Shown here piece after piece: positions 1-64,000 of a stretch of 64,000 nucleotides of DNA. The notes under the pieces are model-generated. The model made no database searches. It saw only the letters and a list, made by a program, of their open reading frames with translations, and was not told where the DNA came from. The stretch's first letter is position 1. Every line of letters starts with the position of its first letter. This stretch comes from Catajapyx aquilonaris. Its lineage: Eukaryota. The translations under genes were made by a program, and so were the position numbers. The stretch spans positions 1 through 64,000 of the forward strand of contig JYFJ02000131.1 of NCBI GenBank assembly GCA_000934665.2, written 5' to 3'.

Positions 1-97
1 GTTCGTCTCTCAGGAAAACTGCTTATACCCTCGGAATCAGGATTTTTTGCCCGATTTTTAGAATCCAACTTGTATTTTGAGTGGAGTGTCCCTTTAA
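1..97. mobile_element. Possible right end of a TTAA-flanked non-autonomous DNA transposon
   Basis: Ends in gagtgtccctTTAA, which resembles the TTAAAGGGACA termini common in invertebrate MITEs. The partner end would lie outside the window. Confidence 0.3.
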
Positions 98-3000
98 CAA
101 TAAAGCCACTGACTCAACCAGTGGAAATTTTTGTTCAAACATGTAGGTTGAATGATCAGTGAAACGTGAATCCGAAACATTTGCAACTCAATGATGTTTA
201 CAAATGCGGCGCATATTTGTTCAGGTTCATACAAATTTTTCCGCAGCTGCCACAATGATATTGATCATTGAATTATTTGGCTTTTTCTAGGTCAGTTCGA
301 TTCGAGGAATGGCAACTATTTGGAATAATTGTGCAGCTTGTTATTATTGCGATGATAAACGAAATTTCCAGGAATATTATTTTTGCCTCATACTGTATAT
401 GCATACAACTGAATTTTCCTGCAGTGATGCAAAAGTACACGCCTCATTACAAACAGTGCTACATAGTTGAGTGGTCTTTGCACTCTCACTGTCAGTACAC
501 TTGAAATAAAGCATCTAATCCTTTAAGCGCCAACAATGAGACTCCTTAACTTAATTAAGGATAATATTTGGCTACATCCTTTTGCTACACCAGCTTTCAA
601 AATTATTATTTCAGAGGATAAAGCCGCGAAATTCATCCGGAACATCCCATGGTTTGTCTGACACCTTCTAATTAAATTAAACGTCTGCAACCTGTGTACA
701 TTGCACTCCAGGGTAGCATATCCAATAATCATTTATTTATTCGACACGCCTGTCCAGTATACAGGCTCTTGTCCACCTTGTACAACCTTGTGTTAAGGTA
801 GGGCATGGCATCTCCACCATCCCTAAAACAGGTATTAAGCCTTCTTTTTGGGCAAGCCTGTTTCACCCCTGACATTTTCAAAATGCGCCTACTTTTGTGG
901 GGATATATCCTAATCAATGCAGATTCCAACCTGGTGGAAAATCCATGGAAAATCGGGGTCACGACACAACCCTGCAGAGAGCTTTAACTGGTTTTAAGTG
1001 CCTGATTTAAATAAATTCCCTGGTAGAAAGATAAGTGAAAAAGGCGGGTCATTAACACCCTCTTCACACTTCGCCGTAAATCATGTTGATGCAACTGGTT
1101 GGGACTACATTTTAATCGAGGAGAAGACCAGTTGTGTGGAATAACTCCTTAATGGCGTTGTATAACTTGTGAATATAGCACCTTCTTCCATTACCCACTT
1201 CATTACTGGGAATTGATATGGGACCATTTTGTTTTACTGACGCCAAAGCCCCTCTCATCATATTTCTTTCAGAGAGTAATTAATCGAGCCGTTAGTATTC
1301 AAATTATTCACAGGTGCCCGCTTTCCGGGCCTTCATCCCAAGAATAATTTACGTCGCACTACTTAGGAGCAATGAACCGCTAATTATGACGAGAGAAATT
1401 AAAGCAAGTATGTACGCATTTTTTTGTCATTAGACTGAACTGACCATACCTATGACACCACTAGGTACATGTTAAATCCTCATTTTGTCATATTTACATA
1501 GATGCTATTTTGAAAATCACTTATTACCCTCTATATAGATAAAGGTTAAGACTTATTTTTGTAATATTGTGCAAGTACCTCTGATTAAAAATTAATAATT
1601 GCTAACTTCCATAAATGAAGTGCTGAAGATTGGGGCTGTTAACCTCTTTTCCAAAACTGCCCTAAAAACTCCTTCAATGCAAATCGCAAGCACTTGCATG
1701 TAATGGCCACTTTGTCGACCCCTCACCGGGAATCCAATGGGAGTGATTGATCTGCAAAACCTAATATAGACAGCCCATAATGCCGCGAAACGAGGCAATC
1801 TCGCCGGGTCGAAATTGAGAAAAATTAATCAAAAACGGATGGACCACTAAGCCGGTCTAGATATTTTTTTTGAATAAGAAATGAGGCCAAATGAATGAAA
1901 TATGTACGGCTCTAAGTCTAAAACCCAAATCGGATTTGTGCGGGGAATGATGCTGCATCTTCCCGAAAAATCCTTTTCGACTGAAGGAAGGTCGTTCATG
2001 TGACATTGACTAATTCAGGATGGACCCTGTGATTTATGATCTGGTATTAGGTGAGGTCAAGAAAATGGTCACTTAAGATGTTGACCCAGAAATGCAAATT
2101 TTTGTTTTCTCCCACAGTTTCGGGGTCATTCCCATTGGCATTGTAAACACGAATTCATTTGCTGAACTGACTGCCACGAAACAAATTGTGAGTTACGGCC
2201 AGCTGTGTCAACAAGCTATGTGAGACTTTGCCTCCATGCAAATTATAGCAATAAATTATACAAATTTAAAAGGCTATGACGTGATAAACAGCGTGTGTCG
2301 CGCAAACTTGATTTTTAATAATTTAATCGGCGATGAAAGGCTTACTGAAAAACACACGTGATAGTAAACAAATTATGAGGCAGTCCCGTGTATTTTCCGC
2401 ACAAAACCGGATGCAAACGCTGCCAAATTTTTTATCAACTTCGTTTGAACAAAAATGTCTTTCAGTATTAACGTTCTGGGAGTGTTAAATAAACGTCCAG
2501 ATGACGACCAGGAGAAATTACAAACTCCGCTTAATTTCGCAATCTCCGGAACGAATCTTTTCTTATTCCCTAAAGCTTTTATAGCAGCTGGTCACTTGAA
2601 ACAGTGATTAAATTTCGCAATACAGCTGCAAATTTGCATGAAAATCAATGCCATTTTGGACTGCTAAATTTTGCCAAAGTTTGACCGTTTCGTCCTTGAG
2701 CTATAGGTCGAAAATGGTCCAGATGCAGTGTCCAAAATTAAGTGATCGATTGCCATCTTCCAAAGGAAAGGTAATAAAATCGAAGATGCGACTCTAAAAA
2801 GCCATCCAACATGTCGCTTGATGGTTGTGATCATCATGCTGACATCCGACCCATCCAGGTCATTTGTTCGTGCTGACAAAGGAGTCAGAAAATCAAGAGA
2901 GGGAATGAAAGAGAGAGATACGGCGAGCTTCAACGTCATTTACACAGAGAGAAGGATGTGGAAGTCGCCAGTATACATTCAGAGGTTGACTTATCGACGT

Positions 3001-5059
3001 TGCTTTGGACAGACGCAAACAGCCGTTTTCAGAAAGGACGAGGACACGTCCAAATGCCTTTTCGTCCCCATAAACACAATGCGACATGACCCTGTTGTGA
3101 TGTAACACTACATTTGTAAGAATTCCATTTCCGATAGTCTCTATATGTTCACTCGTTTGCAGAACCGCCTCCAAATTAGATTATATGTCCTTCTAATATT
3201 CCAGTGTCAATCTGCTGCACAAACTACATAAATATATCGTTGCTGAATCACTGCACAACAACACAAGGACGCCTGAACATTTACCTCTCCGATCCATAAC
3301 TCTAAGCTTCAAAATATTCACACCACCTGCCCACATTATTGCCCCAAAATCATATACTGCGGCAGTTGAAAAGGTCATCCCTCTCGCCGAATAATTGAAA
3401 CAAAACACGATTATAAAATATTCATCCCGCACTATTAACTGACCCGGAATTAATGGACGGCATATGTATAATGGAGTGCAGAAAATGTGCTACAGTACAA
3501 CCCAGATGCATCATAATCGTAATCCTCTACATCACAAAGTCGAAATTACAACGTTTCGTACAAACATTGGATTAAAATTATTGTGGCCTTTTGATTCCGA
3601 CTGTGGGCACCAAACAACCTTGGAAGTAAAAGTTGGCTAACTGAATTAATATGCAGGAGGTGGGAAAGGGCGGCTGTAAACTAAACCCTCCCAAAGAACC
3701 TGGTACGTAATATCCTTTATTACAACGGCTGATATTAAATTGAAACAGTAGCTCTGAGGAAACACACCAGCAGTATCATATTGCCTTTCGCTGGAGCAAA
3801 ACACACAAGTTCATTTGCACCGAGTTCACAGCCGGAAAAAAATCGCAATTAATACCTACGTCACTTGCAAAAAAAATATTAATTGACATGACTTGGTAGA
3901 TATGTAATTGCTGTGTCATAGAAAAAATAATTGTGCAAAAGCAGCTTTAAACGTTAAAGGTCGAGCCAGTACCAACTTTTTCTTTGCTACAAAACCAGCA
4001 TGATGCTAGTTGACTGCTGGTTGAAGGATTCAGAAGTAAAGGAAGCTTCTTCAAAGGAACCGAGGGCTTCTTGCCCCGGAAATAGCGAGACTTCAACCGA
4101 GAAATTAACGATCTCGCTGTTGGGGAGGGGAAAAAAAGAGGAGAAACTGCTGTGAAGTCTATGAAGCGAGTCATGTGAGACGTGAAAATACCGAGAGGCT
4201 GGCAATCAAGATGATTATCTAAACGTCACCTCTCAGACAACTAACTGCAAGGGCAAAGTAAAAGGTTGTGCAAACATGGGATGGGAGAATTTCATTCCAT
4301 TTTAAGCAATTTCCCTTGCTTGAAACTAACTGCTTAAAAATTATCGCATAATTATTGTAATGTAGTCCTGCACTGTACATAATGAGTTTTCCTTCCTTTG
4401 TCCGGAATCTGTGTGCAAACAGAGAGCTTATTAAAATTGTTTCCTCAAAGTCGGATCTGAACTATTCTGATTCCAGCACTGCGACACTATTGCACAATCT
4501 GTGCCAGTGCCAAAAAAAAAATCACTTCCGAAGAGCTATTGAAACTGTAGAGGTTCAAACGGCAAAAAGTGGGCCATTAATTTTCGGCCCATCTGAGCGC
4601 AATAGGTCACAAATGTTTTAACAATAACAATTAAATTGTTGCGGCAAGTACGAAATTATGTTTGCTTGAGAACATCACTTTTGATGTCGTCATTAACACA
4701 ACCTCATGGTATCATATCTTACTTCAAATATTGCTACGTGACGAGCAAAAATAGTCTACTGCGCCTCTCTGCACTGTACTGTGTAAACCGTACTATATAT
4801 GACTCTTTTTAACAACTAAAGGTCCTGTAAGGCCACCAACCCCTGGAATGAAGTATCTCTAATATGCCTCCCACGAGTACGTCCCTACAACAGAACAATC
4901 CTCGCCTCCCCATGCAGTCAGCTCGTCTCTTTTTTTCCACCAACTAATGAATAAGGCGCAAGGGAGTCGAGACCTGAAATATTGATGATCAGGTCTGACA
5001 CTTTGCGTTTTCCAAAAAATTTCGGGTTATTTTTGCTGGGATTGCAATACTCTGCTCAC

Positions 5060-5256
5060 ATCCCGTTGCCCCATCCCGTCGGGACAACAATTATTATTCT
5101 CCCAGTTGTTTCAATCAAGTTCAGGCCGATAATGTGATGAGTTCGAATTGCGTCGATGTAGCCTTCGCCCTCGAAAAGTTTTATGAACTTTGCACACAAC
5201 GGTTGTGGTTGCCTGAATTCCCAGTATGTGACGACGTGATGGAAGAGAAAACGCAT
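5060..5256 (-). CDS. Possible PDE4 alternative first coding exon (truncated-UCR1 isoform)
   Basis: MRFLFHHVVTYWEFRQ...IIIVVPTGWGNG ends at a phase-2 donor GAT|gtgagc (65 codons + 2 nt). The donor is only moderate and I recognise no homology. Confidence 0.35.
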
Positions 5257-6176
5257 ATCAAAGGGGCAGAGATGTTAAAAGTTGATGCTGTCACAGTATT
5301 TTCGCAACGACGCCATCAAATTTGACGAAATTGCGACGTACTTGCTGGACGAGTCAATACTGTACAGTTTCTATATTTTGCCTACAATTTGCACTAAGCG
5401 AGCTTAAATGCTTCTGAACTATTTACATCAAATGAACAACCAAATAATTTATGATTCAATTGAAAATGCATCTAGCAAGTTCAGTGTACATTATGGATTC
5501 TTTTTTATATAACACAAACACATACGTCTCTAATAAGCAGATCTTTGCACTCTGCATTATTTACTCATGTTCATTGATAATAATATTTTTGCCCTTGAGT
5601 AAGTTCAGGGCCAAAACACACACGTTGCACCTGTGTATGGCAATGAAATATTCACCTGCACCTTCACGTGTCATTGGCAGCCTTCGTACACACAGCTCAT
5701 GTTTAGCTGACATAAGTTTCCATCGTATTGCAATCAAGATCCTATTAACCTGACAAGTTCAGCTGACTTGAATATTAATTTTACAACAAACCAACCCCCC
5801 CTTTTTTTGAACCTCCCCAATATAGTCCCCGCAAACCACACCTGAGCCTGACGCAACATCGACCCCAAATGTCTCCAGTTCTGCTACTAGAACCCTTCAA
5901 ACTCTCAAAACCACCGTTCCTCCTATACGTGGAATCCCACCGATGATCGAACAAAGTGGATTACACCAGCAGAGAATGGCACTGGAACTTATCAATTTAA
6001 TATCCCCGGACGTGCCCCGTTTATTGGATCCAGAATTTTGGGAGGCTCCCTCGTATATATATACACACAGCCTTTGGTGTATGCCACAGGTCAAGTACTG
6101 GTGGAAACAATGTGTAGAAAGCCGAATCAATAGTTGGCTTTTGCAGAGTGTGGCCTCGTTTGTATAATATACTTAC

Positions 6177-6289
6177 TCTTTTCTGGTCCGGTCCTCCAAA
6201 AACCTCTCCCAGAAAGTGCTTCTGTGTTTAATTCTGAGCACGCTCGTGCTCAAAGTCCGTGGCAGGGCTTGGCTCCTGGCGTCCATCAT
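6177..6289 (-). CDS. PDE4: PDE4 alternative first coding exon downstream of the UCR1-start exon (truncated-UCR1 isoform, candidate)
   Basis: actATGATG start, MMDARSQALPRTLSTSVLRIKHRSTFWERFLEDRTRK, then a phase-2 donor AGA|gtaagt (37 codons + 2 nt). GC-rich, coding-like composition. Confidence 0.72.
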
Positions 6290-7885
6290 AGTCGCCGGAC
6301 GTTTAATTAATCCCGCTCGTCAAGGTAAGATGAATTGACAACTGGACACCTCCTTGTGATCCTCCGGCACCGTATTCCACACACGGTCATCGGAAGACTA
6401 ATGAGAAACCTGTGTCCGGGGCTATTCATTACCGAGCGACACCCTTTTTTTCTGTTCTCAACTATAGGTGTGTGTAAAATAAATATATAAAGGGAGGCCA
6501 CCGATGCCAATCGACATTGATGATCAATTTAAGGGTGCTATTGGTCGAATTAAGCGTCGTTGCCAGCAGGACATTGGCTCTATCGTGATCCAAAGTGGAG
6601 CATGGCTATAATCTAATTTAATTCACACTGAGAAAGCATCTTGAAGGCTATTGCTTTGAAACAAATGCACGATTATCTAAGGGCATGCAAATGCGTAACA
6701 CATACAATGCGTGCGGATTGCTTTTTTTCAGGTTCTGATAAGCGAGCGCTATTATAGGACTATTACAGCCTATCTGTAATCTGACGATTAAGGGTATGTT
6801 GATACGCGGATATTTTCATGTTTTTTTTTTGCGAAGGTCGTAAATATTGCGCGGTTCTAACACTTTATTCCTCACACGTATCCTGCACTCCACTACCACA
6901 TGGCCCACTGAAAAATATTTCCTATCACTCGAACCGCACCGTAATTGCCAGCCAGGCCCCGGTACGACACACCCGGTTGTCTCCCGTGTACGTAGCCCCA
7001 TTGGATGGGCGACTAGTGAGAGAAATTGCTCCTTGTTGGAAAAAGGTAAACTCGCACGGAGCAAGCGCAGGATCACTCTGTGGATGAGTAGGCGAGTCTA
7101 GGGAACGTGGGGGGTGCAGGATGGGGGTTGAGGGGGAGTTTGCAGGCCTTTTTATCAACTGGTAGCCTTGTAAGGGGTTTTTGCTTTTGTAAAGATGGGC
7201 CCAGATTTGCACGAGGTCAAACGGCGACCAATTGTTGGCAAGAATAGTCCTCAAAAACGCTGCATCCACATTGCATAGAGAACAAAAAATGTATTAGTCA
7301 AGGCTGAACTGATCAGTGCCAGAGTGGCAATGCTCCAAATTGCTACGTTGTGGAAGCAATTAACTGTCATAAACAACAGATAGGCTATCAATTATATTAG
7401 CCTAGTTGTCAATGCGTTATGTTGCCTCTGCAGAGCTTCCTACTTTATTTGTACTGCAAGGCTCTTTACAGCAGCGAGAGATATGAATCGATGAGTTCCT
7501 GTGGTTACAGTTTTCGGCGTGTTAACTTCATTACTCTCCCTGGGCAATCAAGCACACTCCTCATTATACAATTGTGTCGGTTACTTTATTTGCACTCAAA
7601 TATAGCGGTGTATTCACAATGCAATGAGCCAAAATGGGACTATGGCGTGGCGAGAAGTCGATCGCAAAAACCGCGTCTCCCGAATATATCCTGGAAATTG
7701 CATCAAAGTGAATTCTGCATAAAATATTCAGCCTAAGGGCCTCCGAAAGTCCAAGCCTCCCAAACTGTGTCCGAACTTTTGGGCAGGGAACAAGAAATTA
7801 ACTTCCACTCATTTGATTCTACGTTTTTTTTTTCTAAGAGCCGAACAAGCTTTTTTTTTTTGCAGTAGCCAACCTACTTCCTTAC

Positions 7886-8070
7886 TGCTGCGGATCCCAA
7901 TGGCTGAAATAACTTTTCCAGCCTGGAAAAAGCACGCAAGCATGCACACACACCCGGCGCAAACCGGTGTTTAAGAAACAGGAATTCATGCACGGGGGCA
8001 GTAGGATCTGATAAAGGTGGCGAATAAATTCCAAGAGGAGGAGAAAAATGCTGGGCAAAAGGCCCAACAT
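7886..8070 (-). CDS. PDE4: PDE4 alternative first coding exon with hydrophobic N-terminus (truncated-UCR1 isoform, candidate)
   Basis: MLGLLPSIFLLLLEFIRHLYQILLPPCMNSCFL...SHWDPQ, then a phase-2 donor GCA|gtaagg (61 codons + 2 nt). Confidence 0.55.
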
Positions 8071-11000
8071 AAGTCCAATCAGCTTACAAAATCTAATCTA
8101 AACATGTCAGCCGTGGTTCCGGGACGCCACCACTCCGCGGCGCTGACAGCAACGCGTCACTTTTTTTTTTTTTTGAAATCCAAATTTTTAATACAAATTG
8201 GATAACAAGGGGGAGGAATCGGAGGGGGGATAGAAAAATAGTTAGTTGAACACACGCATGATCAAGACAAAAAAAAAACACTAAACCACAGATGTCAAAC
8301 CCGTGCAGTTATGAAAAATTCGTACCCCACCCTTGAAGGGTCAACCCCGGCCAACTTGTGTTGTGGTTCCTGACATGGTAACCCGTGATTGGTTTGTTGG
8401 GACGATGCGATTTTCCAAACCGTCACAGGGGCACTGCTGCTCTCGCCAGCAGCAGCAAGCGTAGTCCTATAGGGAAAGGATCGAATTTGCTACAACAGGT
8501 GAAATCAACAACATCTGGAAATATATAACAAATATAGAATATTTATAATAAAATTAATTAAGAATCTAAAGAGAACCTCTAGAGACATCATGCAATTTGC
8601 GCGCTTTTACGTCACCCAACTGGGCCCGGAAATAACTGATGTTGTGGGTTTCGGATAAGTTGTCTGCGCATCTGCAGTGTCAGCTTCATGTACTTTTTAA
8701 TAAGTGCATGCTACACACCTACAGCACTCCTGAATGTTTCATCTTGTCTCCAGTTATGTAATGATGCTAACTAGCTAGAAGTTTCCGAATTTCACGGAAA
8801 CCTGATTCCTTTCAGACAAAGTTACCATCCCTGCAGCGTATTAACCAGATGCATGGAAGATACCGGGTATGGGCTAAACCCCCATCCAATTAATCCAATG
8901 AAAAGGATAGGGGTCTATGGTCAAGCACAAGTAAATACACGCCATCAGAGGATCACAATGAAATTACGTTCAATGATTGTCGCCTCGTTCAATAACCCTG
9001 CCCAGGAACACAGTCACGTAAAGGCCTCCTAATTAACAGGTAGCAGCCTCAACATTAACCTTCAGGTCCCATTATATTGGGTCGTCACACAGGAATAACA
9101 AAGAACCAGGGGGCAGACAGCTGCCAAATAGAGTTTCGTAGTAAGGTCTACAAAGTTTGCTATTTCCGAAAATGTCCAGATAAGGGAAGGGGGTGAGGTT
9201 CTGTTGACGTAAGTGGCGACTCGACGAGAAACTTTCCTTTTTTTGTGTGTGCACTTCTTTTGTCCCCAACTCCATTCAGGCAGCCATGGCTCTCGAGAGA
9301 CAAATGGAGGCCATGTATCACGCACTCGAAAAAAAAAATAATCGTGCCTCTTGCCAACCCTCCGCTGTTCTAGAGAAACTCTCCTTTCTCCGTGAAATAG
9401 ATTGACAGCAGAGGTCCTGCTTGATACCCACGTCATCTTGCGCCAACCGGAGAGGAAATGCATGGCAAGTGCAGGGAAATTGCATTTCTACCCTGGTTTG
9501 GCAAGGTTTGCACGCCAAATTAAGGAGAGGGACAAAGTTTTTTTTCTTTCTTTCTGCAAACCAAGGAGTTGCAGTGAATCTCAAGATGAAATTTTGGGGA
9601 CTGCAGGTGAACCGGATCAATATGACGGGTTGTGTGTGTAAACAACCCGAGGGTTTTATGGGGGTGGTCCGAAAAGTTGCCTTTGAAGAGTCCTGCAAAT
9701 TTATACGGTGCTGCGACTGAGCTAAAGCAAACGGTGGTGAAGACATTGCCATGTAATCAACGCTGCCGCAGAAGCCTGGGGTATTACAGGTTGCATTAAT
9801 GAGTGATTAATGATCGTAGCACCTGACTGGTGTATTGATATTCATTGTTCTCTTGCGAATACGCTCGTTTTTGGCGACATGTTGTCAACCAGTTCGTTAT
9901 CATATAATGTGTAATTAATATGAGCGGCAATGTGTAGTCACAAAACCGAAGGCCATCTTGACAATCTTCCCGAATCAACACCCTGGATTAAGTTGGTGTC
10001 CAGACTAGGGGGATATAACTAAAGACCCGGGACAACAAGGGGTGTGTATAGTTAATTCGTGGCCAATTTCACCAGGTTCTTCCTGCTGATGCTGGGTGGC
10101 TAGTGAGTCAAGGGAGTGGGTATCCGCAGTGCTGCGCCCTGCATGCGCCAGGCCACATCATCTGGCAGTATCACCGATCGCATGACTGCGCCACAGCCTC
10201 TCTCTTCCTGCTTCTCTATTGATCTATGTGGCTACTATACCCTAAGGGTGGGATACTCTCACACCGGGTTGGAGCGTCTGCCACTAGGGCGCAGGAGGCA
10301 CGAGCCAGCCCGCTCTGTCGGCGTCCAACTCAAACACAATTGTGCTCTACAACTCGATCATATATTGGCGGCAGGTACGAACACCTATATACAGCGTATC
10401 CATTACTGAGAGAGTTTCCATAACTGGTATATGTAATGCCCATGCTTATTATTCTGTTGGTTTTCTGCCCACGACAAAAATATTTTAGGCCTGTTTCATT
10501 TTTAAAGCATTTATTATATCGATCCACTGTACGTAGAGAGAAAAATGCTTTTTCAGACCGGGATTACAGAAAAAGTGATGAAAAAGAATCCAAATTTTGC
10601 ATAAGAACAAAGAGCATAAGATGCAGTCACACGGTACTATTTAAGCAGAGCCCTGGACGTGTACGACCTGTCGCGCATTTTATCTGATTTCTTACTCTAT
10701 GTTGGTTCCACCGTGGGTAGTATAGTTTGTTCTATTGATTAACAGTAAAGCTTCGACCCGGAAACCCAATAAAAAGGGACATGTTCGTTCCGCATTTCCT
10801 GATACAATGTGCTGAGTGTTCAGGAAAAAAGACATGAAATGCTAACACCATTACTGAAGCAATGTTTCCTAAATAATTAAAGCAAAATATTTGCAAATTG
10901 TTAACTTTTCAAACGGAATTGGTTTTGGGAAAATTGGACACTACATGTGACCGTTTGCATAAAAAGAAGATGTTGGGTTTGAGGGGGTGATTGAATTAGA

Positions 11001-14000
11001 CAGTCCTTAACTGATCGATTGGTTTTAATCAAGGAGATTGAATGGTTTTTCCCTCGCGAGAATTCAAACATCACGGACCCCATTTTTAGCGGGGGAAGAA
11101 AAGTCACCAAACAAAGGGCACCAAGCAAGAAGGGGGGTCCTGATGCCAGTCAAATGGCGGCCTCGCACTTCGCAAAAATCACTTAGTGAATAACCTTTTG
11201 CCTTCTCTAGGCAGTCGTCGAACTTCGCTGACTCTTTTGTTCCACTGGCATTCAGCACAGAAAAGGCAGTGTGCAAGACGTATTCTTTGATTATAAAAGG
11301 AAAAGGCCAAAATTAATTTTGTCTTGCACGAACTATTCCGGAAACTTGTTTTCTTCCCTTTATATGAGCAAAATAATGAAGGAAGAAATGTGAGAATGTT
11401 TCAAGAATTACCCTGCTTCATTTTGAAATCATAATAACAGCCATAGCAATTATACGACCAACTGAGAACTATTTGTTTTTAACTTAAAGAATGCCTCAAG
11501 TTCTTCATGGAAAAAAGCTTGTAAAAATTATTGTGAATTTACGAATTTTAGACTGGTTGATACAGTATAATATGCATTAATATTTTATAAGTTTGTCAAT
11601 AAATCTTTATAAATCGTAAGTCGTAACTGTCACGTAGTTAATTCTTTGTTTTTGCTGTTGTGCTCTATACTTCAGCTGGAATTTATAAATACAGATACGT
11701 GTTGGAACTTACACATAATCCAATAACATCTCCGGGATTAATTACTATCATTATTTAAGTCTAATGCACAGTAATCTGGGCTGTACACTGCTCTGTACCA
11801 ATATTAAAACTTTTTTTTGCAGAATTTTTCTAAATTCCATTGAAGTGTATACTGTACCTATTTCGTACCTAATTTAGCATACGTAGGTCTGCTGCCTAAT
11901 ATTATCACCACTATCCTGATTACTGGATTACTGGATTCATCAGCTAGGGTAAGAGACACCCTGGAGCAAATTGATCGCCTATTTTCTTAATTCGCCTATA
12001 TCATCCCTTCTCCGGAGATAAGATTTACGCTGTTGATTAATCCCAGCCCCTGGTGATGGTAAAGGCAGGTCACAGTCTGTGTCTTGACATTACACATATG
12101 ACATTGATGCTGCGACCATTTTAAAAATAAAAATTAGGGACACTGCAAAGTAGTCCCAAAAATTGTCTAACATGATATTTTAGACGACATATTCTGCAAA
12201 TTACCATAATGCCCTTTTCCCTTGAAATCTCAGTCTGATGACACCACTAGTCAGTATACATTTTAAAAGCGGGCAACAGTATGCTGTATAACGGGGGAAA
12301 ATTGCGAGAAAAATTAGGAAGTATAAAGGGAGGCTTGACAGGTGTCACATGGTGGTTGTCCCGGATGCTCCGCTCTTAAAACGAGTAATTATAATGCTCC
12401 CATCATCAAGCACACTCCCGGCTATTGATTCACAATCTCTGCTGTTTGAGCATGAGCAACAAGAGTACTGTATATGACCAAGTTATACTTTCAAATACTT
12501 AAAATTCCCGATTGATATATAAAGTAACAACTTGACTTTTCCCCAGTATATAAAAAGGATTAAACCTTTTGTCTGAAGAAAGTCTAGTGCCTCTTGACAA
12601 GCTTTTATACTGTACTACGCTTCAAGTAAACAGGGAATTCAGTATACAATGCATAAAAGTACTCCTCCATAATATATCAAAGCAGACTGCATATTAATGC
12701 AGAAGTACTGTACATCGATCCTTGGCCCTAAAATCACTTAACATTCTTTATAAGCTGCCCAGGACTTTACTCCCAAAACTCCACGCTACAGTGGCACACA
12801 CATGAATCTTCTTAAAATTGCAATTTAGGGGCTGGAATAAGCCGTGCCTTAACGCTATAACCTCTTGAAATAAGTACTTGCTTTCGAGATACCGCATGCA
12901 TATAACCTTGGGCCGCCTTGGGAGGATAATAAAAACAAACAAAAAAAAATCCTGTTGGGAAAGTGGCACCCTACAGAACCGGGGGGCCGTGTGGAGGGTC
13001 TTGTTATCAACTCATCGCTTAGATATGAACTATTCCATACAGATTTATGCCTCATGCGCCTCTTTGTCCCGTTAGGAATACTGGAGCATTATAAAGCTCA
13101 TCCCAATAGCAGATAACAAATCTCAATATACTTCCATACGATTATCATCCAACATTCTTCATGTATCTTCTACAAGTTCTTTCTCACTTTTCTCAGCACG
13201 TAGGCTGCTTTTACTGAATTACATGTTACAAAATTGGATTTGAACTTTATTTACTAATTACACTACTTGTAGGATACTCTATCACAAAATTATGGGGCGT
13301 TCATGTACAGTACGTCAACAGTTGCGCTCGGCAGCATTTATAATTAACTTAATACGACTGCACGTTGCACGCATTTGAATATATAGTGCCCTGAAATATG
13401 GTGCACATATTAATTAGCCAATAATTCGATATTAATGGATAAAATTAGAGCAAAAGTGCTCGGACAGGATGGTGCCAGCTACAGCACAGCTACCTGACAA
13501 TTTCAACGCAGTTTCTTCCGCTTTTTTGATGCTATATATTATATTTATCCGCCGACAGCAGGCACCCTTTAGGCTGAAAGATATCCCTCATTTCCGTTGC
13601 GATGACCACACGAAGCATAATGAACTTGGATGCTGTCCCATGCAGATAGCCCTGCATGGGACACTCCATTCTCACTAATCCTATTGATCGAAGAAAATGG
13701 AGCTCTTTTCCATTATTGGAAATGCGATCTCGGGTCTCGCTTCCCAGATGAGAACCAAGGGAGAGAAGAACTAGCTCCAAAAAAAATTGAATAACGATAT
13801 CACTCGGTGCACAGAAAAGAGCTCTAAGTGACGGCAGAAAATATTTGCACGAAGATGTTTCTTAAATACCTTCTTTTTCGAGCACAGCAGCAAAGTTCGA
13901 TGCGGATACTTTTAACGAACAAAAGTTTTTTGAGTGCTCGAACTCGGGCCATGTGACCCCTCTTAAAACAGCGTCTCTGCCTTGTATATATATGGCTCCA

Positions 14001-15255
14001 CTCCACGTTAATTAATTTGACTAAAGCCCAGCCCCATCCTTCCTCTACCTCAGGAGATGAATGTAGAAGCTTGGATGCATGTGCTTGCAACCTATTCATT
14101 AACGCTCATTATACTTGCAGTGCTATTCTTACGCTAGCTTCATTGTCTTCCGGGCAGAAATTATATGTAGCATACACCAAGAGATGCCTATTTTTTCATG
14201 AGAATTTGAACACATCGCGTTGGGTAGCTTCCACTTTCAGGACGAGGAAAAATGATGTGGTTGAGGGTTATGCAAACAACGTTTTTCCCTCCGATTATTT
14301 CCCTGGGTGTTTGCACATCCAGAGTTAAGATTGAGCGAAGGTAAACTTGATAACTTGTCAAGGTAAAAGCGTATTACTGTATGCTAGCCTGTAACGCGCA
14401 GAAATATCCAGCATGCTATTTGCAAATTATGGAAACAGCAATATTATTTCAGGTGGCGTTGAACTTTTTTTTTTCATGTTTGGAATAGAAATGATTCCTT
14501 TTGAATACAAATTATCTTGAGTTCACGCAATTATGTTACGTACCAGGTAAAAGTTTTTGATGTACTTCTAATGATGCCCCCTTCTCATTTGCAGAGAAAC
14601 GTGTCAACAGGGAAGGTTTTAGAGACACGAGCAGCTAAACAAGAAGTGTCAACCCTGCGAACAGCGTCGTTTGGCCACACTTGATAGATGGCATAATCAC
14701 AGTCCGCCAACGTTCCGTCTACTTCAGACCTGACGCAACGAGTTAATCTTCCATACGGGCAATCATCCCTTCACCAGGCCCTAAGCAGTACATGTTTCAC
14801 GTGTTCCATCATGCTTTTTTTTTGCAAAGAAAGAAAGTACAGTGTTTGGAAGGCTGTGTATTTTACACCAGTCAGTGCCTGAATGTTGGTTCAAAAATTA
14901 AGATGCATTGTGACAACTGGCAATGTCTTCAAACGTTTGCTTTAGCAGAGTTGTATGTTGACAAAAATTAAAACAGGTGCATTGTCTCTGGACAATTGTT
15001 GTTACGTGCCATGATATCCAGTAATTTTGTACAAGGATGCAAAACCAAGCAAAACGTGTCTTGTGATTATAAAAATATGAAAATACTGATGCGTGTGCGA
15101 CACAAACATGGTCCAGTCGACAGTGACGTAATACTTAAACATTAATTTTTCAAACAATTTACTGTAATTTTTCTTTAACAATGTGAACATGAAAACAGGA
15201 GTGAGAGTAAAGTGAAAGAAGGATATACAATAAGGTGCAGAATATTCAGACTTAC

Positions 15256-15435
15256 CCTTCGCTCGCGATGGATGAGTTTCTGGACATGGACTTTGGCGAC
15301 ATTTCGAAGTCCGAGTCCGACCTGTACAGGAAGGACTCTCGACGCTGCGGAAAATTCTGCAGGACAAGTCCAGGCGAGTTGGCCGCCGCGTCCAGCGGGC
15401 TGCGTCCAGGACTCGAGCCATTTTCCACGTCGAAA
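15256..15435 (-). CDS. PDE4: cAMP-specific 3',5'-cyclic phosphodiesterase 4 (dunce/PDE4), first common exon of long isoforms (N-terminal half of UCR1)
   Basis: Translates to [61 protein letters not shown], the recognisable PDE4 UCR1 start with the RRES PKA site. Acceptor gctaattttcctttgtcttctattttgcag|, donor GAAGG|gtaagt. 180 nt, phase 2 at both ends. Confidence 0.97.
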
Positions 15436-15744
15436 CTGCAAAATAGAAGACAAAGGAAAATTAGCAAGGGACTCGATGCAGAAGGAAAGCTCCCCTTTCA
15501 AGAAGAAACTTATTATCTGAAGAAGAACCTTTTCACCCCCAGCAAGAGAACCGGATAATTTCATTACGCGCGGGCTTGTCTTTGATTGGAGCTCCATCTC
15601 AATATTACACGCGCTCCTCCCTCTGGCGGATATGAGAAAAAAAATGGGTAATATAGGACAGTCCCAAAAATTAAATTTGCGCAGGTGGCTGTAGGGGACA
15701 AGCCAGGCCGCTGATTTAATTTTGGCAGATTTTTTTTTACTTGC

Positions 15745-15776
15745 CTGAGGTACTTTTTCTTGTACCACGGTTCCAT
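15745..15776 (-). CDS. Possible PDE4 micro first coding exon using a GC-AG intron
   Basis: ctgATGg start, MEPWYKKKYL, then CAG|gcaagt (the consensus GC donor), phase 2, 309 nt upstream of the UCR1 acceptor. Confidence 0.5.
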
Positions 15777-18211
15777 CAGGTACGGGCCTTATGCTCGCAA
15801 TACATGTTTTCAGCTGCGTAGATCAGTTTATCAGCATGTTATCAGAAAACACGAGTATATCTAGTAGTCGTTACATTGTTCCCACTTTTGCAATGCGATT
15901 TCCTCGTGATTAGCAAGATAACTGTGGCATTCTTGGAGGGGGATGATTAACGACAGGGCATAGTGCATGAAATATTATACATATAAAAATTTAAATATAC
16001 CCGCAGGTCGTGTAGGAATCTGGTCTATAACGGACAGTGTTAAATAACTTGAGCTTTCCGGTTCGCACCCGGACCCACCTTTTAGGTTTATTGAGCTTGA
16101 GACGAGTCTGCGCTCCACATCGAAGTTCGTCCATCTTAAAAGTACACTCCACGCCCTTTAATTACGAAACCTTTTTCGGCAGACCCGCACGCAATCCTTC
16201 CTAAACCACCATCCATAGCAAAAGGGGATATAAAAATCCTCCATCTCATCGATCCAGTTTTATCATCCGATCGATGCTGATGATAGCTCGTAAAATATCT
16301 GACACCGTAGGGTTGCGGCACAGGTTTTTTGTTGTTGTTGTTGTTGGCACAAACTAACACTCGCAGCAAAAACAAGGTTCACACAACAATGCACAACAGA
16401 ACAGACCGAAGAGCTGCACCATCACTAACTGGCCAGCTCCAACGCGTCACTAACAGAGGATGACCTCATTATTCGGGCAGATCGAAGCCTAAAAGCCGGA
16501 ATTGTAGAACTTGATATTAATCAGTTTTATATGCCAGCCATGTGCATTTTCATGACCTACAATGGAAATCGGATCAGCCATGTTGGGTTGGCAGGGAAAT
16601 CCAACGTGGATTACAAATCAGGGTTGGAGGGGGCCAAATATTTTATTCAAACGGTTTTGGAAATGTAAAGAGGTGTCTGGATCACCGAAGCAGGAAGCGG
16701 GTTCAATACATGTCATTAACTTCTAAATAACATTGGACTTATCAGAAGAATTTGCGATCGTTGCGACATACCCGACACTTGATTCAATAGTTTTGCTCGA
16801 ATAAATTTTCAGGCAATAAATGTCGTTCCAACCCGAAATGAATTTTGCAAATTAAGCAGTTTCTTTTCGGGGGGTATGAGGCAGCCGAATTTCTCTGCTC
16901 CATTTCCTCGCCGCTTTGTTTTGTGCAATTACATAGATCTTCATGGTTAATGGTTGCGGGCGTGGTCGGCAACCGGGGATCGACACAAATTACTTCTCGC
17001 GGTCGTTTGCTGCAAATAAACACGCCTCTTTTTTTTACGTATAGGCATGTTGGAATCTATTATTATTCCTCAGATCAAATAGATCGTATAATTCCCAACA
17101 CACGTTTCTGAGCATGACTACAAACAATGGGGGCGAAATCAATGTTCGTGTCGCGTTATCATCATCTGTCATGATGAATGTGGAGGAAAATGACACGCCG
17201 GGATTATAGCTTCAAATCAAACTGATCCCTATATACACACACGTTCGAAATTTTGATGTACCCTTTTTCAAGCTCTGCGAATCTGTCGTTTTTTTAAATA
17301 TTTGGAAATAGACCGAATCGTGTGCTGACGTAGCAACTTGGGCCTTTGATAATCCATATGATCTGTCCTCAAGATCTGCGTCTCTGCTGCAGATGACAGC
17401 TTTGATACTTCGGAAGGACAAATCCGATTTCATTCACGGATTGAAATCAATAAACAGCCTTATGATTTTTATCGTGATAAGCTGCTTCCTATAGTATGTA
17501 GATTATTCCATTTTCAAAAATTGCTAAAATCCATAACAATATAAATGCAAATGCTCAATTTACATATTTTTAGTTGCTGATTACATGTAAACGTGATTTA
17601 CAACAAAAAAAAACCTGCTGTGAATATACGCTACCATTGCTTCGAGGGAGTGTGATATACTCGATGACACACACGCCTGACTGGAAGTCCCCAACGTGCC
17701 TTTATCCAACTGAAAAGTTTTACACGCGGGAATTCCTGTGATACATTCCTGTTGCAGAGTACGTTTAGGGTCGTTCACACCAACCTGGTGCAGATTTTAA
17801 ATGAAAGAAAATTCACATGACCACCAGGTTACATGTTCGTAGCAACCAAACTATGGTCCAGACATGCAAGTTCACCGGTGTTTGTTTCAACATATCAAAC
17901 ACGATTGTATCGCCAGGTCGCAGCACTTCCAGCATCACTACTAGGCCATGCAGTTTTAATGACAGGCTACTCGTATTCTACCTCTGTACAGCGTTATTTG
18001 AGCATAATCAGGTTACAGCGGGACAACATCCAGTGCAATAGTCATAAAGCAACAGTTAATAGCAAAAGGGGGGCCTCGCATTGCCAAATTAGCCCATCCA
18101 GGACCGTTGGCGTGACCGGCAATCCACTGCGTAAACATATTCAACACGTTCTCCATCTCCTCCACAAACACCAAGGGGCCGGGAATCGCCTGGCACCTTT
18201 TCAGAGATTAC

Positions 18212-18414
18212 CTGGTCCCTCTCCGATGCAATCTCCTCCTCTCATCTGGCCTGCTAACCCTTCGGATATGGCTCCGAGAGGACAGCCTCCTTCTCCGGGG
18301 CACATCCAGATCGATCCCTCGGGGCCAACCATTCGAGGGTTCCACGAAAGTCAGCTGAGGTTGGCCTCTGAACAAGGACCAAACGGACCACAACAAGATG
18401 GCCACACTCAGCAT
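18212..18414 (-). CDS. PDE4: PDE4 alternative first coding exon, hydrophobic N-terminus plus Arg-rich tail (candidate)
   Basis: aaaATG, MLSVAILLWSVWSLFRGQPQ...VPRRRRLSSRSHIRRVSRPDERRRLHRRGT, then a phase-2 donor CAG|gtaatc (67 codons + 2 nt). In-frame stop upstream; GC-rich. Confidence 0.65.
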
Positions 18415-18546
18415 TTTCCGCGCCAAAAAATGGCGACCACCTGACGCTATCCCAGCCGCATGGCGTCGCTTAGTGTCCGTCGATAGAGGACTGACCTCAG
18501 GTCAGAAGGGTCACGGTACGACACATAAGGTCGCATCGTCCCATAC

Positions 18547-18602
18547 CTGAGGTCACATTGGCATTTTTGGGAGACTGACCGGAAAAGGTGGCGGATCATC
18601 AT
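18547..18602 (-). CDS. Possible PDE4 short alternative first coding exon
   Basis: gtgATGATG, MMIRHLFRSVSQKCQCDL, then a phase-2 donor CAG|gtatgg (18 codons + 2 nt). Confidence 0.5.
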
Positions 18603-21600
18603 CACAAAATTATCATATTGTGAATCACACTGTACGTATTTTTATTCGACACATTCTTTTTTTGACCCCATGTTTTTTCAGTCCAACATTCGTGGTCCCA
18701 ACTCTGAGGGTAACCGCACCAACTGGCTGTTCAACACAGGAATTTTTGAACTCCAGTTATGAGTACAGAGATCAATAGTGTACTTCAAAGCAGGCATGTA
18801 TGACTGCTTATTTTTGAGCTACGCAAATTACGCTTTGAGCAATGGAACCTAAGTACTTCGTACTTGTCATCAAAGAACTTGGGTTTTAAAATGCCTCTTA
18901 AAATGCCTGGTAAAAAGCTCTCTCCATTATCAATCGAAAGCAGCGATCCACGAAGCCAATTATTCTGGAAGTGTGATTGGGTAGTTAGTCACTAAGATAT
19001 AGCAATTTCTATGAGAGGCACGCTTCCATGGTATATGTTAGTAATACACTTGATATATTTTTTTCCCGACAGCACACTCGAACCCATCGATTTCCTTCTA
19101 CTCACGAGTCAATACTTGGCCAAAAAACACATTAAAGCTCTTAGCCAGGGGCTTCACATGACGAGCAGTACAATTGAGCAGAAAGCTCGTGGAAATGAAA
19201 ACTAAATGGTGAGCCCAAGAGAACATTCTGTGGATGCAGTGGAGGTTGGCCTCTGAGTTCATTTCGAGCCAGTCGGGCGTGAAAGAGATTTCGGGGGCCG
19301 CTTTGCAACGGTTCTAACTGATCGTTAGGTAAAGCAGCATTAGCAAAGAGTTTACGAACTTTAATTTAATTTCTGGCTAAATAAAGGTGCTCAGGAGGAG
19401 CAGCAAAAGTTGCAAAAAATTTCACTTTCTGTGTAGTAAACAAGTTGGAAAATTTGTGTGCTCAGCAGGAGAGAGCTCTGAGAGTAATTCGGGGCTGGCA
19501 TTGACTAAGTTTGACTTCCCAAGTTATATAATAGCTCCGTGCAGTCTATTGTCAGCGACTTGGAACAGACATAGGCTGACAACAACAGGCAGATATATTC
19601 CTGGTGAGACGTTCCCAATTCTCCGCATCATTTCGGCTTATTATGTCAACTATGTAGCAAATGCACGCCTCGTTGCTGCAGACCGGAATATGGCAAGGAC
19701 CAGAAACATGCAATCCAATAACGCAAACAAGATAAATAATTTCCCCCCCATTCCGCAACGGTGGTGTTTACTCTTCAATGTTGAACTTCCTTGAATCAAT
19801 ATCCGCGACAAAATTAGGAATCGAAAGGTGCTGATTCAACATTATGTCCCACACTAAAAGTTCATCAATCTGAAAAGACGCCTTCAGAGATTTCTGGTGA
19901 AAGTTGTGGAGAATCTGAGCAGAAAGAGCTTTAAATTGATATGGTGCAGATTATGCAAATATCAGGCCCAAATTAAATATTTATCGCACTACTATTAATT
20001 ACAAATATTAATTTTCTGCATGTTTGTACTTCACATAGAGTATTTACACTCTGTAAGGCTATTTTAACATTATTTCTTTTTACAAAATAGCCTTGTTTAA
20101 AATTATCCGAAAAAATCAGCACAATTTTATTAACATTTCAGTTTCAATTATAATTAATTTCTGCCATTTTTGCTCGAATAAATCCCAATTTTTCTACGTC
20201 AACATTATAACCACGACGAATGGATCGCAATATTAACAATCCCACCCGACTGAACCGCATTTCTCAGCGTCTTTCCACCCTGGAAGAGACAGCATGTCGC
20301 ACTGAACTCTTATCCGTGACAGATGAACCATACCCCCCTTTGAGGACATCCCAACCATGTCCAGCACCCACCGAAACTCGAAAATGGAAATTCCTTTCTC
20401 TGTGTTTCTCCACGCCCTTCTTCCAAAAACTTTGCGCAGATTATACTCTTAGACGTTCCAAGTCACGATCCATTGGATTAATTGAGCTTTTCAGGGCTGG
20501 GCTGCTTTGACACCGACGCCATCAAAGAGCAGAAAATCGTGTACTGTAAGACGCATAGCACGTTCTGGCTACGAGAATCTAAGGAATCTGCTCTGAGCCG
20601 CGTTCCATCGTACCCAAACCGACCGAAACTAAAGAGCTAAAATTCCTCAGGCACGTATCCGGTAAAGTGTACATCAAAAGTGCATAAAGCATGCAATGTA
20701 TGGTCTGGAGGCAGTGATGAAGTCCGTTTACACAGCCGGTATAACCTCCCCAGTTGTTTCAACAGTGTGAATAAAGACCAGTAGTTAATTTGCTTCCAAC
20801 TTGTGCGAGTTGCTCGCACCAGTAATGACGCGCCATTTTTACAGCAAATATTTGCAAAAAAAAATAAAATCCGCCACCTTTTCCGCTCGTTTTCCAAGCG
20901 TGAAAAAAAAACAAATTCACTAACTTCACTAACTGCACTTGTTGAGCCGGCTGATATCAACACTGTACTCCGAAACGGCGCTTGCTCCGATAGGAAACAG
21001 GCAAATGCGAGGGAGCCAGGCTCTGCTAGGGTCTATAAGAGCTATCCCCCACCATCCCCCCTCCACTTCCATAGCACCCCCATAGCACCCCCAACCCTAC
21101 CACACCCACTGTCGAAACTCCACCCCACAATCGATATCGAAATCTTGAGCACCCCCTGAAAACCAGCAAACCATACTACAATCTTCCCTAGGGACGAATT
21201 AACCCCCTCCAGCATTTCATATTTGGCGCCATTTCTGCGCAGCGAGCGCGATTTTTTTTTTCAGGTTAGAATTGGTCCGAGTCCAAGCAAACCAATCAGG
21301 AAACGAATTTACTGCAAAATGTTGTTACGCCGACAGGATTGGATTGCCACAGGCTAAGTTAAAAAAATATATACGGCAAGTTACAACTGATTTTAATTAT
21401 TGCATTATTCGCACACTTTTTTTTGTGTGGTGTGGCGGGATCATTCAGAAGTGTCGCAAAAGCATAGATTTCGTGACAAAGACGAGGGCTCTGGAAACTT
21501 GATGTATAATTCATTGCGCTTTTCATTACCCCGGCTTTCATCTCTTGAAGAGTCGTGAAATGGAACTTTTGGCTCTTTGTAGACACTCGTCCACAGTTAT

Positions 21601-21978
21601 AGTCGGAAATGGCCTTCAAGTTCTGAACAGTGAGAGGGGCTTTCGGGAATATTTTTTGGGGGGGAATATTGTGGAATTCACCACCACTTACAAGGTTGCA
21701 AAAAATTTGGAACAGTACGTTACTAACATATCCTTCCAAAAAAAACTTCAAATCCTATAATTCAGGCCCCCAATATCTACCAAATGTGACGGAATCGCGT
21801 GGATGAAGGAACGTCACCAGCGCTTGATGACACGACTGTGCAAAGTTCAGCAATTTTTGCGAACGAAAAAAAGTGCTTTCGCCCCAACTTTCTTGCAATC
21901 ATAGCCGCCATTGTGTAGAAACCTCTGCCAAAATAATTCCAGCCAAGCAGGCAAGGCCAGATATCGTGTTAGACATAC

Positions 21979-22043
21979 CACTCGCAACATTTCAATTCGG
22001 ACCAGCAGCCGCCATAATATTGACAATCACCTAATGAACACAT
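21979..22043 (-). CDS. Possible PDE4 Cys-rich short first coding exon
   Basis: MCSLGDCQYYGGCWSELKCCE, then a phase-2 donor GTG|gtatgt. Splicing to the common exon gives ...CCEC-FDVENG. Confidence 0.4.
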
Positions 22044-24334
22044 TAAAATGTTGCAGTTGGCCAAATATTTCAACCGATTTTTTTAGCGCTGTAACATATA
22101 GCCTGATGGACAGTAAAGTAACCGGATCTTGTTGAAATAATAAAATGGAAAGTCCATAGCTTCAGGCTATGATGGCCAACAGAGTAACCATATCCAGCAT
22201 GGGGTTCGAATCGATTATTATCTCTGCGGAAAAGGTTGAGGAGGCGGAGTGGGTGCAATTTTTGTGATTGAAGAGAAATGGTCCATAATGATCTTCACAA
22301 CCGAGTGATAAACGGGCTGGGGTTGAAAGCCTCCCCAAAAAATGAGGGGTAAAAAGTGATTTCCTGAATCGAAGTCGGTTATTGACATGGGGAGATGAGG
22401 CAGAGTTATCTCGTCTTTTGGCCTCCATTCACCAAATTGCAGGACGTGATAAGTCATTAATCAGGAAATAAAGGGACGTTTCTTCTCGCCCTTAATTAGA
22501 GACTAATTACGTGCACCGGCATGTACGATCGTTGATGCTCTGCAAAAGTGGGAAGAGAGCACCTGCTGGCTCCAAAATTTTGGGTGCAGGAAACTTTCTA
22601 TCATTAGTTAATATCCGAGCAATTAAGAACTTGGGGATGTTCCGCTGGGAAAGCTTACGTTGGAATAAAATATCCTACTGCAGACGTATACACTTGTCCG
22701 AACAAGTAAAAAAAGCACTAAAATCATATTAGTGCTCATTATTTGAAGAGAATATATTCAGAGTGTCAATATGATGCCATAAAAATAGTTTTGTCCTCTA
22801 TGTGACTCTTCTAATCAGCGAAAAAGCGCTTGTTCCCGATACGGTCTGACCTAACATTGTTAGCAGACTGATTGTAATTTTATGAGGTATCGTGAGCCCA
22901 TCACATGTCGGTTTACGATGATTATTCCGATTGACGAATAAATGATTCGCCACTCCCTTTTGTTTCAAATTGACGTTTTAATTACTGCCTGATTCGGCAT
23001 AAGTAATCCTTCATAAATGGCAGCTAAATTGCTTTTATATAACTCGTATACATCACTTCGGGACTGGTGCTGCAAGCAAGGCTCTTTTTGGTTTTAAAGG
23101 CGGAACTAGGTACGGCATTCAAGACTAGTTGAAAGCTGTTTTATATGCCCGTCTGTATATATGCATGTGACAGACGTCAAAACATTCGTTCAAAGGACTT
23201 GCCCACTAATTATTAAATGGTGGGTTTAGAGCTCCTGGGAAAATGCATACAAAATCTACGAAGTGGTTCAGAGTCATCGTGGACATTTTAAAGTAATTTC
23301 AAAGACGTCATGAAAAGGATTTCATATAATGAACACTATGCTGCAAAATGGCATCAAAGCAAAGTGAAATAATTCTTTTTCCAAAGCCACAGCTCAACGT
23401 GAATAATAATTTCAAAAATTACTCCATACATTATGATAACAAGTTCCTTATAAATTATCTCCTCTTAGCTGCACTTAGAAAGCAATTTATGTCCATTGTT
23501 TCCAATTAAAAAGTGCTTTTTCCTCCCCAGTTTTCACGTTTATTAACGATCACTGCGGTTGGTTTCTCTGCTGCAGTGATTTATCTTGCCCATGTGATGG
23601 CGACATTAGACCGGTAAAGTAAATGAGACACAGTCTGATCTATAATTCAAGTCACGCGCTAAGGACCTCAGCTTTTGTTGCTCTCGAGTAATACTTCATG
23701 TTGCGTTATGGGACAGGAAGGAAATGGACCCAAATTTACAACCAGTTCTCCAAATATTAGTCAAACAGCGCCGTACAGTAGGAGTGAGAGTTACTGCTTA
23801 AGCTCATTGTTATCTACGTACTAATTGTTAAAAAATTAGTCAGAAGATGACACCTCATCACACAGGGTCCATGCCCATCTTGGAAGATCGCTTCAACCCT
23901 TCCATTAAGGGTGCGGATCTTAATTATGTTAAAGGAAATAAGGTTCCTTAATGGAAGCCCGAAGGTGCCTGATCTTGCCGTCAGACCTTTCCTATTTTCC
24001 CACCCCATCATTTATGGAAGCTGATATGCATTTTTGTGCCTTGCAAAATTGCGGCGGCCTGAGTTTGAGGGGGTTATTGCTTTTTTTTCCCTCCCCGGCG
24101 TGGCTTTGAAGCCGCAACAGGGAGTGACATTTTGAGGTCAATTGCCCTTTTCCAAGTGATTCAATCCGAACCAAAAGATTGGGCTGTTAGTAGTCTTTCT
24201 TAATCATTTCAGGATTTTTTTTGTCTGTTTCTCGGCACCAATAGCGATAAGAAAAAAATCAGTTGGAGATTAGACCCCCATCGGTATATCGCACTCCTCC
24301 ACTCACATAATGATGAACTTGTTATGAACTTTAC

Positions 24335-24474
24335 CTGAAGACCTGCGCGCACGTAGGTGTCGGAGTCCTAGTCTCCCTGTACCATATGACTGTTCCATGT
24401 CTCTTGAACTTCTTCAACTCAACAGTCTTCACTTGACCTAGTAGCGGCGAGGACTGATTTTTCTTCCTGAACAT
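24335..24474 (-). CDS. PDE4: PDE4 alternative first coding exon, basic N-terminus (candidate)
   Basis: gccATG with an upstream in-frame TAG, MFRKKNQSSPLLGQVKTVELKKFKRHGTVIWYRETRTPTPTCAQVF, then a phase-2 donor CAG|gtaaag (46 codons + 2 nt). Confidence 0.62.
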
Positions 24475-25969
24475 GGCTTGGGATATTCTCTGGATGTGCC
24501 TTGACACTAGCTATCTGACGAGTGAGGATACCTTTGGCAGAAGGGTCTTGTTGACTCTCCATCTGATTAGATATACGTTCATACGCAATCAAGGTGACAA
24601 CTATTGCGATTGGGTGCAATATACGAATGATTATAATTCGTAATGATTGACATTTAGGTTCGAGTGTGTGCCACTTGGTGTGGAGCAAAAGCCGAGTAGA
24701 TCATCTGGCGGGTATAGACGGAACTGCAGGACAATGATAAATCACACGCGGTATCGATTCGGCTCGTCCAAATCTGACTTCAGAAGTCATCAATTTTTCA
24801 TCACTAATGGAGTCTGAAGCGTTGCTAACTACTGCCCAGTACATTTGATTCCAAAGAAAGTTATGAGCTCAGGAAAGATTGATTGCACGGACGTTAACGA
24901 CTTGGCTCCTTGACCACACGTGCACAAACACTTGATAAGTGAAAGTACCGCCAATTCTTGCTCCCTCCATTACGATTCCATTCAAAGACTAAATGGGCTT
25001 TGTTGCCACCCCTTTCCCGACTTCCAATAGTGCGAGGAGAATGTCCTTTCTGTGACCCAGTAACACACAAGTCGCCTATAGATTGTATCGATCTCAAGTA
25101 CGAATCCATTGCCCGTAATGAGAAGCAGTTCTTCTTGTCATGTCAGCTCTAAAGAAATAAACACACAGGGGGGGAACCCCGTAGTCCCATGACAATAATA
25201 TTTTCTCGTCCATTGCATTCTTCATGACTTGCGACCACAACCTGCTGAGTTGACCGGTCACTCGCTTTTTTTCCGCCCAATTGCAAGAAAAGGTCATTAT
25301 GGATGTGGCAGCTGACCCCAAAAAATAGGAGGTGAAACAACAGCGGCATAAATTTCCACTATTGTCGCTGTATATTCTGGTTGGGAGAACGGTGTTAAGA
25401 GGCGCGCTCAATTTTGGTGAAATTGCCCAAGTGCTACCCGGGCCCTGTTCTATTCCATGAATATAAAAGAGGCGCCTTCTCCGTCTAGAAAACAGTCACA
25501 TTGTGAATGCGTACAAGGGAGAGAAAATGATGCCGCAGGTATTCATGAATTTACCCCGTGTAATGCAGACGACGATGGAAATTTGAAAAGCACTTTACAT
25601 CTCTTCCTATCGCCTCCTTTCGACTCGGATCATAATAGGATGCCATCAGGAGCCCAAACTATGTAGCCCCTTACCGCCTGGTCAGAATACAAAGCAGGAT
25701 GTTATTGCAACCTGCAAACTGATAGGCTAACCTTATTTTTGCATGTACGAATCACGTGATAATAGAAATTAAGACTCGCAGAAAGCTGGTATCTGAAATA
25801 TTTTTAGCGATCAGCACCTGAAATAGCACGTAACATAATGATAATTTCGACCAATTCAATTAAATGTTCTGCCAAAACGAATAAAATCATTAATTGCAAA
25901 TTCCTGGAATATTCAGCAGCTCACGTAAGTTATCAAATGAATGCGAAAGTTTCTTATTAATTTTTCAAC

Positions 25970-26014
25970 TGACTTTTCGAAGATATAGAAAGTGATTCTA
26001 TCTTCGAAAAGTCA
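25970..26014. repeat. Short inverted repeat (hairpin)
   Basis: tgacttttcgaaga-ta-tagaa agtga ttcta-tcttcgaaaagtca. Confidence 0.75.
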
Positions 26015-26518
26015 TTTTTTTCGATCATTGCGTACTACTTCAAACGGAACAAATTAACTCGTTGTATGTTGTAGTGCTCGTTACAAAATATTGAATGGAA
26101 AGAGTATAGTCACATTTTGAAATGTATGAGTCGTATACATCACAGTAATACTGGTTGTATATCAGGATTTGCGGGTCGAAATATCTCACTCTCACGCTGG
26201 ATCACACCTAAACGAATAGCCAGCACACCAACAATTTGAAATAGCCATCGGTGCTGCTTGCGTGCAAAGACTCATATTTCATCACCCCCATGCCAAATAT
26301 TTGCAGAAAAAAATCGCAAAAATCCCCCAATGCATCTTGATAAACCCACTACAAATCTGAAGGGATAATTATTCCCTCCTAATCTCGCGCCCCACACACA
26401 TTTTTTATTATATAAATCACCCATTTTTTTTTGTTACCATCGGAATGTCTGCGGTATGCACAAAAATGCCAACAAGGCTGGCAACCTCCCCATCCTCAAA
26501 AAAACGACTCTTTCTTAC

Positions 26519-26709
26519 CTGGGGCAAGGCGAATAAACTGGCAGACTCAAACTCCTGCCAACCACAACAATCCTCTTCCCTTTTGGATGCTGTCTGTCTC
26601 TCAGTAAATGCAAAAGCGGTCTCTGTCCAATCATCTTGTTTTGCTTCATCTCTCGGTACGCCCCAACCTTATAAAGCTGCTGCAAGTCCGCACATTCTTT
26701 ATCTTTTAA
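26519..26709 (-). CDS. PDE4: PDE4 isoform-specific exon with its own acceptor (candidate)
   Basis: Acceptor cttctttttttag|. Fully open frame LKDKECADLQQLYKVGAYREMKQNKMIGQRPLLHLLRD...SLPVYSPCP (ATG at 26649), then a phase-2 donor CAG|gtaaga. Confidence 0.6.
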
Positions 26710-27079
26710 CTAAAAAAAGAAGTTGGGGGGCTTCCAGCAAGGGCCCAAGAAATTTAATAAAGTGCGTCGTCTTGAGGCGTAAACTTCTTTAATTGCGTTA
26801 TTTATGCGTTGTAGTCTGCAGACGTGTTTCTACGAATCAGATCCGGAGTTGGCGAAACTGCGCAGATCATTTTGCGGTCCGGTACTATGCCGCAATGTGG
26901 CAAATTTTGTACGAAAAATTTCGTTGCACTGATAACCTTGAGCGTACGGTACACAGGACGGAAACGGTTTCAAGGCCAGTTTCGTAAATAATGTAATTTT
27001 TGTCAATATCTACCACGCACTTTTTTTTGGTATGTGTACTAACCGGAGTCAATGCTCCGGTACGTAACACAGCACTCAC

Positions 27080-27181
27080 TACACTGCGGCTTCATTACCG
27101 CGAATCACGAAGCCATCCTTCGCCTTCACACGCACGGAATTATTTGGCCGGCCGCTAGTGGGAGCCGGCTTTAAATATATG
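27080..27181 (-). promoter_or_regulatory. Possible promoter and short non-coding leader exon for the 26519-26709 exon
   Basis: TATA-like catatatttaaa at about 27170-27181 on the minus strand, a GC-rich stretch, then donor GTA|gtgagt at 27080. This would give a 370-nt intron to the 26709 acceptor. Confidence 0.35.
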
Positions 27182-28177
27182 GAAAGAAAAAAAAAATTGT
27201 AATACACACGGTGGCGCCAGCGTCGTGGGAAAATAAACCCGCCCGGTCAAACAACCAATCCTGCCACGTTACAAATCTATCCCGCGCATTGTTGCAGAGA
27301 CGGATCGACCAACAACGGACACTTTGATACACCCACCTGCAGGCTTCTCAGGCCTACAACTGGCATGGGCCGTCCGTCCCCCCCTTTCCCCTCCCCGCCT
27401 CTCCCCACCAACCATCTTGGGGCTTTTACTCCACCTCTCCCCACCCAGACCCCCCACCAGGTAAAGGCTTGGACGACCGCAAACATAATCATGCTAAAAC
27501 ATACCAAGTTGTTTTTTTTGTTGCGAAATGTCGAATGTAAATTGCACTCTATATGTTAGGATGAGGCTATTGTGGTGCAAATGTCTGCAGGGGGTTTTTT
27601 TTTGGAGGAGAGTTTGTTGATGAGGGTGATATTGAACTTCATTGATTGCTATAGGAGCCTCCAGGGTTATCAGCCGTTTATTAGCTACAGTTTCAAGCCG
27701 TTTTGTAAACATTAGACAAGTTTAGACTCAGAACAAAACTATCAAGAATCTTCATTTTCTTACACAACTATATACACATAGCTTTGTGGAAGATTTAGAG
27801 CCTGGATTTTATACAAATAGGACCTGGAGCAGCTCTTAGTAGTGTTGCAAACAAGACCATCGACACCGCCTATAGCTGTTTTTGTCGTTTGCTAATGAGG
27901 GAAGAGTGTAAGAACCTGAAGAGGACCCCCGTTTAATTTACATGCGTCTCGCACGTCAATCTAACCAGGACCCCTCTGGTTTTCCACTCAGGGACTGCAT
28001 TTAAGAGGGCTCCTATGCACATAGTAAAAGGGGCAATCAGATGTTGTTGTTTTTTTGTACATATCCAAGGGCCATGACCTAGCATATGACCTAAACGGTT
28101 CAAAATTGTATAGGAATTTTGACGAAAATTGTACGAATTGTGAGGCTTGCCTGCGTGTGACCGAAATCCCATCCCCG

Positions 28178-28194
28178 TATATATATATATATAT
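28178..28194. repeat. (TA)n microsatellite
   Basis: About 8 TA units. Confidence 0.8.
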
Positions 28195-28622
28195 CCTGCG
28201 AGACAAAAGGTGTTACGGAAACAATCCCAGCTGGAGTGTCGTCGACGGGATAAACGGATTAATAATTAGTCCAACCGAGAGGAAAGGCTAGATTGTGCCA
28301 GTCCCGCCCGCATGAATAAGCAGCGTCCAAAAGCCTCCTCATTTCACTTTAGATTCAATCCGAACCTAACGTCTCCTCGGCTCGGTTCTACAGCCTATAT
28401 TCCTGCATGCGAGGCATCAGATCGATTCGAAATGTGACAAAGCGCAAGGACGGAACTTTATGAATTAGCCATATAGTTTGGCTGCCCGTTAGTTACAACC
28501 TCCCCACCTCATTGGCCTGATGGTCGGTGATCTTGTTCATATTTTACGTGCATGGAAAACCCCCTTGGTATTACTCAAATTCGCTAATGCTAAATTAGCT
28601 GTCAGGACACACTCGCAAGTTT

Positions 28623-28885
28623 TGCCATCTGCTGGCGTGGATTAAATTGCGTTTCGCTCCTGCTGTCATCTGCTGGTCGGGAAGACACGTTTCCGGAACG
28701 GTGCACCATGATGGTTTATTATATTCGTACAAGAGGCAGAAAAAAAAACTGGGAACAGTCTCTTGACCATTACATAAAAATTGATAAACTAATAAACAAA
28801 TTGCTAATTAAAATCACTGGGGTTTAGTCCCGCCATCTACATTTCTTGATGATATTCATGCGACGTGCGTGCTGCCACCTGCTGG
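28623..28885 (-). promoter_or_regulatory. Cluster of three co-oriented CTCF-like / E-box motifs
   Basis: Minus strand CCAGCAGATGGCA (28623-28635), CCAGCAGATGACAGC (28662-28676) and CCAGCAGGTGGCAGC (28871-28885). Confidence 0.45.
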
Positions 28886-29654
28886 CATGAACTGCTCAAA
28901 TATCTGGCATCATCTCACGCTTCCAAGACTGAAATCTACTACAAAAAAAGGCCGGCCCCACCCCAGGGCATCCGATCAAATTGGAATGACACGACCTTCT
29001 GCCGACGTGTCTCCCAGTCCGGATTAAAATTTTATGACCCTCATCGTCGACGCAACTCTCCATGGGAATTAGTCCGAGGAAAGGGACCTCCAATAGCACG
29101 AGGAACGAAACGACGTTTGTGTGTGTGTGCTCCAAAAGCTATAACATTTACACGATCCCCAAGGTTACAGGCTTATAAATAAAGTTTGGCACCTACACCT
29201 CCTTTAAAAAAAATACAGTGAGGAATACGTGACACACACTGACTTTCAAATAGCCTGTATCTGAACATCATTGTTGTCGGCGAACCTGACTCTGAATAAT
29301 CGGAGAAGATGTCCGTTTTATCAGGAACTCATGGCCATTTGAGAGCAAGTGCCCATGAGCTGGAATAACGCGAGATCCTTAACACCTTAAGTAACTGCCA
29401 GGCATCAACCTGAGGGTTATTATAGTGGATCCAAGGCAAGAGTTAGGAGCCTGTTCTGTTGAATTGTCTGCCCTGAGTCGCTTCCTGCATGGCAATCGCA
29501 CCTGTGCCCACGCAGTAAACACGTATCTGAAGCATGAAACAAGCCCATCTCATAATAATAGTCATCTTTAACCGGACCTAATTTGTGGGACGCGCGTAAA
29601 AAAAAAAATCAATTGCCACAGTCCTGCGAAATAGTACGAACAATAAGACCTCAC

Positions 29655-29750
29655 CTTGAATAAATTAGGCATCAAGACTCGAATGTAAGGAGCTCCAATT
29701 TCCTTCTCGAATGGCTGGGTTGTCAGGCTCCAAATGAGTGCGGGGCACAT
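29655..29750 (-). CDS. Possible first exon (phase 0) that could join the 26709 acceptor in frame
   Basis: aaaATG, MCPALIWSLTTQPFEKEIGAPYIRVLMPNLFK, then a strong donor AAG|gtgagg. Exactly 32 codons; phase 0 matches the open frame of the 26519-26709 exon. Confidence 0.35.
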
Positions 29751-29972
29751 TTTGTTGGGTTCCTTTCAGAGCAACAATGGGAAGGGCTTTTGATCAGACG
29801 CACAATGGTGAGCCGTACAACTGCCGAATCTCTGAACATGTCGCTGATTTCTTTCCTTTTTTTCACTGCCAATAAACCCGAGGCGGGACCCAAAGTAAGG
29901 TGACGTCTACGGAACTTTCCAGCACCTGAAATCTTTTGTTGTTCGCGAAGATAGAGGAGGCTACCATCTTAC

Positions 29973-29998
29973 TTCTTCTCGACAGCAGAAATGCCCAT
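29973..29998 (-). CDS. Possible PDE4 micro first coding exon
   Basis: acaATGg, MGISAVEK, then a phase-2 donor GAA|gtaaga. In-frame stop just upstream. Short enough to be chance. Confidence 0.3.
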
Positions 29999-31797
29999 TG
30001 TTCCCTAATTACTGGGGGCGTGTCTGACACGTGCACTGGTTACGCTTTAGACCGGTTTGCACGGCATAAAATGCGTGAAATAATGTGTCAATGGAGGGAG
30101 GGAAAAAGGGAGACATGAAGCCAAATTCCTAAGCAGAGAATATTGAACTTGTTAGAATTTCTGACTAGTATAATAATTTTTAAAAAATGGCCTCAGATTC
30201 TGAACATATTTCTTAAGCTTATAAATAACAAAATTATATAAAAAGTGACGCATCAGAATAATAAAAAAATTTAGCGGTAATATTTGCAAATCTGCCTGAC
30301 TTTCTCACGGCTTGTTTTGCGCGTCATATACAGTACAAACCCTTTTTGCACATAAACAGTGGGAAAAAGGCAGTTACCTTGGAAACTTAACGTTATAGCT
30401 AATCACAAAAAGGGTTGCAAAAAGTTACCAAACTTGCAACACAAGATGGCCTGGTGTGATCACTAAAATAATGATGCCAATTAGGAAATATTACCAAATG
30501 TGTGGTGTAATGTTTCCTCAATTATGCGATGGATATTTTCCTGAAATGTACTGTACGTTATTGCAGGGTTCGACTATATCATGCGGCACGAAATGTTTTC
30601 TTATTCCTTTGTAAGAACAGAAGCAGCTGCAGGTGCTCATCCTTCTATAGTAACAGGGCTATATGGATTTCCTCAGGAACCTTCGGCTATTGTATACATG
30701 CATGATGGGAAGCATTAATGCCGCGAAAGCGAACGCAGTACGTAAGTCATGTACGGTAATCGTTATGAGAGCAATCAATCATGAATGCGCAGCAGGGCAT
30801 CAGGCAACCATCGATTAGATATTCGTTATACGCCAAACTTTATTTAAAGTTCAGGCTAAGTGCGACCACAATCCAATTACAAGAAGCACTCATAAAAGAC
30901 TCATAACATGTGTTATTATGCAGTCTAGACGAGCATACTCTATTATGCAGCATGTCTGCTTCTTTATACGGAAATGTAGTACACGAAAATAGCCGAGTAC
31001 TTCAGCACTTTTACCTGGGGTAGTCATCATATGTGCAGCCAAGAACCTTTTCGCAGTTTGGAACCAAATGTAAACCAAGGCTTCGTGTTGCTCTCAAAAG
31101 TCGACCTCGCCATTTTTAGACCCCCCAATAGTTTACTCTTACAGTAAGTGCAGCGTAAAACCCAGAAATTGTCAAATAATATTGTTCAACTGACATTTAA
31201 TTGCTTTTCCGTCTATCGTTAAATTTATGCGCACATGTTCGCTCGAGCAATATTCTCAACCTGCAAGTCGTGCAGATAATGCTATACGGGGCAATATCCG
31301 AGAGTGATAATATTTTTTTGCAAAAAAAAAATGCAGGCGTCACCTGAGGAGCGAATGGTTGCCTATTATATGCGATAATTTGAACGTTTTATTACAACAA
31401 ATTTCAGGGGGCAAGCAAGACGGCACAAGAATTTATTACATAATTCGATGCAACCTCAATAATTTTAAAGAGGCGCAATAAAAGCGGTTTACACGCCCTA
31501 TCAGTACCGTTCAATAAATAAAAAAAATCTGCCGCAAAAACCACGTTGGACTCCTTCAAAAATTCATATCTCAAATGATTTAACGGATATTATTACTTGT
31601 TGCCAACACTTAAACCTCGAGCGGTGCATTAACCCTGAGTAGAGATTAAAACAGCCGAAATCTTGCAAGTACCTGTCAGAGACCAATCGCTTTTTTACTG
31701 CTGGAGGCCCCCCCAAAATTCACTCCAGGAATCGCCCCCGGGAGAAAACACGCGGTCACAACTGACATTTGCAAATTGGTTGCTATCAACTGGCAAG

Positions 31798-31805
31798 TGA
31801 CGTCA
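31798..31805. promoter_or_regulatory. Perfect CRE palindrome
   Basis: TGACGTCA, in a CpG-rich patch. Confidence 0.4.
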
Positions 31806-33274
31806 TCCCGGAAAATAATTGGCGAGAGGAAAATATCTCGCGTGCCGCATCAGGACACGCTATACGATCCGCGTCATGACATCACTTCGCAGGTTAAAGC
31901 AAAAGCCCCCAACATTATACAATTTCCCTTTCAAGGCCGCCCACAATAATTCTTTAATGTCCAGATCCAATAGCAAAAAAAGCGTGTTTACAATTAAAAT
32001 GTTGCAATGCCAGTTCATTGACCAATCCGGTCTGTATAGTACGTGATGTCTGCAACATCGATCCGGAAAACGACGCCGCAGAATTTTGCCTTATAATATT
32101 CATTGCGCCATTAAATATTTTTTAAAAAAAATGTATCCGCGTCTGGTTCCATAAATTCGAAGAAAAATATTCAGATATTTCCCGCCCTGTTAGTCGGACA
32201 TCTATGGAGTTGAAAATCAGGCTTTTAGTTAGGCGAAGCAGCCGCATGGTGGCAGCTTCGAGCGTCCCAGTAAGAGCGCTCCTTGTGTTAAAAGAGCGCA
32301 TTATTAGCACGTGTTTTTGGCCAGAAACTCTCTGGATCGTTTGATCTACTTTTTCGCATTACTGAATTCCCCGGGATCTTTTACAGTGTAGCCTATTTGA
32401 AAACCTGCATTGTTCCATACATTACTTTTTTTAAAAATATGGTAAACATTGTGCAGGTGGGACTACTGTGCACCAACCACACTGGGTGTTATAATCTTTC
32501 ACCGTTTGGATATCCGATTAGCTTCATTTGCATTTTTGGTCAGTGCGACGGGCGTTTCGCGATAAATGCGTCGCGCTTTGGTTCCGCAATGTCCGCATCC
32601 TTAATGTGGAAATTATGCCACGTTGTGACGCTATAGTAGGAATTAAAGTTGTTTCAGGTGCTGTTCGTATCAGTATATCTAGTGGGCAGGTCGTATATTT
32701 GTGTTTATAATTAGGTAAAATTTGCGTTACATTATAATCAAGGCGGATTATATGATGCGATAGTCTGTACGCAGTGTTAAACGTGCAAGAATTTGAACAT
32801 TTTATGAGAGCTACAATCGCTTTCATGACACATTTTTCGTTTTTCATTCCAATTAGCAAATTCATATTATTTGTTTTTCTTGTAAGAATGCTTAATTTTG
32901 TGGAATGGCAGGTCGGATTATTGGTAACGTAAGTTACAAATAAGAGAAAATGTAGTAAAAAGACAAATTACGGTGGCGCTCTATGTATCACCAAGTAGGC
33001 CTACTCTTGAAGTCTTTTGATGCAAAAATATCTGGTAACGAAGCAGGCAGCAGTATTCCTTTGAAGCCTGCTTTTGTAAAAAAAAAAATGCAAAATCCTC
33101 AGACATCTTGAAGTACTTTCCTCTTTCAACACTGAAATCTAACAAGCAATTATATTTAGTGAATATTGCTGAGATGGACAATAAAATCCGCACAACGAGG
33201 TCATCAGATATTATACGACTAGATTTATAGAAAAATATCTGCTATTTCAATAAATCATTACTGTAACTGGAAGG

Positions 33275-33282
33275 TGACGTCA
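33275..33282. promoter_or_regulatory. Perfect CRE palindrome
   Basis: TGACGTCA. Confidence 0.3.
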
Positions 33283-36200
33283 GGGATTTACTACGAGCAT
33301 CTGGACTTCATGCATCGAAGAAAAGTTCATTACTGCAACTTGAAGAATTCTCTCCAAAATTGGATTGGACAGAAAGCATATTGGATATCACATTCTTCGG
33401 ACACTTCAAAGCCTGCTGATCATTCCAGCACAATGGCGTACGAAAAAAAAAATCTCATGATTATTTTTTTCCGCCTCAAGAGGACATGACAAAATTGCAC
33501 TTCTTCTCCCGCCTATTTTTCATCAGAAGTTATTATTTTATTCATCGTCCTTACGTCGCTTCAGCAACACTGCATCAAAAAAATGGCTATTCCCTAGCTA
33601 GCTCCATCGTCATCATTCATGCAAGTTTTATTAGCTCCTTCAGATTAAAAATCCCTTCGGCCCGTCTTTTTTTTTTTGCGCATTCCTAAGCCCGCTAGAG
33701 GGAGATTGTAATGCAAAAAATTTCAACCCAGCTCCTCCAACGCACTAATAATTAATGCAAATTAAAACGTGACTCTTCATAATGTGGCGAAAAAATATCA
33801 ATGACCTTGCAATCAATTTGCAAAAAAAAAACTTCGCACCACCGCCTGTTAAAATTCACCTAATGTAAATTCCACCCAACACATTATTGCAAGAGTACCT
33901 AATCAATGAACATGCATTCGTAATTATTATCGCCGAGGTTGCCAGATAAAGTGGGCTGTCAGGTACACGCTTCCGTTATGAGCTGCCCCATACGTATGAA
34001 GTGGTAATCAACATTTTGGGTTGTGTAACAATGTTGATCTATTTTTTTTGTTCTATGCGGTTTCACAATTAATTAGTCTGGGCCAAGTTGTTCTAGCCCC
34101 TGGTTTAATCAAGTTGGTTTATAATGAAACTGCGAAGGTCTGGTTAGGAGATAATGGTAATATTATCTTAATGTTGGTTACGTTACTTGTTGTCAGTAAT
34201 GTACGATTTGACAAAAAACGGGTCGTCGCCATTTCCAGGTGAGATTAAATCCGCTGCGAAAATTTGGCAAAAGCAAATATTTGTTCGCGGTAAACATTGC
34301 ACAGCGCACCTAAATTGTGAAGAGGCGTGGTTTGCGCAAAAAAAAAAAAAGGATTGCAGTAACTGCTCTTGACATCTGCTTTGTAACCCAAGGCAGTAAT
34401 TGCAGCATGCGGATTACGCCTCATAAAAACTCCCAAAATACAGTAGGTGCCAAAAATTACAGGATCGCTTGATGTAAACCCAATTTTGTACCTGCTCCGA
34501 AGCTTTAATTGGTCCAGGAAACGACAAAGTGGCGTTTTGGACGGACTGTAACGAATCAATCGAGCTACTTCCTGGCAATAAGGGCTGGGACTTGCCGAGA
34601 TTCTTTTTTGCAAGGTAATATAATTAATGTCTCTGAGGATGGTGAGGGGGATGCTGCGAGGATTTGGGTTCCCGGGCAATTCAATTACATGGGAGATGAT
34701 TAGGGCGGGGCCTACCCTGGGCCCACAGGAATAAGGGGCCCCCACGGTCACATTTATGCGGCCAAGACCTCAGCACCGTCCATATACACAGCAAAGATAC
34801 ACAATGGCCTATTGTAACCGGATATTGGCGTGTAAGGTGTTAGCTTTAAAATACTGCACTGCGGTGTAGGCCTTTGATGACACATTCCCTTTTTGTGGGG
34901 GGGTTATTAAATTATGGAGCTGGACGGCTGCTAAATTTTAAAATGCGAAATATCAGGCGTCATAGTATATTAGCCGATTGCTGTTATGATATGCTAATAT
35001 TGACGTGATTACACATAAATTAATAAATATTTAATTTTGTGGTGAAATGGAATGTGAGCATTTCAGGCTGCCAGACTCTGTGTTTCAAAAATAAATAGAG
35101 TGCCACCATATCGTGAGTGGTCCTGGCTCTTTTAAAATATTCATGTCATCATCTCACTGCGACATGAATTTTCATTACGAAATGCTTCCAGACAGCCCTC
35201 TTCATCTTCATTTCTCCCTCTACACCAATGATTGTATTTTTTTTTGTTGCAAAATGACTTCTGGTTCTCACTCAGGCGAAATTGTAGACACAGTGCAATA
35301 TGTGCTTTCACTACACTACTGCCTACGCTAGCTGAATGCACAGGACATGACCTGTGCACATATTTCAACTACTTCCTCACTCTTCAGGGGCAAGTGACCT
35401 GTGAGCTTACACCCGATAGATCAATCCCCGCACGTGCAAAACAGTCTCTCAAGTACTGTCAACGCAAATGACCTCGGCCAAGAGAGAAGCAGCAGAGAGA
35501 GAAAAAAACAATGCGACTCCCGGACATATATTGAATGATGCCCATTTCCCTTTCATGCCCACTTGACGCCTACAGAGTGCGCAAACACTAATGGCCAATC
35601 TGGACCCTGACAATAGGCTGCCCATTTTACGACTCTTCCTCTCCAAACAAGCACAGCTATCTTGTTGAGTTACGACTCTTCTCTTTTTCCACTCCGGTTT
35701 CCTCACCCATTACTGCATGACTGTGCAACCAGCCAGTTATTTGCTCAACATGATGTGCATGACACCTTGTAATATACAGGGTGTTTCAGAATCAATCAAA
35801 CATTTAGTTCCTAGTTGGTAACAATCATTATGAAACATCTTGTGTGTTACGGTATATGCATCTGTTGCATGTAGCTTCAAGGCAGATTATATCCAAGTGT
35901 TAATGCAAATATTGGGAAACAATTTCGCTTTGTGCGGTAAGGTTGCTTGGCCGAATTCGCAATTTTAAAGAATGTCCATTTCCCGTCTCTTGCAGACTTT
36001 AGTTTCGCTCAGACGATCCCCACAATTCGTAGGGAAGAGTTCACTGCGTTTAATAAGCTCTAAAAATGCCCTGCTGTCATATGCAAGCACTGCACCAGCT
36101 CTGTGAGTTTCCCATACACCAGCCGACCTTTCCGAAAACCAGGAGGAAACAGGAGGCTCATTAGGTTAAAAAGGAGGGGTTTATTTGAGAAACAGCATAT

Positions 36201-37572
36201 GGCCTGGCGGGATGTCTCTGCTCTAATTTACTGAGACTACGACACCACTAAAATTACTTTGCTGTTGGATGTACTCGGAAGGAATAGCTAAGCTAAGTAC
36301 AGGTTGTAATATTATTGTTTGAGTATCACTATACTGTAGATTCATGGGAGTATACCTCTCAGAGTAATGTACAAAATGAGCTGCAGCTTGTGTTGTGGCA
36401 AGACCAACAATGCAGTACATGTCAAAGTGTCAAATAAGGATGAATTATTTAGTGACACTTTCAACAGGGTTTTATAGGCTCAATATATCAGTCTAGTGCC
36501 GAGACAACAAAAAGCTATAGGTCGACAGTTTTGTTGAAAAATCCGCACTTGGCATAAAACAACGCCTAATGTACAATACACAGCCAAATTAAAACCCTTT
36601 GTTTGTTAAATCTCTCTGCAACTTTGTGCAATTGCACATAACGGTTCTGCCTGCAAGGCATTTTCTCCTTTTTATAGCATTTACCAGACCACAAACAAAA
36701 ACAGCCTGACATTTACTACGCTTAGCTTGGGCAGTGCGACGGTAACTTTAGTATATTTCTTAGGAAGATAAAATCTCTAAATAATATGATTGTACAGGCA
36801 ATACATAATCATCAATTTTCTCTCGAATTTGTAGGCCTATATTCATGCTTAGTTCCAGCAATTATTAGTTAATAGGAGCTATTCTGGCAAACTTGTGGAG
36901 ACGTTACGATTATTTTGGCTGAATAACAGCAAGGATTTAGCATATAAATGAAGGTAGTCTGTGTTTTGGCAACGAGTCATACACTCCAGTTGTTCAAACC
37001 CGCGGTAAACACGCATGTAGACATTACAGTGTTGACAGCCACCTTGTTTTTGTGCACATCTGTTGATTTTCACTTAACATCGCTTCAGATTTTTTTTTGC
37101 TTTTAAAAAAAACAGGCATCAGCACCAGTAATTATAGGAGCCATCAATAAAAGATCCATAATGAAGTGCGGTCAGGTGCAATGGATGGCACACCCCCCCG
37201 GCCGCACATACCGATAAAAATTAGTTAAAGTGGGGATCAAGCACAATGCGAGGATTTGAACAATCCCCCAATAAAAAGGGGATTATTCCTATTTGAATGT
37301 CGAGGGTCACGGAGCAAAAGTACACAATCAAATGGTAGAAAAACATAGCATATAGTTAGCAATGTTGTTTAGTCAACTCTATGTCGTGTTTCTTAGGAAA
37401 AATTATTTATTAACCTAAAATACTAGTTAAAAAAATTATTTCCCAGCACTAGTTTGCGTCATATTCCTCAAATGATACACAAATAATCAACAACCAGCTC
37501 CCTCAACAAATAATGACGCCAGTCCAGAATCACATGTGACATTTGAACTGAAAAAATATTTCACACACTCAC

Positions 37573-37921
37573 TTGAAAAACACGCTGTCGCTGGCCGTTC
37601 TGGAAATGACCAATTTGGGAAAAATAGCTGTCCTTCCCCCTCTAGTCCTCATAGTACATGTGGTCGCAGTCATAGGTCTCTCAGGACTAGGACTCATAGA
37701 CAGGGGACTCACAATGGTCAGACCTCGAGAGTGACCAGGTACTGAGAGGTTCAAGTTCAAAGGTGGCAGAGATGGCGGTCGGCGTCTCCTCGGCAAAGTT
37801 TGGTTGAGGTCAAAGTGTTGCTGCCACATGGTCACAGAAGAGGTCACGACCTCAGCCTCCTCATGTTGTCCCATGTTGTCCTTCACTTCGGACATGGCCG
37901 TGACTTTTGGGTCACTGCCAA
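37573..37921 (-). CDS. PDE4: PDE4 isoform-specific N-terminal exon (candidate; PDE4B1/D7-like)
   Basis: Acceptor tattttcctcag| at 37921, gccATG at 37895, and an open frame MSEVKDNMGQHEE...LPRRRRPPSLPPLNLN...RPMTATT...IFPKLVISRTASDSVFF ending at a phase-2 donor CAA|gtgagt, in frame with the UCR1 exon. Confidence 0.75.
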
Positions 37922-39100
37922 CTGAGGAAAATATATCCGGTCCAATGTATAACCAGAGGTATATTTTTGTTAACACTTTATTCCTGAGGGATTTTTTATG
38001 GAAATATTGGCGGCGGTTGTGGATTATATTCTAACTCTCGAGTTTGGCCTTGCTGCGCGCAAAGTTTACAGCTGCTAATCGATGAAAGTCCGGGAATCAA
38101 TACGTGTACTTTCCGAATTTCATATGCGGCCTACAGTTTCGAAATGAATGTATTGCCAATGTTATGTTAACTCACAGTATCTGCTGACGCAATTTCTGAT
38201 CAACACGTGTGTTCACTAGATAGACCTCATCAAAATTCAATGTTCGTTTAATTTAGTAATTTTATCTACAACGTCTAAAATAACTGTTATACTGTATATG
38301 AAAATAACTACTTAAAAGTCATCTCAATAGTAACATTTCGTGGCCACGAAATTTTTGAAACCAAGTTTGATCTCAATTTTCGGGCCCCCACATTTGATAT
38401 GCAGAACTTGCTAATTACAATCGGCATATTTTTGAAGCCGCAATGCTACTGATGTGTTAAACTCTTTCCGCGAAACAAATTTCTGGCCCACCACGCCGCG
38501 AAACGTAATATCGGGGAGCGGCGTCAAATCTACGCACTATCCAATTACAGGATTAATGAAATGGCAAGGACCAAAATTAGTGGGTTCCAACCTAATTGCT
38601 CCAAGTTAGCCCCAAATGCATCACCCCCCACTTACAGCCCAACACGTAAACAAAACTGACTTTCGTACACCCGCCTCTCGACTACTACTGTAGCCTACTA
38701 TAAACACAACACCTTGCTCAATAGTCTTTATCGCAATCGGGACCTGTAGTATTTCCTCCGCGATAAACAGCCGTAAATATTGCGCAACATATCGTGCTCC
38801 TATACGATTTATTATGATTTTATACAGTCACAATTCGGTGTAATTTTCCTGTTTAACTGACACAACACGGTCAAATTTGTCCGCACTTAGCACTACCTGT
38901 ATATCCGTGTGGCTTATTCCGCGATATTCCTGGAAGTGCGATAGAGGCCACCTGGAGCTATTTTCCCTCCTGCACACACTGGTGGTGAAGATATACATAG
39001 TACAATAATACATGCAGGCTCACATCTGGGGCGGAGTCATGCTATAAAAAAAATTCATCTCGTCCGTTCTGCAAAATTAGGGTGTACATTGTACAACAAC

Positions 39101-39108
39101 TGACGTCA
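39101..39108. promoter_or_regulatory. Perfect CRE palindrome near a GC box
   Basis: TGACGTCA, with GGGGCGGAG about 70 nt away, about 1.2 kb upstream of the 37921 exon. Confidence 0.4.
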
Positions 39109-39756
39109 CCACCTCTGATTATACATTCGACATTTTCGTATGAATAATTTCACGCGATTTGTAAAATTGTGTGAGAACATCGTATAGTGAGAACAGTTTT
39201 TGTGTGCATGTGTGTTGAGAACACTTGTCACACATCACCCACTCACAGACACGCACTTCAGCAATGATCCTTCTCGTTTCCACATCCTCGCTGCAGTGTT
39301 CGGGGGTATAGCATTAGACCAAGCGACGAAGCGGAGAGTATACGTTGCTCTAGCCACCCCCCAACCTTCCCCCACCCAGCATCCCTCCCTCGCCCTCTAT
39401 TCCCTGTACATTTCAACCAACCAACGGTCCTCACTTTCCCATGCTCAAATCTCTCTACGTGAACAAATATTCCAGGGGGTGAAATTGACACTTTCATGCT
39501 CCGATTGTTATGGCGCTTTTCTGCAGATAAGCGGATTCAGGGGTGGGGTTTTTAAAAAGGTCCATTGTTAGTTGAAGTTAATGCTGATAAGTTTAAACAA
39601 TCCCGCACACACATGTAAGCCAGAATGTGGGCATTAAAATGGGCAATAACAAACAGTAGTCGATGCAGGATTTGAAATATGCCTATTTCAAGCGAATTGT
39701 CGCGACATTAAAAATGAAACTATTTTCAACAATGACTCTACCTAAATTTTCTGTAG

Positions 39757-39803
39757 GGCTGTAGAATCATCAGCACTGCAACAGTGCTGATGATTTTACG
39801 GCC
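39757..39803. repeat. Short inverted repeat (hairpin)
   Basis: ggctgtagaatcatcagcactg caa cagtgctgatgattttacggcc, a 22-bp stem if two G:T pairs are allowed. Confidence 0.75.
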
Positions 39804-42800
39804 TAATTATACCAGTGTTTTTTCGGCATATGATCATGCGGTCTATGCACACTCGCCGGGTTGGTATCCAATAACACTGTACTGCCCACAGCCCCAAATT
39901 GTACTTGTTTTCATTTCCCGGTGCTCTTGACAGATGTTAAACTGTTTATGCGCTCTCGTTGCCTTCCTCACCCCTAGTGGCAGTAACTCTTTCTAGTGGC
40001 TAATAAACGGCTTATTTCCAAGCCCCCCATCGCTAAATCAATTTATATTACTTCTCAGGAAAAGGCAAAAAGAGTACCTCGGGGAAATCAAATCACTGCA
40101 AAATATTAGTACTGTATACTACGTAGTTGAATTTTAACTTTTTAATTGCAATCGCGCAAAATGTTTTGAAATATGTAAAAAAGTTATACAGCAAATCGCC
40201 CCGAGGTATCTCAACAAAACGCAAATTTTGTATGAATTGGAAGCGATCCTTTATTGCCAGAAGGTAATAATTTCAATATTAATTATATGACACAATGTGT
40301 ACACTGCTTAGGTTTACGACTCCAGTAGGCGGGGTAAAATGATTAGTTAAGTTTTTCTAATTATTTTCCGCTAATGTTGAGACCATTTGACTTCGGGTGA
40401 TACCTACGATGCACTTTCTGCAAAATTTCCACTGCACACACTGTATTTCTCTTGGAAACGTCAGCTGCACTTTAATCACTATGTGACTCAGACGTTCGGA
40501 AAAGGAGTCCTGCTGTACACAGCATATTTGTCTTAGACACCTTCCAAGGCCCACTTCCGAAAATACAACGGACAGGAATCTCGTTACTGCCGCCACCATA
40601 TGGTTTTCCCCTATACCATGTATTTTTTTCCTACTCCAAATTGCATACTTGTAAAACCGTGCCAACTTAATAGTCCGCCCTATTTTCCGCCTGATACACT
40701 TCCTTAAATTTTTCATCCTCACAAAAGGACCTTTTAAAAAAAATTCAAGGTCCCCCCCCTGCCAACTCTAGAAGCGACGTCATCCATTCTCATCTCCAGG
40801 CCTCATCCGCCATTTTATTGCCCAAGAGGCGCGTTTTCCAGATGCCAGAAACGTGTAATAAAAGATGCTAGTTGGCAATGCATAGCGCGGGAACGAAGTG
40901 TCTCCCTATACAGCATGCAGTCCATCCCAGGCCTACTCCAGATGAAAATTAAGGGTTCCAAGCAAAATTGGGCAGCCCCAGTGGGATTGGCTGAGATCCC
41001 TGGTCCTTCTACTTTTCTATTTGTCTTACTGATGAACTGTGTATGGTAACGAAGGAGATGGGATTAAGGCTGATTTTGGAGGGCTGAGCCCTTGGAGGAA
41101 GAGACGCTCAACTTTAAAGAGGTTTTGGCGGTGTGACCTGAATCGCGTCTGCAGAAATGGCTGTGCTGGAAAGGGCCAACTTGTTGAAGAAATCGACTCT
41201 AGTGAATATGGGGCGAGCTGGCCCAAAACTGCTCATTTTAACATTTATTTATGAAAACATTTACATAGTATGTGCTGTGTGATAAACGCGTTTCCGAGTA
41301 AGCCTGTACATATGTATATGCCTATATTAATAATGCAGCATGTCGTCTTGACATTAAAATTGAATGACGCACTTGCTCTATACACATCTCACTGCGGAGG
41401 CGGAGCATTATTTTGATTCCATCAATGCGGCTTATTATATGGTAAGCTCTTACGTTAGAGGCATGAATATAATAAGCAATTTGGAAAGCGATTGCGATTG
41501 CAGATAAATTACCTGGCCTAATATTGCTACAAAAACCAGGCGCGGCACGTTCTGGGAATATTCTCCATCACGCATATTAATCAGAGGAAATGAGCAGTAT
41601 TTAAGGGAACGGAGGAAGTAACGACTTTGCTAGGATGTGAGAGAACGGAATTCTTGCAATGGTATTGATCTTACGGGGTCCCCCATTAGAGAGCTTAAAG
41701 CTGGTTCTAAGTACGTCTATAAAAAATGCCAATTTGAACACAACCTTTTCATTAACTGAAATACAACCGTGTTCAGTTCCGCAACGAAAAAAAATGGTAC
41801 TCGATGAGGTTGAACATCAAACGACGCAAAATTAATGAGAGATGCCAGGGGAAAGATATACCTCGACTGCCAGGGGGTTTCCATGATGATGAGGTCACAT
41901 TTAAAGGAGCCACCGATATAACCTCTGCCTTTTAATTAGAGCTATGGCATGGTAATGGAAGCTGGCTTGGAAGTGTGTTTAAAGATGTCGGTTGCAAGTG
42001 GCGGCAAGTTCCTTCGTTCACCCTTGGGTCTGATTAATCTCTAGCCTCAAGCCTGGTGGTGTGGGGCAATACTTCTCGTTTCATTTAATTCATTAGTTGA
42101 CAAACGAAGGATGGGTTCAGATCCGAGCAGGGAAGCGAACCCGGCTTGAGAAATGAACCACTTCCCGTCACATTTTCGTATGTCCTTTATGAATTATTGT
42201 CGGACACTTATCACCCGTTATTCACTGCGCATGAGGATGCTTTAATATCTTCTGAGAATCAACAGTTCAAGCATCAGCACTTTCAAAAAATATTACTCCA
42301 AAGGGTTGCTGGAGTAAACAACTTGGGCAATGCACTTTTTCGTATATAGCCAATCGCATTCATAGGCATCCACGTAGCTAATGATAATGTTAGCCACGGT
42401 GTATCGTCTAGCATACGCGGGCAGCTTTATCTGAATTTTCTATTAAATCGAAGGTCTATTTACGAAAATGCCTGGCTATGAGTGGAGACGTGCTTTAGTA
42501 AAAGTGAAAGTGCCCTTGCAATATTAATCACGCGCTTAGAACGAAGGGTGAACCGAAAACAAACTTTCGAATTACTGCTTTTCCCAATAATGCCAAGGTT
42601 TCCAACTCCGCTCATTTTACAAAACTGTGCTGTACATATCACACTAAAAGCGAAAAACAAAATCAATGCTCGGGCGTCAAAACCTTTTTACTAGTACATT
42701 ACACCATCCCTCGCAGGGGTGTAGTAGAAGCAATAAAAGTGTCAGTGTCAGCTGAAAACTTCCCCATGGAAGGAAATAATCCTAGCCTGCACTGACACTG

Positions 42801-43260
42801 GGAACAGGGAAGCCCAATCTCAAGTGATGGGAACCGAATTGCACTTGATTTGTGGCCATCTTCTTTTATCCCCCCTCACGTGTTACCTAGCCGTATCTTC
42901 ATTGTAAGTCCTCTGTGTCAGTCACACGCGACAAGGTCAGAAAAAAAGAGACCCGCAGGCCATTACCGAGGGCGTCTCCTTCGCAGAACTCCCATCTATT
43001 TAAATGATTGCTAAGTACATTGCGACCCACAATTACTGCTCTTGTCCCTCACATCATAAAAGCCGCTGTTAAATAGCTTTACAGCCCTCAACAGTTTTGC
43101 TACTTTATGTGCAAGCAGGTGTGAAGGCACAGGCGATTAAGTGGCTGTCACAGTTTTGTCACAGTTACTTAAAAATAACAAGCCACTATAATCCGTTGTT
43201 CCGAGGGGATGTACGGACAGTATAGGAAAAATTCTGGCAAATTAAGTGTTCTCAGTTATA

Positions 43261-43562
43261 CACTGTACTCCCGATCATTCGGAGGTAATGACTGCACGGG
43301 TATCGCAGGATAATTGGAAAATGGTCCTAGATACCTTAAAATGAGCTATTCACAGGTTTTTAATAAACGACTGTACATACTCACATACTGTATTCTGCTT
43401 TAAATAAGATTTAATCAAAATTAGAAAACTCAATAAATGTTTAGTTTGTCTTATGGGAAAAGGCAATGATATTTCTTTGTTGCAAAAAAATTTGACATTT
43501 TTTTCGGACTTTTCTTTAGCCTTGCACGTATAATCCGCACCCGGATAATCGGGAGTACAGTG
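43261..43562. mobile_element. MITE-like non-autonomous DNA transposon, TA-flanked (Tc1/mariner-type target site)
   Basis: Terminal inverted repeats TA-cactgtactcccgatcattcgg ... ccggataatcgggagtacagtg-TA (22 bp, 2 mismatches). About 300 bp with no convincing ORF. Confidence 0.75.
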
Positions 43563-43690
43563 TATATAAATTAAACCGAATTGAGCGTAAGTCGTGATTG
43601 CAGATTTCAAGTATTTCTGCTCAATGTATAATGTAATGTAAAATTATGTGTACAACTAGATTTGATTTTGAACTGTGCAATATTAATGTA

Positions 43691-43840
43691 TACTATCGGG
43701 TTCAAATACTTTTGGCCACTTTATCCTGGTCTTGAAGCATCCCTTCGCACAGACCCCACGTTGAGGAGGTGTGTGTGTCTGTGTGAAGGGATGCTTCAAG
43801 ACCAGGATAAAGTGGCCGAAAGCATTTGAACCCGATAGTA
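43691..43840. mobile_element. Fold-back (palindromic) MITE, copy 1
   Basis: About 64-bp near-perfect inverted arms tactatcgggttcaaat...gaagcatcccttcgcacagac / gtctgtgtgaagggatgcttc...atttgaacccgatagta around a short loop. Confidence 0.85.
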
Positions 43841-44361
43841 CATGAAGATATTATTTGTATCCAGTTTGCAGGTATTTTTTCTATGAAGAGTACGCTGAAT
43901 ATAAATCAAGCCCAATGTAACTGCTACTGAACTGATCGCTTCTATTTTCTCATCAAAACTGCGATCACCGCTAGTCCAAACATGACCGTACATTTCTTTG
44001 GCCCCCTCCCGAAGCGTGGAGTGGACGTGACCGAATCTGTTGCGTCCTCCTGCTATGCAGATATGGTCTCCACTCGAGTGCCACCTGCAGGAGCTTTTTC
44101 ATCGAGAGAGAGCTCGTCCCATTGATTCAGGCGCCAGAGACACCTGTAGAGTTTCCGGGGAACAATTCGAGCCAGACGAGCCAGCTGCAGCAGCACCCGG
44201 CACTTGAAAGCTAGCCTCACCTCGAAGCCAAAGAGCGTACTACGACTCTCTGTGCTCTGTATACAGTGTCGGTGCAGCATATACACTGCGTACAGATGCG
44301 GCACAAGTCCAACCAAATCACCTGAGGTTCTCTCGCCGGGGCGCTTTTTGCCAGAGGAAAC

Positions 44362-44396
44362 ACTTACCTGAAAGGAAGAGAATACATTTGTTAAAC
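44362..44396 (-). other. Candidate recursive splice site (ratchet point), junction at 44368|44367
   Basis: The minus strand reads gtttaacaaatgtattctcttcctttCAG|GTAAGT: branch-like TTTAAC, pyrimidine tract, about 85 nt without another AG upstream, and a perfect donor immediately after the acceptor. Confidence 0.7.
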
Positions 44397-44799
44397 ACGG
44401 TGATAAAATAATGTAGAGTATCAAATAATAAATATTTGCACATTTCACGTGAGTTTCTAATCCCCCTGTACAGACGTGTAACATTGAACCATGTGGCTTT
44501 GAGGCCATCCGGAATAAATAGCAGCACATGTCGCCATGAGCTACCATGTGGTCCAGAACAAGGCGCCTGAACGTGTCTTTTCGCATATGTTCCACAAAAT
44601 AGTTGGAGAGCTGTTGGGGCCTTTCGTTGGATAAATGCAAAAACTAAATGCTAAACAGTAAACCACATTCCACTGCAAAAAATTACTGTAATGAGAGTTT
44701 AAACATGCGATGTAGGCAGACACCGACATTGACTACGGATTTGCAGTTCAACTTCATGTGCCCTACAGTTTACGTAACAATATTCATTTCAGCGCATGA

Positions 44800-44845
44800 T
44801 CCCCCCCCCCCCTGAAAGCANNNNNCCCCCCCCCCCCTGAAAGCA
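44800..44845. other. Assembly gap (NNNNN at 44821-44825) with duplicated flank
   Basis: poly-C + tgaaagca occurs on both sides of the Ns, consistent with an unmerged contig overlap. Confidence 0.9.
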
Positions 44846-44861
44846 GATTAACAATGAAGAA

Positions 44862-44997
44862 GTACTATGGGCCTCAAATTGTTTTGGTCACTTTATCCTG
44901 GTCATGAAGCAACCCTTCACACACACCGTGGAGCCTGTGTGAAGGGTTGCTTCAAGACGAGGATAAAGTGATCAAAACAATTCGAGCCTCATAGTAC
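44862..44997. mobile_element. Fold-back (palindromic) MITE, copy 2 of the same family
   Basis: Inverted arms gtactatg...cactttatcctggtcatgaagcaacccttcacaca / tgtgtgaagggttgcttcaagacgaggataaagtg...catagtac. Clearly homologous to 43691-43840. Confidence 0.85.
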
Positions 44998-47900
44998 ATA
45001 GTAGTGTGTCAAGGTATTCACCAATGAACAAAAAAATATATTTCTCCACAGAATTCCAATTATTAGTACTGTATGTGCGATGCCGATATATTAGGTCTTC
45101 GAGACAATAGTAGTCTAATAATAATTACTGTACCACACCAAGCAAGTACTTTGGCAATTCCAGAATCTTAACGTGAATTTTCTAGTGCAGAATTAGCAGG
45201 GTGGCCAGCATTAGAAATGCATCTAAATCACTCGTTAAATGCGACGAAAATGCCTCAATATAATCCGAATATTACTAAATATCCATACGTATTAGCTTTA
45301 TGTGTTAGCAGAATGTCACAAAACAGCCCATACAATCTTATTTAGGGGCTAAAAATGAGCATTGTGAAATTATGAAATTGCATCAGTGAAAATAGCATGC
45401 CATGTCATAATTACACGCAGCACTTCTGGCTTTTAAAAAGGTGGAGTGAAAAAGCACGATTGTGCATTACACTTCCCCTTTTAGTGAATGAGCAATTATT
45501 ATGATTCACACGTTTGTCTTTTCATCCTGTCAGGCGGATAACCCATGCGCCTTCTTTGTCTCACGTATTGCGTAATTTCAGGGGGTAACTCATGCTCCGA
45601 ACCTGCAACGCTATGTACTGATTGGTGTTGCTGTCAGCTGAAATATACTGCATATCTCAGCCATACCTTTATAAGGGTCCTAAATTGGGCATGAGCGACT
45701 TGGTCAACTAGGTAGCATAAATTGGCTAATATTGACACGTTCCTGTAAAGCTCCGCGGTACCCCTGCTTAGCTAAAGACGCGTCCTTAAAACGAAAAAAA
45801 AATGCAAATTCGGCATGCAAAGTCACCAAAATTATTCGCTATGTGAGGTAGAAAAGGTTTTAGAAAAATATTGATCTGCTCCATTACAATGCGGTTGCAG
45901 AAATATGGTAAAAATACGAACACGTACCAATCAAACCGTAATTGCATATATTATTCTCTGCATTGAATCAAGGGTCTGCTTGGCTTGTCAGCGGCTCTTG
46001 ATAATATATTATTGCACATGATGTTAAATTGATTACTGGAATAATCTGGCCTATTTTGGTGGGTGCAGCATTCAGTAAATGCATCTCTCGCAGACCCACA
46101 CTTGTATCAGTAGTACACGTCACTCTCAAGGTGAAATACGAGTACATCCAGTATGCAGAAAGTGCATAGTAATTCATGTATAATGTATCGCGACGATATT
46201 TAACAATATTATCTATATAAAATGAGAAGCATTTCGATTTTTGTGTCTTTCCTGGAACCGCAAAAATTCTCGGAAAGTTAAGAGCTAAAATCAGTTTGAA
46301 ACTAGGACAATCTACAGTATATATTTATAAAATATTTATGACATTTACATTGCATTATTTCTGTTACATTTGGTGCTACTTAAAATAATCATTGCCGGTG
46401 GGCAGTACCTAATCTAATAATCATGAATTTAATCCTAGCCAAGCGCACAACCATCAATGATAGTTTCATTGCAATTTAAAGTTTAATGAAATCCATGCAA
46501 TTGTTACCACGTCTTCGTCGAAACATTATCAATTTTAAACATGTTTTAACGTAATCTGACCCAATATAAATAAGTCGCGTTTATAGAACAATATCAACTT
46601 TAGAACTAAACTTTACAATTTCAGTTCAGAAAATGTTTCATCTAAACAACAGGTATTATTAGCAACAATGTCCACTCAGATGCTACCATATAGCATGTAA
46701 AAGCCAATATTGAGACACTTTTAAAGATAAATTGCCTCAGAAACACAATCATTACGTCTTTGTTGCCTGTCCTTGGCCAGCGGCAAAAATATCAAATCCA
46801 GCCCCACTTTTTTCTATTTCCAAGTAAACAACCCGCAAACGTGCAAAACATATTTTCCAACTCGGAGTATTTAAAATCAATCACGATTTCTGCTGAATCG
46901 CCTTAACCGCCATTAAATTCGACTTCTTCGTCACAAAGTCCAAAAAGTAACACATAAATCACTGTCAAAATATGCCAGAGCGAATAAGCCACTAAATCAA
47001 ATTTCACGTCAGAAGCAACTCGGCACGCTTAACTAACGTCTTCCCCCTTAACTGAGCCGGTACATACAACCCTTGCTTTTAATCTACAGCACATCACGTT
47101 ATTGAAAGGAAGTGCAGAGTAAGCAAGCTTTGCACTGTGTACTTTAGATCTTTTTAACTTTGACATGAACGTCATTAGTTGACGGAGTTTCAAAGGAGCA
47201 AGCCATAAACGAGGGTTAATTGACGACATTAGTTTGACATTGTTGCAACCTTGGACACCGGAGGGGGCTTAAAAAAAGAGGACCACTGTAAAGGCTAAGA
47301 ATCGTAATAGTTTCTGGCTTGGAGTGAGTCCAATAAGAGAGTCCCATTGGCCCCTCTCTCTCCTATAGGGTTCCATCAATGCGACTTATAGCTTAGGGAG
47401 CCATTAGGAGAGAAGGTGGGTCACCCCCCGAGAGGCCCTTGCAAAAAGGCCAATAGTGGTCTCTAAGGCCCCTCAAAGTCAGTTCCTTGCCCAATTTCCT
47501 TTTTTTCTCTCACTGACACCCTTCCAATACATCCAATTAATCCGCTCAAGAAAGGGCTAAGATTGACTCAGACTTTTTTGAACGAAAGGCGGAATATTGA
47601 ATCTGGCATTACTTGGTTTCAAATATTTTCTGCAGAATTCAGTTCGTGCAATTTTTTGTGCGGCACTTACCAATATTTTTTATTTAGTAAATACCCTACA
47701 CTCTTCGTGTATAGGTTTTGCCCAAAGTATGATCATAAAATCTAGCAAATGTAGAATTCAAAAAAATATATAATTATATTCACTGCAAACTTTAATGGCT
47801 GCGAATTCGGAGCGATGCCGATTGCAAACAAGCAGTTCATGCTGAAAATATGATAAATGATAGCCGGCAAAATTAATGAGGCAGAATTTATTACTTTGCG

Positions 47901-50900
47901 TACTCCCACCCGCAGCATTTTATTTGCAAGTTTCAAAAGCAACCCCCGCATTGGAATTGCCTCGATTCCGCCATTAATCATTAAACCACCTACTATACTT
48001 GTTGGCACTCCAGTGTTGATCACTATATCTTTTTTTCCCCCGAAAGCCAGTTATTCCCGCTATGTACGCAACACTGAAACGAAGGGTGCAAGTAAAACAA
48101 CACCAGCTCGCTCACACATCCTATGAACTCAGGTATAATTCACTGTGTTATTCCAATAAACATTAGCTGCATTATGAACAAAGGGTTCACACCACATAAC
48201 GATTGTACTGCGTTAAGTTTATTAAGTCGACACGCAATTGGTTACGTCCACAAACGATTCCGACACTATTTAGCATAATTTAATAAACATACAGTAACTC
48301 TCAATGTTCACCTCTATGTCTATATAAAGGGGTTTAATGTTAGCTCATAGATTTTTTTGTGCAAAATAACGTCGACTTCAAATTCTTCCGGATTCGGACC
48401 TTCCTGGAATAGGTCCTAGTGTCGCGGAATTTTGGCGGCTCTAATTTGACCCCAATCTATTCTTAGTGGCGTCCATTAACATCGGAGGTCCGCCCCTCCC
48501 TTTGCCGCAAGGGAGCCACGAAAATTCGCTTTTCTCGCAATTAGTCCGCTAATTCCTGTCCGCAGGGGTAGGGGAGGTGGGGGTATGGATGGGGAGGGGG
48601 GAGGCTGCTTTTGTGCCGACTTTGCCCGGGAATCCCCAAACCAAAATCCGGGCTCTCCGGCCTTTACCTCATCAGGGAACTCCCGCCTCGAGCGGATACG
48701 GTTTCAAAAGAACCAAATAGTAGAAGCAAACTTTTGTGCACTTTTTTTTGGAGGATAGTCTTGCTGGTGGAAAAATTGAGTTTGCCAACAACTGGTTACA
48801 TCAGCTAATAGTTCCCAGCACATTATAATATTGGTATGCCCTTAACATTGACAAATTGTGTGCTCACTGATAGTTGCAGACAGTAACAGTTTGTACTCCC
48901 AGAACAGACATCGGATAAAATCAAGCTTCAATTCCCTATACGACCATAGCATATTCGAAATTGTCGCTATAACTTTCCCTTGTTCTAGCCAAAATGCGCG
49001 TGATGTCATGAAATAACATAGTGTCTTGACAAATTCTGCAGCTCCGTACGTATAAGACATCCCATCTTCTCGCCTGACGAAACTTCTCATTTGAATATTG
49101 ATTAGTCGAAAGGCTGTCCTGAATTTAATAATGTTGCCAGTGATTTTGACTGCCACTAATTTGAGGCTGGCTCCAGTTTTCAAAATTTTCCAGGGAGTTT
49201 GCGGCATTAATGATCATTATCGGCTAGGCCTGGGCTTTACAAGTTGCATAAGCATTTAATCAAATTATTAGTGTCCCTAATCCTTTCAAAGTGAGATTCC
49301 TAATCCTCCCAGGGCAAAATGATGATCGCGTTTACCGAACTGGCATTAAGGCCCCCAGGATCAGTAATGGAAATCCGGATTTCTTTTTTTTTCCACCACC
49401 TCTTCTCTCCGGATAACAACTCGGTTGACTCGCCGAGTTCGCCTCATGAAATATATACTTTTCCTCCCCCCCTTTTTCCCAGCCTCCATTTAGCACCCGT
49501 CTCTTCTCCAGTCATTATGCAGAGTGCAATGGTACATCGATCTCTTGGGCCCCGTATCCAGGCAAACCCCAGATATTCCCAACCTATTTTGATGAGAAAA
49601 CTGCCTCTTGACGCTTCAACAACTATAACAACGACACACAGTCCTGTCATCAAGATTGCCATTGTGCAATAAACAACCTCATCCAGAAGGTCCCATTTCC
49701 ATTTAAAAATAGCTCCGATATTATGTTCTACACTTTTAAAATAGTTGATATAAAGTGCCGTTTTTGTTTAAAGCTGATTATTTCAGTAACAAGATGACAT
49801 CTCTAGACAAAAATATTCAGGAGCATACACCATAGAAAGTTGTCGGTATATTTACAAAACACCCTATTCCCCAAATGCTAGGTCGATTCAATATCCGAGT
49901 GTTAACCCAACACTCCACGAGTGTCCTGAGGCCCGTTCTCTCTCTCTAGCTCTCTAGCTCTTTTTTTACAGTCCCCATTGCGCGAGCTAGAGCTTTGAAT
50001 CAAACCGTGTTTGTTATTCCAGTCCGAATTTCGCAGGCTGAGAAAGAGCAGCGACCATTCCAGCTGTTGACGCAGCTTCACATTAATCTCCAGACGATGG
50101 CGGTGTCAACACAAGCTACACCCGCTCCACTTTTTAAAACAACAGAGCATGCCTCGGCATTTTATATCTTTTAAAAAAAAACGTGCTATCCTCCTGGTTT
50201 AATCTTCGTGTCCGGGGATAAAGCTTTTTTGGGGGGCCGGATTGCACTCTATGAGCCGCATCGAGGTGCGGTTAGATCAAACACGGTCTGATAATTCGGT
50301 TTTACGGAGTTGGCATTGTCCAAATCGAATTCGAGTCCACGGCTGCTATTATAGTTGAAATGGTGGGGGGAAAATTGCATTAACATTTCAGTGGCCGACG
50401 TTATGCTCCTTTCTTGCTCATTGATGGACGCACGCGCGTTGTGCTGCTGCGTATAAATGCAACCTGAAATTATAGCCTATTGCTTTTCCAACAAATTGCA
50501 CATTGGAATTTATACGGCACGAAAAAAAATATTGCCAGGTGAAAAACATTCCTCGCAAAATTAGGCACAATAATCCAAACAATTTGCAGCAAATAATTTT
50601 AACTTTGAGTGCATAGATTCCGCTTTAAATTAGCATACGTACATTTCCAATCATTTTTAATTTTTAAAACATTACAATTTGACATCCCGTTATCGTCAGT
50701 GGGATAATTTCGGTGCTTCATTGTTTTGATTGACAAAAGTTGCAATTAGTTAGGTTGTGTCGCAGCTGCTCAATATCTATGGTTGTGCTGTGTGGCGGGG
50801 ATTGTGCTTTTGCAGAAGAAGAAGAAGACATTTCTTTCGATGAGACAATTCCCGGAGCCGGATTCACGAGCTGAATAATTCCGGACTTGATCCAATCATT

Positions 50901-52783
50901 AGACTGAGACAAAAGTTTCCTCCCGAACCTTCATTTGAAGGGAAAGGGAGCGGAAATTCGCAACGAGGGGGGAAGGAAAAGACATGGTTTTCAGGTCTTG
51001 CTTTTCGCAATATGCAAGTAGTGTAGGCTTGCAGTAAGTCTTTCTTCAAGCCCCTTCCGCAAGATTGTTTTCCTCCGCTCAAAAACTTTGTTTTCTCATG
51101 TTGAGACGCAGTAAAGTTAATTACTGTGCGCTACATTTTGCCATTTTTGTGCATATCAACTATAATTGCTTCATTTAATATCGATGTGCAATGCATTATC
51201 TATGGACAACTAATTGTACCACAATTAACATTTTGGAGATATTTTGGCGAACCACTGTATGAAAATTTAAATCGTCGCATTTGGTGTACCTTTCAGGTCC
51301 AATAAATCGGTTGTCAAAACGTGCAAAAGGTCATCATCACCCCCATTGTGATGACAACTATTAATAAAACCGATTATTTCAGCCCCCGAGAAGTCAGACC
51401 TGTCAACATGTATTGCCACTCTGCATGTGACCTTGAATGTTTTAAAATTTCTGCTATACAAAAACCTTACAGGACCTTTTTCAGTCGTGTGTGCATAGGC
51501 TGACTAGATGCTATGAGGTGAAGAAAATTTATGGACGCCGCCGACTTCTTCGAGTGCTTCTGATGCCGCTGCATGTTTGGCATTCCGACAGGGAAGCAGG
51601 CCAACTTTTTTTTTTTACTTCATCTATTTGGCCACTTGTAGAAAACATCGAGAGAGACTAGGATACGTCAGAAATAGAACAGTCGGACCTGGGTGCAAGT
51701 ACACCGCGCGAATTGTATAGTATACAACACCCAGGTTGACAGGGATCTTTGCATCACCCTGTACCTTTATAATGAATCCTGGGCTAATAGCTCTTTGACT
51801 AACGGTAAGTCGTTATAGGCTCGTAAATAACTCGGGTGTTGCAGCCAGCATCGGTTATATAGCCCGTAATAAAAATGCGTCACACATGTTTGACGCAATG
51901 TTTTTGCAGCTTTTTTAATATGTTAGTGTCATCGTACATACTCGGCTCCAGAATAGTTGCACGTTCAATCATCCGAAACCTACTTTTTTATTCCGGAGGC
52001 TTCATCTTGGCAAATGTTGGTTCCTCGAGAGACGTAGCTCATCATTTGGGACCTGCTATCTCATGTTATACAAACCGAAGTGCTGCGCCTTCAACCCTTT
52101 TTTTATGTCCCGTGCTGCCACCTTGCAAAAATGAACTTTTTTTTCCATGCAAATGCACAGCCGCCTACGAATAAATTTACATTCTCCTTCCCTGTCAGCT
52201 TTTCCCATTAAAACGTAAATGGCGCTCAAACACTGAGCCAGATTACTGACCCTGCCAATTTTTTACCTCCCCATTTTTTTTGGCACAGTGCGACACACCG
52301 CGCAAAAACTGTCACACTGTCCTTGAACAATCCACATTCATCACCGTATACTGATTCTTAAAAAAATTAAATTAAATTTTCTTAACAGCTTTTAATTTAT
52401 CGTGAAATTAAAGTAGCAGCACTACGGTCGGGTTTCACCAACCTGGTTAAACTTTAGAACCGTCGTAATAACAGGAATTGTCGTAGCAACCATTGTTGAC
52501 AACGATCAATAGTAAACATTTTCCGACAAGAAGCTCGGATTTATAAATTATAACCTGCTTGGTGAAACCGGCCATAAGTGTAGATTTCAAGTAAGAGTCA
52601 ACAAAATACTTAGGCTCAGCTTGAACTACTGTAAATTTCCATGAACTGATTAAAATATGCCATAATTTAAACGAGCTGAAGTCAAAAACCGAGTTCAATT
52701 CAATCTCAAGTAAAAACTCAAAGACGAAAATAACTCAAAAATATTTTAGTGTATCTTCTTCTTGAACTTGAGCATTGCCTCAC

Positions 52784-52944
52784 CCTGTACATTCCCTATA
52801 GGCCTTGACGTCCCATACACCAAAGCCACAGTATCGTATTCCTGTCGTACATCCGCCATCCTCATAATATGTAAGGCTATATCTCATATTCTGGAGCTCC
52901 TCTATTTGCAGCCACGCCTTAGAAATTTTGGAGAGGGGAATCGC
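52784..52944 (-). CDS. PDE4 isoform-specific exon with its own acceptor (candidate)
   Basis: Acceptor ttcctttcccag|. Open frame AIPLSKISKAWLQIEELQNMRYSLTYYEDGGCTTGIRYCGFGVWDVKAYRECT (ATG at 52887), then a phase-2 donor AGG|gtgagg. Confidence 0.52.
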
Positions 52945-55508
52945 CTGGGAAAGGAATTGAGGGACAGACACGTTCCATGCGGGCAGAGAGTGGATGAGAT
53001 GAGAGTAGAAGGTACTAGAGAGAGATTCTCATTTCTATTCTTTTTTTTCCCCCCGTCGTCTTCCTATCCCGACACCAAACACAAGGCCCCGGAAGAGACG
53101 AGCAATCACTTTTCATGACGCCTGCGAACTTCTCATAACCTGGATGGTTCCTATAGCTCTTTTCTCCGGATCTGAATCGATAGCTTCCAACCACAGAAGT
53201 GCAGAATCAACAGTGTGTACTCAGGGCAGCAGGGTCAAGGTGAAGGTTTGTTAAAACAATCAACGGATTTAATTTTCCAAGAAATATACTGAACCATGTG
53301 GTTAGAACTACGCCAGAAATTTCGGAGCAACGACCTCTGGACCAATCAGTTCCGACCATCTTGCGTGCAACTTGGCAGTTATTTTGAAAGCTAAAGTCGC
53401 AGCTACTTGAAGATAAACCCGTAAATAGAATGCACTTGTGAGTCTAGTTCACTACAGGTCATCAGAATGTTTCATTTTAATCAAAACCATTCTATGATGT
53501 AATATGCAAAATAGACAAATCGATATTGCCAAAATCAACCAGGGGACAAGCCTCAATATTCCTTCCAAATTCCTCCCTGATTTAGGCGTCTCCCGAGCAC
53601 AAATTCACTAAAACTGATGACACCGAGCCTATTACGTTACCCTATAGCACTGCCTAAAGACAAGCCAATTACCATTGCAGGGCCCCGCCTGTGACGTCGT
53701 TGAACCATGCAATTTGGTGGGGAAATGAAGAACTGCGGACAAATGACAATCACCACAGTTTGCGAATCTATACCCGCCCATTCCGACTGAAAAGTGCAAA
53801 CAAAAAAATATACCCTCGCGGATTCCTCTCTTTTTTTTTGTACCCATGCACAAACGCTGAAAAGAGCGTGGCTCGACCCTAATTACCCAATATCGACTTT
53901 CCATTAGGCAGCGTTTGACCGACTTCTTCAATCAGCTATACGTATGTAGTTGCAGGGATCCACACACGTGGCGCTTCAGAAACGTAATGTAACAATAATG
54001 AGCAAAAATTCCACTAATATTAGCTAAAAGGCTTATTCTCTCCGTCTGGTGTTTGTCCGATATGATAGTATCGCTATCTCTCGCACAGTGGCAGGAGTAT
54101 GCAGAGGGAGTATGCGCCATCTATGCGTAAAGAATAATACTACGTGGTAAATCGGCGGGCCATCTAATTAAAGTTGATTGTCACTGTCATACTGATTACA
54201 AATTTTGGCAACGGGTTCAATAGTTATTAGTTAATATTCTGCAGCCTCTAAAATTATCAGTTTCAAATATTCGTTTCCCCAAAAAAATAATTCAATTGGA
54301 AGAGAACGTGGCATTCCGGATACGTGTTTGGAGACTTTTGGTCCGTACAGGGTTGTGTTTTCACCGCAAAGTGCAACATCCACCGGAATTCAATTGCCCG
54401 GAACTGTTGATAGAAGCGTTTTCCCTAGATATCGTCAAGGGTTAATCATGCAGAAGTTTCTCGACTTGTTGGGAAATGGTGGGCTTCAGGGGCTGTTTCT
54501 CTGAAGCGGCGGTGTTTTAAACAAAGGGAAGCGGGCACACAATTGGCGAGGGGGAAATTTTCCACATGCAATAGTCACAACATCGGTTGGTGTCACTCCA
54601 AGAATTTTTTGGAGAGGCTGAAGCTGGGCCAACTGCTAGAGAGCTAAAAGTCGAAAATGCAAGGATCGTAACCTTGGCCTTACGCAACAGACACAACCAA
54701 TTGCATTTCTGCATTCAGCTTTGTTGAAAGTTCACACCGAAGCTGATGTTTTCCATTGTGACGCAAAATGCGTTAGTGACAAGCTGTTTATTGCAGGTGA
54801 CGCAAATTTTCCCAGATTGCAATATAATTATTGTTGTTAAGAATGTAAGCCGATTAATATCCGACACATCACGTACAGTAGCTTTCACTGAGTCTGTTTC
54901 ATACTGAAGCAAAGCTACTTACTATAAGCCGTCATAATGATTTTTTTAAAAAACCTATTAGTATTGCGGAGCTGCGTACTCGAAAATAATAATTCGTTTT
55001 AAACAGGCACTTTTCCATCGATCTACGTCAGACCCTTTTTGAATGATTAATATGGGAAGAACTATTAGTCACACAACAATATCGACATTGCAGTCAGGCA
55101 TGACAAGCTACATGAACTGTAATGCACAAAATAATAACTGTATGTGCGCATATAATATTAATAACGCCGAGAATGATATCCACGCCATTTTGCTGAAAGG
55201 TTGAAATAATCTAAAATAATCTCTGCCAATATGAATTTCGCATGAAATTTGCAAGGATCGCATCATACGTTCAGTACATGCTTTTATCATGAGTCATCAC
55301 ATGGTACTTAAAAACAATTTTAAAAAACATGCTTTTATCATCAATTATATGCTGTACGCGACATGTAGCAACAAGCACCTGACTGTCCCATCTATTCTAG
55401 ATGTCGCTGGAATGCCCAGCACAACCCCATTTTAGAAACAAAGTCGAAGTTGATATTTTGCTTGCCAGACCCTATTTTTTAAGCTGGCAAAACTCAGCTG
55501 GCATATAC

Positions 55509-55804
55509 CTCAAACACCTCCTGAACAAGTCGTGTTGCTTCTTCGTTTCAGCGGATCTGACACACTGAATGTTCCTGGACGAAGTGGTGGTGCTTGTGGA
55601 CGTCGAAGAGGACACGACCCTCGACGAAAATTGTACCGTTTTGGTTTGGCACGACGACTCTTCCTCTTTGATGCCCTCCATCATACCCATGACCGAATCG
55701 TGCTCCAGAAAACTCGGCGAACTGTGCGAAACAGTCATCTCTCGCTTCATTTTGGACTGATGCCTCCCAGCCACTATCTGGATCCCAGCACGCTTTGTCT
55801 CCAT
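55509..55804 (-). CDS. PDE4 alternative first coding exon, Ser/Thr-rich (candidate)
   Basis: aaaATGg, 98 codons METKRAGIQ...VVSSSTSTSTTTSSRNIQ...HDLFRRCL, then a phase-2 donor GAG|gtatat (weak to moderate). GC-rich and coding-like. Confidence 0.55.
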
Positions 55805-58215
55805 TTTTGTGAGTATGTGACTCACAAAATTCCGACACTAAAATGTCAAAAACACCTCACTCGCGACAGTACCACGTCGCCTCCACAACCTCAATGGTTC
55901 TAAAGGCCCGTCCAAATTCGAGTCCTGCACCACCCCTCTTTTCACCCCGCTCCCAGTGATATCACCGCCAATGCTGGCAAGGAGGCAAAGTCATCTGAGA
56001 CTCAAAAATAGACCGCGGCTCTGTAGGGTTGCTCAGGCGTTTAGTGATGAAGTGACACGAACGGTTTCGTCTGGGTCGCGAGTCCTGCTATGCTCTCTTG
56101 AATTAATAATAAAACAGGTCCTAACTCTGGCCCTGTTAACATTGCACTTTCACATTTTAAAAAAATGTATATTTCCGGATTATGCATGCACACCCAAACA
56201 TTGCTGGTGTTAGTAAGCACTATCCACAGTGTTTATTTATTAGATATGGGGGATTCAACAGAGTGCAGATCCTGACAGAGTGTTGTTTCGACCAGAGCTA
56301 AAAGTGTGTGGGGGTAACAATTCCTTGCTCGATTATTTAACACCCACGGTTATGCTCCAATAGTCTGCAGTCTGGCGGAGACAATGAAAACTTCGTTCTT
56401 TTTATAAGAGTTGAATTATTGTGCATCGTGCTCTCTTTGTGCGTTTCATTAGCGAGTACTGGCATCTTCCAAGTTCATTAGCAGAGCGCTCAACCCATTA
56501 AGAGATGAGAGAGCACGTAACAGCTTGTTTTCTCCTCAAGCGACTGTCAAGTAACTCACGATCTTTCCGCACGTTTTTAGCGAATTTCTGAAAAATTGCC
56601 TGACAATTATTTTGCACATTTTCATTAGCGAATATTAATAGGATTTTAGACAGTGTGTACAAAGCCGCGCGGCATAAATGATTGGTGTACTCTGCAAATC
56701 CCGTTTAATCATCTTAAGTGTATTAAAACACTATTTATACAAGGCTAATTTTTTACGTTATCATACATGCGCAATAATTACCAGAGGACCGGTAATTTTG
56801 TCAGTGTTGCTTTATGAATACGTAATTGTGACAGCCATTGTACATCGCGTTTAATTAGCTCAATGGCTTCATAAAAGCACTTCTCAATCCCCCCTGCATA
56901 ATACTATAGCCTATGCGTCCATCCCCGTGTTTCAGCATGATTACCTCAAAGGCAATCTGATTACAACCATGCCTCTTTACAACCCGTCACAAATTTTTTA
57001 GATCAATAAAACGTGCGCATTGTAAGGCAGTTAAATCGCCCTGCTTAATTCACCACATGTTTTTACCTCAATGTATTAAGTGTAAGAATAAATTGAATAT
57101 TTTTCACGTCTGAATTTTCAACTGAACGGTGCTCATTTTCCACTTAAAAAATCCGTGTTCAACGGCGTAGAATTTGCATTAAATTTTTCGCAATATTCCT
57201 GTTTGGAAAGTTTCAGGGTATAAAATTGTGTGTAAAAAATTATTGAACAATTATGTCTGTTGTAAGTGTAAAATGCGTCTTATTTTCACATGACAAACAT
57301 TTGCACTTTTTAACAGGGCATTCACCGAAAGCGAACGATACACTGTTTTTAATACAATCGGTAAATATTTTTTTACTACTCACTTTTCCACAATAATACG
57401 CGATATTCAGCACAATAACCTCACATTTGGCTAAACACAACCAGACGCGTCTGGTATGTGACTGAAACAATGCAAAAAAATATATTTACGAACAACTACG
57501 GTGTGAAAACAGTGTCATGCGATTTCCGACCATTTACACCGCGCTAACTCTGGAACGTACCGAATGGATTTCACTTCATTTTGCGAACTTGGTATTCAGA
57601 AAGGAAATTGCGCTTATGCCCTTTTCCATTACCGGAAACGCGGCTCTTTTTCGAACGGAAACCCTTCCCTTTTTTTCATCGCTCTGATGCGATCAGAAAG
57701 TCAAAATTGCGATCAGCGACGGGAGAATCAATTGGGATGAATTATGACCCAATTTTTTTTTTGAGCGAAATCGTTTGAATTGGCAAGGAACCAAGATTTT
57801 GGGGGTTCTGAAGGGATAATAAAGAGCTGCAAGTTTGATTCCGATTCCAGCACACTATACAGGCTAAAAAAACGCAGCGTTCCAATTTTCTTCCGGATCA
57901 ATAGACTTACATGACCCTGCTTTTAGTATTAAGTAAGCTACACGGGTACTTAACGAGTTGGCTAGAACAGCAAATTATGGCCAGACGTGCGTCAGAAATA
58001 TTTAATGAGAGTCATTAACGGTTTGGAGAGCTGTAATAATTAAACATGTCTATCGCAAAAACAGGTGGCGTTTGGCGTGTTTCATGATTAACAACTTCCC
58101 CAGTTAGACGATTTGTTTAAAAAATCATTGGGGAAATTGCAGGGGGGGTGTGAGGATAATAATTTAGAAGCACTGTACCTTACACGACTAGCACATGAAA
58201 TTAAATCACGGGTCG

Positions 58216-58250
58216 ACTTACCTGCAAGGGAGAAATATGAGTAATCAATA
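58216..58250 (-). other. Candidate recursive splice site (ratchet point), junction at 58222|58221
   Basis: The minus strand reads tattgattactcatatttctcccttgCAG|GTAAGT: branch-like TTGAT/CTCAT, pyrimidine tract, about 60 nt without another AG upstream, and a perfect regenerated donor. Confidence 0.7.
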
Positions 58251-61200
58251 TAATCGCATTGTACATAATCAGGCAGGAAAAATTCAGCTGAGTGTAAACA
58301 CAGCAGTACATAGTAATCAACGCGACAGTGTTTCTTTGCTAGTTTGGTGCTCAAAACTTTGCAAAACCATAAATCTGCAGCACAATAACCGATACATTGG
58401 CATTAGCCAGTCGATGGATAAAGGCTCGGTATTTTGTTTTGATGCGCTCTTCCCAGGAAATGCCATCGATTGCACTCATAAACTATAGTGTTGTCTGTAT
58501 TCCGCATACTGCGTCCATGTTTTCTCATCGATTTCCAATGTAAAACTATCTATGTAGAAGGTATACGACTACAATCATGTTGACTTGAAAGTTCAAATAT
58601 CGTGCGCTGCTGCAAGTCGAGTACTTGGCTAGATTGCGCCTGAAGCATCAATGTTGGAGGTTGTTAAATTAACAAATATGAAAGTTTTAATTAGTTATCA
58701 CCGAAATTAAGAAAATGTCAGCAAGAATCTCATTACAATGATCATTATTTCGGAATAGCAGGCAGCACTTCATTATTTTCCTCATTTGCATGTTTGCAAA
58801 AAATTTTGCCGACACATAATGTGAGATAGTGAACAGCATCTGAGCACACACAAAAAAAAACCCGTTCGAAAGTGATATCGATCCTCTCAACTTTTATAGG
58901 CTTCGGAAGCAACAGGCAGCACAATCTTGTAGACAATAATTTTTGTTGAGGCCTCTCGTCTTCTAGTTTCTTGCACCTCACGTAGTTGCGGCATATTGAA
59001 CCCTTCAGGAGATCAGCATCTTTCATGATTACGGAGAGGAAAAAGTAGGGCAAGGAAAGTGTATACCCTCTTTCCCCATACTGGCCCGATCATGCTTTAT
59101 GCTCGCCTCGTGACCAGATAGGAAAATACTGTATACGCTTTTATTGCCTTGGAACGTACCTGATCAACTCGACGCGATCACAGTGATCAAGGTCGGAAAA
59201 TCAGCAATTTTGTAGCGATCGTTACGCGCATTTATATTTCACAGACATGGACAATATCAATCGTAATTTTTCCCCCGATGAACATGCAACATTACTGAGA
59301 ATGTCGCACAGCAAGGCATTACATTCGTCATACATGTAAATATTCTGCACAGTTGCACAATCAAAACCTGACCTATACTACGTACATCACATCGACCGAG
59401 CCCCTCTTTTCACCTGCGTATATGAAGATATATTCGCCCTACATTTTTGGCCCCCAAATTTTACGACCTGAACGATTCGGGTGGCGATATAAGCTGGTAA
59501 TAAGATGCAGAGGTTTGTCACCGAAACGGACTGATTTTTTTCCTCCAATCCCCTTATAAAACACTCCCATCCTCAGCACCACAGACACGAGAATCGCATA
59601 ACCGCTCGAGGGATGTATACCTGCAGCACAATAAATCATTCCGCCTGCCGGGCTATACGATAGAGGTTTATAGTCAGCCTCGATTTATACACTATAGCGA
59701 CTCAAGAGTAGGTCACACCACAGAACTACTATACACACCGAGACATTTTGTCGGTTGCAATTTTGGCTCACACTGTACAGTGTACCTGTTCATATTAATC
59801 TGAGTCATACCGCCGATTATGGAGACCAAACTCTGGAGATAAAAAAGCGAGTGGTTGCCACCACCATCGGTTTGCATGTTGACCAATACGCGGCGGGGGC
59901 TCGAAAAGCGGATATGTATACATCATGCAGTATATCTTCCCAGGAGATAGCTTATGGACTGTTTCATTATGTCAGACCCCGTGAGCCTCCATATCTCCCG
60001 TGCACTGGATTTACAACGAAATGTTTTTTTTTTTCTCCCCACGCTGTTACTTTTTGCTGCCATGTAAAATGGGGCCGGGCTGGATTCCGAAAGGATGAAG
60101 GATAAACACTGCACTAACGACTGAGTTATAAATAATTCAAACTAACTGGCGGATGAATTTTCGTCGGATATGCATTCAGCTAGTCCATTAGAAATATGTA
60201 GCGCACTAGGATTTTGAAAATTACATCCTGAAAACACTGCCCCCATTTTCATAATAACAATGTTGAAAAAAGAATCTAGCTGCTGCAACAGAAAATTTGC
60301 CAACATTTAATGCCTTTGTTTAAAGCTGAAATTCCCAAAATAATATAGTACCTCATGAGTGTACATCCTGACGTGTATGCAACCTGAAACACAGCTTAGA
60401 GTGTTGCCGACTCATCAGGATATCCTCAATCTGAAGCCAGAGTTTGATCTCAAAGAGGAATTCCATTGGGAAGAAGAAAACTGAACTTTCCGACTAATGA
60501 TTTTCCGGCTCGTTGCAAAGATGACGACGGAGTGTGCCTCAAAGTAGGAAGCAATGACGCTCAAGAAACTCTCGAGATTCTCAAAAGCGATGAAGGGGGG
60601 ATTGGATCTGGTGTTGTCGCACACTGTCCTCAGAGATTGTGTCCGTCGAAAAAGAGAGAAAAAAAAGGTTGGCTGCATTCGTGTGGGCTTAGATTCGGGC
60701 CACATTTCCGCTGAATCAAGTCAAACGAGTTCAATTAGTCGTTACTCACCCAAGCTACATGGTTTATCACTTTAATTTCAAAATTTTATTACTCTATAGC
60801 ACCATGCTCTGTCCAGAACTTTTTTTACACATATTTGGCTCTAACTCATAATAAGAAGCATTTAATGTCGGTAATGGCATAGTAATGTTGCCAGATTACC
60901 GGCAGTCGCGTAATAAAAACTAAGAACCGTCCCCAATGGTTGGCTGTGATAATATTACGGCTTTTTTTTGCAGATTAAAAGATGTAGGTGGTCACGTTTT
61001 CTTCGCTTTATGGAAGTACTTTCACGGCGAATATTTTACAGCCATCACCCGAGAAGCTGCATTGTTGATAAGTGTAAGATAGTCTTCATCTTGCCAAAGG
61101 TCATATCTCAGCTTTGCAGATAATTTTGCAATTAACCATGGTTCATTTTCTCATTTTGAATTTAAAAATATTTGTACCCTCACTACATACACTAAAATAG

Positions 61201-62602
61201 GTATATGTAACGGGAATATTAGTCATAGTTCAAAGAAAAATCCATTGTTACATAAATAATTTTAGATATACTCTGCGATTACAATACAACGGCATAATTG
61301 TGCTAAATTGCTCAAGAATATGCAATCTTGTGTTGCTCTAAACGGTAATGTGGGTTGCAAAATGCAGTATATCGTGAAAATTATGTTGCATTAAGTAAAA
61401 TTTGCGCTAAGTAAGTTTGTAAAAGCATGAACTGTTCATGATCACTTACAGCTATAGAACTGCAGTTCAGAGAAATCCTGATGGTATACTACGCTTTAAA
61501 CTTCACAAAAGTTGACGGCTATGGTGCAAGGTTCCAGAGAGGCTGCAAAACACAATCGAACAAAGTGCACTGTACAAACTGGAGAATCCACAAAGACATA
61601 TTGTATAATGCAGTGCAGAGGAGCTCCGTCGCCATTTCTGTAATTAATTCAGTGTTCTGCAACTATAACTTTATTACATAAGACGAGTGGCCTGTAAAAT
61701 CAGGTCCTGGATGCGCCAACATTTACAGCCAGTGGCATGTGGCTGTTAACAGCGTTCAATTTGATCCTCAAATATGTTGTCCATATTTAAAATCTAAATA
61801 TTAACCAGTGCTACGAGCATAATCACCAGGCAAAGGAGGTAAAAACATGAACACGCCATTATTCCATTATTGGCTACTTGCAGCCCACCAAATCACTTCC
61901 ATTGGAACGACAACAGTGCAATGACGTCCACATAAACCCCTTTTTGTGTCACACCGGATTAGCGACACACTGCGAGTTAGCGGCTATATATAATCCGCTC
62001 CAAAAAAAAGGTAGCTCACAAGCATCAATCAAAATGTCAAGGTGATTGATCAAAAAAGAGGTCTGCACCAGTGAAATAAGCGCAAATTTCGCCAATTGCA
62101 GCACCATATTTGAACTGTAAAAATTAATCCCCTTCGGTATATGCGACGGCGGGCGGACAACAAAATGACTGGTACAATTTGCGATCGAACGCAGAGAGAG
62201 AACGCACAAAAAAAGTGTCTATAAAGGATCCGTTTCATGAAAGGTGTACACCACAAAAAAATGAATGAAAGTTTTTGGCAGATGGAAACCTTTGTGATTT
62301 GCTCTCATATTATGGAAACAGACTTCAAAAGGAATTAATAAAGTGGAAATGTCGCTTATGATTGTTCAAAAAAACCTGTGGTAACTAAGCAATTACTTGG
62401 CGGAATAATTACTCTTACTCTATAATGACTGTGTGGCCATTGCGGCCCTTTGCGATTTTTTTTTCCTCTGGTTGTTCCTACAGACGTTATTGGCTTTGTT
62501 GGCGCGCTGTGTTCAAGAGACACTGCATGAAAAAGGTGCGTACAGTGCAGGCATTATGTGTATAAGGCCACTGTTGAAACTAATTTTACGCAAAATTACG
62601 TC

Positions 62603-62614
62603 CACGTGACGTCA
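62603..62614. promoter_or_regulatory. Overlapping E-box and CRE
   Basis: CACGTGACGTCA. Confidence 0.35.
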
Positions 62615-64000
62615 AAGAAACAACAAGTGAATTTACTAACTAATATAAAATGGTTGTGTTCATTTATTATGAACTAGCATATGACTTATTAATTATAAGA
62701 TGGCTTTGGCAGTGAAGAACTTTGTTGGTGGTGGAATGAGGGGGTGTCGAGATATGTGACGGTTCATGACGTAGGAGTTGGGTACCAAAGGAACCCAACT
62801 CAGCGTGAAGTTCTTCGTGGATGCCTCTATATAACCCAGAATTTCATATCGAGGGAGGTGTCTGAATGTGGTTGAAGATAAGCACTCACTAAGAAGCCCA
62901 ACACACCAAACATTTATATCATGTTGATTTCTAGGAAGGGAGAGATGAGTAATTCGAATGAGATAATAAAAACTCAATAGTGTAGTTATAATAATTCATT
63001 AATTGTCCGTATGCAGCACGTGTACACGATAATTTTCTCCTGTTCAGCCTTGGTGTAGTTATTACCTTATCATCGTAAGGCCGTAATCCTGTCAGTATTT
63101 TATGGCATAATTATGCCTATATTTATAAGGATCACTTTTACTTGATTATGGGCTGCAGTTGGCTGCATCAGTTGCTGTAATAAACAATTGCACAAAAACT
63201 GATGCGCAATAATCAACCGTTTTACTAGTTTCTTATACATTAACGAGCTTTTCGCATAACTACACTACTTTTCCAGGCGATAAAAACCCGCAGTCCCAAT
63301 CATAATGAGTATAATGACAGGAAAAATGGCCACTCTTTCATTGCGGTTCCAAAAACTTGCCATTATCTTGACCACTATTCATTCCCAACGTGTCCGATCC
63401 ACTTCTCGCTCCAATACTCTGTCCCGCAGAACAGAATTCGAGCCTCTGTAAAATCATCAATCAATTGTAATGCCCGACTGGACACCCCATTGATTTCTGC
63501 CGCCCCCCTGCTCTGCCGAAAAAAAGGCAAATGAGGCCTAAAGCCAAATATAGATCGGACCTAATCCAACCACATGATGCATATTTAAATGTTTTTAAAT
63601 TGATCGATTAGCAGCTGGATTTAAGTAGGATGGGTGCATATATTTATTACAAAAAAAAGGACAAGCGACTTATTGATTATCTGTCATCGTTGTAGGAAAG
63701 GACTTATTTACCTCCTGGATGATGGAAATCTAGCCTGCCAGCCAGAGAGATTTGCCACGACTTAGCGCCACTCCCGCGCTCTCATGCTTTGCAACCAGCG
63801 CATTTTAATGCTCACCTCTTGAAATATGCATGAAGCACTGCTATGCGCCCAGGGTCAATGAATATTGAACACTCAGGAATGGTTGGGGGTACAGAATTTT
63901 TGGGAACCTTTTTTTTTGGGGGGGGGGGCGGCCCGGAGTAAACAACGAACTTTACGAACTTCTGCTTGTTTGGACATCCGGAGACCAAAGTCTTAAGTCT

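Follow-up and report, generated by a model that had tools for sequence, protein, structure and literature searches.

The window, by which we mean the whole stretch of 64,000 nucleotides analysed here from Catajapyx aquilonaris, carries on its minus strand the 5′ part of an arthropod PDE4 (dunce-type) cAMP phosphodiesterase gene. The first constant exon, which encodes the N-terminal UCR1 block (Table 1), is entered through the acceptor ttttgcag/T TTC GAC GTG GAA AAT GGC and left through the donor GAAGG/gtaagt after position 15256, with a split codon at either end (the third base, T, at the start and two bases at the end). Homologues of its 59 amino acids are abundant: 4006 of 4050 candidate proteins matched at E ≤ 0.001, nearly all of the names among the 120 matches listed are cAMP-specific phosphodiesterases or dunce, and identity, in comparisons that also included tblastn, reaches 93% to one protein (P0005) and stands at 90% for numerous crustacean and insect proteins. 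The exon carries the PKA-site motif typical of the N-terminal UCR1 block of PDE4; by itself it gave no Pfam match at E ≤ 1, and its full-length homologues carry PF18100 (PDE4_UCR) and PF00233 (PDEase_I). No further PDE4 exons were found downstream, at window positions 1–15255; the part of the window upstream of the exon spans 48.5 kb.

As the constant exon opens T/TTC GAC, any upstream donor must supply two bases of the split codon. A residue that can be encoded by NNT precedes FDVENG in 167 of 167 homologues, making this junction rule (two bases plus T) invariant in the set; the phase-2 junction into FDVENG is conserved. A first-pass annotation of this DNA had placed the acceptor at 15435 and its phase correctly, and had proposed that about ten minus-strand segments upstream serve as alternative N-terminal exons. 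As described there, all ten have an in-frame ATG and run without a stop to two bases before a donor, which is of the GT type in nine and GC at 15745 (CAG/GCAAGT). The ten peptides are also, as had been claimed, without mutual similarity: in an all-against-all blastp search the best pairwise E-value was 0.037, from a polybasic run, and blastn of the ten exons with 300-nt flanks brought up nothing beyond the overlap of 18212 with 18547.

Table 1. Constant exon and the ten listed upstream segments (all coordinates in the window; peptide lengths counted from the first ATG; E-values are the best obtained against known N-termini; a slash marks the exon–intron boundary).
Feature	Position	Strand	Peptide or exon length	Donor, E-value or remark
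First constant PDE4 exon (N-terminal UCR1 block)	15256..15435	-	180 nt	FDVENG start
Unsupported candidate	15745..15776	-	10 aa	GC donor; E=0.63
Putative alternative first coding exon	18212..18414	-	67 aa + 2 nt	CAG/GTAATC
Unsupported candidate	18547..18602	-	18 aa	E=1.2
Unsupported candidate, Cys-rich	21979..22043	-	21 aa	E=0.91
Putative alternative 5′ coding exon	24335..24474	-	46 aa + 2 nt	CAG/GTAAAG
Unsupported candidate	26519..26649	-	43 aa	phmmer E=1.8
Unsupported candidate	29973..29998	-	8 aa	E=10
Putative long-isoform N-terminal exon	37573..37895	-	107 aa + 2 nt	CAA/GTGAGT
Unsupported candidate	52784..52887	-	34 aa	E=4.9
Candidate exon, Ser/Thr-rich	55509..55804	-	98 aa	GAG/GTATAT; weak hints only

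Sites of this kind are common. Scored with an approximate donor matrix that was not trained on this species, and a cut-off of ≥2, the minus strand of the 48.5-kb upstream region holds 30 ATG-led phase-2 sites, compared with 18 and 24 for phases 0 and 1 on the same strand and 22, 16 and 17 for the three phases on the plus strand. The Poisson P for this excess is 0.015 when all five controls are averaged as the reference and roughly 0.04 when the reference is the two controls from the same strand. Of the ten listed segments, eight fall within the 30; the remaining 22 sites went unlisted in the first-pass annotation. As a class, the ten sites are hardly above chance level.

Conservation provides an independent criterion, by which only three of the ten stand out. 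When 89 ATG-led, donor-ended peptides from all phases and both strands were compared by phmmer with 167 known N-termini, the first three ranks went to exactly the phase-2 minus-strand exons 18212, 24335 and 37573 (E-values of 1e-7, 1.3e-5 and, for 18212, 1.4e-3), followed by a fourth peptide at 0.03. The other seven listed peptides gave best E-values of 0.16 to 10, like those of control peptides, and so three of the ten exons can be matched to the N-terminus of a known isoform and seven cannot. With a number of sites near chance and seven without a significant match, the count of about ten exons is not borne out; the lack of conservation does not in itself refute the seven, which would mostly be chance combinations of ATG and donor, and one or two of them could be lineage-specific exons.

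The exon ending at 37573 belongs by sequence similarity to the long-isoform "TILSPHSP...TRRKK...LPKL" family. A profile of 12 long isoforms found it at E=3.6e-10 among 3105 frames from both strands, with profile positions 198–262 aligned to residues 87–150 of a frame that is open from 38030; the Smith–Waterman score was 93. It was matched by tblastn from 13 of 119 N-termini, and 28 of 48 further N-termini matched at E ≤ 1, including 24 at E ≤ 0.01. Its conserved core, SLPPLNLNLSVPGHSRGLTIVSP...TMRTRGGRTAIFPKLVISRTASD (37772–37581), begins about 40 codons past the first ATG, and AG sites compatible with phase 2 lie upstream of its ATGs at 37983 and 37914; for these two reasons it may be an internal exon rather than a first exon.

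The basic peptide at 24335 (MFRKKNQSSPLLGQVKTVELKKFKRHGTVIWYRETRTPTPTCAQVF) belongs to the VKLKKFRKYDTFIWLRE N-terminal family of decapods and a springtail. A profile of three decapod N-termini matched it at E=6.1e-5 (3105 frames, both strands), its Smith–Waterman score of 67 compares with a plus-strand maximum of 51, and the springtail protein P0160 matched at E=0.0064. One metagenome contig has an ORF of this type (..ARKFRHFGSFIWRRE..) about 8.5 kb upstream of its own UCR1 exon on the same strand, with a tblastn E-value of 0.034 and a profile E-value of 0.097, the top of 5362 frames. The class was seen in decapods, a springtail and this contig, and in none of the insects listed.

Backing for the exon at 18212 is weaker than for 24335 and 37573. 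Its peptide, MLSVAILLWSVWSLFRGQ...PRRRRLSSRSHIRRVSRPDERRRLHRRGT, starts with a hydrophobic stretch and ends in a polybasic tail rich in Ser, and is the orthologue of the insect N-terminus MLTLLFLLWSLIRG...RRRRSS..RRRTTGS and of the decapod N-terminus MLSVMVSVWWAW... In a start-anchored comparison of 1295 open 13-mers led by an ATG, taken from both strands, ATG 18414 scored 38, with a runner-up of 20, and phmmer ranked the peptide third of the 89 (E=1.4e-3). A start profile placed it first among 3105 frames, yet at a non-significant E-value of 0.096; a whole-exon profile was likewise not significant (E=6.5 after correction, bias 17) and a tail profile did not find the exon. It sits inside the strongest GC island of the window (18001–18650).

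Three unrelated coding exons in the phase needed are present upstream on the same strand (18212, 24335 and 37573), and we consider it probable that the locus is a multi-start PDE4 gene with at least three genuine 5′ exons, the other seven segments being mostly chance. Sequence comparison points to these three as 18414–18212, 24474–24335 and the Ser/Pro-rich long-isoform exon ending at 37573. Under this model, several transcription units would begin at separate points upstream of the UCR1 exon, each with its own first coding exon ending two bases into a codon; each such exon would be spliced to the common acceptor at 15435, where T would complete the codon, and reading would then run via FDVENG into UCR1 and the remaining enzyme. 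We infer that each 5′ exon has its own promoter and that the predicted junctions into 15435 are used; by analogy with Drosophila and mammals, the N-termini may set subcellular targeting. Of the variable-first-exon/constant-region cassette put forward in the first-pass annotation, the unrelated N-terminal exons, the fixed phase and conservation of three members stand, while the position of 37573 as a first exon is in doubt.

That everything listed beyond the three conserved exons is a chance conjunction of an ATG, an open frame and a donor-like GT in intronic or intergenic DNA comes close to an even bet. The control counts agree with it, as do the 78 frames in the window that run at least 90 aa from stop to stop and the absence of Pfam signal and of conservation from the other listed segments. 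The best donor of the ten, CAG/GTAAGA at 26519 (matrix score 7.0), belongs to a peptide with no support from conservation. The segment at 18547, which lies 130–190 nt upstream of the start codon at 18414 in the GC island that also holds the 18212 exon, may be simply the 5′ leader of that exon or an upstream ORF. Set against this, related species show more than three N-terminal classes, some of them short and species-restricted, such as a prawn N-terminus of 13 aa, and exons of that sort would escape the comparisons used; a GC island at 55509 (55501–56150) is also left unexplained.

The segment at 55509 might be a first exon in its own right, the long isoform's upstream exon, or no exon at all. 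It had no significant match in a profile search (E=7.5) or by phmmer against the 167 N-termini (E=0.16), none among 1.84 billion representatives, and a start-anchored score of 34 vs 30. We think it rather unlikely that the long isoform is assembled from two or more 5′ exons, such that not every real exon is a first exon, for example with 55804–55509 spliced into 37914 or 37983 as acceptor and the 37573 donor then joined to 15435; 55509 and 37573 would then form one N-terminus, not two. Long isoforms of insects and of one shrimp do have 190–240 residues before the part that matches 37772–37581, and when 2831 frames were scored by Smith–Waterman against these upstream parts in 10 long isoforms, the frame 55837–55475 had the highest mean (40.4, the next being 34.7). 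The Met-acidic-Ser/Thr start of 55509 resembles MEEEEE..TVTLTQQ, and the phase of the AG sites at 37983 and 37914 suits a phase-2 donor. However, the similarity of 55509 is entirely at noise level, the 37573 frame has ATGs of its own as well as an acidic stretch, HEEAEVVTSSVTMWQQ, which might just as well be the shortened start, and the best-looking acceptor nearby, 37921, is in the wrong phase.

It is very improbable that the listed segments include about ten genuine alternative first exons (eight as a minimum), which would bring the N-terminal diversity of one gene to a level like that reached jointly by the four PDE4 genes of vertebrates: although related arthropod genes have at least eight N-terminal classes, phase-2 sites are in modest excess, 26519 has a near-perfect donor, 55509 lies inside a GC island, and lineage-specific exons would escape comparison because PDE4 N-termini diverge fast, seven of the ten did no better than controls, the phase-2 count falls to 27, close to the 16–24 of controls, once the three confirmed exons are removed, 22 equally qualified sites are absent from the list, two of the peptides are merely 8 and 10 aa long, one relies on a GC donor, and 55509 drew no match among the 1.84 billion representatives. 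We give equally little credence to at least eight largely lineage-specific first exons within 40 kb upstream of UCR1; if true, the set would include Cys-rich, Ser/Thr-rich and 8–20-aa N-termini unseen in other arthropods, and one gene would reach vertebrate-like PDE4 targeting diversity via rapid first-exon birth.

Since PDE4 N-termini decide where in the cell cAMP is degraded, annotating the gene calls for an accurate list of its 5′ exons. The species appears to be without a model of its PDE4 gene, of which the three exons can now be annotated with confidence and each placed in a pan-arthropod class of N-terminus, one of which connects decapods with a springtail and an environmental contig. 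The result leaves the picture of PDE4 gene organisation unchanged.

In mammals, PDE4A–D use alternative 5′ exons to make isoforms of long, short and super-short type, with isoform-specific N-terminal exons spliced to common UCR1-containing exons and the N-terminus acting as a targeting module. N-terminal diversity in vertebrates, unlike that of the window, is spread over four paralogous genes, and no homology between the window exons and vertebrate ones was seen in a comparison with two fish proteins. Closer to the present gene is Drosophila melanogaster dunce, for which several promoters are reported, along with eight or more transcripts that fall into five N-terminal classes (bioRxiv 10.64898/2025.11.29.691281), linked to different subcellular locations (bioRxiv 10.64898/2025.11.29.691281, citing Qiu & Davis, 1993, and Ruppert et al., 2017). 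There too, one gene with several promoters joins unrelated N-terminal exons to common UCR1, UCR2 and catalytic exons, and the N-terminus of Drosophila "isoforms N/G" resembles the 18212 exon in its hydrophobic start (MIATLFIIFAFIRAF) and its tail ..RRSSGR.RRY..RRRTTGS. In contrast to dunce, only three classes were recognised in the window.

In NCBI models of beetle and decapod PDE4, the junction ahead of FDVENG is identical and the N-terminal families recur: among the nine Tribolium madens isoforms listed, eight classes stand directly before FDVENG, and the decapod classes include MLSV.., VKLKKFRKYDTFIW.. and ..SRGLTILSP.. The novelty suggested in the first-pass annotation therefore falls away, a layout of several promoters and first exons leading to one UCR1 exon being already documented for Drosophila dunce and annotated in beetles. 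The window has no recognisable copies of seven insect classes (RRHSWIC, RGWTV, RRHTLANV, RRNSDF, SAPQMG, ITLKI and CCPCG), and therefore either the catalogue is incomplete or their exons lie beyond the window; the three classes in common are strongly diverged (37–57% identity over matched cores). Protocadherin and UGT1A clusters also bring many alternative first exons, presumably with their own promoters, to one constant region, but theirs are tandem paralogues, whereas the ten peptides and their DNA here lack mutual similarity, and the window exons are best read as a set of unrelated exons and not as a duplicated cassette array.

The UCR1 exon, the constant PDE4/dunce exon on the minus strand, has an acceptor at 15435 made up of a polypyrimidine tract and ttttgcag, followed by T TTC GAC GTG GAA AAT GGC, and a 3′ end reading GAAGG/gtaagt after 15256; its 180 nt comprise one codon-completing base, 59 codons and the first two bases of the following codon. 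Of 4050 candidate proteins, 4006 matched its translation at E ≤ 0.001, and almost all of the 120 matches listed are named cAMP-specific 3′,5′-cyclic phosphodiesterase, PDE4 or dunce, the full-length proteins among those listed having PF18100 and PF00233. Among the matches listed, the transcript-derived P0005 is 93% identical, and many decapods and insects as well as an amphipod reach 90%; a 10-residue variant in the exon is common to crustacean entries, insects having QNLPQ instead. By this variant the source would be an arthropod, probably a crustacean. No protein among the matches listed was identical to the exon, so the species seems to lack a gene model in that collection. Positions 1-15255 yielded no more PDE4 exons, nor the mini-exon ‘SRVMLATLSE..’, an optional one present after ..IASEG in several crustacean isoforms; the intron after the UCR1 exon must therefore exceed 15 kb, and the window consists of one constant exon, the >15 kb of intron that follows and 48.5 kb upstream.

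The first-pass annotation had proposed that about ten alternative first exons feed this constant exon. All ten sites exist as described, each with an in-frame ATG, a stop-free frame and two bases left before the donor (phase 2), which together with the T at 15435 encode Ser, Cys, Asn or Gly; nine of the ten donors are GT, and 15745 has a GC donor (CAG/GCAAGT). Their reported lack of mutual similarity also held, in protein and in DNA comparison. For the level expected by chance, we counted GT sites that scored ≥2 on a rough donor matrix and had a stop-free in-frame ATG upstream; the matrix was a metazoan consensus not trained on this species. The upstream region contained 18, 24 and 30 such sites in phases 0, 1 and 2 on the minus strand and 22, 16 and 17 on the plus strand. 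Phase 2 is modestly in excess: the Poisson P is 0.015 when all five controls are averaged and about 0.04 for the same-strand pair alone. The excess vanishes once the three confirmed exons (37573, 24335 and 18212) are removed. Eight of the ten sites fall within the 30, while the remaining 22, including a perfect CAG/GTAAGT at 44368, were absent from the first-pass annotation. Stop-to-stop frames of ≥90 aa number 78 in the window, so that open frames are common; with counts this close to the controls, an ATG, an open frame and a phase-2 donor are by themselves no evidence, which bears out the original caveat that random donor-like sites can have an in-frame ATG. Another phase-2 site absent from the ten, at 16079 (-), has an 18-aa ATG-led frame, MDELRCGAQTRLKLNKPK, before the good donor AAG/GTGGGT (matrix score 5.8); the best match of this peptide to known N-termini was E = 0.065, a level of support like that of most of the ten. 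A reading from ATG 15776 unspliced into FDVENG was dropped, as frame sizes show that the frame is not open across the intron.

The segments before FDVENG were cut from the PDE4/dunce homologues found, giving 167 N-termini that form recognisable classes recurring across orders, and were compared with the 3105 open frames of at least 8 codons that the upstream region contains on its two strands, the plus strand serving as decoy. A combined test covered 89 ATG-led, donor-ended peptides of ≥8 aa (three phases, both strands) and the two first-pass sites that the matrix had missed. Against the 167 N-termini, 37573, 24335 and 18212 scored best (E = 1e-7, 1.3e-5 and 1.4e-3), the next best peptide reaching 0.03 and the remaining seven first-pass sites 0.16 (55509), 0.63, 0.91, 1.2, 1.8, 4.9 and 10. 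In every one of the 167 homologues the residue before FDVENG was S, D, G, R, N, H, C, L, I, P, F or T, all encodable by a codon ending in T, and K, E, Q, M and W occurred in none, a set that fits a split codon ending in the constant-exon T. The phase-2 junction is, by this count, conserved across arthropods. In some short database proteins (P0014, P0027, P0029 and P0104), FDVENG follows immediately on an N-terminus ending ..FFFHFFS, ..LLLYYFS or ..FCFLFCFS. Such endings resemble the translated polypyrimidine tract of the upstream intron and hence suggest artefacts of gene models or unspliced transcripts, not isoforms.

A profile of 12 long isoforms matched the frame 38030-37572, which holds the 37573 exon, with E = 3.6e-10 against the 3105 frames. 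Profile positions 198-262 aligned on frame residues 87-150, SLPPLNLNLSVPGHSRGLTIVSP..TMRTRGGRTAIFPKLVISRTASD, where the family consensus is slPppaGylslsPgdRrLtiLSPHsP..tlktRrkKaivLPkLvlPrsdSd, and the Smith-Waterman score was 93 against a decoy maximum of 51. The exon was matched by 13 of 119 N-termini in tblastn and by 28 of 48 further N-termini at E ≤ 1 (24 of these at E ≤ 0.01). As a query in a protein homologue search it gave 203 candidates and none at E ≤ 10, on a 5.8-billion-sequence E scale that is too harsh for one diverged exon.

For 24335, a profile of three decapod N-termini matched the frame 24510-24334 among the 3105 (E = 6.1e-5), the core VELKKFKRHGTVIWYRE aligning with decapod VKLKKFRKYDTFIWLRE; the springtail protein P0160 (VKLKKYCRYGTFAWSRE) matched as well (E = 0.0064). 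A 22.6 kb metagenome contig, L002, carries a UCR1 exon at 10001-10177, 83% identical to that of the window and with the QAQPPRRESF variant, and, on that strand some 8.5 kb upstream (1257-1523), an ATG-led frame of the VKLKKF..IW.RE class, MSTGRAPKDGNGTARKFRHFGSFIWRREEK.., that has GT sites in phase 2 at 1478 and 1520. Its match to the 24335 class is modest (tblastn E = 0.034, profile E = 0.097), yet it ranks first of 5362 frames, and the contig indicates that this class, and its place upstream of UCR1, exist in another animal. At a second metagenome locus, L001 (insect-like, UCR1 exon 88% identical), similarity to the window is confined to the exon.

The 18212 peptide starts MLSVAILLWSVWSLFRG; isoforms of its class start MLSVMVSVWWAW in decapods, MLTLSLLLWSLFRDK in a cockroach and MLTLLFLLWSLIRGLR or MFTILFWLWSLFRGLR in many beetle isoforms. 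All share a Ser-rich polybasic tail, which reads RRRRSSxRSxQxRRxTRRFPLxxDRRRTTGS in insects and RRRRLSSRSHIRRVSRPDERRRLHRRGT(S) in the window. Scored over the first 13 residues against four family members, ATG 18414 reached 38, the next best of 1295 ATG-led open frames on both strands 20. Beside the phmmer value of 1.4e-3, the whole-exon profile was not significant once composition-corrected (E = 6.5, bias 17), an 18-residue start profile gave just E = 0.096, though first of 3105 frames, and a tail profile did not recover the exon from those frames. We accept 18212 because start, tail, strand, phase and position concur; it appears to be a real exon, but is the least secure of the three. Its N-terminus has 15 mainly hydrophobic residues (starting MLSVAILLWSVWSLF) and then an Arg-rich, Ser-rich part with several RRxS-like sites, a composition that on its own suggests membrane association and kinase regulation.

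Only one candidate beyond these three, 55509, has any hint of support, and it is doubtful. Of 2831 frames scored on the upstream portions of ten long isoforms, its own averaged highest (40.4, next 34.7), its internal Met with acidic and Ser/Thr residues (MEGIKEEESSCQTKTVQFSSR..) recalls the insect long-isoform start MEEEEE..TVTLTQQ, and it is located in a GC-rich island. All its formal scores are at noise level (profile E = 7.5; start-anchored 34 vs 30; phmmer 0.16), and an exhaustive HMMER search of 1.84 billion representatives returned no match to the 98-aa peptide. If real, it may belong to the long isoform as an upstream exon and not form a separate N-terminus: its donor is phase-compatible with the AG sites at 37983 and 37914, but the 37573 frame contains ATGs (37895, 37874) and an acidic stretch of its own, which counts equally. 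An assignment of the 55509 tail (..SAETKKQHDLFRRCL) to the insect cassette ..SAETRFSRRHIS / ..TRYFRRFLS was rejected as not significant, the frame ranking 6th of 3105 and the aligner choosing a different stretch. The other six sites have no support, yet are not refuted, since all the tests used would miss first exons that evolve fast and are lineage-specific.

No copy of seven widespread insect classes could be recognised in the window: ..RRRHSWICS, ..RRRGWTVVIGP.., MQAEQGSIG..RRHTLANVR, ..IPRRNSDF.., ..RKRTSAPQMG..RSWPVAP.., ..RRRPITLKIMPRLS.. and MGQDWC..CCPCG. A minus-strand motif scan found no RRHSWIC, RGWTV, RRHTLANV, RRNSDF, SAPQMG, ITLKI, RSESLG, LPVVL, CCPCG, DRRRT or EAIPEHE. The seven classes may lie beyond 64000, be absent from the lineage or be too diverged to see. 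When sixteen family profiles and 24 single N-termini were searched against the 3105 frames, the best matches after the long-isoform and decapod/springtail families were 21025-20960 (E = 0.036) and 34903-34757 (0.072), which have no ATG or usable donor and E-values at the rate expected from 40 queries. Also rejected were 28212-27991 (HRSPLK, like the beetle HRSPMKIPRRNSDF class), with a stop two codons on and no RRNSD, and 21366-21124 (-), with tblastn E = 0.001 to the long-isoform region, 21% identity and three stop codons. The latter ends ‘DFDIDCG’, reminiscent of the DFDVENG junction, and may be chance or a decayed fragment. Pfam gave no match for 52 long open frames and seven exon peptides, and Rfam and tRNA scans gave none.

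CpG observed/expected revealed no promoter-like islands tied to exons. GC islands (≥50% in 300 nt; window mean 41.6%) were more informative: four of the 12 in the window fall on the exons UCR1, 18212 and 37573 and on candidate 55509. By analogy, unrecognised exons or promoters may be marked by some of the featureless ones. One featureless island, 27051-27600, is found upstream of candidate 26519, 400-950 nt from its ATG. At 43691-44997, two inverted repeats related to each other (85%) enclose about 1 kb of DNA, GC-rich at 43901-44400, with a 196-aa open frame, 44053-44643 (-), that has no Pfam match; a run of five N (44821-44825) falls within the same interval. The whole resembles a small transposable element whose ends are structured, and the donor-like sequence at 44368 sits inside this putative element.

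Coordinates of the constant exon, the ten first-exon sites (donor ends) and other features of the window
Feature	Position	Peptide from first ATG (aa)	Remark
Constant UCR1 exon	15435-15256 (-)		
First-exon site	15745 (-)	10	
First-exon site	18212 (-)	67	
First-exon site	18547 (-)	18	
First-exon site	21979 (-)	21	
First-exon site	24335 (-)	46	
First-exon site	26519 (-)	43	
First-exon site	29973 (-)	8	
First-exon site	37573 (-)	107	
First-exon site	52784 (-)	34	
First-exon site	55509 (-)	98	
GC island	6851-7250		no assigned feature
GC island	9901-10450		no assigned feature
GC island	20901-21300		no assigned feature
GC island	27051-27600		no assigned feature
GC island	34501-34800		no assigned feature
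GC island	39151-39550		no assigned feature
GC island	48351-48800		no assigned feature
Inverted repeat	43691-43754 with 43777-43840		hairpin-like, 95% complementary
Inverted repeat	44862-44923 with 44936-44997		hairpin-like, 90% complementary

The locus has a constant exon with a fixed split-codon acceptor and, upstream of it, at least three unrelated coding exons in matching phase; homology points firmly to 37573, 24335 and 18212 each being the orthologue of a known isoform N-terminus. Each first exon would have a separate transcription start and be joined by splicing to 15435, intervening exons being skipped, and the N-termini would send the enzyme to different places. The proposed array of about ten was right in kind, three exons being conserved, but overstated in number, as seven sites have no significant match; the ten-site pattern is real but mostly indistinguishable from chance. 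The three exons can be annotated with fair confidence.

The organisation of the locus is not new: multiple N-termini are already known from Drosophila dunce and from Tribolium madens isoforms. Protocadherin and UGT1A clusters are defined by paralogy of their alternative exons, whereas those of the window are not paralogues, and the locus therefore does not resemble them in the defining respect. Mammalian PDE4A-D follow the same principle of alternative N-termini. Nine isoforms are listed for Tribolium madens, with eight N-terminal classes directly before FDVENG. Drosophila dunce, in the account of the gene given in bioRxiv 10.64898/2025.11.29.691281 (citing Qiu & Davis, 1993, as well as Ruppert et al., 2017), has several promoters and at least eight transcripts, in five classes distinguished by unique N-terminal regions, and its isoforms differ in subcellular location. 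The window locus works alike and is a member of that kind.

Follow-up and report, generated by a model that had tools for sequence, protein, structure and literature searches.

Two candidate Drosophila-type recursive splice sites in long 5' introns of a dunce/PDE4 gene from an arthropod

Analysis of a 64-kb window (64,000 nt of Catajapyx aquilonaris contig JYFJ02000131.1) revealed two sites, 13,854 nt apart, in a dunce/PDE4 gene of arthropod affinity. We read them, with a probability of roughly 0.6, as putative recursive splice sites of the Drosophila type that would divide the long introns at the 5' end of this gene. Both are good candidates at the motif level. The gene being transcribed from the minus strand, CAGGTAAGT was found in sense orientation at 44370..44362 (site 1) and 58224..58216 (site 2), and a pyrimidine tract followed by CAG/GTAAGT (the slash marks the splice point) occurred exactly twice, both times on this strand, with no equivalent on the plus strand of the window. 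What was observed directly are the motifs, the strand that they occupy, how rare they are and where they lie with respect to the mapped PDE4 exons; the case is built on motif statistics from one 64-kb window. A first-pass annotation of this DNA had described two sense-strand copies with their regenerated donors at 58221 and 44367, about 14 kb apart, each behind a long AG-free zone and lacking an antisense counterpart; its coordinates proved exact and the other features were recovered as well. The positions of all features are given in Table 1.

Table 1. Mapped and proposed features of the 64-kb window, in the order of the sense (minus) strand
Feature	Position	Strand	Remarks
Candidate recursive splice site 2	58216..58250	-	tract + CAG/GTAAGT, G of regenerated GT at 58221
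Possible 38-nt cryptic RS-exon, site 2	58184..58221	-	read from sequence; donor CGT/GTAAGG (58183)
Candidate first coding exon, long isoform	55509..55804	-	hmmsearch E 0.15; weak candidate
Palindromic MITE-like element, copy 2	44862..44999	.	about 500-630 nt upstream (sense) of site 1
Candidate recursive splice site 1	44362..44396	-	tract + CAG/GTAAGT, G of regenerated GT at 44367
Possible 46-nt cryptic RS-exon, site 1	44322..44367	-	read from sequence; weaker donor CAG/GTGATT (GT 44321-44320)
Palindromic MITE-like element, copy 1	43691..43843	.	about 520-680 nt downstream (sense) of site 1
Conserved long-isoform N-terminal coding exon	37573..37921	-	acceptor tttcctcag/, donor CAA/gtgagt
Alternative 5' coding exon (QVKTVELKKFKRHGTVIWYRE...)	24335..24435	-	matches decapod isoform N-termini; donor TTCAG/GTAAAG
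PDE4 exon, UCR1 start, RRESF site	15256..15435	-	encodes FDVENG...; acceptor ttttgcag/, donor GG/gtaagt
Alternative exon (MDARSQALPRTLSTSVLRIKHRSTFWERF...) downstream of UCR1 exon	6177..6286	-	donor /GTAAGT at 6176

In regard to their parts, the two sites are built alike. Pyrimidines occupy 15 of 20 upstream positions at site 1 and 16 of 20 at site 2, and the AG-free zones upstream measure 87 and 64 nt, respectively; among the 3,564 AGs of the minus strand, gaps this long are found at only 0.65% and 2.5%. Branch-like motifs of the form YTNAY, which are common by chance, were detected in both (TTAAC at site 1, TTGAT at site 2), each with its A at -24 (44391 and 58245) and so inside the range of -36 to -21 from the AG at which the branch points of fly recursive lariats lie. 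Both sites also carry TT at -5/-6, a feature present in 196 of 197 fly ratchet points versus 44% of ordinary introns (Duff et al., preprint 10.1101/006163). The earlier reading of the sequence as a recursive-splicing signature agrees with the published features of fly ratchet points, including this dinucleotide, which it had not mentioned.

The gene was identified as PDE4/dunce on the strand taken as sense, as had been proposed, by the exon at the start of UCR1, whose 60-residue peptide was 90-93% identical to arthropod PDE4 proteins carrying PF18100 and PF00233 and 83% identical to that of the one nemertean in the comparison set; the catalytic exons lie outside the window. Both sites were located upstream of this exon and of the conserved long-isoform N-terminal exon, in agreement with their proposed placement in the 5' intron region. 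The latter exon matched long isoforms of Penaeus, a stick insect and a beetle in tblastn (E 2e-5 to 1e-3), joins the UCR1 exon in frame (AA+T) and carries the first acceptor mapped past site 1, 6.4 kb away; alternative acceptors would shift its first base to 37983 or 37914. The alternative 5' coding exon is in frame with the UCR1 exon as well (AG+T), and the alternative exon downstream of UCR1 matches residues 126-162 of a termite PDE4. The isoform-specific exons find their matches among PDE4 isoforms of decapods and insects, so the animal looks like an arthropod and not like the lophotrochozoan-type invertebrate that had been suggested, in line with the arthropod and nemertean identities of the UCR1 exon. 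Arthropoda is the phylum in which fly-type recursive splicing was discovered.

Downstream of both sites, further donors were detected apart from those listed in Table 1. At site 1, GAG/GTGAGG (GT 44220-44219) would close an exon of 147 nt, and at site 2, AAG/GTACAG (GT 58178) would close one of 43 nt and CAT/GTAAGT (G 57910) one of 311 nt with stops in all three frames. Donor-like GTs downstream are common by chance. Graded by consensus match only, the donors at +46 (site 1) and at +38 and +43 (site 2) are weaker than the regenerated one. In the available part of Joseph et al. (PMC8605326), cryptic RS-exons are described as roughly 50 nt long with a donor weaker than the regenerated one, a model that the predicted donors at 46 and 38/43 nt would fit.

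We infer the use of the sites, the order of their use and the upstream exons feeding them. In upstream-initiated transcripts, each site would be recognised as a strong 3' splice site by means of its CAG, a branch A at about -24 and the binding of U2AF to the tract and its TT at -5/-6, and exon definition across the short cryptic exon, with its weaker donor 38-46 nt downstream, probably aids this recognition. Ligation of the upstream exon to the AG would rebuild a consensus donor (exon end/GTAAGT), which would then beat the weaker downstream donor and pair with whichever acceptor follows, that of the next site or that of the ~37.9-kb exon. The intron would be removed piecewise, and the mRNA would retain nothing of the site.

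The only candidate for an upstream donor exon within the window is the possible first coding exon of a long isoform (55804-55509), which has the ATG context acaaaaATGg, 98 codons plus 2 nt, the donor GAG/GTATAT and a local GC content of 0.51, and for which hhalign gave no support (probability 0.4%). If it is real, site 1 would split an intron of ~17.6 kb into pieces of 11,141 and about 6,400 nt; site 2 would then fall 2.4 kb upstream of the exon. Were it a first exon, site 2 would lie upstream of its promoter and serve only transcripts starting more distally, which were not seen in the window; were it to possess an acceptor, the intron of site 2 could be short, the minimum in flies being 11.3 kb. 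Generally, recursive introns of Drosophila range from 11.3 to 132.7 kb and their segments from 2.6 to 63.6 kb, and both the inter-site distance of 13.9 kb and the 6.4 kb from site 1 to the next acceptor fall inside this segment range.

That the motifs arose by chance or were carried in by transposons and have no splicing role, being ignored by the spliceosome or used as noise, is distinctly unlikely. Taken alone, the YAGGTAAGT 9-mer is unremarkable (two matches versus 0.76 expected; at least two in 18 of 100 shuffles), and in mammals most AGGTAAGT motifs in long introns are reported to go unused; it is the composite signal that is remarkable. The minus strand holds 11 GTAAGT and 24 acceptor-like positions, which coincide twice versus 0.004 expected if independent, and the 13 GTAAGT and 28 acceptor-like positions of the plus strand do not coincide at all. 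One such site appeared in 2 of 400 first-order Markov simulations, and two sites in none. The strict 20-nt pattern YYYYYYYYTTNCAGGTAAGT, written after the sites had been seen, matched sites 1 and 2 only, with no match in any of 100 shuffles, and a looser pattern allowing one mismatch gave two matches versus 0.20 expected, a number reached in 1 of 100 shuffles. Overall, about 0.004-0.006 composite motifs would be expected per strand of the window, and both of those found are sense, which makes a chance origin unlikely; some of the motif criteria were set only after the sites had been seen, and since the window was chosen from a very large scan, some chance cases are to be expected overall. Concerning transposons, two palindromic MITE-like copies (copy 2 shows 74% identity to copy 1) bracket the 1-kb stretch that holds site 1, and an assembly gap is 455 nt from the site, so that the region may be young or partly mis-assembled. 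Against such an origin, neither the stretch between the copies nor the 1-kb flanks of either site recur elsewhere in the window. The 24-mers of both site cores had no matches in metagenome contigs, and a search for DNA resembling the window found none.

Two further explanations place real exons at the sites. The AGs might be acceptors of expressed non-coding or alternative exons (a 311-nt 5'-UTR exon, 58221-57911, and a 46- or 147-nt exon from 44367) whose initial GTAAGT is used sometimes or never, either as expressed RS-exons like the Ubx microexons or as cassette exons. The consensus donor 311 nt past site 2 and the good one 147 nt past site 1 would suit such exons, as would the 196-codon open frame that spans site 1 and the GC content of 0.50 immediately past it; a GTAAGT follows within 400 nt of five acceptor-like positions in the window, that of the UCR1 exon among them, against a rough chance estimate of ~1.7, and fewer than 50 expressed RS-exons are given for flies in the available part of PMC8605326. 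We nevertheless regard this explanation as unlikely: the 311-nt and 46-nt exons contain stops in every frame or meet one immediately after the candidate upstream exon, the 147-nt exon can be read through in phase 0 only, not in the phase 1 or 2 that its successor requires, and none of the 14 ORFs tested across the sites gave a Pfam match above the curated cut-off or an Atlas lead. Moreover, an ordinary exon starts with GTAAGT ~1.7e-4 of the time (11 GTAAGT per 64 kb), which is so rare that a recursive-type explanation of the juxtaposition would remain necessary. PDE4 genes possess numerous promoters, and the sites could also be ordinary donors closing alternative first or 5' exons whose ends are pyrimidine-rich by chance. 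Several alternative 5' exons were indeed found in the window (at about 24.4, 6.2 and 37.9 kb), open frames reach both junctions with one base left, the phase needed by the acceptor at 37921, and an ATG lies 76 nt upstream in the frame of site 1. Such exon ends, however, need no 15-16/20 tract, TT at -5/-6, YAG, branch-like motif or AG-free zone of 64-87 nt, and only 24 minus-strand AGs in 64 kb are acceptor-like, real acceptors included. As the open frame at site 2 lacks an ATG and the deduced peptides, hydrophobic strings of AT-rich origin, matched none of the 120 PDE4 relatives, we consider ordinary donors very improbable.

Intronic recursive splice sites of the fly type remain the preferred reading, which at present amounts to a well-founded prediction of a known mechanism in a phylum where it is known, and hence to no surprise. 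If confirmed, the two sites would join a short list of recursive splice sites from arthropods other than Drosophila, would offer a clean pair for studying donor competition at cryptic RS-exons, and would add a third lineage with a recursively spliced PDE4, a gene that controls cAMP signalling and memory. In a limited literature search covering crustaceans and molluscs, with sources seen in part, one case of invertebrate recursive splicing outside flies was met, a motif-predicted site of the locust.

Compared to known systems, the sites most closely resemble the Drosophila ratchet points of Ubx, kuz, luna and other genes (10.1101/006163; PMC6110457; PMC8605326), with which they share the arrangement (Y)n-TT-N-CAG/GTAAGT, juxtaposed strong 3' and 5' sites in sense orientation, a host gene of neuronal type with what is probably a long intron, and segments in the fly range; a candidate branch A near -24 and a predicted weaker donor about 40-50 nt downstream would be further points in common. 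In contrast to these, the sites described here are known from their sequence, their host introns are only partly mapped, and the intron of site 1 would be near the short end of the fly range if the candidate exon is right. In the migratory locust, according to the accessible part of PMC8892266, a recursive site supported by U2AF65 RNA immunoprecipitation was predicted in a 230-kb intron of NPF1. As far as described there, that site is likewise motif-predicted in a non-dipteran arthropod, with branch point and tract upstream and hairpin-forming sequence nearby; the locust intron is far longer and its site U2AF65-supported, whereas the hairpins here are the MITE-like palindromes ~0.5 kb off, with no known role. 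The orthologous gene of another arthropod, Drosophila dnc (FBgn0000479), also harbors a recursive-type intronic site, which is junction-supported and located at X:3219959 in an 11.2-kb intron (Pai et al. supplement, PMC6110457). The fly donor is weak (CCAG/GTTTAA) and was seen in S2 cells only, in contrast to the perfect GTAAGT of the sequence-predicted sites. Vertebrate-type recursive sites with an RS-exon, as in human PDE4D, are expected to lie in very long first introns of brain-expressed genes, with inclusion of the RS-exon leading to a premature stop. The stop feature may have a parallel here: site 1, if joined to the candidate upstream exon, would read AGG TAA, and the possible 311-nt exon of site 2 is closed in all frames. 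Human PDE4D, cited earlier as a recursively spliced gene, is indeed reported with three recursive sites, two from Sibley et al. and one more, in the accessible part of PMC6110456. As far as that part goes, it shares with the present case the gene family, long 5' introns serving alternative promoters, the AG/GT core and the regenerated donor; the vertebrate sites are RNA-shown in introns of hundreds of kb, whereas those here are motif-based, and nothing in the sequences would indicate positional orthology. An ancient or convergent link with PDE4 had been suggested. In its ancient form, recursive splicing of the long 5' introns would be an old retained property of the locus, pre-dating the protostome-deuterostome split and common to this non-dipteran arthropod, fly dnc and human PDE4D, with a multi-promoter region needing stepwise removal and sites turning over under a persisting mechanism. 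We consider it highly doubtful, as nothing was found beyond the long 5' introns that PDE4 genes have in flies, in humans and here, and these introns explain the link most simply. Altogether, the two sites are most likely a further case of the fly-type mechanism within a phylum already known to possess it.

On the minus strand, the sense strand of the PDE4/dunce gene, two copies of a recursive-splicing-like motif had been placed about 14 kb apart by the first-pass annotation, and both coordinates turned out to be exact, with a distance of 13,854 nt between the copies. Read on that strand (slash, splice point; coordinate, G of the regenerated GT), site 1 is ...tgtattctcttcctttCAG/GTAAGTgtttcc at 44367 and site 2 is ...catatttctcccttgCAG/GTAAGTcgaccc at 58221. 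Both harbor a perfect GTAAGT and a YTNAY motif whose A is at -24, while pyrimidines occupy 15 (site 1) and 16 (site 2) of the 20 nt across -23 to -4. The long AG-free zones described upstream of each copy were also found, the nearest upstream AG lying 87 nt from site 1 and 64 nt from site 2; AG gaps this long apply to 0.65% (site 1) and 2.5% (site 2) of the 3,564 AGs on the minus strand. Judged from their sequence, site 1 and site 2 are probably real intronic recursive splice sites, a reading to which we assign a probability of about 0.6.

The 9-mer YAGGTAAGT occurs in the window only at these two sites, both on the minus strand. By itself, it is weak evidence for recursive sites, with 0.76 matches expected and at least two matches in 18 of 100 shuffles; the unusualness of both sites stems from the surrounding context and not from the 9-mer. 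Acceptor-like positions were defined as YAG with TT at -5/-6 and at least 14 pyrimidines out of 20. Since the thresholds were partly chosen after the sites had been seen (the TT criterion being taken from the literature), the resulting rarity figures are only indicative: on the minus strand, 24 acceptor-like positions and 11 GTAAGT coincide at two places versus 0.004 expected under independence; among 400 first-order Markov sequences, a single joint site appeared in two and a pair in none; 100 dinucleotide shuffles contained no match to a 20-nt pattern derived from the two sites; and a looser pattern, with 0.20 matches expected, reached two matches in one shuffle out of 100. On the plus strand of the whole window, 28 acceptor-like positions and 13 GTAAGT coincided nowhere, which agrees with the earlier remark that there is no antisense equivalent. 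The 1-kb flanks of the two sites each occur only once in the window and are not related to one another. The two cores, searched as exact 24-mers, had no match in metagenome contigs, and a search of the whole window against Rfam resulted in no match either.

Protein similarity places a PDE4/dunce gene on the minus strand of the window. The peptide of its UCR1 exon revealed 90-93% identity to arthropod PDE4 proteins with PF18100 and PF00233, and 83% identity to the single nemertean protein of the comparison set. Comparison of 121 proteins with the window via tblastn led to three further isoform-specific exons, each of them on the minus strand. Among them, the conserved long-isoform coding exon (37.9-kb exon) possesses the acceptor tttcctcag/, the donor CAA/gtgagt, and an in-frame junction to the UCR1 exon, while the exon located downstream of the UCR1 exon is consistent with a short-form promoter. 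The 37.9-kb exon is internal and must receive upstream exons; both sites lie upstream of it, which corresponds to their original placement in the 5' intron region. Because the matches are to arthropod-specific isoform exons, the source animal is most likely an arthropod; nothing pointed to the lophotrochozoan-type animal considered at first, in a comparison that included only one lophotrochozoan protein.

Exons of the PDE4 gene and repeat copies next to site 1
Feature	Position	Strand	Remarks
UCR1 exon	15435-15256	minus	good acceptor, donor GG/gtaagt
Long-isoform exon (37.9-kb exon)	~37921-37573	minus	LNLSVPGHSRGLTIVSP...RTRGGRTAIFPKLVISRTASDSVFF; Penaeus, stick-insect, and beetle long isoforms, E 2e-5 to 1e-3
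Alternative PDE4 5' exon	~24435-24335	minus	matches decapod isoform N-termini (tblastn)
Alternative PDE4 5' exon	6286-6177	minus	M at start; termite isoform, E 9e-10 (tblastn)
MITE-like palindrome, copy 1	43691-43843		~0.5 kb from site 1
MITE-like palindrome, copy 2	44862-44999		~0.5 kb from site 1, opposite side

Between 38 and 64 kb, tblastn with the 121 proteins detected no N-terminal residues of the relatives. Word-indexed searches with the peptides of the 37.9-kb exon and of a candidate exon 1 revealed nothing, and the single match of a full HMMER search with the former was a repetitive protein, judged to be spurious. A profile of 12 long-isoform N-termini resulted in one weak hmmsearch match (E 0.15) in ORF 55837-55475, which aligns at the start methionine of the relatives; hhalign of this ORF gave no support (probability 0.4%). 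The ORF has its ATG in acaaaaATGg, 98 codons, and a donor GAG/GTATAT, and lies in the 500 nt where GC content peaks within the upstream region, with a value of 0.51 and long open frames on both strands across 55475-55840. The CpG observed/expected profile was uninformative. We regard this ORF as a weak candidate for the first coding exon of the long isoform. The candidate upstream exon (55804-55509, minus strand) ends with two spare bases and is in frame with acceptors giving 37983 or 37914 as first base, not 37921. If it were real, a 17.6-kb intron would be cut by site 1 into 11,141 and ~6,400 nt, and site 2 would lie 2.4 kb upstream, serving either transcripts of a more distal origin or an intron in the 5' UTR.

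Further splice-like signals on the minus strand were also observed. At 26518, a third, weaker recursive-like site reads ttattcgccttgccccag/GTAAGAAAG (CCCCAG/GTAAGA, 15 of 20 pyrimidines), with CC, not TT, at -5/-6 and an AG-free zone of just 17 nt; it divides the 22,137-nt intron from the 37.9-kb exon to the UCR1 exon almost exactly in half (11,054 and 11,083 nt). In addition, a strong acceptor-like site is followed by GTAAGT 93-270 nt on at 61542-61450, 55192-54923, and 47841-47671. Since these pairs have stops in all frames and a GC content of 0.32-0.43, they were rejected as coding exons; they could be 5' exons that do not code for protein, or acceptors and donors paired by chance.

Two palindromic MITE-like copies of 140-150 nt, 74% alike, flank site 1 and display the ends GTACTATCGGG...CCCGATAGTAC with TA-like flanks; no third copy was found in the window. 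Copy 1 folds into an almost perfect hairpin (-79 kcal/mol, z -13.4); in RNA form, the two copies could also base-pair, which would place site 1 in a loop. A stretch of NNNNN at 44821-44825, located between two identical poly-C copies of CCCCCCCCCCCCTGAAAGCA (44801-44850) and 455 nt from site 1 on its upstream side (sense), resembles an assembly gap in a homopolymer. A 26-nt inverted repeat (43257-43282/43541-43566, 92% complementary, arms 258 nt apart) may represent the ends of another small element.

If both sites were ordinary donors of 5' exons, it would be left unexplained why a full acceptor signal directly precedes the donor at each of them; in addition, the open frame of site 2 contains no ATG. 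Ordinary or expressed exons may instead start at the AGs, in particular a 311-nt non-coding exon at 58221-57911 that would end at another GTAAGT; however, candidate exons carry stops or incompatible phases and no protein-family signal, with no Pfam match above curated cut-offs for 14 ORFs, including those spanning both sites, and no usable match in the ESM Atlas for the frame downstream of site 1. Moreover, an exon beginning with GTAAGT would be of the recursive type itself. Pure chance gains some weight from the choice of the window out of a very large scan, but is disfavored by the motif statistics. We keep to intronic recursive sites as the preferred reading.

According to Duff et al. (preprint 10.1101/006163), the pyrimidine tract of ratchet points, the intronic recursive sites of flies, is stronger than that of ordinary introns; TT occupies -5/-6 in 196 of 197 cases, versus 44% for introns overall, and most branch points fall between -36 and -21. 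Ratchet points are strongly conserved and reside in host introns of 11.3-132.7 kb with segments of 2.6-63.6 kb. Like them, both sites display TT at -5/-6, and their apparent likeness to ratchet points is one at the sequence level. Joseph et al. (PMC8605326) describe that a ratchet point requires a cryptic exon of ~50 nt, whose donor is weaker than the regenerated one and which is usually out of frame. Donors judged weaker by consensus match were detected at +46 of site 1 (CAG/GTGATT) and at +38 (GTAAGG) and +43 (GTACAG) of site 2. Joined to site 1, the candidate upstream exon reads AGG TAA, so that inclusion of a cryptic exon there would be a dead end.

As the first-pass annotation had noted, human PDE4D is among the genes reported to be recursively spliced: PMC6110456 gives three sites, including two from Sibley et al., and a later preprint uses the gene as a positive control. 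In flies, one junction-supported site (X:3219959, CCAG/GTTTAA) was reported in an 11.2-kb intron of FBgn0000479 (Pai et al., supplement, PMC6110457), which is dnc. Recursive splicing of PDE4 genes thus occurs in flies as well as in humans, for which long multi-promoter 5' introns, and not shared ancestry of the sites, are the simplest reason. Outside flies and vertebrates, PMC8892266 describes one motif-predicted recursive site with U2AF65 support in the locust. Altogether, site 1 and site 2 are best filed as candidate additions to this known recursive-splicing mechanism.
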